From NCBI GenBank assembly GCA_008632985.1, contig QPGO01000217.1, positions 62,001-114,993 of the forward strand: 52,993 bases of DNA. The letters are read 5' to 3'. The notes under the pieces were generated by a model, which made no database searches, had not been told where the DNA came from, and was given only the letters and a program-made list of their open reading frames with translations. The position numbers were made by a program, and so were the translations under genes. Shown one piece after another: positions 1 to 52,993 of this stretch (position 1 is the first letter of the stretch; each line of letters opens with the position of its first letter). The stretch is from Psammoneis japonica. Its lineage: Eukaryota.

Positions 1-641
1 GCTCCGACACCGCCCTCCCGTTGGTTGTTCCCTTTGAGGTGAGTCCGCTGTTCCGCGTTGGAGGCGTAGACAAAGCCACCGGGACCGCCACAGCCGCCGG
101 GGAAGCACGCCCCAGCGTCGGGAAAGTCATGAAAGACCTCCGTGCTGCTCCCACCTCCAACTTCGTACGCGACGGTCTGACCGCTTCGGGCAATAATGTC
201 CCAACAGAGTCCACGAGAGAAGTAAATGCCCGTTCCGGCGTCATACTGGAGGTTTCCCGGTTCGTAGGGCTCCCCCATGGGCGGTTCCACCGGAGAAGAA
301 GTGGGTGGTGCTGTTGTGGGTGGCCCTTCGGTTGGAAATGGAGTGGGCACCGATGGGGCCGTGCATATATTTCCGGTGGTCGGGCTGCACGTCGAGACAG
401 GGTTGCAGCAGTCACGTTGCTTGTTGCCTTGGATGCAGCTCTGGCCGTCCGTCTTGCAGGGAGCAAGCCTACGCGTACGGCCATGAAGGGGAAAGAGGCG
501 CTGGACTTCCGCGTGATACTTGGAGGAAGCTTGCTCCGCCAAAGACAACGGTCCTCCATGTAAATCTTGTCCTGAAACCACGGACGAGGAGGATAACAAC
601 AAGGAGATGCAGCTGCAAAGAAGCAACATCAGTGAAGGCAT
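1..641 (-). CDS. Secreted PhoX/DUF839-family alkaline phosphatase-like protein, N-terminal part (continues beyond window start)
   Basis: Manual translation from ATG at 641, open to position 1 (absent from the ORF track because it has no stop in the window). Signal peptide MPSLMLLLCSCISLLLSSSSVVSG, a small Cys-rich module, a Pro/Thr linker, then YEPGNL..GIYFSRGL..IIARSGQTVAY..FHDFPDAGACF..PGGFVYASNAE..GGVGA, matching the start of diatom PhoX-like domains. Confidence 0.8.
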   Translation of the reverse strand, partial: MPSLMLLLCSCISLLLSSSSVVSGQDLHGGPLSLAEQASSKYHAEVQRLFPLHGRTRRLAPCKTDGQSCIQGNKQRDCCNPVSTCSPTTGNICTAPSVPTPFPTEGPPTTAPPTSSPVEPPMGEPYEPGNLQYDAGTGIYFSRGLCWDIIARSGQTVAYEVGGGSSTEVFHDFPDAGACFPGGCGGPGGFVYASNAEQRTHLKGNNQREGGVG

Positions 642-1099
642 AGTTTGTTTTCCGATAGATTGCTTCTTGATGTTCGTCTTTGTTGCCGACCTTGTGTGGA
701 TTTTCAATTTGCGTCGTTCTGAAAAATTCTCGGCACAGGATTTCTCCTCGGCTCTTTCTTATTTGGACTTGCACTTGCTCGAGTATCGCAAATTATTGTA
801 CGTAAGTTGTATGTGTGTGACAAATTTTCTTAAAGCACTCAACAATTAAGTGGAAAATGTTAAATCAGAGATGTCTGAAGGTGAAAAATGACTCGAAACG
901 CATAAAGAGGATTTCAAAGAGATGTCAAAATGGGCAATATTGATCGTTTCAAAAAGAACAGCATTCCGATACTGAAGCAGATTTTATATATATTTTGTAT
1001 GGCCCATGTTAAAAATGTGAAATGTGTAGTAAATGAACCGCGGGCGTGTCTTTGCTGCGGTACGCAGCTGTGCAGGATGAACAGTCGCACTGAACTTGC

Positions 1100-4000
1100 G
1101 ACGTTTCGCAAAGCATCTCTGCCATGAAGTTGACAACCTCAACGACAACGCCTGCGGAGTTTGCTCCCCAGTCAAGCAGCGCTGCGCTGCACCTGTTAAA
1201 ATGGCCCCCGACCCACTGCCGTGCCTTGGACCATTTTTCTTGTGACATCTCCTCCGCGTTGTCTTGCTTTTTGCCATTTTCTCCATTGCCTCCAACCTCA
1301 GCACAGCTTTGACAACCCCCTTCTTTCCGCCTTCCTGCCCTTGAGCACCGGCCCTTTGCTTTTTTCTTTTTCTTCAACCGCAACACAGCTCCACACACAC
1401 CCATTTGGTCATGTTTCATCCAATCATGCACGATCACTTTTTTGGCTCTCTGCACCGCCCCTCTCACACCACCAGCTGCCCCTCCCAAATTCCTCAACCC
1501 TGACACCCCCTTCTCACATTTGTTCCCACAACACCAGTCACAATGCCAGCAATGGCCCTGTGTTGCTGTCCTTCTCCAAGCATGATCCCCTTTCTCGCTC
1601 ACCAGCCATGACCCCCTGACTGCAAACATGACACCTCAAAAAGCCCTCCGTCGACAACCTTCTTCCACGTCACGCCCTCCCTTGACAACCCCAACTGCTG
1701 ACCCCTGCAAACATCCACCCAACCTGACACCCATTCAATTGTGCCCCCAAATGGCCTTCTCTTTTCAGTGACTCACAAATTAACAACCCAGTGCGTCAAC
1801 CAAGACACCACTTTTGACTCTGCTTTCCGTGCTCTTCTCCACTCCGTGATGTCCTCCCTTTCTGACAAATTCAATTGGCCATCCCTTCAGGACAGCACCT
1901 GAAACTCTCAAGACTTCCAACCCCTCCTCTTGACCCCTGCTGCTGTGCCAGACCCCAGCTTGTCACCCAACCCTGCCTGAATCTCCGCCCCAGTCTCCAC
2001 CCAAGTCTCTGCCCAAGTTCCCGCCCAAGAAAGCATGTGCACACACCTCTTCAAATCTGCCCTTCCCTCAACTCTTCCACTGTCTCCATCTCCACTCCTG
2101 CCTCCGCTCCTTTCACCAAGCCTGCTGTTGCTCCCAACAAAAAGCCCTTCAACTCTGATTGCATCAACCCACAGACCGACTCCGATTCCAAGATCTTCAT
2201 CCTGCCAACCCTGCTGACAAACACAAACCCGCCGTCAATGTCAAAGGGGTCTGACCCATCCTTTGCATTACCCTCTGCACTCATGCCACCTGCAAACCAC
2301 TCACTCTCTTTAAAGTGGCTGACATCACCTTCTCTGAAACCTCCAAACGCCACTCCCATGACCCCATGTCACAATCAGTGGGCATCATGCTGCTTCAAAG
2401 TCACCTTTGCTCCCACTGCTTCCAACTGACCATTTGATTTCCATCTCTTCTGCAACCAAGTGCTTGGCCTTGCCATGCAAAAATGGCACCTCTTCCCTCC
2501 CATTCACTTCAAACCCCACTCTGCTGCCTCCACCTGCCTGGGCTCCCCTCTCCCCAGATGCCAAAGAACTTCCAGTTTATCCCAACCCTTGGATGTGGCA
2601 TGATGCCTTCCCCATCCCAGCCTGCAACAACTCCTTCACTGAACAAACCCACTGAGGATTCTTGCCGGCATCAATCCCAAGACATGTGGCCAGTCACACC
2701 TGTGAATTCCTCCTTGAAAAACTTCCCAGCCATGTCAAATCCCTCCGACCGCTCAGACCCCAACTTTTCTCTGTTCTCTAAATGCAACACCTTCTTTGAC
2801 CACATCAGAGCCAGGCCATTGCAATTCCGCAGCTTCTCCACAAGACAAACTGCAAACCTCCCCAAATCCGATGTCTGCTTCCTTGCAAATCCACGCCAGA
2901 AATGTGGGCCTCACTTCTGTCCATCGTCAACCCTCCCAACAGACCACCCTTCACTGTGCACATCCTTGGCCTCTCCCTGTCAACAGCTCTTTTTCTTTCC
3001 TTTCAAAACACCCCTTCAATTGCTGCACACCCACAAGCCATCAACAAACATCAAGTCAATGCCTGTGTCACAATTGCCAACTGCCTCAACATCTCCAAAC
3101 CCTCCGACTGCACCAAACCTTTGTGGCATCATCCCCATCTTTTTTGCACATGACAATGTCCCAATCAAGCACAAACTTCCCCTCTTGTTGTCTGCATCAC
3201 AGACACCACCCTTCACCTTTGTCCCAGCACACCCAAAGATTTGCTTTGCAACCCACCCACTTGCCACCCCCCCTCCTCCACCCACTCACACATCTGCACC
3301 CTTTGCTCAAGCAGTCCACAAATCATCCCATGATGCTCTCTCTTTTCTAGAAGCTTCCTGGCAACCCACACCAACACCAGCATCCATGCCACCGCCAATT
3401 GCTCCCCCCTCATCCCTCTCAAACAACGCCACCATGGGCCAACCTGATGCGGCTGACACCACCATGGATCAAACCAACGTCATTGAAACCACTGCAAACC
3501 AAACCAAGCCCACACCTCCAGTCCAAACTCCCACAGCTGCAGCCATTGTAGATGTGACACAACCTGATCCATTTGCCATGAACTTTGAACACTCTTGACA
3601 AGACTTTGAACTCCTTGATGCATCGCATTTGATCAATGGGTCTGCACCTTTGCACCAACACACCTCAACAAATGGAACAATCTGGCCTGCAATGCCACCA
3701 AACTAAAATCAAGACCCCCTGCTGCAACTCACCCAGCCATCTAGAAATGGAGGAACCCATCATTGGTGCACACACCTCATCAGGAGTTGCCAACTGGTCA
3801 TGCCCCTTTTCGGGCTGCTCTTTTTGCCTTCCAACAGGCACCCTTCCAACCCAGGTTCCCAAACTTCTGCATGCACATTTGTCCTCCATGCACAAACCAT
3901 TGCTGCATTTGATCCATGCTGGATTCTTTCTTCCAACAACACAGTCTGCACCCATGACTTCACTGCCAACGCACCACCAAAATGTGCCTTTGAGACACCC

Positions 4001-5233
4001 ACCTGCACACTCACCTGTGAAACACTCACCATCAAGCCCACATGACCACCAATGTCATCCATCTCATTGCATCATCCCACCCATGCCAAGAGCTTTCTGA
4101 ACAGAGAGCTTCCCTTCAGTGGCTTGCCTCACACTGGCTCTCTTGCCACCACCCTTCAGCGCCTCTGTTTGGCACAAATTGCCTCCCTCCTCCCACCTTC
4201 AAGTCATCCTTGCTTTCCACCTCCTTGTCTGATGGCATGTTGATTTTTCCATCTCTTTGACCCTGGTGGCAACAACCCACCTCCACCTTGGCAAACATCT
4301 TCAGAGCCTTTCTTCAAGCTCCTCCTTCATTTCAAGTCCCTCATCCTCCTCTGCCCATGCCCCAAAGACTCCAACATCCTAATTTCATCCACCATTGTGC
4401 AACACCTTTTTCTCTTCCAGAACAGCTCCATGCACACCCTCTGTGACAAATCACATTCCGTCCCCTTCCCACCAGACACATCCGATGAGAACCCCCCCAA
4501 CTTCAGCAACTCATCCCATCCTTGAAATGCCCTGCTGACATTGGCACTCAGCTGACACCCAGTTCTGCACTGCCACAAGCCCCACCTGCCCACAAATTCT
4601 TGGCTGCAGACGTCACTGTGCCTCCAGCTCCCCCACCCCCTGCACCTGGTTTGCCTGCCCCCAAAATCCCATCAAACAAGGTGCATCTCAGCAGCACATG
4701 GGACAAACTCCTTGGCTGCACTGTGTCATCTGCCTGGCACTTCAACATTGTCAATGCCATCAACCAAGCAGGGCTGTTCCTCCTCCCTTTCACCTTTGAC
4801 CACCTGGTGGCATTGGATGCCACTTCCACATCCTCCTCTGTCCTCCCTGTCCCTCCCAAACCACCTTGGACCCATTCATCATCCCTTTCTAACTCCCAAG
4901 CTTCCTTCTCCACCTTCAAAAAACTTGCTCCTTGGAATTTCCTCACCCGTTCCAACATTGCCTGGAAACAAGTGTTGTCAGACTGCTTTGGCACCTCCCA
5001 TCACACTGCCACCCCCAACTCTGGGCCTCACAAATCCTTGGCTTTGACTTTGGCACCGCTCTCTCCAACCATCTTTCTTCATGCCAAGCACTTCTTCTCT
5101 GACACCCAACTGTCAATGGCAACTCCTCCTCTCCCAAACATCTGTCCACACCCTTGGCCCATCTTTTTTCTCTCCATTGCTCAGTGTGCTCCGCACCACC
5201 CTCAGACCACACATCCCTGCCACCCCACCCCTT
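1100..5233 (+). mobile_element. Highly degenerate non-LTR retrotransposon remnant with restriction-like endonuclease (CRE/RLE-clade-like)
   Basis: Pyrimidine-rich, TpA- and CpG-depleted block. ORF 4522-5475 keeps RLE-type motifs (R>C)PADIG...LAADVTV...LLPFTFDHL(G)GIG, with W.xQILG..ALSNH downstream across frameshifts. A CPFSGC zinc-finger-like motif lies near 3800. No RT core recognised; boundaries approximate. Confidence 0.45.
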
Positions 5234-8200
5234 CAAAAAACAAAACCCAAAACATGTGTTTAAGGTGCTGCCACACTTCCGCCCCACAACTCCGGCATCA
5301 AGCTGGCTCACACCCCCAGCACACAAATGGCATGGCAGGCCCCTTCATCACTGCAGAGCCCCAACACCTGCCAACAATGAGCCATGAACAATCAATCACA
5401 GGGATGTCTTGCACCTCAAGGCTGCACCATTGGATCTGTGGTGCCACCCAAACTCATTGGACACTTTGTTTGTGAAAGACATGCACATGCTGCAATCGCA
5501 AAGAAAAGTGTGGACTTGTGGATGTTTTGTCAGATGGAAACAGCAGTGTGCAGTTTTTGCCATTGTGGGGGGGGGGCACTGTCTAGCTTGCCATTTGCCC
5601 TGAGTCTGCTCTTTGTTTGTGCAGAAAGTCTGGCATCATGTTGGCACATCCAGACATTTGTCATTTCTCATGGAGGCAGAACAAAGTTGTGTCAGGGGCT
5701 GTTCAGTGATGACAATTTTCTCAGCAACAACAAGAACGTGGCAACAAAGGCTCAGCATGTGGCTCAAGTGGAGCTGATGACAGGCACCACTGCAACTCTG
5801 CATCTGCTGCTTGGACTCATGAGATCTTTTGTTTGTGAAAGACAGTGCCAAATTTGTGGAGAAAAGTGAGGATTTGCACACTTTGCATTGGCTCAAGAGC
5901 AGAGGCAACTGGTGCATGCCTGTGCAATTCTGTTGGCATTGAATTGAAAAGGTCCACATTGCACCCCGGATGGTGCTTGCACTGAATCTTCTCTTCATTT
6001 GCACTGAAAAAAGCCACAAACATTTGCCATGCCACCAGAGCATTGCAAGACATTTTCATCTCATCTGAGTTTGGTGCAAAGGAGCTTGGGGATGAGAGGG
6101 GCAAACATCTGCCATGTGAGGTCTGCCATGTGATGTTGGTCACACAATCACACAAGCTCTCATCACCAGAAAAAGACTGGGCAGCTGGCGGACCAGTCAT
6201 GAAACCAACATCTCCATCAGCAAACACATGTCATGTTGGGAGTGGCAGGACAACTGGTTGGCTGGATTTCTGCTGCCAAAGCAAAGTTTCTTGACTTCAT
6301 CACAGTGTGCCATGTGATGACAATCAGCTGAGGATGCTGCATTGCAATCTTGCCTTGGTGACTGGGGGAGTGCTTGCTTCACCCTTTAATCTGATGCCAT
6401 GCCCAAGAGAAAATCAGATGCTTTCTTTTAATCAACAACATGTGCCAGCACACTGAAGTTGACCCATTCAATCAGCTCTTTGCCCTCTGCTCTGCTTCTT
6501 TTTGATTGTGCTTGAGCATCCAAGCCCAGTTGTCCCCAAACACCAAAAAATGGACAGTCTTGACTGGCCAACTTTGCTTTTGATTGGAGGAAAAAGGAAG
6601 TGGCCAAAGGAGGCTGTCATGCACAAAAACAAGTTCTTTCCATCTGACTGACCCTGTCCGCTGATCTGCTCATGCCAACAGCACAAAATTGGAGGAGGGG
6701 ACACAGCTCACCATGTTGATGAGTTGCTGTCACTGCACCTGCACTGCTTCCAAAATGTTCTGTTGTGAGAGTGATGCAGTTGCTGAAGTGTCTGAACCCA
6801 GCAATGAGTCAAATGTGGTGCTGTTTGCTTTCTCTCATCAGAGAGTTAAAACAAAAGGATCAGTTTTGGGCACAGCTTTGATTTGTGGGAAATCTTCAAA
6901 TGTGGGGCACAAATTTGCCCAACACACTTGCAATTTGTTGTTTGTCAGACAAGGGGGGGTGCAGGACAATTGCAGAGCAATCTTTGTGTGTGTCAGTGCA
7001 CACAAACACTTTGTTCTCATCAGCAAAGCTCTGGCCCTTGACTCTTGTTTGCACTGAAAAAGGACAATTCACGCCCTTTGAGAGAAGATGCCATTGGCCA
7101 ACCAAGAAAATGCTGCAATGTGCTGCACTGCTTTCACTCTGGGGGTGCTTTCTCAGACAAGGCTTTTTTCTCAAAATTTTCTTTCAGCCAGGGCAATGCA
7201 GCACACCACCTTTGTGCAGAAAGCCCCCCAGCTTCACAGTCTGCAGCCACTCATGTGTGGCTCAGAGCTGCTTCTTCCTCCACAGCTTTTTGCCATGCAG
7301 CTGCTGCTGTGCAGCAAACACACACCCCCATTTGCACTCTTTTGCACAGATGTGCCCCACTTGTTGCAAAACCAACAATTGCTTTTGGGGCAAATGACAG
7401 CACACTGAGAAGAGAGAAATGTTTTTGACAAAGCTCAAAAGCCAATGGCAGGTTGCTGCCAGCACAGCACTTCCCCAGCAGCAGCACACAAGGATGGCCA
7501 GAGATGTCTGTGAACAGTGCCTCTCAGCAAAGCAAACTTGGGAGAGGAAAGAGCAGTGTGCAAACTGAGATTGTTTTGCAATGTTTTGAATCAACAAGTT
7601 TGTTTTGAGCTGTCTCTGTTGTTGTGCCAAGGTCACTGTTTTCTCTGCAATGCTTCACGCCAATGTGTTGTGTGCAATGTGTCACAAGTGCTGCCTCTCA
7701 ACCAAGGAGATGCGCACATCTCTCAAAACCCAACCAATCAAGAAACAACTTGAGAGTGTTGTTGAAAAAATTTGAGGAGTTCAACCCTGACTCCTTTGAA
7801 AGGGATGCAGCGTGCCAGCCCATGTGCAACAAAATTTGGCATCAATGAACATGGTGCACAGTTGCTGGGGCCGCCGGAGTGACCAATCAGTCTGCGCAGC
7901 CGATTGCATTGGAGCAAGTTGCTCTTTTCAAAGATGCATCTTTTTTTTTCAAATCCATTCACTGGCCAATTGGCTTCTGTTTCAACAGAAGCCATGAGAG
8001 ATGAAATGATTTGTCATGGCTTCCATCAGGTGCAGGCAAATTTTGCAACAGATCCTTCTTGCCCGCCAGCTGCTCCCTTCAATTTTTGGCCATTCTGTCC
8101 CAAAACATCCATGATGGCCTTGGCCACTGCCACAGAACATGCCAGTGCAATGTGGTCAAGGGTGCCAATGACTCATTTTAACCAGTTGAAAAAAGTGGCA

Positions 8201-8439
8201 GTGATTTTGTTGAACTTTTCTTTTCATGTTTTTGTGTCTTGAAACAAGAGGCAGTCGCTTTGCTTTGCTGTTGCCAGTGTTGTCTCAACATTGGCAATGC
8301 AAGTCTTGCATGAACAATGCGAGCCTCATGCTGGCAGCTGACACAAAGCCATTTTAGACACATGCTGCTTGTCAGCTCTCTTGATTCACCGACTTGCCTG
8401 CAGAACGATTCATCATGTGCTCATTGGATGCAAGGTTCT

Positions 8440-8715
8440 TGACAGAAATTGAAGGCAAATGGCAAGAATTCAAACAATGGCTCCTTGCTGCTGTCTAAAT
8501 GGCAGATGAGTCTCCGCTCAGAGACCGTCACAGGAGCCGAAAGACGTGCAAGTCGGCACAATCGGGCTGCTGTTGTCATTCTTGTGAGCCTTGTGGCTCG
8601 AAAGCAAACTACATCGCGCGCGAACGTGCGGAACTAAAGCACACAAAACTGTGCGCGGCAAACTAAACAGCACGCGACATTTCGCACGCACCTGAATCCT
8701 GTTCAAATCCTGTCA
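8440..8715 (-). repeat. 3' LTR of copia element
   Basis: Colinear with 16032-16307 (about 14 transitions, no indels by eye); adjacent to the PPT. Confidence 0.95.
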
Positions 8716-11700
8716 CTCCCCAGTTTGCTTGAGGAGTCACAGAGACAGATTCGACTTCGGATGGAATGAAGTTCCAGAACATGAGGGGGCGGAGAAGGTC
8801 CCAGATTTGGGAGCAACCCCAATGCTTGCTGAGAATGTCAGCAGGGTTGCGGGAGCCTTCGATGAAGTGGAACTCAAGGCAACCAGAGGCAATTGCCTCA
8901 CGCACATGGTGGAACGACAGTGCGGTGTGTCGCTTGTGTAACTTGGAGTGCGGGATGGTGGCACTGTCTACAACCGACTTGTTGTCACCGAACATGTAAC
9001 TGACATTACGGATCGGGACGCCAAGGCAGCGCAGGGTGATGCGCAGGTCAACAATCTGCTCGACACAAGTCCTTGCGGCAACAAATTCAGACCCGCAGGT
9101 CGCAGTCTCCATGGTGGCTTGCTTCTTAGAGAACCAATCAGCCGGGAATTTGTTGAGGAAGTGGAGCATTCCCATGACAGAGCGTCCGGTGAGCATGCAA
9201 TGGCACAAGTTTGCATCGACGTAGTGGGTGGCAGTGACGAACTTGCCAAGGGGCGGTGGAGCGTCCTTCAGGATCATCTCTTCTGCCTCGCCGCACACGG
9301 AATGCATCCATTCACAGGCCGGAGCAGGGAGATCCGAATGGTCGGGCTCTTCCGTGCGAACGCGGAGAGTGCCGTGTCGCATCTTGGAGAGGTGCCCACA
9401 GACACGTTTGGCACGATCCAAGTGGCCTTGACGGGGTGCAGCTCGGAAGCTAGAGAGTGACATGACGGCCGTGGTGATGTCAATTCGACCAAGGGACACT
9501 GCCCATTGGAGTGAACCAACAAGAGACTGGAACTTGTGAATGCCATCGGGCCCCAGCAGTTCGGAAGTGTCCAGTTCGGGGTGGTCACCCTTCTCCAGAG
9601 GTGACAGGGCGTTGGTGGCAGGTTTCTCCCCAAACAGTCGGGCGCAGCTGTCGACCATGCACTCGATGTACTTGCGCGGAGACAGGCACAAGGTTCCGTC
9701 GGGATCGCGGGAAAAGTCGCAACCCAGATGGAACTCAATGGGTCCTGCACCCTTGAGCTTGAACTTGTGCTTTTCCGTGAGAGTGTCAACGAAGGATTGA
9801 GGGTCCTTCATGGCAATGGCGAGGTCATCCACATAAATGGCAATGCATTCACAGTGGTCGCCATTCCTGCGCATCCAAATGTCGGGTTCGGCACGGCAGG
9901 GGAAGAATCCTTCAGCTCGCAGGCAGTCGGCGAAGCGCTCGTGCCAGCGGAGACCAGAGCTGCACAGTCCATGCAGGGCCTTGTGGATGACAAGGATGTG
10001 TCCTTTGAGTTTGCCAAATTCGGGTCTGGCTGCAATGCAGAGCTTCTCCTTGGTGGTGGCTTCAAGGTGGGCATTGCCAATGTCGGTGGCCCATGTCTCC
10101 AACTCGTTGAGTTTGGCCAGGAAAATCATCAGCCAAAGGCCATGGAGGGAGACCACTCCGGAGCAGACACTGTCGACAGGCACGTCCGTGAGGTGCCCAT
10201 CGGCTGCGAGTCATGCCTTGTGGCGACCGTCATGTTTCACGTCGCACACCAGGTGCACTTGGATCTTCTTGTGTCCCGCAGGAGGAGTGGAAGACTTGAA
10301 GGGCCCGCAGTCATGGAAGACTTCGTATTCCTCGAGTTGGTCCATCTCGAGATTAGTTGCGTCTCCCCATTTGCGGTTGCCGTTGCGTTCGTCCAGTGAC
10401 ATGGCGTGTTTGCAGTTCCGGGGAACTTCGCATCCGCACTTGCAGTGAGGTGCAGTGCGGAAGGAGCGAAGCTTGGCTTGGTTGGCCATGCGAAACAGCT
10501 TCTTTTGGCGCCTCGCGATGGTGCGGAACCGCTTCCAGCCATCAGTGTCGAGAAGTCCGTTCTCTCGTGCATGGATGGCGCAGGTGACGGGGTCGTCCTT
10601 GGCGATGATGGCAAGAGGCTCGGACGTGATCTCCCCACTTTCCCGTTCAAGCATGATGTTGTAGCTTGAGCCTTTCCAGGTTGGGTCATGAGGCTTCAGA
10701 GGTCCTTCGTGTGACACGATGCGTCGAAATTTCCAAACAGCAGTGTCTTCGTCTTCTTGCTCAATGTGATTCATGATGTCATTGCAGGCAAGGACTTCCT
10801 CGCATTCGTCGTTGTTGACAGAGCAGACGAACTTGGTGAGCTCGGGATTGCCGTTCACTTTCCATTCGTGGTCTTCGACAGCCTTGACGATGCGAGCTCT
10901 GTGGCGTTGTCCGTCCTCTTGTGGCTGCATGAGGAAGGTGCATCCGATGATGTCTTGCGGATCAAAAACTGGCATCTTGGGTGTCCTGATCTCCCCATCA
11001 GGAGAATCGACGGGGTTGTCGTCATGGCAAGATTTGATGATGGGTTCAGGTGGCTCCCCATCAGGAGGATCAAGACGCAGGTTTCGAACGGCAGGATCGG
11101 TGGCAGCGGAGCATGCGTTGGACCGGCAGAGGATCTTCTGAGTCTCGTCAGAGAGAATCTTGAAGGTCATCTGGTGGCCGACGTGCTCAGCAATGCCAAC
11201 AAAGCGTCCACGCAACTCACGGGATTCGGACGGCCAATCGGAGTCATCGAGGTGGAAGTGCACGGGTTCCCACCAGTGAAAGCGAAGCAATGGGCTGATG
11301 TCCGGGGTGGAGCCAGTGAGAGTCTCGAGGGGCGTGCACCAGTGGAGACGTGGGGACGCTGCATGGTTGAGCATGAAGCACACACACATGAGCGCCAGCA
11401 GCCATGTGTGGGCGGGCGAACCAAAACGATCCATGACAGTGTTCGCCATGCGCTTCACGGTCTGGCATCAACGCTCGGCAAAGTTTTGGTGTTGCTGGTG
11501 AGGCTCACTTTGCCAGCTGGAGATGAAGAGGGCTCGTAGGATCCCGAGCACCTTGTTGCCAATCTCAACTTGAGCACGATCGCCAATGAGTTTGGATGGG
11601 GCACCACGCTCCCAGATCTGATCCTCGAGTGTGTTGACAAACTCTTTGTCCGTGTTGGTGCCGCAGACGTCAGTGACGGTAGACTCGGTGCCAACAAACA

Positions 11701-14332
11701 GTTGGGCGTTGGTGCAACCAGAGTCGACGGCCGGGGTGTCGGCACAAACGGTGTCAGTGGCGATGGGCTCATTGCGGCGGTGCACATTAAGGGCGGGGTT
11801 GGGTGATTTGCAGGCCTTCCCAGGGTGTGCACCGGCGGGCATGCGGACGCACTGCATGGTGCAGTCAAAAGTGCGACGGACCGTGTCGGCAGGGAGGAAG
11901 CCAAAGCAAGGCCGAAGAGACTCGAAGGGGGGGTCCTTGGGCTGCACAGTGCGCTCCGGGGGTGGAACATCGTTGTCCTTGGGGTCAATCGCGTGTAGAT
12001 GACACTCGCAGAACACGTCGTCGTTCGGAATGAGGTGATCATCGAGGGCGGACGCGTGATCGGCAGACAAGGAAGCAGACATGATGGTCTCGTTGACAAT
12101 GACACGATGACAGCAGTTGCCGCATTCGTCAAACAGGTTGGCAGTGGGATCGTCCTGCAGGTCAGAGATCGCGTCGCACCACTGGTCATCATCAGTGACA
12201 GAGTGATCAAGGACGGAAGGATCCCATGTGTCATCACCGGTGAGGATGACATGGGGCAGGGTGTCCCATTCGGCGTCAGTGCAAGGTCGCATGGCAACAC
12301 AAGGCAGGCCGCCCTTGATGTCAATGGGGATGACACAGCCATCAGGAGTGGCAACACGTTGCAAGCTGTTGGGCACCTTGACAGAGCGATCATTGACATC
12401 CTGTTTGTGCCATTCGAGCTGGCCGCAGGAATGGATGGTCTTGCCCTTGCCCGTGTGTGCGCACTGATGGAGGATGGCGATGACGGGACCACGCTGGGTC
12501 TCAATGATGGCACCAGCGGTGACAATGGGGATGTCCACCAATTGATGGTCGTCAATGCCCTGAACGTCGACTTGGCAAGAGGTGCGTGCAATGACGCGAA
12601 CCTCGTCGCCAGCAATGCCGCCGTTGGCCCCGCGATCGACTGGAGCACCAGTGCGTGTGGAGCGATGAGCAGAGGCAGAGCAAATGACATTGTGGTCATC
12701 AACGCGACGGTGAGTGCGGCCGTTGAGTTCCACATCATCGGCAGAAGCTGGCGGGATGGAGGGAGCGGCGGATGGCCCCGGTCGACTAGCGTTGGGGGCT
12801 TGGTTAGGAGACAACAGACGTTGCAGATCACCGGGTGGCAGTGGCTTGCGCTTGGTGAGGTGCGCCAGGATGGGATCATCCGAAGTGGCACCCACATTTG
12901 GAGCGGAGTCGCCAGAGTCAGCAGGAGTCGTGTTGGACAAGTCGACATCACCGTCACTCCCAAGGCGTTGGTCGTGAAGGTTGGCCGCAATGGACTCATG
13001 GCAGTTGCTGGCTCGCGGGTTGCGGGGAGGCGGACGAGAATGCTCAAGGATGATCGCCTTGGAGGAATGGGGCAACGAATCCCAAATCCGTTGGTGGTCG
13101 GGAGGGAGACGTTTCCATTGGTCACCGGTGAGGCTGGGACCACGGGTGCAGGCAGCATTGGCCTGAAGGACGTCAATGTCGCTGTCAATGTCGCAGAACA
13201 CATCGTCGGACGGTTCCTCGGAGTGGACGTCGTGTGCGTGTGTGGCACGTCGGGGAGCTCGAGGTGTTGTCTTGGGTTGAAACGTGCTGTCGCATTGAGC
13301 TGCCGTGGAGAGGAGCAAGCCACAGTGTTGATCGCATGTGAGGCTCTTGCCACTCTGCGCACGATGCTGATCAGCTTGGTTCTTGACAGCACGGAGTTCC
13401 TCGACAGGGTGTGCGGCATTCTCGAGCATGACGCGCTTCTGTCCTTCAGAGAAGTGGTCGCTGGTTGGGATGAGTGCCTCGCACTTGCGCAACTGATCTT
13501 GCCAATGGAGGATGAACCCGTGGGTCGGACCTTTCCAAGTGCCATCACCAAGACGTGCGGTGGCAAGGTGCGTGAGCAAGGTGGAGGACTCGATGGATGC
13601 GTGGGTGGAGGCGAGCGCATGCTCAGACAAGGCGCGGCAGACGGTCTGGGCGTCAGAAGACCCCACATTTTTGCAAATGAGAGCCTTGCCCTTGTCGGTG
13701 AGAAGAATGCGTTCGAAGACGGCGAACATGCACTTTTGCTGTTCAGCAAAGAGCAGTTTGTCTTCGGGGCTGGTCGGTTTGTGCGACGAGTCTAGAATGC
13801 ACTCGACGTCTTGGGCACGGGCTTGTGCCACAAGTGAGGTGTGCCAAGTGTGCCACTGCTTGTCGGATTTGAGAGCCGTGAAAGCGGTGGGGTCACGCTT
13901 GATGCCTCGCTTGAAGTCTCGCACCGGGTCGCGTGCCTTGGTCGGGTTGGTGACATGCGGAGGTGCGAGGGGTGAGCTGCCGACGGACACAGAAGACATG
14001 CAGTCGGGGCTGAGGCGGTGGGCAAGGAACTCGTCATGCGCGAACAACGAGGAGTCATTGGCAACGTCAAGACCTTCATGTGCTTTGACAATGTGCAGAC
14101 TAATTAGAGCTGCTAACATGTTCTCATAACCGCGGGGCAAAGGGATCACATCAGTGCCATTGTCGCACTCAAGCGAGTCGATTTGGGACGGCATGAACGT
14201 GAACAGTTCTTGATGCGAGTCCGTGCCGTCTTGAGTCAAAGCCAAACGAAGAGGGCTCCCAGCACCTTGGGCAAGCACGGTTCCAACAACGTGCTCGAAA
14301 CCATCGGTTTGTTGCTGACGAGTGAGAACCAT
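8663..14332 (-). pseudogene. Copia gag-pol polyprotein pseudogene (single frame, two premature TGA stops)
   Basis: Track ORFs 11468-14362, 10211-11458 and 8663-10183 are in one frame, separated by TGA where Arg (CGA) is expected: QNFAER*CQTVK and HDGRHKA*LAADGHLT. Motifs: protease DRGANGG; integrase ATDT..DRAQVE..QSEPHQQHQN; RT DIGNA..YVDD; RNase H VDAN..FGDNKSV..NPADILSK. ATG at 14332. Confidence 0.93.
8716..8722 (-). other. Polypurine tract (TGGGGAG) adjoining the 3' LTR
   Basis: Minus strand reads ...ACTGGGGAG|TGACAG at the LTR junction. Confidence 0.7.
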
Positions 14333-15191
14333 GGCAGACAAAAGTGGTGTCAGGACAAGCAATTCTTGTTGGGAAGCGAAGGCAGACTTGAAACTTGGGT
14401 GAGAACAGACTTGACTTGAAACAGACTTGACTTGAAATCTTGAACTACCTTAAAATCAGAAGTCGCCGGGCTGTGCTGTCCCGTTCATTGTCAAGTGCCA
14501 AACTTCCCATCCGGTCCGCAGAGTTGTGCCGGCACGTCCGAACCCGCAGCCAGCGGCGCTTTGGGTTGCTTGCGAGCGGAGCAGCGGGTTGTAAACCCCT
14601 GCAGGTGAGCTGACTGGAGGTGGACAAGACCCCCGAACCGTTCTCATTTTACATTGGTTGGATTTCCCGATCAGGCTGGCCAGTTGACGCAGGCGTCAGG
14701 CGCTGTGGACGAACGAACAAACGCGGGAAAACACCCTCGCCCCAATGCAGGCTGCAATCACGGCTGCTTGCTCTCACAGTCATCCTCGTGGACCTAGTAG
14801 AACTGTAGAGCACCAGCAGTCCGGGGTAGATCAGGTACAATTGACTGGGCGTGCTTGTAGAGTGGTGGCAAAGCCGCAGTCCAAAGAGTGGGTTCAAGTC
14901 CTTGGCCGTGAAGATGTGTATATATACACATGTCTTCAGCGACTTAGATCCTTGAATATGTAGGGTTCTTGACCGTTAACCGTTGAATGGGTATATCAAG
15001 GGATGAGGATCAAGGATAGACTTGGATGTGACCGTTGAATGTATGTCTTCAGCGATCAAAGGTAGCATGATCAATCCAGATGTCCAGCGGTAAGGAGACT
15101 TGACGGTGACGTTAACTTCCTGCCGATGCCCTGGTATTGAATGCGCGTAGACTTGCCGATGTAAGTAGAATATATACGGAGGTCCACGCAG

Positions 15192-15955
15192 AATGGAGTG
15201 GCGTACTTTCCAAAAGTGCGGTGCGCAGTACTCGTCTACATACGGACAAACAGTGCTAGACTCTACGCACCGAACACAACAAGATTTCACTTCATTACGA
15301 CAACAGCACGGGAAGTCTATCATGTCGGGTGTGTCGACGTTGTTGCGCTTCTTGCGTATAAAAAATACATCAATCCACTAACATTACGCACGCGAATTGG
15401 ATGGGATGCAGGATCTTGCAAATCTGGTGAAAAAATCGTCCCCCCGTGCTTCACCGTGTTAAAAACCCCGTGCCAATCCTCCATGATGAATGAAAATCCA
15501 ACTTTTCGTCAAAATCTGTTGTCGCGTGCTCACTTCAGTGCTTCATCAATGCGATCGACCGAGAAAACACAAAATGCACCCCAAAAAAAGTGAAAAACAA
15601 CAGCCCCACCGCGGCCAAAACCTCTGCGTGATTTCAGCACCAAGTTGCACGTGCCAAAAACCCTTCGTCACCAATGGCTCAACCAGCTCCCAAAACAACT
15701 CGATCATTGTCATTTGACATTGATGTCTCATTTCTTGTCACATCAGTTGTTGTCTCGGTGCATCACAACCTCCCAGTCTGCTGTCGTTGTTGTGTGCGTC
15801 CATTGCCGATGTCGCGGCGTAGTTGCCGTGATGTTTGTGTGTGAAGTGAATTCAAGTGAACATCTCTGCGAATTTTGTGGTGCATTTTTACGCACGTGTG
15901 TGTTTTGTGTGGATCAGGCATGCGCACCGAATTTTTGAAAGTGCGCCACTCCATT
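15192..15955. repeat. ~36-bp inverted repeat pair (15192-15227 / 15921-15955) in the copia 5' leader; possible MITE-like insertion
   Basis: AATGGAGTGGCGTACTTTCCAAAAGTGCGGTGCGCA versus the reverse complement AATGGAGTGGCGCACTTTCAAAAATTCGGTGCGCA. No TSD recognised. Confidence 0.6.
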
Positions 15956-16014
15956 GAGACAGCGTCGTCGGCAGATCAACGACGACGATGGCGGTTGCTC
16001 AGCGGGTTGACAAT

Positions 16015-16031
16015 GAGCAAGACTGTTGATC
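16015..16031 (-). other. Putative primer-binding site next to the 5' LTR
   Basis: Position immediately internal to the 5' LTR. It lacks TGG; the plus strand GACTGTTGATC resembles a tRNA anticodon arm GACT-GTT-AATC with one TA->TG change. Confidence 0.4.
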
Positions 16032-16307
16032 TGACAGAAATTGAAGGCAAATGGCAAGAATTCAAACAATGACTCCTTGCTGCTGTCTAAATGGCAGATG
16101 AGTCTCCGCTCAGAGACCGTTGCAGGAGCCGAAAGACGTGCAAGTCGGCACAATCGGGCTGCTGTTGTCATTCTTGTGAGCCTTGTGGCTCGAAAGCAAA
16201 CTGCACTGCGCGCGAACGCGCGGAACTGAAGCACACAAAACTGTGCGCGGCAAACTAAACAGCGCACGACATTTCGCGCGCACCCAAATCCTGCTCAAAT
16301 CCTGTCA
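16032..16307 (-). repeat. 5' LTR of copia element
   Basis: Direct repeat of 8440-8715, followed by TSD GTTCT. Confidence 0.95.
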
Positions 16308-17640
16308 GTTCTCCAAGTTGGGTTTTTTTGTTCTGAGCTTGTTTTTGAGCTCACTGCATTTTGACGACACTTCTGCCTGCTTGAGATTGATGTCATGTGG
16401 TGGCAACCCCTGTTTCTCAATTGTCCAACAACCCTTGCAATGCTGCAGGAGCTTGGAGTCCCCACCAAGATTGTGCTTCTTCAACTCCACAGATGACCAC
16501 AGGCAGATTGGAGAATGTGCTCATGTTTTTTTTCATCCAGCACCTTTTCTTCACATGCACAGACTGCTGCAGCGGCATGTGTTTCCTCTTCTGTTTAAAA
16601 AACAGCTTCATTCAGTGCAAAAATCTTTTTCTTGCCACCTCTTGGTGATGTCAATGTTGATGGAAGCAACCAGTCACCAAGTGGTGCTGAGTCTGGCAGC
16701 TGTTCTTGCCAACATGCAAACGCCTTTGCCCACTGTCATCATAAAAATGGAAGGGGCTCTGGCGCCAAATCTTCCCCCGGTGCCTTGCTTTCCAGCATCC
16801 GTGAGGCAAAACAGCTGGCTTTGCAAGGCACTTGCACAATTTCCAGCTGTTTTGGTGCAGCATCACCTGATGGTGATGCCGTTTCAGGCTGATTTTGCTG
16901 CAAGCCCATGCCACACTTCAAGTGTGCTGGGGGTGTGGGCTGGCTTTTTGCCCTGGAGTTGCAGGGTGGAAGTGTGACAGCACCTTAAAAATGGTCTTTG
17001 GGTTTTGTTTTTTGGTGTTGAACAGTGGCGTTGGGACCCAATTGATCCTGTGGAATGACCCATGGCTGTGGAAGGCACCCATTTTGACAGAAGTTAAACA
17101 GGGGCAAAGTCATTGCTCAAACAGTTCTCTGTCACCAGCTCAAACCAACATTTGGGAGAATGAACGAGCAGGCCAGTGTCTGCATCCCAAGTGATCAATC
17201 ATCGGAGACGAAGTGTGGCACACCAGTGTGTCTGCTCCACATGTGAAAACACAAGAGACAACAACAAAGCACATGCGGTGACAGCTCGCAGACACAGTCA
17301 TTGAAGAGACGGAAATAAACCTTATTTATTTCCATTCAAAATACAAAAAAACACGTTCGGGAGGAAAGAGGAAACTGTTTTTGATCAACAGCCGATCAAT
17401 CAAGAAAACCGATGGACAGACTACTCTATCTTAGAGAGGCTAACTAACTGTGTACGAAGAGATCCAAAGATAGATACTAAGATAGATAGATATTGAACAT
17501 ACTTTTATTAATGAATGTTGCTAATGTAATGTAACGTCACGATGCGAACCGACGAAAGATCTGCTTGACATCATCACTGACACCACTTTTTCGCATTCGT
17601 TTTTGCGTACGGTACCAAGAACCCTTCTCTTTGCTTGGCA

Positions 17641-18729
17641 ATGGCGGCATCAAAGACTGCCTCACTTTCGCCAGGAGGTCTACTCAAGGCTCTTTTGGTA
17701 CTGCTTTTGATGAATTATAACCTACCATTGACGTCCGCATGGACCAATGTCGGAGCACAGGTTGGAAAATCTCCAGCCGTGAGTGGGCACGCTGCCTGCG
17801 ATTTGGAAAAAGAAGGAAAGGTCTTTGTCTTTGGAGGGTTAGCCCCGGATCGAACTGCAACCAACGATGTGTGGGTGTACGATGAGCATGCTTCTTCGAA
17901 TAACAAGTGGAGTAAGATATCTCCGAAAGGAGAAGGTCCAGGACCGAGAATGTACGCGGCAGCGGCTCGATTGAAATCGACCGTGTTTGTTGTTGGAGGG
18001 TGGGATCCGGAAGCAAAAGGTTCGGGAGGATCCTTCAAGGATAGCATCTATGCTATGGATACAAAAACGTGGACATGGTCTCATTTTGCGCCCTTGCGAT
18101 GTGGTCCAGTCTCTCGTCATACCGCTTGCAGGGTTGGTAACAGAATCATTGTTCATACTTACAAAGAAGGCAAGGAAGGATGCATCGTGTTCTCCGAGGA
18201 CGGTTATTCTCGATCCCAAGCCACAACCGGAGATGTACCCGTGGGGATATCCATGTGTTGTGCGGCACCTCTTGGATCCAACAAAATGGTGCTTTTCGGT
18301 GGCAGTACGAAAACTCAAGAGATGACCAACGCAGTTCACGTTTTGGACACGACAACTTGGGAATGGACAAGGCTCGAAAGCCACGGAGGTCCGGCCCCAT
18401 GTACATCCTGCTGTATGGCTAGTGTTACTGACGACAAAGATTGCTCATCGTACGTAATTTTTGGGGGTGCAACGCTCGGAGACGAAGGCTATCAAGGAGG
18501 GAAGGGGTTGCATGGAAGCGACGAAACATGGCTTTTGAACGTTCACTTGGACAAGAATGTAGCAGATTGGACCAAGTTCCTTCCATCCCATGATACAAAA
18601 AAGAATCCTCCACCGCGAGTTGCTGCATCTATTCACAAAGTCTGCTCTGAAAAGAACAAGTTCCTTTTGGTTGGTGGATGGAACCCAGCTACAACCGAGA
18701 CATACGACGAGCCCTGGACGCTAGAGTAG
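17641..18729 (+). CDS. Kelch-repeat beta-propeller protein with N-terminal signal peptide
   Basis: Intact ORF with normal Tyr content. Repeated FVFGG/VVGGW/VLFGG/IFGG/LVGGW...W Kelch motifs; hydrophobic leader ending TSA-W. Confidence 0.88.
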   Translation: MAASKTASLSPGGLLKALLVLLLMNYNLPLTSAWTNVGAQVGKSPAVSGHAACDLEKEGKVFVFGGLAPDRTATNDVWVYDEHASSNNKWSKISPKGEGPGPRMYAAAARLKSTVFVVGGWDPEAKGSGGSFKDSIYAMDTKTWTWSHFAPLRCGPVSRHTACRVGNRIIVHTYKEGKEGCIVFSEDGYSRSQATTGDVPVGISMCCAAPLGSNKMVLFGGSTKTQEMTNAVHVLDTTTWEWTRLESHGGPAPCTSCCMASVTDDKDCSSYVIFGGATLGDEGYQGGKGLHGSDETWLLNVHLDKNVADWTKFLPSHDTKKNPPPRVAASIHKVCSEKNKFLLVGGWNPATTETYDEPWTLE

Positions 18730-19378
18730 CAAATACATTACCGGAACGCCTACTAAATCCCAGTCTCTCATTCAAAATTAGTCACGACGTACGAAAGCAA
18801 ACTGCACAAAATGCTCGGGATTTCTGGGTAGAGTTTTAGACTTGTGTAACGAGCTATGGTACATGGTGCTTGAGTTTCAGGTTGCCGTGAGTATGAATGA
18901 CGTTTTCCTACTAGAATACGACTGCATCAAAGGTAGAGCGTCCCGTTGCAGCGCCGTTGTATGTTTCCAATTTGCACAATGCCTCCCATTTTCCTGTGGA
19001 AACAAACTATGAACTGAATACAGTGTCAAATATTGCGATACAATACATTCTTATTCTCTAGAGTGAAGCTGTCGATACGCGTACGGAGGCAACATGGAAG
19101 TTCGGCTTGTCAAGCAAAGAAATTGAACAAACTTATCGGTCGTGGCTTTCTCCGAGTACATGGTTGTAAGTCCCGTCATGAGATCAACCCAATGCGCCGA
19201 ACATGTGTACACATAATTGTGTGAGCGTGCTTGTATGTGTAATGGAAGTGAGGTATTGCAATCGCTTTTCCACGTCTTTTCTGCTGTGGTGTATCGTTGT
19301 TCTTGCAGCTGGCTGTGAGCGACGCGACATATATGCTGACATAAAAGGTATGAGATTCCCTTCCCGTGTACTTGGATT

Positions 19379-20539
19379 TTAACCGATAATGCGATAGGAA
19401 CTTCCAATGTCTTGTCCTTGCTGCAGTGCTGTCTTGATGAATCCTTGGTTCTTGTTGTCTTCATCTTGCAGCCCTGGCGTGACGGGTTCGCCTTCTTTTG
19501 GCTCTGGTGTAACACTGGGGCCAGGAACACAGATTGGTGACAATGTCGGAGACGGCGTGGGGGTTTTGAGCTTTTTTGATACCTTGGAGAGTGCATCACG
19601 CATGCGCTTGTTCTCGTCTTCGAGTTGTTCAATCGTCTTCTCCACGTGAGAGACAAAGCATTTTTTGCGGTCGCGTGTCATTTTGGCATGAAGCCTGTTG
19701 CGCTCACGCCTGTTGTAAAATGTAGAACAAAACGTTAAGATGTGAGTCGCACAATGAGATATAGCAACTACGTGCAAGGCAACTGTCGAGATAGAGAGGA
19801 AAAGGCGAGGTATATATACGTACCGCAAATCCTCCAGCTGTTCTTGCGTAAGCTGCTGCTGAGTACCGTCTTCGTCGCAGTACTTTCCAGTCTTCCAATT
19901 AATATGCGTCTTCCCACCACCGATAAGAGTAATGTGGCCGTCAATGTTAAGCTTGAGAGGCTGAGAGGCCTGTTCGATGTTATTCTCGACCAAGAATCGT
20001 TTCCTCTTGTTCCCAACGAGCAACGGCGGAACTTTGGGTGTCGACGCCTGAAGCTCTTGTCCGAGATTTGCAGCCTCCACGAGACTATCCATTAGATGCT
20101 CTTTGGAAGATAGACCAACAAGAATCGATGCAATGCTGCATTGCTCGATCTTTTGCTTGAGGATATGGTTCTCTGCTTCTAGTCCTCTGACTTTGCTCTG
20201 CAGTGCTTCAAGCTGTGCCTTCTTTCTAAGACGCGTACGGCGAGCGTGCTCGCGGTTCCGTTCGCGGCTTCTGGCAAGTCGTTGCGCAGCGTCTTCTTCC
20301 GAGTCTCCGCTTCCCTGATACTGACGAGGCTCGTAAGCACAGTCCTGGCTGCCAGACCCGTTTTTCTTACTGAGAAATTGTGGTTTCTGCAATGTCGCGG
20401 GCGTCGCACACAACTCAGTTTCCATGATTTTCGGCGTTTCTTGATCTTCAAAAAGAAAAGTATTGCCATTCTTAGCAATCTCTGCAGCTGCTGCTACAGC
20501 TGCCGCCATTGCTCTCGCAGATGCATTTGGCATTGTCAT
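19379..20539 (-). CDS. bZIP transcription factor with two bZIP domains (intron 19710-19823)
   Basis: RSRERNREHARRTRLRKK plus zipper, and RRERNRLHAKMTRDRKK plus zipper. A 114-nt GT-AG intron joins EDLR|RERNR. Likely start MTMPN at 20539. Confidence 0.9.
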   Translation of the reverse strand: MTMPNASARAMAAAVAAAAEIAKNGNTFLFEDQETPKIMETELCATPATLQKPQFLSKKNGSGSQDCAYEPRQYQGSGDSEEDAAQRLARSRERNREHARRTRLRKKAQLEALQSKVRGLEAENHILKQKIEQCSIASILVGLSSKEHLMDSLVEAANLGQELQASTPKVPPLLVGNKRKRFLVENNIEQASQPLKLNIDGHITLIGGGKTHINWKTGKYCDEDGTQQQLTQEQLEDLRYVYIPRLFLSISTVALHVVAISHCATHILTFCSTFYNRRERNRLHAKMTRDRKKCFVSHVEKTIEQLEDENKRMRDALSKVSKKLKTPTPSPTLSPICVPGPSVTPEPKEGEPVTPGLQDEDNKNQGFIKTALQQGQDIGSSYRIIG

Positions 20540-21064
20540 GTTGTTCTGTTTGCATGCAATGAATGACAGATGGTTCCGAGTGAGAAAAAGTGAGAAAGCA
20601 TGAAGCAAAAACGTTCTGTAACCCGGAAAGAAGATACTGTAGTACGTACGAGTACGTACTAAGGTCTACGATGTCATTGTTGTGACAAAAAACAGCTGTC
20701 GATGAGGACAAAAGTTGAACCATGTCACAAGAAAGCGCGGGAAACGAGCCCGCCGCCCGCATCATCACTTTTCATCGACATCGACCTCGGATTTCGCTTG
20801 CTTCTCTGCCAAATACACAGAGAAAATCAACACGAGAAGAGCTCAACAGAAGCAGAGCCATGTGTGGACTGCCTGCAGCAAGCCTCCTCTGGTGCCATGA
20901 CAGACAAGGAATTGTTTGCAGGCTCCTCAAGCATGTCGTGCCCTCACTCACAGAAAGGACAACACATCTCTCTAGAGTCAAAGACAATGCAGTGCCACCC
21001 TCTCACTTGAGCCGCCATTGCCACCTCTCCTCCTTCACAACATCCACTGTGTGACAAAAAACTG

Positions 21065-21323
21065 CCAGCCTGTTCCAGCTCCAGGTGATCCGCTCGGGTT
21101 CGATTCCCATCATTTGGCGCAGCGCATTGAACCTTTTCAAAATCCATTTTTTGCCAAATGGAAGGGCAAGCATGCACTTTGCATGCATTTTCGGGTGTGC
21201 GCTTGCCTTTCAATTTTCTAAACCATCAAAATTGAAGGAGTTCAATGTGCCAAACTGTGCAGAAAATCCACATCGGCCTCTCACGTGATGAAAAGCGGAT
21301 CAGCTGGAGCTGGAACAGGCCGG
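21065..21323. mobile_element. MITE-like element with ~30-bp TIRs, probable Tc1/mariner-type TA target (now TG / CA)
   Basis: CCAGCCTGTTCCAGCTCCAGGTGATCCGCT (21065-21094) is inverted at 21294-21323. Flanked by TG (21063-21064) and CA (21324-21325). Confidence 0.65.
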
Positions 21324-22089
21324 CAGCACACCTGCCTGCGAAAAAGAATGAACTTCACATGCTTTTCATTGACCACTCAGTGGTTGGTGATTGCAGACTT
21401 TTTCATGTGGGTCCGGCAGTTGGGCAGTCAGGGAGTCGGGCAGTCGGGCAGACGCGTTCCAGCCATTGGTGCTGGGACCCCGTGTGACATTGGGCCTGCA
21501 GAATTCTGGGTGCGAGCTCCGCAGTGTGAGAATTTAATTGATGGACATGTTTGTCTTCAACATCAAACAAACAGCCAAGTTTTTTAGTGCAATCATGCCT
21601 CTTGCCACTCGACGTTTTTGCAAACGTGCCTGCCCTGCATGATTCTTGAGACATTGTAGAATCGCGCTGCAACAAAAAATGTCAAAAGTTGTTGTACGGA
21701 TCGCTCAACAAGTGTGCCATAAAATGACACAAAATGTCAAAAAAATCACGCAGAAATCTGCGTGCTCGACATGCGACGTGATTCAAAAAACCGTCGATGT
21801 CACAGTTCAGCAGTGCAAGGTCCCACCCAGACCTGGAACACGTCGGCAGTCCGTCTGAATTTGAAAGTGTGTCCCTCGGATTTTGGAATGGGATGGGTTG
21901 TTCAGTGCAGATGAATTCTTTGGATTCACAGAATGATCATTGAGGACATGAGAAGTTGTGGGGACATCCTAAAAAATTGACAAATTCCCTGCGACGGGTG
22001 CGTGGAATGGTTTTTCAGGAGAGCTCGAAAGTTCTGAAAAATTGGGATTGCCAGCGTGGCATGTTGAAAAAATGCATTCATTCACAAAC

Positions 22090-22404
22090 AAAGACAATTT
22101 GTTGTGAATTCTACATGAAACAGTCACACCGGGGAAAACATGTCGAACAATGAGTGAGTTTGTGCGATGCGCCATTGTGGCGACAAATTGAAAAAAAAGT
22201 GTCTGTGCACCTTGCTGCAGCCCCAAAAAGGCATGAGACATCAAATGTGATGGTCATCCATGTCACCGGTGCGGTGGCCATGCCACTCAGCCGCCACAAT
22301 GCTGGCCCCGGCGGCAGGCCCCCACGTGCGTGCAGGCAGTGCAGCACGCAACGGCACACACCCACACCCACAAAGAAAGACAAGTGGCCAATGCTCCCAG
22401 CAGG
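22090..22404 (+). repeat. Dispersed repeat, copy 1 (terminal fragment of a TE family); copy 2 at ~40572-40886
   Basis: Shared GTGAGTTTGTGC..GTGTCTGTGCACC..GCAGCCCCAAAA..CACACAC..AAAGAAAGACAAGTGGYCAATGCTCCC.GCAGG; similarity ends at the same point in both copies. Confidence 0.8.
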
Positions 22405-23904
22405 AAGTTTTGTGCTTGGAATTCCATGCAAAGCAACATTTTTTTTTGCAAAGTCACTGCCACGTTGTTTCTCACAATTTCTTCTTTTGACTTTGTTGCA
22501 GCCGCCAAAGCAGCAAGTGGCGCCAGATGCTTGACAACATGAAGTGGGCGGCAGAGATGTGAGCTGTGAAGGATGCCACAAAACATTGCACGCTTCTTGA
22601 CAAAATGGGCTTGATGTGCACAAACAACAATCTTTTTCTGCCTTGTTGCATCACACAAAGTCCGTGCACTGGGTGGCCAAACTGGATCTTCACATGTGAC
22701 ACATCAAGAACCAAAAAAACTGACCTTGGTGGTGTGGCAGATTTGATGACTTGTTGATTGCTTTTTAAGGCAGAGGGGGCTGAAGTGGCTCAAGCAAGAC
22801 AAGGGTGCAAAAACTTGAAAGTTGCTGAACATCACCTCACAAGCGTGTTTCAATGTTTGTCCAACAACCAGAGTTCTTGCTGTTGCACAGCAGTGCAGCA
22901 GTGTGGTGCCATTTTCCAGAGTTGTTGCACCAGCGCTGGTTGCAATGAATGCTTTGCCACTGTTCAGCAGGTCTAAAAATGCCAAAGAGTGAGAAAGCCA
23001 TGGCACTGCACACAAATCTCTTCGGGGGCGTGCCCAAAATGGGCACTCGAGCAAAATTGTCAGGAGATGCAAGCAGTCTTCCCTTTTCTCTCAAGTGCCA
23101 AGTTCTGCCTTGCACCATCTCTCATGCTGAGACTGCCCTGGATGACATTTGATGCGTCCCAAGGGAAGCAGTGACGGGTCGCTCTTCCAAGCCAAGGCAG
23201 ACCATTTCTCACTTTTTCGGCACGCTGCGAGCAGAAGCAACAAAGCAAAAAACACGGCGTGGGTCAATACGTTGTAAAATGACGCGACAACAAACAGTGA
23301 GAAGAAACCCAACTTGACCCATGAATACAGTGCATAAATGTTGTCCAACCACTTCAGTTGTATCTCGTATTCCCAGCTTGTAGATCAGTGAACGCCGCTC
23401 GCGTTTGCACGCCATGGTGCTGTTGGTCGTTCTCGTGTTGTTTGCGCGAAGAATGCCGGATCTATCATCAAAATCTACTCCCACCTGCTTAGGCGGACTT
23501 GGAAAAAGACAATGTTCTGATTCTGTCCGTACAACTCGTTATGAGAAAGAGACACCCCACATTCTAATCATTGCATCATGGTTGTATAGCTCGATTTCTG
23601 ATCAGTGCTCTAGGTTAGAGATTATGTACGGCAAAAAAGACGCGTAGCGACTCTCCATCCATGCGATCAGTGGTTACAGATTTCAATTCAATCTTCCCAT
23701 TTTTGATATATACATTTTCGGCACCACCGAATTCCCCGTGTGACAATGATGCCTTAAGAATATAACTGCCAGAACCGACAGAGTCCCATCCGTAAAATAG
23801 AATCTACACACATGATTGCCGCCGCGAAGAACTTATTCAGAATCCCATCAGCAAAAGCTGCCACAAAAGTTAGTCCTACTTTGAAGGCAAGTCCAACAAG
23901 TTGT

Positions 23905-26053
23905 TTAAAGAAGCTCGATCCCCTCTTCCGAAGAAAACGGATAGATATTCCGCGTGTTGCCACTAGGTAGATCGTGGCGAAAGAGACCTTCCAGTCGACC
24001 GTTACATTTCGAATCAAGATGCTGAACTGGTTGCGGCTATGTGACGCCCTTCGACTTGTCTTTTGCGTCCCTCTGTCATCTTTCATCATTATGTAGTCTT
24101 CACCGGTCGTTTCCTTCATTGATGAATCCAACGCGGATCGTGTGACCCGAACCATTTGTTCGCTAATGCTATCATCAGAAGAACTGCCGTCGCTACTAGA
24201 GTCGGATATTTCTGGAGTCCACCGCTGAACTTTGATGATCTTTTCTCTTTGATTGATGACCATGGAAAGCGAGCGGTAAATCTCATCGATCCGTTTCCCA
24301 ATCATTTTCTCCCTTTCTATATCGTGTAGATTTCCAAACGTTTGTGTATCTCTAGCGTATACTTCATTGACTAGAATGTCTTCTCCCTGACGGGGGTGCC
24401 ACGCCCGATGGTCGATGACATCCAAGTTCAAATCATGCAGCTCCAGCATAATCTGTGTTTGAAGCCCCCACTTTGGAACGCTCTTGGTTTGGATGCAGTA
24501 AAACACAACAGTATTCTCTCTTATTCCCTTTTCCAATTCCTCGTCGGATTCTTTGTGCTGAAAGACTTCTGTTTCGATCTGCTTGTTAAAGTGGTTAATG
24601 GTCGACCGAAGGAAGAGTGGTGCAATGATGTACTCAAGAGAACAGCCAGCACGACTGAAGCGTAGATTTCTTTGGAGATCAAATCATTCATGACGGCAAA
24701 CACGGCAATCACAAAGGCAAACTCTCCCTCTACAGCCATACTAAAGCCCACAACGAGGCAATCCCTCATGTGAAGTCCCTTAAAGTCGCTCGAGGCTGAA
24801 AAGTTGGGCACCATGAAACCCACAACGACCTTGCCCAAGAGAGCCAAGGCGAACAAAAGTCCTTGCTTGATGACAATCCAGCTCCCAAACATTTGGATCG
24901 GAACTTGAAAAGCAATGGAGGCAGCAAAGAATATTCTCATGAGCCATTGCATCACCCGTTTGAACTGTGATACAAACATGTGGTGAGCCTCCGGACTGGA
25001 GCAAAACACAAGTCCCGCGAGGAAAGCACCCATGAGAGGTGAAGCTTGCGCGTAATAGGTAGCAGGAATGAGGAGTAACAACATCGAAAACATGATTGCC
25101 ATGGACATCCATTCGCGACTGCATCCGTATCCGTGTTGAAGAGGGTCAAGAATGAATCGATTGAAGAACCTGGGAAGGACAAAGACCGCCAGATAACCTC
25201 CAATGAGAAGAAATGCAAGGGCGCTAACAATTGGGAGCAGAAGGGACGCCACTGTAACTTCGCCGACAAACGCACGAAGCTGGGAGAGAATAACCACTTC
25301 ATGAGCACATCGAGACAATATGCGAGTTAGCAAAAGAGAGAAAAGCGTCGGTTGTGTACGGTCGAATATGCCTGCTGCCTGTTGTACTTACAAGCCACCA
25401 TGTCATCAATAATCGCAGCAGCTACGACAAGCTGTCCGACGGGAGTATTCAGAATACCAGAACGTCTCAAAACATTCATGGCGATCCCGAGCGACGTGGG
25501 AGCAAACGTACAGGCAGCTGCAACAGCCGTAACTCCCGTGTAGCCAAGAAGAATCGTGACACCGAATCCAATCAAGACTGGAAGAAACGTCCCCACCAAG
25601 GCAATCATGACCCCTCGCGTCCCACAAGCTTGAGCGTAGTGAGATCAATATCAATACCAGCTTCAAGTACTAAAAGAACAAGACTATGGCAACGAGTGAA
25701 TGCGTTGAATCAGGAAAAAAGAGAAAATCAAAAATGAAACGTGAGACACTCTCCCGAGCAAAGAACAACAAGCGCACAACGACAACGTACCCAATTTCTC
25801 CCAACAAGACAAAAGCTTCGGCGTTTGGAACAATATCTGCTAAGTTGGGACCCAAGAGAATCCCTGCAAAAATCTCTCCCACCAAGGCTGGCATGGACAA
25901 GAATCGAGCCGCGAATATTCCTGACGCATAAATCGCCGCGAGAAAAACCATTGACATGTACAAATCATTGTATGCAATATGAACTCCAAAGTGTTCTTCT
26001 TCATCCGCGGCCAAAAGGCGAAGGACGGGGTCGGAAACCAATGCGTCCGTCAT
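23905..26053 (-). CDS. CPA2-family Na+(K+)/H+ antiporter with soluble C-terminal domain (introns 25684-25790, 25297-25391; three 1-nt frameshifts)
   Basis: MPALVGEIFAGILLGP, GEIGLVLLVLEAG, TSLGIA..AAAIIDD, MGAFLAGL, LLGK, GEFAFVIA motifs. The frame is restored by single-base additions near 25621, 24629 and 24031 (C-terminus GRLEGLFRH...GIELL*). Confidence 0.85.
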
Positions 26054-26187
26054 ATATTTTGATGGATTTTACAAGGCAAGAGACACAAATGCTAACCAGT
26101 TGTCTCTCGTCGAAAGGCCAACTCGATCGCCGCGTTTTGTGAGTGCGGAAAAGCCTTTTCTGCTCTGCACACGATTCGACGTGATGT

Positions 26188-26362
26188 TGACGTCAGATGT
26201 ATCGGTTGAGAAATATCAACAAGCTATGGCCATGAAGGTTGGAAAAGATGACGTGGCCTATAATGACGTCATCGGAATCTTTGAAGATGTTTGACTCGCA
26301 CGAGTCAAATCATTGTAGAGTACCCGGAAGTTGAAGTGTCAAAACCGCCAACCGCCACGTCA
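26188..26362. promoter_or_regulatory. Cluster of CRE/bZIP-like sites in a divergent intergenic region
   Basis: TGACGTCA at 26188 and 26264, TGACGT at 26249, ACGTCA at 26357, between the antiporter start and ORF 26525. Confidence 0.4.
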
Positions 26363-26524
26363 GTGCAGTGCGGAGTGCCGTCCTGCCTTATAGACTATTG
26401 GAGAAACGCCGCCGCAAGCTGCTGCTTTCGGGGCGAAGGACACCAACTGCCAAAGAACAAAAGGTGCTGCCGACCGACCGAAGCTTAGCGTGTTATATTA
26501 TCTACACAAGTCTACAGTAACATC

Positions 26525-27070
26525 ATGTGGTCCAACCAGCAACGCGCAATAGTCGGCAGGACTCTTTTCGTGCTTTGCGGCGTGACAACAATGTTGTGGG
26601 CCCCTGGTGCTGCTGCCGCGGACGTGACGAGCCCAGCAGGCATCGCCGTAGCTAATACCGAGAGTGGCAGCAATAACCATTTGGCTTGGCAGGGAGCTTG
26701 GCACTTTGAGCCTTCTTGGTTTGCCAAGCAGCATCCGTGGTTGCCCAAGTTTGTCGCGAAAAAGGCATTGAGCTCGACGTTGCTGTTGGATCACGACGGA
26801 TATCATCAGTTGGATAACGAAGGAAAACCACTCAAGCAGAAACGACCGTTGCGAATTGTCAGCCTTTCACCAGAGCGAGCCCATTTGGTTAGAACCGAGG
26901 GACAACGAAAGGAGGTTGAGTTTCATTTGGAAAAGAGGCAAGACAATCATGTGTACTATTGTGAGGGATCCGCTGCGTATCGACTTTTGCGACCAACCAC
27001 TTTTGCGCAAGAAATAGTAGAGCCAGCGAACGAGAATGATCTCAATGAGGAATCGTTTGTTGCCGCTTGA
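26525..27070 (+). CDS. Hypothetical protein, possible signal peptide
   Basis: 181-aa ATG-initiated ORF in normal-composition DNA with a hydrophobic leader ending AAAA-D; no family recognised. Confidence 0.55.
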   Translation: MWSNQQRAIVGRTLFVLCGVTTMLWAPGAAAADVTSPAGIAVANTESGSNNHLAWQGAWHFEPSWFAKQHPWLPKFVAKKALSSTLLLDHDGYHQLDNEGKPLKQKRPLRIVSLSPERAHLVRTEGQRKEVEFHLEKRQDNHVYYCEGSAAYRLLRPTTFAQEIVEPANENDLNEESFVAA

Positions 27071-27804
27071 GACAAGAACCAAACAGTCCATGCCTGAGGA
27101 ATAAGTGTTTACGAGAAAATGCATTCAGAGCGGCATTGACCCTTTAGCTATTGTAGACGAAAAACAAGAAACAAGAAAGCCCAGCACGACAAAACGACCA
27201 GAACGAGTCCTTAGATAGGCATCGGCTCTACTTAGGAACGCATCTCGTCTATAATATGATAACGTTTGCTCAAGAGACTCCATGAAATCGGTACACTTTG
27301 TCTTTGTTCAAAATGCACCAGTGGTAGAGCGAGCGGCGACTTGAATGTTTCAAAGCTTTTTCATTTCAATTCCACCCGAGTAGAGGTACACTGTCTACGA
27401 GACGACCGGCTATCGATCCTTTTGGTGATCTAGTGCTTCTTGAGGATAGCTCGGCACATGCCATAATCTAGGTAGTAGCTATCTAGCTGGAAGTACGGTA
27501 GGGCCCTATCAGGAGGTCGTCGTCATGGCATAATGACAAATCTACAAAAGGTCATGGTAAATGACAGCAGACTCTGATTAGGGACGGAACGCAAAAACAC
27601 AATGAGACCGCAGAGCGAAAAAAGAGCGCAGCTTTAACACATTTAGGCTTAAAATGAAAATGCCACGGGCTCAGCCTGAAACTGGTTCCTGCTCCACCTC
27701 AAGGTAAATCACGACGAGTTCGGACTGGCTTTCTAGATGCTAGAGAGTGAAAGAGCCCTTCAACTTACGTATTGTTCTTGCGTCATACTATTCATCAGCC
27801 AAGC

Positions 27805-28832
27805 TCATTCCGAGGGACTTTCGGTTGTAGCAGTATTTGCTTCCAAGGGTGTGACCGTATCTATCGGTTTCGTCCCATCTAACGATGAGTAAATATCTTC
27901 AACTTTAGCGTCAACTTCATCATTAGATTCTCCTCCATTACCTTCCGCATGATTTGCCTCATTTTTATTCTGTCCATTACCATTTGCTCTAGAGAACAAT
28001 CGTAGCCTATTCAATCGAAACACTTGCACCGCGGTAACAAGAGCCGCCACAAAGGAGAACACCGATGCCAACTCGCATATCGTCTTTTGGCCCGTCAAAC
28101 ATCGCACAAAATACATATGAAACAAGTCATAGGTCATTCTAGGAAAGGAAGGGGGGCGAGAGTTGACCAGAGCCACGAGATGAAAGCCAAGAGAAGATAC
28201 GGGAAACACCACCAACAGGGCGGAGCGAATACGCTTTCGTGTCAGCAAACCAAATTCCAGTAGAGCACGGGAAGCGATAGACCCCAAGAAACAAAAGAGG
28301 GCACTGTAAAAGCTCCATCGCGTCGCAAGGAAATCAAAAGGAAATTCACGTTGGAGCATGGCATACGCAGAGGTGGCCATGGGATTCTTAGCGCCCAGAA
28401 GAATAGCGTTTGCTGTAGCGGTTGCCGTGAAAACGACATTCAAACTCAGGAGAAGGGAACTGAGTGCAAGCACGTGATAAATGAGAAGACACAAGCTTTC
28501 CACCACGTTTCGATTCTCTACCTCCTCGTCGCGGCTCTCCTTGACAAGTGTAAAACGGCTGCCAGAGAACTTCCAGCGATGAGAGCCGCCGGTACGCGAA
28601 TTGACGTGAAGAAACCACTTGCAGCTGCGGAATAATTTGCGACATTACCACCACCAAGAGCTGCCATTGAAAGAGCCGTGTCTGATTGCCTTTGATGTGG
28701 TAATACTGTGTGTCTCACTGTTGTTGATTTTGTCGTCGTTGTTGTCGCAGCAAAGAAGCATGATTTCAACACAAGTTCAGAGGGGCGAACCGGCTTGGAA
28801 GCTACGAAAGCAGCCACAGAGAGACCCGTCAT
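27805..28832 (-). CDS. Hypothetical multi-pass membrane protein, possibly plastid-targeted (1-nt frameshift ~28549; start uncertain)
   Basis: Track ORFs 28518-28832 and 27805-28506 join if one T is added in a T-run (AVFTLVKESRDEEVENRNVVESL). VAA-FVA cleavage-like motif, S/T-rich transit-like stretch and several TM helices. Confidence 0.65.
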
Positions 28833-29753
28833 TTTGTGGTCCTTATGCAGACCAACTGACCATTTCTATCACCAATTTTTTATAGCTGTCATGGCGTACC
28901 ATGTTCAATGTGGCGTCGTGTTCTGTGTTTTTCAAAGTTCAAAGTGCGTGCGTTTTCTGCGGAAGAAAACAAAAAGACGGCAGATTTACGGACGCTTGCA
29001 ATATCTCGATCGCGCGCGCTACGCGCGGTACTCGTTATGGGTGGCGATTTCGTTCGTGCTTTCCTTTTTTTTGAAATCTCGGCGAGTGTCGCACCAAAGT
29101 TGAGTATGGCACCAAACAACAAGAGATGACATTGGACGATGTCGACAACAAGATCTCCAAATATGACCAATGAATTGTCATCATCTGTCCGTGCCCCACC
29201 CGGAGGGATGATGGACCGCTGTTTGCATTTTGCATTGATTGATCCAATTTCGCATCTCACGAGACACCCATGCAGCAAGAAGACACGAGTGCGCTAAGCC
29301 AGGGTTCTTTTGTTCAACGCGACAAACATTCGGAAGCTTGACACTGCCCAGTAAGTCAAAAAATGGAAAATAACTTGTGAGATTGGTCACTTTGTGGCAG
29401 CTTGTGAGCACAAAAAATGAGGTGCATTGGTCGCCGCTGCACTCTCCCTTGTTGCGTCGCTCCTTCCCACCCGAATCAGACAACTTGTGAAAGGGAGTTT
29501 GCACCTTGCCATTTGATGGTTTCCCCCTCATTGACTGGTTGAGTCGTCGTAATTGAAACGAGAAGTACAATTGACAAAGCTTTTTCCCCTCCCGATCGTT
29601 TGTTGCTTTTCGCTAAGTAGTCTTTCAGACCTGGCCGTAGCAAAGTATTCATTTCTGCGACACTACTAGCAAACGTATTGCATTAAACAAACAATCCGAC
29701 GCCACGTTCGTGTTCTATATCAAACTTCTCTAATAATATGTATAATATGTATG

Positions 29754-31305
29754 CTATTCTAAGATCTCAAAGGTATGAGAAAATGTATTGGTTTCGGTAT
29801 TGACCGTCACCAGCCGAATCCCTTGTGCGTCGGGTTCGTCTTGTGCATCTTTGCCTGTTGAATTAAACAGGCAACTCAGAGGAGCCGTGATAATCATCTG
29901 CATGCCCCACTCGGTACTGGACACAAGGTTTTGATGGAAATGGCCCGAGAAGCATGCCTTGACTCCAAATCGACGGAACAAGTCTAGCGCTAGCCGTCGA
30001 TGCTCCTTGGGAACGTGAAAGTAGTAGTCGGGAAAGCCACCATCAGGAATCTCCCATTCGGGCGGGAACTTGCATACACCGTTTAATTCATCTGCGTCTT
30101 CCTCGGCGTGATATAGAAACCACGGATGGTGTCCAAAGACAAACACCTGAGAAGCGCCCTTCACGTTTCGCATACCGCAAACGTTCTTCCATCCACGACA
30201 ACTGCTCTCGATGGAGATCCAAGGCGTTCGTCGGATCAGCAAAGAGACAGGAGTTGAGTACCAAGTTGTACGTGCCATTCACCCAGAAGGCGAGGTAGTC
30301 GTTGCCAAACTTTTTGTTGAAGCGCTGGATGGACGAATGCGTTGGTCGGTTCCCAACGTCGTGATTGCCACAGAGACACACTAGAGCAATATCGGGGTGG
30401 ACTTGCGACCAGACACGCTTAAAGTCGGCTTGCTGTTGTTCTTGAATCTCGTTGCACTCGTCAGGCGTGAAGCTGCTCTCGGGCGAGTCAGAGTAAAACG
30501 ACTGCTCCATATCGGTCAAGTCCCCGCACACACAGCAAAAGGCTGGTCGCGGTGTAAGCTGGTTAACGTACTTGACCGCTCGACGAGAGTATTCTAATTC
30601 TTTCTCCCATGATCTATTGCTTTCTGTCATCCCCAATTGTGTGTCGGCACAACAACAAAAGTGTGTTGTGGGGAATGAGTTGTTCGTTCGTCCTGGTATT
30701 CTCTGTCTCCTTCTATTTTAGGCGGTGCACTTCAAAAGTACCGTTCTCAACTTCTTCTGGGACTTGATGCTTTTCGACCATGTAGATGTCGTCGGTGTTG
30801 TTGTAATAGTCACAAGTCGTCTCTACCACAACATCATCTTCCTCATCATCATAGGTATGGATCGGTGGTTCGAAAAACAGGTCTTCCTGGATCATGCCCT
30901 TGTGAGAAAGGTGCTCCAAATTACCGGACGAAGGGAACTGGAGGGTAGAAGTTGGCGATTCCATTTCTGTATTGAGTAAAGTACCGTCGGGAGCAGCGGC
31001 TAGAAGTGCTTGCGAAAGACGCTTTCGTAGCATATCCTCTGGTTCATCAACCGGCTGTGGCAGTTTATCATGATACAGAGTACGATCTTGCTGTGCATTC
31101 GAGAATCGAGATGGGTACTCTTCTTCGTCGCAATTCTCTGAGAAACTTTAGGAGCCTGAATCATGTCCCATAGTTCCAACGCTGCCGCTGCGCCCTTGAT
31201 CACGGTATCATGGTCGCTCTCATTGGTATGTATAGGTGGTTCTATCGTCGTCATGGTGCTTTCGACTTCCATTGATCTTCCGTTTCTTTCTTTTGGAACG
31301 ATCAA
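29754..31305 (-). CDS. CPPED1-like calcineurin-type metallophosphoesterase (several 1-nt frameshifts; 5' end uncertain)
   Basis: Motifs ADTQLG, CGDLTD, CGNHDVGN, FGHHPWF and FSGHFHQN across track ORFs; frameshifts near 30721, 30652 and 30158. Confidence 0.8.
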
Positions 31306-31494
31306 CGTCGCGAAAGTGCACGAGACTCACGAGAGAAGCAAAATTTCTTCGATGCGTTGGCCCTGCTTGGCGGCCACGTCGCCAATCGGCATTCCAATTT
31401 TATATAATTTGTATACGGTTATATAGGTAAATTTGGAATTTTCAATCGTGAAGTGGAGTCTATCAACTTGGTCGCTCTTATCTTTTTGGTGACA

Positions 31495-32964
31495 CCACTG
31501 ACACGCACGTCACAGATTCACTTCAATCGTACGTGAAGATTCACAATGAATCCATTCATTGCTGGAGATGCTATAACACGTCAAGTGCCTCGAGGGCTCT
31601 TTTTTCGCTCTTGAGTTGGCTGCTCACATTTTTGACTCCTGAAAAAAGATCACATCTCATTGTTTCCAACGGCTTTGGATTGCAAAAGAATGAGGCTCAG
31701 TTTGTGTCACTGCAGGATGAACACAATGTGCTGAACTGCAATGAAGACAACCTCCTGTTGGTGTCATGTCTTGGTGGTGTCCCACACACGTGCTCCTTTT
31801 TTGTTGTCGCAAAATCACGTGGGAAACAGAGGGCCTTCCTGTGCCAAAGCTGCAGCTGAAAGTTGCAGCAGCTGTTCACAGTGATGAGGTTTGTGCTCAA
31901 GACTTGAGGAACCTGCAGCTCAACTGGCTGGCAACCTGTTGTGTGGGGCGATGATTGACGATTTCATGAACGACCTCGTGTGTCTCAAAGTTGCTCCTCT
32001 TTTGCAGAAAAAAGCAACAACCTTTTTGTGAATTTTTTGGTGTGGTCTGCAAAGCTGGGGGCAGGTTTGTCACCAGCTTCCTGACTCCCAATCAATTTCT
32101 CTCTTTGGCTCAGTTTGTGAAAACCATGTGGGCACATCATTTGTTGACATCAAGCATCCTTCAGGTGGACGAAGAAGTCCAAGGCCGTCTCACTCACAGC
32201 CTGCTCTGTGAAAGCCAGTGTGCAGAAAGTGAGCCACATCATCTGCTGAGAGCTTGCTGGCCTAATCTGCAGAACAAAAAAAACAGGAGCACTTTGCAAA
32301 CAGATGGCTGCATTGAGAGTGCATTTTTTTGCTCTTCAGGATGCTTGCAGCCGGTGCGCTGCTGCAGAGATGGTCAGGAAAAGCAAGGTGGTGAGACAAG
32401 GGAGCATGTGTGCTGCTGCTGCAGCTCACCAATTGCTTCTGTGAGAAAACAGTGATGCAAGAAGTGAGAAGGCATTGGAGTGAAAACAAGAGTTGACAGT
32501 GCGCACTTTTCACCCTTGGAGGGCTCTTGCAACAAATGGTTGTGCCTGCACTCCAGCATGCCCACACAAAGTGAGTTTGTGAACCCTGTCTTTTGCACCA
32601 GTTGGCCAGAGTGGGTTCCCAGAAAGATTTTGTGAGACTGAGGGAACATGCGTGCTCCTCTCTTCAAAATTCCACTGACACGCACGTCACAGATTCACTT
32701 CAATCGCATGTGAAGATTCACAATGAGTCCATGCATTGCTGCAGATGCCACAACACGTCAAGTGCCCTGAAGGGTGGCCTCTTCATTTGCTCTTTCATTG
32801 TGATCATGACTTGGTTGATGCCTCTGAAAAGAGACTGTCTCACTGTTTCTAACAGCTCTGGTTTGCAAAAGAATGAGACACGTTTGTGTCACTGCAGCAG
32901 GAAAAATGCAGTGTGCTGAACTGCAATGAAAACAACCTCCTGTTGGTGTGTGGTCTTGCTGGTG
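31495..32964 (+). repeat. Local direct duplication of ~285 bp (31495-31779 and 32672-32964)
   Basis: Both copies begin CCACTGACACGCACGTCACAGATTCACTTCAATCG and end ...CAACCTCCTGTTGGTGT...GTCTTG.TGGTG. Confidence 0.9.
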
Positions 32965-33246
32965 GAGGGCTGCAAGTCACCTCACAAAAAAGGGCATGGC
33001 ACCGGAGCCATTGTTGGCATTGTCGTGGGTTTGCTGTTCTTGCTCTTGGCCATCGCCGGCGGGGTTGTGTTGTCCCTTTTTTTGAAAAGGAAAAAGCAGA
33101 AGAAGAGTAAAAGTATAATGGCAGGTGGTCTGGAGAGCATGTCGGTTCCAACGAGCAAAGATGCCAAAGGCTCCGAGCCGACGGAGCACAGTGAAACTTC
33201 ACCCGGACTTGACAGGGACAACAGCAAGATTGAAATGGAAGCTTAG
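32926..33246 (+). pseudogene. C-terminal fragment of a type I membrane protein (TM helix plus cytoplasmic tail)
   Basis: GAIVGIVVGLLFLLLAIAGGVVLSLFL-KRKKQKK stop-transfer segment then a polar tail; the upstream sequence is degraded and TpA-depleted. Confidence 0.55.
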
Positions 33247-33419
33247 CAGAGAGGTAATGTCATGCAGAAATAGTAAACTAATCTGATCTTGGTAGTTCGA
33301 CAGATCAACATTTTCACCAATCACGATTAAGATGGAATGAATCAAGTGATAAAGCAATTAGGAGGCAATTGAAATGAATAATATCTGTTTTAAATGAAAT
33401 TGATCGGCTTAGGTCATGC

Positions 33420-36400
33420 TCACTGCTCGAGAAGGCCAGAGCAAGCATACAGGGCGACAGGCTCTGTGACGCCTTTTAGAGCCCTCATTCCTTGGCTTTG
33501 CAGCGTTACAGAACCCCCAAGAGCAGGAGGAATTGGCTCTACTATTTCTGGATCAACGTGTGGAACTCCAAGATAGACTTCTCCTGCATTAGCAGCTCCA
33601 GCAACACGGGCCGCACGATTCACAACCGGGCCGTAGTAATCAGCTCTTCCCGTAGTAGGATGAGGGCCCATACGAGTAAAACGATCGGCGACAATCCCTA
33701 CTTTCACAAGATGAGAAGTGTCTACGCAAGGATTTAACAAGGCGGTAGTGCGGACACTCTCCAGGAGCATCAATCCAAACTGCACGGCTGCCAATGGAGT
33801 ATTAAAGGCAGTCATCCATATGCCTCGGTCTTCTTTACACTCGTACCCGTTCGTTTTGTGCAAGAGAGGCCTCAACAACTTCCCCAGGATTGATAGTGTT
33901 GCATTGAATATTGCATCATCGTCCAACTTTTCTAAACCAGGAGAGTAGATAAAAGCAATGGTCACACTGTTGTCCTTGTGGGGAGCATCATGGAATGATG
34001 GAGATAGCTGCCGTTTGGATAGGATAGGAGGAAAGAGCCTTCCGCGTAGTGCTGTTGCATTCTTCTTTCCTAATCCAGTTTCCTCAGCTGGCGCGGTTCC
34101 TTGGAGCGCTGCCGAAAAATCATAGGCAAACTCAGATGGTACGAGCTGTAATATGCGCTTGGAAATAATACCCTCGGAGAGACTATTTCCAGTAATGACA
34201 ATATGCTCGCCTAAGTCCAGCACCTGTGGCGAGCCCAGAGATTCCGGAACGGAAGATGCTATTCTCCATGCATCGACGGTCACAAGGATTTGACTGCCGT
34301 GACACATGGCTTCGACGTTTTTGGTCAATCGCGCCGCAAGGCCTGAGTATCGCACACGCCCAGTGACTTCGTGCTCGCCCGTATTTGCCGCTCCATGGTG
34401 GATGCCGATTCGTACACGAAGCCCTCGAAGTGACTTTCGTGGATCCTCTGAGGCCTCTGGCATCTCCAACAGTGGTCGTGGCCATTCGGCCCAGTAGAGC
34501 TTAGATTGTACTTTAAGGGCAAAGGAGACGGCATCAAACGGATCGTGAAAGGCCAAAAGAAACGCATCGCCCTCCGTCGTGATTTCATATCCCCAACTTT
34601 CAGCGCAGCATTTTCGCATGATGCTATCATGTATCTTCAGAGCATCTTCCATAATAGGAGCATTCTTTTCCCAGAGCACTGTAGAATGTTGGATATCAGT
34701 GAAAACAAAGGTGACTTCCCCTGTTGGCGCAGAGAGCTTATCTGCATCAAGACGCAAGCTTATTTGCTGGCGCTCTTCCTCCAGTCGCTTTATTTCTCGC
34801 TTTAGTCCCCAGTTTTCAAATGTCTGAGATATAATGCGTGCAATGCTGTTGGTCTGGAGCTCATGAGCCTTACCAAAATCGGGACGTGGCTTGAAGTCAA
34901 ACATACAGAGCATTGCAATAACATGACCCTTAGCACTCAGGATCGGACATCCCACATACGAGCGAATGAACTTGAGGTCTCTGTACATGGTGAAGGCTTC
35001 ATCTTCCCACAAGTCATGAACCACAAATATTCGCTTGGAATGGATCGGATAGTTGCACACAGCATTACCGCGTCCCCTCTGGCCCAGGAACGGAGCACCC
35101 ACTGAATCCTTGATCAGTATCTCCTCCACAAATTCGTCACACTGAGCCTTTTGATGTTCTGTGAGACCACTGCTGAATGGACAAAACGCAAACTCTTTGG
35201 CATGGTTGTGGTAACTTATTTGTGCCAAGGGCATGCGGAACATTTGTGCGGCAGTCGCGATGAGATTTCGGAGAGACATGAAATCGGGTCCATCCGGGTC
35301 CATTTTGTGCAATTCCAGTGCTTCCACAGCCGCCACACGCTCCATGTCATTTCTCCCGATCGGCGGCCGGGGCATACCTGAGGCATCTACCGCGGCAAAT
35401 AAGTCTGGGGGAAGATGCCCCTGCTCTTCGGGTGACGCCAAATCAGTTTTGAAAACAGGCAGCAGGGAAGAGTTGCGGGGCTTGCCACCTGCTTTTATTT
35501 CTTCTGGACTTGGGTAGTCGTTGTAAGTGGGAGCCGCGAGCAATTGTGTCTTTAGAATTGGCTCTATGGGACCACACCCAGGGAGCACAATCTCATCGTC
35601 ACTGCTACCTGCAGAGGTACTGGCAATCTGTGTTTTAAGCTTCCGACTACGCTCTTGTAGTGTCAGTCGCTCTTCCAGAGTGCGCTCAGCAATGGCAGCC
35701 AGTCGTCGAAGCATAGCGATTTGATGATCCCTATCTTCTTCATTCGCAATCTCAGCCACCTGACAGAGCGCCCCAACTCGCTTCCCATCCTTGTCCTTTA
35801 GTACATGACCAATATAAGTCGGCCCAAAAGGATTCCCTTGTGGTAGATCTTTAATCAAAGTGTCTCTGGACGGATCGTGCACCAAGTAGTAGCAAACGCT
35901 ATCCTTATGGGGTAAGTAGGCGATTCGTCGATCCGTGTAGCTGGAACCATCGCCACCGCGGCGTCGAACACTGATAGGATGCTGGGCATCCTTAAGAATC
36001 AGATTGACCGCTGCAAATGTGGCTCTCGGATTGGCAGACAAGACATCTTGTGCCAGCTGGTCAAATGGCTCCACTTGATCATCCGGGGTATCAATATCTA
36101 GGTCGAAAAGGGCTGCAGCTTCAAAATACTCCGGGATATCTTGAATTTCTTGTTGTGCTTGATCATCAGGATGGTTCTGTGATGGTTCTGCAGTTGCTGT
36201 GGGTGACTCTACTAGCTTCGACTGCTCTTCTTTTCGCGCACGGCGAAGAGCATTCGTCAGCACTTTTCGGTGCAGCTTGGACTTAATTTCCAACTCGTCA
36301 AAGATGTCGCTCAACTCCTCATCCTGACCTTCTAAATTAATGCCTGCTAACAAATCACCGTCAACACCATTGTCTATTAAAGCCTGTGCATAGACCTCAC

Positions 36401-36470
36401 ATTTGGAGCCCTGGGCTGCAACAGCAGAAGCAACGTCTTCCTTGGAGAGCGTCGAAAGATTGGACCCCAT
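33420..36470 (-). CDS. Soluble class III nucleotidyl (probably adenylate) cyclase: SAM-like + two GAF-like + two cyclase homology domains
   Basis: Intact ~1016-aa intronless ORF from MGSNLS. SAM-like DNGVDGDLL..ELEIKSKLHRKVL; GAF motifs (VCYY..YIGHVL..VGALC; VCNY..VVHDL..IRSYVGCPI..LCMFDFKPR); cyclase motifs VFTDIQHST..TEGDAF..RVRIGIHHG and GRADYYGPVVNRAARV..LKGV. Confidence 0.9.
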   Translation of the reverse strand: MGSNLSTLSKEDVASAVAAQGSKCEVYAQALIDNGVDGDLLAGINLEGQDEELSDIFDELEIKSKLHRKVLTNALRRARKEEQSKLVESPTATAEPSQNHPDDQAQQEIQDIPEYFEAAALFDLDIDTPDDQVEPFDQLAQDVLSANPRATFAAVNLILKDAQHPISVRRRGGDGSSYTDRRIAYLPHKDSVCYYLVHDPSRDTLIKDLPQGNPFGPTYIGHVLKDKDGKRVGALCQVAEIANEEDRDHQIAMLRRLAAIAERTLEERLTLQERSRKLKTQIASTSAGSSDDEIVLPGCGPIEPILKTQLLAAPTYNDYPSPEEIKAGGKPRNSSLLPVFKTDLASPEEQGHLPPDLFAAVDASGMPRPPIGRNDMERVAAVEALELHKMDPDGPDFMSLRNLIATAAQMFRMPLAQISYHNHAKEFAFCPFSSGLTEHQKAQCDEFVEEILIKDSVGAPFLGQRGRGNAVCNYPIHSKRIFVVHDLWEDEAFTMYRDLKFIRSYVGCPILSAKGHVIAMLCMFDFKPRPDFGKAHELQTNSIARIISQTFENWGLKREIKRLEEERQQISLRLDADKLSAPTGEVTFVFTDIQHSTVLWEKNAPIMEDALKIHDSIMRKCCAESWGYEITTEGDAFLLAFHDPFDAVSFALKVQSKLYWAEWPRPLLEMPEASEDPRKSLRGLRVRIGIHHGAANTGEHEVTGRVRYSGLAARLTKNVEAMCHGSQILVTVDAWRIASSVPESLGSPQVLDLGEHIVITGNSLSEGIISKRILQLVPSEFAYDFSAALQGTAPAEETGLGKKNATALRGRLFPPILSKRQLSPSFHDAPHKDNSVTIAFIYSPGLEKLDDDAIFNATLSILGKLLRPLLHKTNGYECKEDRGIWMTAFNTPLAAVQFGLMLLESVRTTALLNPCVDTSHLVKVGIVADRFTRMGPHPTTGRADYYGPVVNRAARVAGAANAGEVYLGVPHVDPEIVEPIPPALGGSVTLQSQGMRALKGVTEPVALYACSGLLEQ

Positions 36471-38415
36471 GATTGATTTCAGCTTTTGTTCCTCTTTTAT
36501 GAATTGCAAAAGAACTGAAAGTCACAGACTTTTTCGAGCTAGAGTAGTAGACATTACACCGATGCCAGCTTGATTTAGATCCGTGGCTCTGGTGCTTAGT
36601 TCAATGGTGAAACATGCACTTGGGGAGTCACTCAGAGATTGGATGTCCTTTTTTCTGATGCCGTGTCTGTGCAGGATTGCTTGGCGGCTTTTCGTCGTGG
36701 CACTGGTCGTGGCACACCGTACAGTAGCAGAGGGTGGCTGTTGTCAACATGTCGAACTGCCCCCGCTCGTCCGACGCGGCCACTCTAGCAGCAAGTAGAT
36801 TGTTGAGCAGTGTGCGCACATTGGCTCCAAGGCAAGGCCGGTTCGTCTGTTGGTCAACTTTTTCCAACGTTGCTGCAAAGGGTTGTTTTGCGTGAGGACC
36901 ATGCATCAGTCCTGTTGCGCAAAAACCATGGAAACATTTAAGAAAGAACAAGGTTTCAGAAACACAGCAGGCTTTTTGCGTCTTTTCATTTTTGGAAAGG
37001 AACAGATGGAAGCAGCATCTCTCTTTTGCAAAACGAGGAAGCAAAATGCCACAGCAGTTGCCAAAGAGGCTGCATCCATGATGACATCAACAGCAATGCT
37101 GCCATTTCCCTTCACACGGAGCACTTTTTGACACATCGCATTCCAGCAAGTGGTGGCATTCCTTTGCTCTTGCTGCTTCTCAAAACCACAAGGGTGGGGC
37201 CATGGTTTTGCGCCGTTCATCCAGAGAAGTCATGAGTCTGAATCACTTGCCCGACGTGCGATCATCCAAAAGAGGCACGCACACTGCTCCCATCCAATGT
37301 TTCTCACACAAATCCAGTGCTCCACCTTGCGCCCTCCATTCTCAAGCTCTGCGGCTGTTTGATTCTGCAGCGCTGCGCCATCTGCAGCGCGCTGCGCCAT
37401 CTCAAAGAGCTCATGGTGCCTCTTGGGAGCACTGCATTTGGATGATTTGTGGGGAAGTTAGCCACCAGTGATGTGCTGCACTGGGAGATGCGGCTGCCAT
37501 GCTCCGGCTGTCTTGAAACACAAAGGATGGCTCGGAAGGGAATCATGCAGTGGAGCAGTGCTGCTGGTGTGCAGTGTGGAACTCCTGATGTCAGCTTTCC
37601 ACGAACAGATGTCAATGTCAGGAATTGGCTTTTATGAGAAGAAGACAACCTCTGTTTCACTGCGCACTGTGAGCCAAATCATGCACCAACCACTCTTTTC
37701 ATGTGAATTGGTCACGGATCATTCCCACCAGAAAATGAAAGAAGATTCGACAGACAGCTGCTGCACACACAGCCTCCGTGCTGCCACTTTTTCGTTGCGA
37801 CTGACCACCCTTGGTGCGTGGCTTGCTCTCGAGCAGCAGAGGCTTTTTTCTTTTTTTTTAAAGAAGGCAGGGAGTTTGAATCTTCCTGAACCATCGGCTG
37901 TCATTTTTTTCATGAATCTTTGTTGAATCTCTCACTGCAATTCACAAGCAAAGAAATCCTTGGCTGTGACCTGAGTCGCAAGTGCAAACTCAAGCCTGAA
38001 CCCAGCGCAGCTTGGTTGTCAAATGATGACGACACGTGGTTCTAAGGAAGACCAGTTTTGGTGGGTCCTCCATGTGCATGCTGCACGCACTGCAGCAGTT
38101 TTTTTTGTGATGGGACCGGCAGCACACTTCATCAGAAGAATGAATCTCTCAAAAGAAGCAACAGAGACAGAAGAACTCTGTTTTTTTCTCTTTTCAGCCA
38201 CGGAGGCAGTCATCCCTCTCAGCTGAATGAGCCATGGTCACTGATTTTTTCACAAAAGAGAGGAGCATTGAGGGGAGAGTTCATTTCTTCTTCTGTTGCT
38301 CTTGCTTTTCTTCTGCAGCAAGGCATCTTTGTCCCAAGCTTCATCTCTTTCACTGAACAGAACCCTGAATGGACACACCATTCTTCTCTGTGCATTGAAC
38401 TGAACAATCAGAATC

Positions 38416-38793
38416 ATGAGCTCCAGCAGCAGCAGCAAGAGCAGCTGCACTGCAAAGGATGACAGTGACAATGACAGCAATGGCTTCAAGGTGCTGCTCC
38501 CAGGCGCTTCTGGGTCAGGCCCTTTTGCCGCAATTCAAGCATGGATGACCACCTTCACAGCCTCACACAAAGAAGCCGAGATCACCTTTGATTCCACAGG
38601 CTCCAGTTCTGCACAACAAGCCTTGTGGGGCAACATTGACTGTCGGTCCAAACCCATTGCCGCGTCATGTGCCGACTGTGATCCCTTTGCCGGACGACCC
38701 AACAAAGAAGCCAATGCTCCGCACTTTGCCGATCGCACCTTGTGGGGCATTGGAGATGCTCCCTTTGGCAATGCAATCTACGACGACACCTGA
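38416..38793 (+). pseudogene. Fragment of a PstS-like periplasmic-binding-protein domain gene
   Basis: GASGSGPF.AIQAWM..F...ITFDSTGSSSAQ..WGIGDAP resembles the N-terminus of PstS-type phosphate-binding domains. Truncated and embedded in TpA-depleted DNA. Confidence 0.5.
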
Positions 38794-39721
38794 GCTTGAT
38801 CCTTTCATTGGCTTGAGATGCACAAAAACAAAACCCAAAAATGTTGCAACTGCTGTGCACGACAACAAGGCTTGCAAAAAGCATTCAAGGGTCCACAGCT
38901 CAACTGGCTGGCAACTCATGCAGGGTGACAACTTTGTCGACCATCATCTTGTCTCTGGGAGTTTTGCTCTTGCTGCGCACAAAAAGCAAATCTTTTGTGC
39001 AGAGTTTCTGGCTGTTTTTGCAAAGCTGGTTTGTCACTGCCCTTGCTTGTTTCCAGTCAACATCTCTTTTTAGCTTGCTTTGTGAAACATCTTGTTTCCT
39101 GGCTGGTGCTGGCATTGTTTCGTGGATGAAAAGAGTGCAAGCGCAACTCTCTGCAAGCTGTGGAAGGGAGCATCTGAGAAGAAAGTGTGCCCCCTGGTTT
39201 GCAACAAAAAAGTGGTGCAAATGGCAGCTGCATTGAAGAGAATGCTTTTCACTGCTCTTCAAGCAAGAGGCAACAGTCAGGAACAAATTGACAAGTGGGG
39301 GTGCTGATGCTGCTGCACACTTGCTCCCTTTTTTGTAAAAGTCTGGAGCAAAAAGTGAGAGGGGGGAGGTGGGCGATGCCCTTGGGGAAGAATGGATGCC
39401 AGTGATTGCACTGGTGTTCTGGCATGTCCACACAGTGCTTTTGGCAAGTTTGTGTGCCCTGGTTTGTTTGTTTCACAGAGTGGCTTGCCAAGGAAAATTT
39501 GGCAGCTCAGTTTGTTCTTCTTGTTGTTCAAAAATTCTCAGCTGAGGAACCAAAGAGGCTGGTGCAATTTTCTTTCTGGAACTCCTGAGAATTTTGACAC
39601 CATTGAAACAGGGCAAGTGCAATCTTCTCTGGACCTTGCCATGACAAAAGGAGCTTCGCTGCCTCAAGTCATTTTGGTTGCATGTCAACTTGGAAGAACT
39701 GCCATCCATCAACTGACTCGA

Positions 39722-39822
39722 AAAGCTTGCAGATTGACTGGCCAGAGGTGTGAGAGCTTGTAGGAGGAACAAATTTTAGAATGAGACGCTTGTAAAATGC
39801 TGCAACGAGTGACTGAGAAATG
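39722..39822 (+). repeat. Dispersed ~90-100-bp direct repeat; second copy at 47289-47378
   Basis: GATTGACTGGCCAGAGGTG..GAGGAACAAATTT.AGAATGAGAC..CAACGAGTGACTGAGAAA is present in both. Confidence 0.8.
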
Positions 39823-40571
39823 CAGCCACACCTTTTTACAATGGCGCACTTGCATTTTCTTCACAATGCAATGTTTTGTTTTACAAACTGATTGTGACAG
39901 AGAAAATTCTGTAATTTAAGAACCCCAAAACAAGAAGAACTCCAAGAAAGGGAAGGGCTCCGAGAAAGAGCCAGGGTTCAAAAAGAAAGTGATGAAGAAA
40001 AAATGAAAAGAAGGGACTTGCCAGATGGCAAAGGCAACAAAAGCAGGCAGTGGCAACGGCAAGAAAAAATTCAAGGGCAAAATTAGCAAAGATGACAGCA
40101 CACCACTGCCAGGAAATGCCACAGATGAACCAGGCAGAGAAGTGAACACTGCAAAGGAAAAAGCCACCAACAAAACAGGCAATGAGCTGGCTGGAGGAAA
40201 TCAAGGAGGATGAACACTTGGCCAAGGAATTGCTCAGATGCAGGAAGTGCAAAAACAAGTGTCTCGCACTTTGGGACATGGGAAAAAAAATGTGGGAACC
40301 AGAAATGAACATCAGCAAACAGTTGATGGAGGAGTGTTGGAAAAGAGCACCAGAGGATGAGGCAAGGTGGGACGCCAACTGACAACAGGAGATGTGGACA
40401 TGCTGTGCATGCAAGGAACAATGGGAGAATGGAGTGGCACCTTGCATTGACTGTGGAATCAAGTGCCACAAGATGTGCTTGTTGCAGTTGGACAACAAAA
40501 AGCACCAGTGCTGCAGCTGCACCCAGCCAAAGGACAGGCAAAGAACCACAAGCAAACATTGAGCTTTGTGC

Positions 40572-40886
40572 AAAGAGAATTTGTGAATTGCAAACAAAAA
40601 CAGTGGCATTGGAAAAAATGTTGAACAACAAGTGAGTTTGTGCAATGCACCATTTGGCAGCAAATGGGACAAAAAAGAGTGTCTGTGCACCTCACTGCAG
40701 CCCCAAAATGGCATTAGCCATCAGATGTGACAGTCATCTGCATCGCTGGTGCCGCAGCCCCACCACCCTGTTGCCACAATGCCAGCCCCTGTGGCAGGGC
40801 CTTGCACATGCACAGGCAATGAAGCATGCAATGGCACACACACACACACACACAAAGAAAGACAAGTGGTCAATGCTCCCCGCAGG
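40572..40886 (+). repeat. Dispersed repeat, copy 2 of 22090-22404
   Basis: Same shared sequence blocks and the same 3' breakpoint as copy 1. Confidence 0.8.
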
Positions 40887-43019
40887 CCTGGTCCATTTCT
40901 TAGTGGATCGTGTCATTCCTGCTTGGATGCAGGGATCTCTGTCAGGTTGTGAGCAATGCTTGCACAAACGTGCAAGCAGGGCTCCTCCACCACTGCGCAG
41001 ACAACACAAACACCACCTTGCTTGTTTGCATCATTGTTGTTTGTTTTTGTGGCTGCTTGTGTGAGTTTTGGCACACACTCTCTCTCTGTGCATCATCACA
41101 CTCTTGTTGGTTTTGTGCTGCTGAGAACTGACACACACTGCCCCCCTGGTGTGACATTGATGAATTTTGTTGGTTGTCACCTTTCACCATGGCACCTGCT
41201 GACAACACCCACTCCAAAATGGCATCATCATGGCGGGCCACATTGTTGTCCCTGCAAGCCACCCTCTTGCTGAAGTCGGCCAATGGAACATCAGTCACTG
41301 CCACTCCCGCAGAGCTGACCTGCCTGTCAACTCCTGCTGATGCAGTTGCTGCCAAGTCACACTCCCATTCATCACCAACAGCAGAGGATGCTGTCAAGGC
41401 CAAAGCAACTGCTGCAGCACACCAGATGAGGGAGTTGCACCCCCTCCGATGCCTCCGGCAGACACCACCCTGTGTTGCAACAGCTCCTTCCCCAACTGCC
41501 ACCCCACTTGCCAGCTGCCCCATGGATGGCTCAACATGCCAGCTGACATGCCACCACCACCAGCTGAACCTCCAGAGCCACCTCATTTGCCACCAACCTC
41601 AACTGAGGACCTTCTCTCCATGTGCAAGATGCAGCTCATTTCCACGATTGCTCAGATTGAGGGGCAAAAAAAGGCCCTTGACGAGTCTGCAGATGATGTT
41701 TCCAAGCTGTGTCATGAAGTCCAAGAATTGTGCAACATGACAAACTCCAACAGCGCTGCCATGATGGATCTTGGACACTCTCATGATTTTGCCATTTTGA
41801 AGTGCAAACCCAAATGGTGGCCACCGCTGCCAAAGCCACAGCTCTTGCTGGTGATGTGGCGAGCAAAGCTGTTGCTTCATGTGACGCTCAATTTTTGGCA
41901 GCACTTGACAAGAAGACAGCCCCAGCATGCAAGGCTGTGGAGGCCACTGTTCTCAACTGTGTGTGCAAAACCACGGCTGTTGCCCAAAACAACTTGGAGT
42001 CCTTTGTGGCTGAACAAACCCATTGGCTGGAATCAGCTGCATCGGATGCAGCCCGAGTGGTGGGTGATCACATTGGGTCTGCCCACAAAAATCCCAGGCT
42101 TGCACCCAGGGGGGGGGGGGGGGGGCATCAAACAACAGAACAATGAGCTGGCTGTGACACTCACTCATTTGGAAACCACCAAGGCCAAAACTGAGGTGGC
42201 CATTCAGAATGGTCTTGCTGTGGTGTGAACACCATGACGGGCACTCTGGAGGGCTGTGAGAAATGTTGCTGCATCATCCATGTCACCACCATCCAACCCT
42301 GTGCCCCTTCATTGACCAGCCACCCTGACTCCCACTTCATCACAAAAGACCGCCTGGCCAACAAGCTCGTGGACCAGCTGGACGTCCTCCAAGCACAGCT
42401 CACATCCCAGAAAGATGCCACACAGGTGCAGGCTGGGCAGGTTGAGACAGCTGCCAATGTTTCAGAGGCTGCTCTTTGTGTGGTGGCTGGGATTCAAAAG
42501 GAGCTTGGCAAATGTTGACAGTCTCTCCCTCCTCCGGATGTGGCCGCAGCTCCCTCTCCTCCCCATCCGAGTCCTGCAGCTGCAGGATGCAGATGCAGGG
42601 ATGTCTGTCATCATTTTTAATTTTCCCCTTCATGCACGCACCCACCTGCTGACACGCGAGTGTGCGAAGAATGCAACAGATTCACTTCAATGTTGAAGTT
42701 CATCATGAACCTGTTCATTGACAAACACAGCACATGCTCCAGACAGACAATCGTCACACGTGTGCTTGTGCATGCAGCACATGCACAGCATGCATTTTTT
42801 GCATCAAGAGAACACGCGAGCTTGCCACGTAGAAAAAGCACGTGTGGCTGCATGTGCGGTGAGACATCCGTCTGGCTTGATGGTCACATGATGGTCACAA
42901 GTCACAAGGACTTGGCAAGGTTGCCAACAAACGATTCCCTGCAGAGCCTGTTGCATCATGTTCCGTGGATCGTCTCCAATCTCCTTTCATTCTCTTGGTG
43001 GAGACAACAAACAATTGTC

Positions 43020-44590
43020 ATGATGCCTTGTTGGCTGCAGTCGTTTGTCCTTGTCGCAGTCTCAAGTGTGGCTGTTCGTCATTTGGCGGTGCAAGCGGCC
43101 GCTTGCGGCGAGCAGTGTTCCATGGATGCCGAGTGCACTGATGGGCTTTGCACACTTGGTGTTGGTTGCTGCAAGTGCGACTCCACTTCTGGGGTGTGCA
43201 CACAAGATGCTTTTCCAGGTGTTGTGTGTCCTGAAGATGGCAATCTTGACAGAGGCTGCAAGCAGCCGGGTGACATTTGCGACGAAGGAATTTGTTCCAG
43301 CGCTCTTGGTTGCACGTGTTCATCATTTGGGTCATGTTTTCTTGATGAAGATTTCAATGGAGTTTGCACCTCTGGCACTGCAAACTGCAAGCAGGGCTTG
43401 TGTGGCCCAGGTGCTCAGTTCCATGGTGAGTGCTGCTGTGTTGCCAACATCTTTTGCGGTGGCAGTGCGTGTGCAGGTTTTGCGGCAGACGGCGATGTCA
43501 ATGGGGCATGCCTTGGCGGCAACACCTGCAATGTTGGGTGCTGCTCGACCAACGCCTGCTGCTGCAGCTTTTCAAAATGCACCCCCATTCTGCAGGGGAC
43601 GGCTCCAATTCCAAGCAATGCAGAAAGCTGCTCCTCCTTTTTTTCCACCATTGGCAAACCTTGCAACTCGGGCAATCTTTGTTCGAGTGGTGTGTGCAAC
43701 ACACAGATCCCAAATTCCTTGTTTGACCCAAACAATGTTTTTTGTGTGTGTGACCCCGCCGGCTTGCCGATGCAACGGGTGCAAATGATGGCAATGCAGG
43801 ACAGAATTGTGAGTCAGGCAACTGCGCCAGAGGCTTGTGTTCGGGGGCAAATTGTGTCTGCAATGCCAGTGCTTGTGTGTTGGCAGGACAGCGTGGCTGT
43901 GAGTGCCACCCCAGTGCAGAACCAGGGCCACCTTGCAATGAGGCCCTTCTGTGCTGCACCAAACCGCCACTCTTTGGACCCAACTTGGGATCTGGTGTCT
44001 GTCTGGACGCTTGTGTGGCAAGTCAAAACCCCAGCAAAACTCCCAGCAGGGAACCTTCCAAGGTTCCGTCTTTGGAACCATCTGAGGTGCCATCAATGGA
44101 ACCATCAGTGGAGCCATCAGAGGTGCCATCAATGGAACCATCAGAGTTGCCACCGGTGTCATCTGCCCCCAGCAATGAGCCATCGGATGTTCCTTCCGTT
44201 TCAGCAGAACCAAGCCGACAGCCGAGTGACCAACCTTCTTTGTCACCGTCGTCCATGCCTTCCACCTTGTCATCCTTTGTGCCGTCAAGCAATCCAACAG
44301 GAGCCATGTGTGGCAATTTCCCTTGTTCGGATGATTCAGACAGCAAGGAAAAGGCTCTGGTTTGTTCAAACTGCAAGACGAAGTGTGCTGATAAAGACAA
44401 GGTGGACGAAAAGTTTTTCGGTTTGAGCAACAATCCGAGTTCACACTGTGGACCTTGCAAGGGAGAAACTGCTTGCATCGACCATCCTTGCACCAAAGGA
44501 TCTCGCTTGGCCATGGACAAGGTGTGAGTGTGTGACAGGAGAAAGCCAAGCAAGCCAAAAACCAAGTGTGTGAAACCCAGCAAGGTGGAG
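43020..44590 (+). pseudogene. Degraded secreted Cys-rich / PSxxPS mucin-like cell-surface protein gene
   Basis: Signal-like MMPCWLQSFVLVAVSSVA, then Cys-rich repeats. After a frameshift near 43770 come [26 protein letters not shown] tandem repeats and a Cys/Lys-rich tail. TpA is nearly absent. Confidence 0.6.
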
Positions 44591-45526
44591 AAAATCCTCA
44601 AAAAATGTGGCGGCAATTGCAGTTTATGTGATGAGACCAGGAGGAACATGTTTGTCCCGTCTGGACAGGGAATGAAGTTCATCATTGCAGTGAGGTGGAA
44701 GAGGGAGCTCTGAAGATCTCAAATCGGAGAGGGCATGGTTCGACAGAATTTGCTGGAAGGGGGGCGTTTTTGGCAATGGCAATGCCAACCCCAAAAATTT
44801 ATTTTCTTCTCTCCTTGTGCCAGCTGGATGTCTTTCCCAAAGCGAGTGCATGGCATGTGTTGTTCGTGATGTTCTTCATTCCTCCTCCAGGGTTCTGTGC
44901 CACACTTCCAGCTGGAGCCATCCAACTTTGAACCCAGAATGCAGCCTCTCAAAGGAAGTCGAGGCTTCAAGATGTCTGCCATGACACCGCCACCAAATTG
45001 AAGGAAGGTTCCAAGCTTCGTGTCATGGTCCATTGTGCAGTCAAAGCCAGTGACTTGATCTTTCACCTTTTCAACAATTCCTGACTTGTGATGCTGCCAC
45101 TGACCAATTTTCATCTTGACAAGATCAGCATGCTCTGTGGGATCTCAGTTGTTTGTTCATCATCAAGCCCAAGGATTTCTGATGGTGAGATTGTCCAGTT
45201 GTGGCTTTTGGGGGGTTCTTGATGTCTTTGCATCACCATCACCCCAACTCCACCTGGAGCAGCAAGGGATCATGAGCTCAAAATGACAGGGATTGGACAG
45301 CCCCCATTGCACTCCCCATGAGAGAAAAACAAAACAATTGAACAACCATTTGCCCTTCTCCAACTTGGAAACTGTTTTGCTTGGTGCGCCTGCATTGCTC
45401 AAGTTTCGTCTTGTGTTTGCTGACTGTGTCAACAAGAGTGTTGCCAGGATGACATCTCAGTGGTCTTTCTGGGCACATGCTTGTGCCAGCATGATTCATT
45501 GAATGGTCATCATTTGTCTGTCTGGA

Positions 45527-45601
45527 CAGCATGTGAGTGCCACTTTGGTGATTGACAATCTGTCTTGGCAGCATGAGTGCCACTTTGGCAACTGATGATC
45601 T
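45527..45601 (+). repeat. Short tandem duplication (~35-bp unit)
   Basis: CAGCATGTGAGTGCCACTTTGGTGATTGACAATCT / CAGCATGAGTGCCACTTTGGCAACTGATGATCT; the differences include reciprocal TG/CA pairs. Confidence 0.7.
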
Positions 45602-47816
45602 TGATGATCTGGCGAGCATTGCTCTCAGAGTTGACCTGAGTGCAAAGATCCCCTGCAACTGCCTTGGCAGTGGCAAGCACATTGAGGGAGCTCTCTGGGA
45701 GCTTCATTTTGTGCAGATGTGAGTTGAGTGCAGGGTCATTGCTTCTTGTGCATTCAGGAACCCTGCTGCCATCTTGTTTCCAAGCAGTGGCCCCAACAAC
45801 CACAAGCTTGCTGACTGTCACATGGCAGCCTGGTGTGAGCAGTCAAAAGCTCACCCCCAGCCCCTCTGGGATGTGCTCATTTTAGTGTGCTGGAAGTGTG
45901 TGTTGCCCGGCGCAGGCTTGGCTGGCAATTGAGCAACAGCACTGTCAAAAACTGGTGACACACTGAGATGCCAGCACATGTCAGGCCAGTGGCATCTCAA
46001 CACATCATCAAAAGTGAAAAGTGTGGAACCAACTGAGTGCAGCTCATTTTTTCCTGCACTGATCTCTTTGTGGTGCTGCTTGAGCCCAGTCTGCTGTGTT
46101 GTGCACTGCTGTCAGGTCCAGTTCGGCACTGGCATGGGCCTGTGCATCAATTCCACAACACACCTCAAGAGAGTCTGCTCCCAACCAAAATCACTTGATG
46201 GTTGGTTTCACACATTTGATGATGCACTAAGATGCCACCAGCCTGACACATGTGCACATGTTGGGCCAATCGCATCTCAGCAAGTGTGTCATCAAAAACA
46301 GATCTGCATTTTGGGGGGGGGGGTGCTCATTGGTTTCTTTCCAAAGTGCACCCGCCTGGCTCCACAGCCTCTGGGTTTTGACCCCAGTTGCCGTGCACCA
46401 AATCGTCTGGAATGTGAGTGAAACCAGCTGCAACATGGTCCAGGGTGTTCAGCCACTTGAGGAGAGCTTGATCTCCTGGTGTGCTGGCAGCAAGATCTGT
46501 TTGAGCTGCAGGATCTTCAAGATTGTCCTCCTTGCTGTGACTGAGGACATCTTTTGAAAACCACTTTTGCAGCTCAGAACACCACAAAATTTGCTCACCA
46601 TCTTGGGTGCTGTGAGTGCAACATTTTGCAGCTCTGCAACCACAGGAGTGCTGACAGCTCCAAACTTTGATGTGGACGCCCTCTGCCACAAAAGGTTCTT
46701 TCGGTCTTGTGTTTGAATGTGGGCACTTCATTGAGCACCATGCAGTCAAATGGCAACACAGGCAGAAGCACCCAAAATGCTTTTCCAAAGTGTGACATTG
46801 CAAACTCCATGCTGTTGGGTGAGCATCAAACTCCTGATGGCAAAACAAGCTGAGATCATGGAGACCCACAAATCCATTGTTTGCACACAGTGCAAAGCTT
46901 TTGTTGCTGACTGGGGCAAAACAGAGAGTCCTGCACATGCCACACCAATGGGTTGCAAGTCAAGCAAGCTCATGTTCCATTGTCAGAATGAAGAGCAAGT
47001 CAAGGCAGCTTCAGCAATGCACCATCGGGTGGCCCATTGTCATTGAGCATCAGTGGAGCAACAATGGGGTGACTGGTGTGGTTGCCAAACTGTGGATGCC
47101 TGAGGGTTGCAAGGTGTTTCTGGGTGAACACACAACTCTGCTGAAACAAAACAGAGCTGGAAAACAATCCTTCATTTCCATCCAAACCCTGGGGGTTTTG
47201 CACATCAGAGATTACACAGAGTGATGCTTTGAACAATGTCCATGACATTTTGTGGACTTGGAAATGCAAACCATCAACTGGTGGTGCAAAAAGTTTGCGA
47301 TTGACTGGCCAGAGGTGAGAGTTTATTGAGGAACAAATTTAAGAATGAGACAAATGTCAACGAGTGACTGAGAAAATGAGACACTGTGGAGGCAAACAAT
47401 GATTAAAAGAAAAAGATCTCCATGGGGACAAAAAAAAAATCACACCCAGCACGCATCGCATTCGTGCACAACAGTCGTCCGAATACCTGCAAGGGGCTCT
47501 TCACCGATCAGTCAGTAAGTACAGTGGGGCCCTCTAGATTTTGTGCATGGCGTACTCTATTGAAACTCACCACAGCCAACAGTGTGATTTTTGAAGAACT
47601 TGCAACGGAAAAGTCGACGGATAATTCACAGAACGCCACATGCTGTATAATATATGTTGCGACTCTCCGAGCGATAGGGGTCTGCTTCAACGCTTCAATG
47701 TTACATAACAGAAAAAGTATGAGAAAGTAAACTGTTGCCAATAGTAGATTACTCTCCACTCCTCTGGATAGCATTTGCTATGCAGCCAAAGAAAGAGGGG
47801 ATACAACGGATCACTT

Positions 47817-50320
47817 TTAGAGCTTGGAAATCCTTCCGCGCTTCTTTCGTTTGTAGTACTCTTGCACAGTCACACCTAATGCTACGCATTCTTGCAAAAG
47901 GCGGCTCGGTTCAAAGTATGAACTAGCCGGATACTTTTCATGGAAGCATTCCAAGGTCTTGAGCAATTTTGGCAAACCCACCTCCGTGTCGGCCCAGTAC
48001 ATGGGGCCACCTGCCGTATGTCAGTTCAAGGCAACAACGTGTCAGTACATGGTGGCAACGAAGCGGCACATCGAAAGATGACATTTCAACGAGACAAAAC
48101 GCACCTCTCCATACTGGCCAGCCGTAGCCATAAAGGTACACGACATCAATGTCGGAAGGCTTTTGTGCGATTCCTTCTTCTAAAATCTTGAAGCCTTCAT
48201 TGACAAGTGGAAACAAGATGCGTTCCACGATATCTTGTGGTGACGCAACATTCGATGTAGGCGTGGTCGCGTATTGCTTCACAAACTCCGTAACCTCAGG
48301 CGATGGCAATGGCTTTCGCCCCTTGCCAATGTTGGGGATCATAGTCATACCACCCCTTGAAAAGAAAACAAAGCATCGTGGGAATATGTTGGAACAAAAC
48401 AGGCAACAGAAACAATAGCATAAAGCCCAATACGGGCTGAACATAATTGTTCTCAACTCACCTTTTGCGCCTTTTGACCGACACGTCCCAGCTCGGTAAC
48501 CAAATCATCCGCAAGCTCCGTATAGCGGGCGGGCCTGTTCGGGCCAATTTGTTTCGTTTTCAAATCACGCACCACTCCTTTTTCTTTTCGAATAAAGTAT
48601 CTGTTTCAAGGATGGATAAGGCGTGGGCAGAATGTCAGAACATGAAAATGAATAGATACAACTGCGGTAAACATTAATGATCGAATACAAAAATTACTCA
48701 CCCAATGTCATTTCCAGCCAAGTCTGACATGCAAAAGGGACCAAGGGCCATGCCAAAGTGTTGTTGCATGGCCTTGTCAATGGACTCCACCGTCGTGTTT
48801 CCTTCAGTCAATAGCAGAACCATTTCGCTAGTATACGGGTGAAGCATGCGGTTGCCGACAAATCCGTCACAATTTCCTACAGTGACCGCGATCTTTCCCA
48901 TCCTCTTGGATAACGCTTGTAACAGCGACACGGTGTCGCTCGATGTGACATTGGGAATCACAACAATTTCCACTAGCTTCATTACGTGCGCGGGAGAAAA
49001 GAAATGCCAACCAGCACAGCATCCACGACGTTGCGGTCGGACTACGCTGGATATTTCTTGAATGTCTAACGTTGATGTATTGCTCACGAGCAACGCACGC
49101 GGGTTCTGGACGATTTGGTCCAACTGTTTGAAAATCGATTTCTTGATGGACATATTCTCAACAACCGCTTCAACTACCAAGTGAGTACTTGACAAGGGCG
49201 CCAAGTCCACGCTGGTCTTTAAACGAGTCGTTAGTATCTGCTTTTGTCCGAGAGAGAGCTTGCCGCGCTTCACGTACGTATCGAGTGTCTTGAGAATGTG
49301 AGCTTTCCCCTTTTCCAACGCCTTTGGCTGTACGTCAACAAGCCAAACAGTAAAGCCAGCCTGCAGTAAGACCAAGGCGATCCCACTACCCATGGTACCG
49401 CCACCTATGACTCCCACTTCGCAAGGGCGGTCGGACGGCTGCATCAAAGCGTGCCTTTGTAGGCTCTCGGATAAAGCCTTCTTGGGAGCTGCAGCCCGTG
49501 TCGCAAAGAAAGCGTGGCGCCGCGCTTGACCTTGGCTGCTGGCCAACGTTTCAAAGAAAAGCTCAGCCTCACGCTCCATCCCTTGATCAAAAGGTAGCGT
49601 ACACGCCGCGTGAATTGCATCCAGGGCTGCGTGAAGGCCTTGACCTCCCATAGGTAAAGGCGGCAGCTTGGAACGGGTCGCTTCAATCACGGAATAATCC
49701 TCTTTCGAGGCCTTAATGACAACCTTAGAAAGCCTTGGAAGATTAAAAGATCCCAATAGGCCTGCCCACTCAGCCCATTGCTTTGCGCAATCGACTAAGG
49801 ATTGATCCTTATTAGAGATCGCATCGAGAAAGCCAATCTCGAGAGCTTGCTCCGAAGTCAGAGATTTTGCTTTGAGAATTATCTCAATAGCTGACTTTGT
49901 ACCAACCAATCGAGGCAGTCGCTGAGTTCCTCCAGCGCCAGGGATTACACCAACATTAACTTCGGGCAGCCCAATTGTCGCCTTGCTTGATGCGACACGA
50001 AAGTGACAGGCAAGAGCTACTTCACAACCACCGCCCAAGGCAACTCCACAAATTGCACCTACAACTGGCTTGGGATACGCCTCAATATAATGACACAAAT
50101 CTACCAAGGAAATAACGTCAGAATCTCTTCCGAGAGAGCTGAACTCAGTAAGATCAGCACCCGCTGAAAAGTGCTGTTTCCCAGAAAGAACGATTCCAGA
50201 AACAGATGCGTCATCAAGATACTTTTCTAACGACTTGTGTATGTGCTTTCTCGTCGCCACACCCAACGTATTCAGCTTATTCTTACAGCAGGCGCCGATA
50301 TCAATTACTTTAATCGTCAT
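47817..50320 (-). CDS. Peroxisomal bifunctional enoyl-CoA hydratase / 3-hydroxyacyl-CoA dehydrogenase (MFE/EHHADH-like), PTS1 SKL
   Basis: FSAGADL, ALGGGCE, GLPEVNVGVIPGAGGTQRLPRLVG, GGGTMGSGIA, EAVVEN, SNTSTL, HFFSPAHVMKLVE, GFVGNRML; C-terminus RISKL*. Introns 48601-48701, 48356-48461 and 48011-48104; apparent 1-nt indels near 48584 and 48335. Confidence 0.93.
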
Positions 50321-50599
50321 TCTTATCAAACAGATGGAACAGCGGTACGGTTACGATACAGTAGGATGCTGAAGGGCGGTGAGTGAATGAGGTGTTATCG
50401 TCGACCGTCTCTGCGCTGCTGTCTGCGCTGATGCGGCTCTACAGTATGTACAGTAGACTACCAGCGACGTACGTACGTACAGAAGACACCAAGCGGCAGC
50501 CCGGAAACCATCAGCCATCCTCCCCGCTACGGTGCCGTATGAACACATGCTGCCGCCACCGCACCGCTTGGCAAAACATCACAGCTAGCTGAACGATTC

Positions 50600-52993
50600 G
50601 GCTTGACCCATCACGCCTCCACTCCATCACAATGGGGCCTTCAGAGCCTCAGCCTCGCAATCAACAAATCAATTGCTGACCAACTGACCTGCTGCTCCAC
50701 CAAACTGCAACCCCAACTCTCTGACCCCAGCTCGAACCCCATCGCCTTTCCCACCCACATGACTCAGTTCCACCCTGCCTTGCACCCTTGCACCACATCT
50801 GCCCATCCCCCCGCGCCACTGGGTGACATCGCACGTGAACTCCTCACGCGCGCGTGCCACTCCACTGCAGAGGCAGTTCCCCCAACTGCCGTGCCGCCGA
50901 GGCTGGATCGACGTTTAGCGGCATTTTTTCAAACAGCTCGTGACTCCAATGATTTGCTCGCACTTCGCCCGTGTCATTTTGCGATGCATCTGAGCACCCC
51001 CAAACACTTGTGTGTGTGTCTGGCCCCCATCAGGGCTGTCAGACCTTGATGTGAACTGCACTTGCCAACCTTCAAACGCCGGTTGTCGCATTGGGCGCGG
51101 TTGTCATGTTCGACAAACCGCTGTTTTTCGCCAAAATCAGACTGTTCATGGCAGACAAGCCGCAACTTTCCAGGAAAGGCTGACAATTGGCATTTGACTG
51201 GCCACAGACATGTCCACTGTCATTGTTCTAGAGATCCCAAACCCTCGCATTCACTGTGCATGCACTCCATGACATCTTGCGAACGGACAAAGTTCGACCC
51301 ATCGCTGAACATGTTTTTGGCGAACGCGCGCATTGCCAGCAAGGACTGAGGCGAGCGCGTGGCTGCATGAAGTCAGGCGGGACTCACTCAGTCATGCATG
51401 CACACACACCCTCCGAATGCCACTCACCATGAGAGTCGGAGCGGCATTTCATGCTGCTGCCAAACCTTTTCAACAACAGCAGTGCTTTGGAACAGTTTCT
51501 GCCATCATGTGGAAACTGTTTTCATTGCTTGTTTGAAGGCAATTGCTCAATCGAAAGGTCAAAAAATGGATTTTGTAATTGCGCCACCATCCGCTGCTTT
51601 TTTCGTGTGCTGTCGCGATGCAGCCACATTGTGCTTTCGCGACACTGACTCGTTCTTTTTATTTGACACACTCGTTTCACACACTTGTGTGGGGAGCATT
51701 TCAACCATGTTAAAAGCCCCAACGAGGAACACCGGCTCTTAGTTTCATATCGACATTTGAGCCATTTGACTGCGGCCGACATTTCTGCATCAATCGAGGT
51801 GTGGGGCTGTTGCATGTTGTGCACTGTCTTTTGGATCAAGCCAAGCAACGGATGGTCGATTTCATTGACAACATGGATTGTGGTGTGTGTCACTTGATGG
51901 CAGACAATGGCAAGTGTGTGATTTGTGGAGCTCACAACTTGCTGCCGCGAACAATGATGACATTCACCTCGAACGCAAGCAACTGACGACAACACTTTCT
52001 TGCTGTTTTGCATTTTTCTTGCTCATCATTGAAAGCTTCAGGCACTTGTCGCTTCACTGCGGTTTTGCACTGCATTTTTAGCCATCAATGTCCAATCTGT
52101 CATCTCGACTTCTCACGGCAAAAATCGGGATGGATGACATGAATCCAGGAGGAGGTTGGGGTCGGAAAATTGGCCAGCCGGTGGTTTTGCAATCTCTTGA
52201 CGGCAAGTGGCACTTTTGTGATGTGAAACTCCACTTTTTTGTTGAGACGTGTGCTAAAAAAAAATCTTTGCTCATTGTCCAAAGCTGCCGACACATCCTG
52301 CTCGATCAGGGACCCTTCCTGATCGGGCAGATTCGGCAGCTTGGGACTCGGCAATGCCGGATTCATGTGCGCAAGTGCTGTCGTCTCCTCCCCCTTCTTC
52401 TCCATTCACAGGTTGGTGTTGAGCAGATTGGGCAGCTTGGGACTCGGTGTCACCGGATTGGCGTGTGCGAGTGCTGACACGAAACAAATCTTTCTCGTGC
52501 GTTTGCTGCCAAGAATGCCGCAGGATTTCACACGGCAATTTGACCAATGATTTGCACGGGGACACAAAGCAAAAGAGATGCTGAGCATTGGAGATGCGAT
52601 TGCTTTTCTTATTCTTGATCTTGATGCTTTTCGATGCACTCATGACATGCACCTCGGCACCGGGTCATGGAGCTTCTAGATGGGGTCCGTGTTCGGGATG
52701 CTTTTTCAATTCGGCATTCATTTGTGTTGCCGTGACATCTTTGTCCACACCCCGCAGCTTCAATTCCATCAACCAAGCATCAGCACTAACCCAATGCCCA
52801 ACATGATACGACGTTTTCCGTGGCTTTGTCGCGTCGTCGAATGCTGCGTGGATCGTTCTTTGTTTTGGTGCCATTTCATTGAATCGGCTGCACCCAATGC
52901 ACAAAGTAGACTAATTGGGTGCAGGTGGTTCGTAAACACTGATCAGGTGCAGTGAACATTGTTGCTAGCAAAAGTTATTTGCATCGGCATGCC
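50600..52993. other. TpA-depleted, CpG-retaining repeat-like domain with degraded ORFs and a ~55-bp tandem duplication (52325-52380 / 52421-52476)
   Basis: TpA is rare while CpG is common; GCAGATT.GGCAGCTTGGGACTCGG..CCGGATT..GTGCTG occurs twice. No family recognised. Confidence 0.5.

Follow-up and report, generated by a model that had tools for sequence, protein, structure and literature searches.

The window, by which we mean the whole stretch of ~53 kb that was analysed, contains host genes, an LTR retrotransposon and long segments nearly devoid of the dinucleotide TpA. Two host genes were recognised by their Pfam domains, both on the minus strand: a gene with a cyclase domain (PF00211; 33420..36509), which sits between TpA-poor domains with edges at 33114 and 36787, and an exon of enoyl-CoA hydratase / 3-hydroxyacyl-CoA dehydrogenase (48698..50329). 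Their TpA observed/expected ratios (o/e) are 0.61-0.66 and 0.56-0.64, respectively, and the edges towards the depleted DNA are sharp, in agreement with the initial annotation, which had TpA at a normal level in intact genes. All the organism-named best matches of the enoyl-CoA hydratase enzyme were from diatoms (45-50% identity). No match of any kind exceeded 56%, whereas a host genome with deposited proteins would be expected to yield a near-identical one. By this similarity the host appears to be diatom-like (a stramenopile) and not the chlorarachniophyte Bigelowiella natans, which is discussed below.

A CoDi-like Ty1/copia retrotransposon occupies 8440..16307 on the minus strand. It is a single insertion, bounded by the 5-bp target-site duplication GTTCT (8435-8439 and 16308-16312), and its 3′ LTR (8440..8715) and 5′ LTR (16032..16307), both on the minus strand, are 276 bp long, have TG...CA ends and keep four and two TpA, respectively. 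These LTRs and the target duplication, together with a reverse transcriptase of the RVT_2 type downstream of the integrase, are those of Ty1/copia elements. Pfam did not detect the integrase in the polyprotein; the relatives align along the entire polyprotein. The polyprotein frame (8663..14362, minus strand) has 1,900 codons, ends in TAG and is interrupted twice by TGA, each time where Arg is conserved (CGA>TGA). Relatives of the element are 60-73% identical, the named one being from Cylindrotheca. Within the copia leader there is a TpA-normal island (14795..15385) with 41 TpA in ~590 bp and TpA-poor DNA on both sides, for which we found no terminal repeats or duplication and no Pfam, Rfam or tRNA match.

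Seven TpA-poor domains and their contents

TpA o/e is 0.03-0.10 in seven sharply edged domains, which add up to 32,653 bp, as against 0.60 in the remaining 20,340 bp of the window. The domains hold 119 TpA where ~1,334 would be expected at the TpA frequency found elsewhere in the window (z = -34), and their edges can be resolved to tens of bp. The near-absence of TpA from transposon and repeat domains and its normal level in intact genes, as first reported from the sequence, are thereby borne out. The depletion had, however, been assigned to the entire span 1100-52993; it is real, but its first edge lies at ~1031-1061, and ~20 kb of genes and the 590-bp island within this span are TpA-normal.

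Domain 1 (1031..14795; left edge at 1030/1061) retains 51 TpA in 13,765 bp (o/e 0.068). It takes in most of the copia element and, at 1031-8439, older unidentified repeat DNA with a CpG o/e of 0.04-0.6. Domain 2 (15380..17323; 11 TpA, o/e 0.087; right edge at 17316) covers the leader of copia together with its 5′ LTR and the older repeat that flanks it. Domain 3 (20661..23326; 15 TpA, o/e 0.086) starts ~50 bp from a bZIP reading frame, and its repeat is found again at 40571-40886, the pair being 76.5% identical by BLAST, with 11 TG/CA doublets. Direct repeats at 31495-31779 and 32672-32964 flank domain 4 (31531..33114; 5 TpA, o/e 0.047) and show four TA/CA differences and two TG/CA doublets. 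TG/CA doublets are ambiguous, with either TA or CG as the possible ancestor. In domain 5 (36787..39793; 11 TpA, o/e 0.055, CpG o/e 0.37) no protein was recognised, and one contig of sequencing run X1 matches it without any differing letter. Domain 6 (39913..47340) has the lowest TpA of all, with 13 in 7,428 bp (o/e 0.029, CpG o/e 0.25), and includes a high-copy repeat at ~40337-41003 (summed depth 635 vs a baseline of 32.5). Domain 7 (50529..52787; 13 TpA, o/e 0.098) is a high-copy repeat family, with a summed depth of 513-1,930 against the same baseline.

A recognisable transposon protein is present in only one of the seven domains, and one domain is a proven transposon; 132 other reading frames gave no credible Pfam match, only five weak or low-complexity ones. 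The change had been called repeat-restricted, a description that we do not retain: long TpA-poor stretches, at a depth of ~32.5, drew no second run-X1 contig at ≥85% identity, and the main hypermutable region of B. natans is single copy according to the main text of a recent preprint (Mettrop et al., bioRxiv 10.64898/2026.01.13.699255). As to dependence on duplication, depths of 513-1,930 in some domains and of ~32.5 in others speak of present-day copy number only.

Domain-wide, o/e is 0.06 for TpA, 1.68 for TpG, 1.63 for CpA and 0.47 for CpG (0.25-0.77 across domains), and none of AA (1.27), AT (0.84) and TT (1.24) is depleted. The excess of TpG and CpA almost exactly equals the loss of TpA plus the loss of CpG: in terms of dinucleotide frequency, TA loss (0.0373) and CG loss (0.0238) sum to 0.0611, and the gain of TG and CA is 0.0603. 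G+C is 0.513 in the domains and 0.478 elsewhere in the window.

Direction, strands and timing of the changes

Among related metagenome loci, 76 of 80 have a TpA o/e of 0.46-1.02, and the nearest relative, at 73% amino-acid identity, has 0.84. Hypermutation is also seen in four related loci, which belong to three or more other assemblies (TpA o/e 0.02, 0.13, 0.31 and 0.33), and in the three of these that were codon-aligned (L058, L062 and L035) conserved TA has become TG or CA. In addition, three database proteins carry 5-10 Tyr>Cys/His changes, at positions that differ from those of the window.

The 76 TA-normal relatives, which define the conserved TA dinucleotides and reach no more than 73% protein identity, polarise the change as TpA>TpG and TpA>CpA (A:T>G:C), the direction that had been proposed. 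The window copy keeps four of 20 conserved TA (10 became TG, four CA and two TT), and three control relatives keep 16/19, 18/20 and 16/20 (p = 2.5e-7). The other 15 dinucleotides are retained at 68-98% in the window copy, and when retention is viewed by the base 5′ of A, the loss is specific to TpA: AA 28/32, CA 20/23 and GA 43/51 (84-88%) vs TA 4/20.

The protein bears out this direction. Along the whole polyprotein, five of 37 conserved Tyr are kept, and the others have become Cys (19), His (9), Phe (3) or Trp (1), as compared with 613 of 681 other conserved residues kept (p = 8e-25). For the reverse transcriptase part alone the figures are three of 15 Tyr kept (8 Cys, 3 His, 1 Phe) and 246 of 266 other conserved columns (p = 2e-10). 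All the Tyr>Cys/His motifs that the initial annotation listed within the reverse transcriptase/RNase H part are present in the translation, and the consensus of 19 relatives has Tyr there. Its Val>Ala change (RL[A]ADGH) was likewise found, with the codon GCA where relatives carry Val, and one L>P change was counted at a conserved Leu. At 11 of 57 Arg columns the window copy has Cys, Gln, Trp, His or a stop instead, which are CpG-type changes.

Both strands are affected, as had been claimed: pooled over the window and three of the hypermutated relatives, there are 26 TG and 25 CA products. The ratio of TG to CA varies by copy, from 10:4 in the window to 1:7 (p = 0.047), which hints at a strand-coordinated component.

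The two LTRs of a retrotransposon are identical upon insertion. Here they match at 262 of 276 positions, and all 14 differences are transitions: two TA/TG, two TG/CA doublets, five CpG-type and three other changes, that is, 2-6 TpA-type events vs three non-hotspot changes in 276 bp. Differences at TpA sites between the LTRs mean that the process worked, at least partly, in place on DNA; the direct repeats that flank domain 4, with their four TA/CA differences, are a second such pair. Post-insertion mutation of the LTRs is partial, with four and two TpA left, and some of the depletion inside the copia element may have been inherited from a parent copy that was already mutated.

The TpA that survive in the domains are predominantly in the context YTAR (66/119) and rarely in RTAY (8/119), as opposed to 143/831 and 286/831, respectively, in the normal DNA of the window (p = 7e-22). 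The four hypermutated metagenome loci show a flank preference in the same direction (p = 0.004). The preference is palindromic, RTAY being fast to go and YTAR slow.

Explanations of the pattern

We consider it highly probable that the domains record heritable, DNA-level hypermutation of TpA to TpG or CpA, on either strand, in transposon and other non-genic domains of a diatom-like nuclear genome, with decay of methylated CpG in addition. The process would be much faster than the background and than CpG decay, because the young copia element, with three non-hotspot LTR differences, has lost most of its TpA and still has a CpG o/e of ~0.8-0.95. Targeting would rely on marks of the silenced or foreign state of the domains and not on plain spreading along the chromosome. 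As to the chemistry, there is close to an even chance that the adenine of TpA is turned into hypoxanthine by a deaminating enzyme recruited to the domains, with replication then fixing G:C. Oxidised or otherwise modified thymine (products of the TET/JBP type) that pairs with G seems a rather unlikely route, and an error-prone repair polymerase an improbable one.

That the changes arose outside the chromosome, by RNA editing (ADAR/ADAT-like, favouring a 5′ U) or cDNA editing that was fixed upon integration, is quite improbable in our judgement. The best-characterised domain is a retrotransposon, its coding strand leans towards TG (10:4; Tyr>Cys 19 vs Tyr>His 9, p = 0.087), and its LTRs are only partly depleted since insertion, which leaves room for inherited changes. 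However, CpA outcomes, 4/14 in the window and 25/51 pooled, require the other strand, one relative is biased in reverse (1:7), and the TpA differences between the LTRs postdate insertion. Moreover, six domains without retroelement proteins are depleted as much or more, and changes in B. natans are described as occurring in place (10.64898/2026.01.13.699255). Editing of the sense RNA alone, which the initial annotation had rightly set aside, cannot produce the CA outcomes or the nine Tyr>His changes.

The three remaining explanations are each extremely unlikely. A native poverty in TpA, by codon or sequence bias or by selection, for example against a TA-specific nuclease or TA-targeting transposons, would suit the o/e of 0.60 in normal window DNA and the somewhat low values of most related loci; it is already contradicted by the 0.46-1.02 of 76/80 such loci, by Tyr>Cys/His changes at invariant positions of catalytic domains, which a working element could not tolerate, and by the depletion of unrelated non-coding repeats up to edges within tens of bp. 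GC-biased gene conversion among repeats combined with 5-methylcytosine deamination would invoke known processes only, and there is clear CpG decay (the CpG o/e, 11 Arg losses and two CGA>TGA given above) and a slightly raised domain G+C; yet CpG decay is unable to erase TpA or Tyr codons, and gene conversion lacks dinucleotide specificity, while there is no depletion of AA, AT or TT, and 84-88% of the conserved AA, CA and GA remain. Lastly, a modified base at heterochromatic TpA could be misread in sequencing or base-calling. In favour of this, run X1 is of unrecorded platform and may be the assembly's own data. Against it, clean run-X1 contigs (word depth 32.5, equal to that of the flanking genes) match 33000-47846 with no other letters. 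Misreading of both thymines would set the two strands at odds (CA vs TG) wherever a TpA stood, and no such disagreement is observed; each site is fixed as one product, TG or CA. The pattern also recurs in loci of three or more other assemblies and in database proteins that are unrelated.

Comparison with known mutational systems

Fungal RIP, in Neurospora and others, converts CpA to TpA (C>T), creates TpA and stops, lowers G+C and is defined by its dependence on duplication. The pattern described here resembles it in consisting of dinucleotide-specific transitions on both strands of mobile or duplicated DNA, with genes spared and element proteins full of missense changes. The direction is the opposite one, as first noticed from the sequence: TpA is removed and CpA gained (o/e 0.06 and 1.63; G+C 0.513 vs 0.478), by which RIP itself was rejected, and TAA and TAG stops cannot form, so that frames stay open. 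Methyl-CpG decay yields the same products, TpG and CpA, in the same domains, where it accompanies the loss of TpA; its substrate, however, is CpG, it lowers G+C, and it does not account for the loss of TpA or for Tyr>Cys/His. The earlier separation of the two on the ground of Tyr codons stands.

ADAR hyper-editing and APOBEC3, which restrict retroelements and viruses, target RNA or single-stranded cDNA, and their signature lies on one strand; ADAT2/3 and TadA are adenine deaminases. Likenesses to adenosine deaminases are that A is read as G, that a 5′ U/T is preferred and that defence by mutation would fit; unlike with ADAR and APOBEC3, resident chromosomal DNA is changed here, on both strands and with palindromic flanks. 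We know of no established case of a natural DNA adenine deaminase that targets transposons. The candidates of the initial annotation were a TadA/ADAT-like deaminase, Pol eta and a modified adenine. Pol eta in somatic hypermutation also makes A>G changes at A after T, but its WA motif takes in ApA, and it fits poorly with an AA o/e of 1.27 and 28/32 conserved AA kept.

The closest match is B. natans, for which de novo hypermutation, A>G/T>C at TpA only, is described in integrated viral DNA of mutation-accumulation lines, at ~1,000-fold above the background rate (Mettrop et al., bioRxiv 10.64898/2026.01.13.699255). The preprint's main text also describes a main hypermutable region that is single copy and changes in place in integrated DNA, and genomic clusters poor in TpA, rich in CpA+TpG and enriched in reverse-transcriptase and DDE domains. 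The initial annotation knew of no description of such a system; this 2026 preprint has TpA hypermutation in print, and we found no literature report of it in a diatom. Going by that text, the signature in the window is identical in kind: only A:T>G:C at TpA, to TpG or CpA by strand, limited to foreign or mobile DNA while the remainder of the genome is normal, and GC-ward, counter to the usual bias. The differences are that depletion is near saturation here (o/e 0.03-0.10 vs 0.45 in the giant-virus region there), that the clearest target is an LTR retrotransposon, and that a long-term footprint is seen and not mutations in real time; the preference for RTAY over YTAR is absent from the main text on B. 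natans. New beyond that main text are the near-saturation, the RTAY/YTAR preference, the four hypermutated environmental relatives and the unmutated 590-bp island. The difference between the two hosts concerns lineage and says nothing about mechanism. We suggest, tentatively and with more doubt than conviction, that TpA-specific DNA editing of silenced mobile DNA is old or widespread in SAR (diatom and chlorarachniophyte), reading the short palindrome RTAY on double-stranded DNA through a natural DNA adenine deaminase or a modified-base pathway; if so, SAR-wide TpA editing would outpace methyl-CpG decay and leave reading frames that are 'open but dead'.

TpA-poor domains and the sequences that border them

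TpA is spread very unevenly over the window, the overall G+C content of which is 50%. Simple segmentation, allowing at most 2 TpA per 300 bp, delimited seven TpA-poor domains (1031-14795, 15380-17323, 20661-23326, 31531-33114, 36787-39793, 39913-47340 and 50529-52787), which cover 32,653 bp and have TpA observed/expected (o/e) ratios of 0.029-0.098. They contain 119 TpA, against about 1,334 predicted from the other 20,340 bp (831 TpA; z = -34), and the depletion described in the initial annotation is thereby borne out. Within the domains the o/e ratios were 1.68 for TpG, 1.63 for CpA and 0.47 for CpG, while outside them those of TpA and CpG were 0.60 and 0.96. In terms of dinucleotide frequency, the loss of TpA (0.0373) and of CpG (0.0238) amounts to 0.0611, compared to a gain of 0.0603 in TpG and CpA together. 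AA, TT and AT (o/e 1.27, 1.24 and 0.84) were not depleted in the domains, and G+C was 0.513 inside and 0.478 outside. CpG decay and GC-biased conversion, considered as explanations of the TpA loss, fail on these dinucleotide data.

The domain edges are abrupt, within tens of bp, and lie ~50-300 bp from the reading frames of the host. At the left edge the dense TpA ends at 1030, and beyond it, to position 1500, the sole TpA are those at 1061 and 1197; comparable edges are found at 17316, 20667, 33108, 36796, 47340 and 50538. Short (TA)n runs (985-991, 14919-14925, 15171-15175 and 31401-31428) are located just outside or at domain edges and in an unmutated island, and their position there indicates that the depletion stops abruptly. 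This island of ~590 bp (14795-15385) is situated within the leader of a copia element, between TpA-poor flanks, and has 41 TpA and normal CpG. We looked in it for terminal repeats and for a duplication and found neither; it has no Pfam, Rfam or tRNA match, and its 133-residue frame looks non-genic. Either the island was inserted after the mutagenesis, or the process targets particular sequences and does not spread over regions.

The copia element is the sole identifiable mobile element in the window, a Ty1/copia retrotransposon on the minus strand (8440-16307), recognized by its RVT_2 domain, by 276-bp LTRs with TG...CA ends (8440-8715 and 16032-16307) and by the 5 bp GTTCT present on each side. 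Its polyprotein frame of 1,900 codons, which includes RVT_2, runs from 14362 down to 8663; the two stops within it are TGA codons in place of conserved Arg (CGA>TGA), and the integrase is no longer detected by Pfam. A tblastn search with 120 copia relatives matched 8690-11383 only, and hence no further copia fragments were found in the window. For the other six domains, a Pfam search of 132 stop-to-stop frames reported no credible family; its five matches were a low-complexity PT repeat and four with E of about 0.01. The window was also scanned for Rfam families and tRNAs, with no match. As TpA-free DNA lacks TAA and TAG stops, the TpA-poor domains carry long spurious reading frames, 132 of at least 90 codons, in all six frames. 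TpA loss hides transposon proteins from domain searches in this way, and is a trap for gene callers and for transposon annotation. The most depleted domain includes a 601-codon frame with a Cys-rich middle (42621-44423, plus strand), which has no Pfam family and for which the best Atlas neighbour, scoring 0.78, was uninformative; the frame is possibly a dead gene, or else a mere product of the missing TAA and TAG stops.

Contigs from X1, a read set that matched the window, pointed to high-copy repeat families at 40337-41003 (summed contig depth 635) and 50342-52993 (513-1,930), where the baseline word depth is 32.5. Transitions account for 218 of the 295 places at which the copies of these repeats differ. 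For some other domain stretches a second X1 contig at 85% identity or more was not found. Over the 4 kb of 1031-5030 the plus strand has 37-39% C and 13-16% G, a G-C skew of about -0.45, and more than half of the G follow T (74-80 TpG among ~133-155 G per kb); the block resembles a sequence that was G-poor at first and gained most of its present G through TpA>TpG.

The TpA-normal part encodes host proteins recognized by Pfam: a Kelch protein (17635-18729, plus strand) and, on the minus strand, a bZIP factor (19379-20608), an Na/H exchanger (24521-25333), a cyclase-domain protein (33420-36509) and an enoyl-CoA hydratase / 3-hydroxyacyl-CoA dehydrogenase (48698-50329). The best 120 database hits of the hydratase/dehydrogenase are 45-56% identical to it, none exceeding 56%, and those that name an organism are all from diatoms (Bacillariaceae sp., Nitzschia species, Pseudo-nitzschia and Ditylum). 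With identities this low, the window is not from a genome that has its proteins in the collection searched, which excludes Bigelowiella natans as the source. The cyclase-domain protein had two database hits, at 66-67% identity, which were uninformative on taxonomy. Environmental assemblies contain plentiful relatives of the copia element, 60-73% identical to it, and one relative is assigned by name to the diatom Cylindrotheca. The host can be called diatom-like on the strength of two gene families, those of the host enzyme and of the copia element. Read set X2, entered as 'DNA?', has contigs that omit introns, as cDNA does: over 48007-48702, in the hydratase/dehydrogenase gene, they lack stretches of 94-106 bp that end in CT..AC, which is GT..AG for the minus strand. 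X2 cover is absent over 37002-47006, which we did not take as evidence on expression.

Direction, strand and sequence context of the change

To see what the element had lost, we aligned 120 database relatives to its RT/RNase H part and defined a conserved Tyr column as one with at least 80% Tyr. Just three of 15 such Tyr were kept, the others being replaced by Cys (8), His (3) and Phe (1), whereas 246 of 266 other conserved columns were retained (p = 2e-10). The Tyr to Cys or His motifs that had been listed for this region all proved correct against the consensus of the relatives. A comparison of the whole polyprotein with metagenome loci of normal TA content (at least eight per column, at least 70% agreement) gave the same picture: 5 of 37 conserved Tyr were kept and 19 became Cys, 9 His, 3 Phe and 1 Trp, against 613 of 681 non-Tyr conserved residues kept (p = 8e-25). 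Arg was the second most damaged residue (46 of 57 kept), lost to Cys, Gln, Trp, His and stop; these losses and the CGA>TGA stops are the signature of CpG decay. When 76 TA-normal relatives were codon-aligned with the element, TA was present in at least 60% of them at 20 positions, and here the window has kept 4, changed 10 to TG and 4 to CA, and has TT at 2. Three control relatives kept 16/19, 18/20 and 16/20 of these TA. The other 15 dinucleotides were retained in the window at 68-98%, and A following A, C or G at 84-88%, which indicates that the change needs a 5′ T.

Pooling the window with three hypermutated relatives gave 26 TG and 25 CA at conserved TA positions, and the proposal that both strands are hit therefore held. 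Single copies are skewed, from 10 TG:4 CA in the window to 1 TG:7 CA in the related locus L035 (heterogeneity p = 0.047). Editing of sense RNA alone would yield TG only and cannot account for the CA outcomes.

The surviving TpA show a strong flank preference. YTAR makes up 66 of the 119 survivors in the TpA-poor domains and 143 of the 831 TpA in normal DNA, while RTAY makes up 8/119 and 286/831, respectively (p = 7e-22). Relative survival is ~0.2-0.3 for YTAR and ~0.01-0.02 for RTAY; of the four mixed classes, three are at ~0.09 and ATAG/CTAT is at 0.006. The shift runs the same way in four hypermutated metagenome loci, where RTAY accounts for 23 of 111 TpA, compared to 33.8% in 76 normal loci (p = 0.004). 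A strand-specific half-site model, by which A in TAY gives TGY and RTA gives RCA, was rejected, as the outcome was independent of the 5′ flank (8 CA and 11 TG after a purine, 16 CA and 17 TG after a pyrimidine; p = 0.78). With this model failing, the preference suggests that a short palindrome is recognized on double-stranded DNA and that either A:T pair of the TpA is changed, under the assumption that the ancestral tetranucleotide content was host-like.

Native state of the family and tempo of the loss

If relatives natively had Cys or His at the changed sites, no hypermutation would be needed; their consensus has Tyr, and 76 of the 80 related metagenome loci have TpA o/e of 0.46-1.02, including the closest relative, L001 (73% protein identity, 0.84). 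The remaining four, L058 (0.02), L062 (0.13), L077 (0.31) and L035 (0.33), come from at least three other assemblies and have DNA identity to the window of at most 69%. Of the 20 conserved TA described above, L058 keeps 1, L062 2 and L035 9, the remainder being mostly TG or CA, and with their intermediate depletion L035 and L077 look like partly mutated stages. Three database proteins carry 5-10 Tyr>Cys/His changes each, at positions differing from those of the window, compared to 0-2 in the other 117; a cluster look-up put no name to the three. X1 contigs at a word depth of 32.5, equal to that of the flanking genes, match 33000-47846 with zero differing letters, although X1 is possibly the assembly's own data. 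Alone it offers weak support, and against an artefact the independent assemblies outweigh it.

The two LTRs of a retrotransposon are identical at insertion. Here they differ at 14 places, all transitions (2 TA/TG, 2 TG/CA doublets, 5 CpG-type and 3 other), and since TpA sites are among them, the process acted at least in part on integrated DNA. The direct-repeat pair 31495-31779 / 32672-32964 has 4 TA/CA differences. TG in one copy against CA in the other was seen 2, 2 and 11 times in three repeat pairs; we rejected such doublets as proof of a TA ancestor, as a CpG ancestor yields the same doublet. The LTRs retain 4 and 2 TpA, every one in CTA[A/C] context, and given these remaining sites, a parent copy that was already mutated could have passed on part of the depletion seen inside the element. 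The young copia element is TpA-poor (o/e 0.02-0.13) yet has kept most of its CpG (~0.8-0.95), and older neighbours are depleted in both, suggesting that TpA loss outpaces CpG decay.

Possible chemistry and relation to known systems

The base change, its dinucleotide, the use of both strands, the restriction to domains and some action after insertion are established here, and we infer a process that is fast relative to background and steered by a silencing or foreign-DNA mark. As to chemistry we can but guess. Enzymatic adenine deamination at TpA is the one we favour, at a little under even chances; mispairing of a modified thymine is unlikely, and error-prone repair is more doubtful still. The WA motif of Pol eta, put forward in the initial annotation, did not stand, as ApA has an o/e of 1.27 in the domains and A after A is well retained. 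The observation made there is confirmed and its interpretation in part supported.

Fungal RIP differs in both direction and dinucleotide, which are opposite to those of the change in the window, and the process is therefore not RIP. A 'reverse RIP' is nevertheless a real kind of system, although one already in print, in a 2026 preprint on the chlorarachniophyte Bigelowiella natans (bioRxiv 10.64898/2026.01.13.699255). According to its main text, 231 of 302 nuclear single-nucleotide mutations in mutation-accumulation lines fell in two integrated viral regions; 230 of these changed A to G or T to C, in every case at TpA, and they arose in some lines only. The same text describes 124 TpA-poor, CpA+TpG-rich clusters in the genome, low-TpA coding sequences enriched in reverse-transcriptase and DDE domains, and an ADAT2/ADAT3 pair as the proposed candidate enzyme; it mentions neither diatoms nor flanking context. 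A full-text literature search found no diatom report of TpA hypermutation, and this preprint was the sole matching description.

Going by that text, the window represents TpA hypermutation in a further major lineage, of a kind published since 2026 for one chlorarachniophyte. Near saturation of the signature in transposons of a diatom-like host and its presence in four environmental contigs suggest that it is not the peculiarity of one species, and TpA hypermutation may be a general algal way of disabling mobile DNA. The comparison also gives leverage on the responsible gene, which should track the lineages with the signature and be absent where the signature is absent, and a natural sequence-directed A:T>G:C editor of DNA would be of interest to base-editing technology. 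The window's host is diatom-like, from a different major lineage than B. natans; TpA in its domains (0.03-0.10) is far more deeply depleted than the 0.45 given for the B. natans viral region. To the B. natans case, as described in the preprint's main text, the window adds mechanistic constraints: equal strand use, a palindromic RTAY flank preference, sharp boundaries and an unmutated island.
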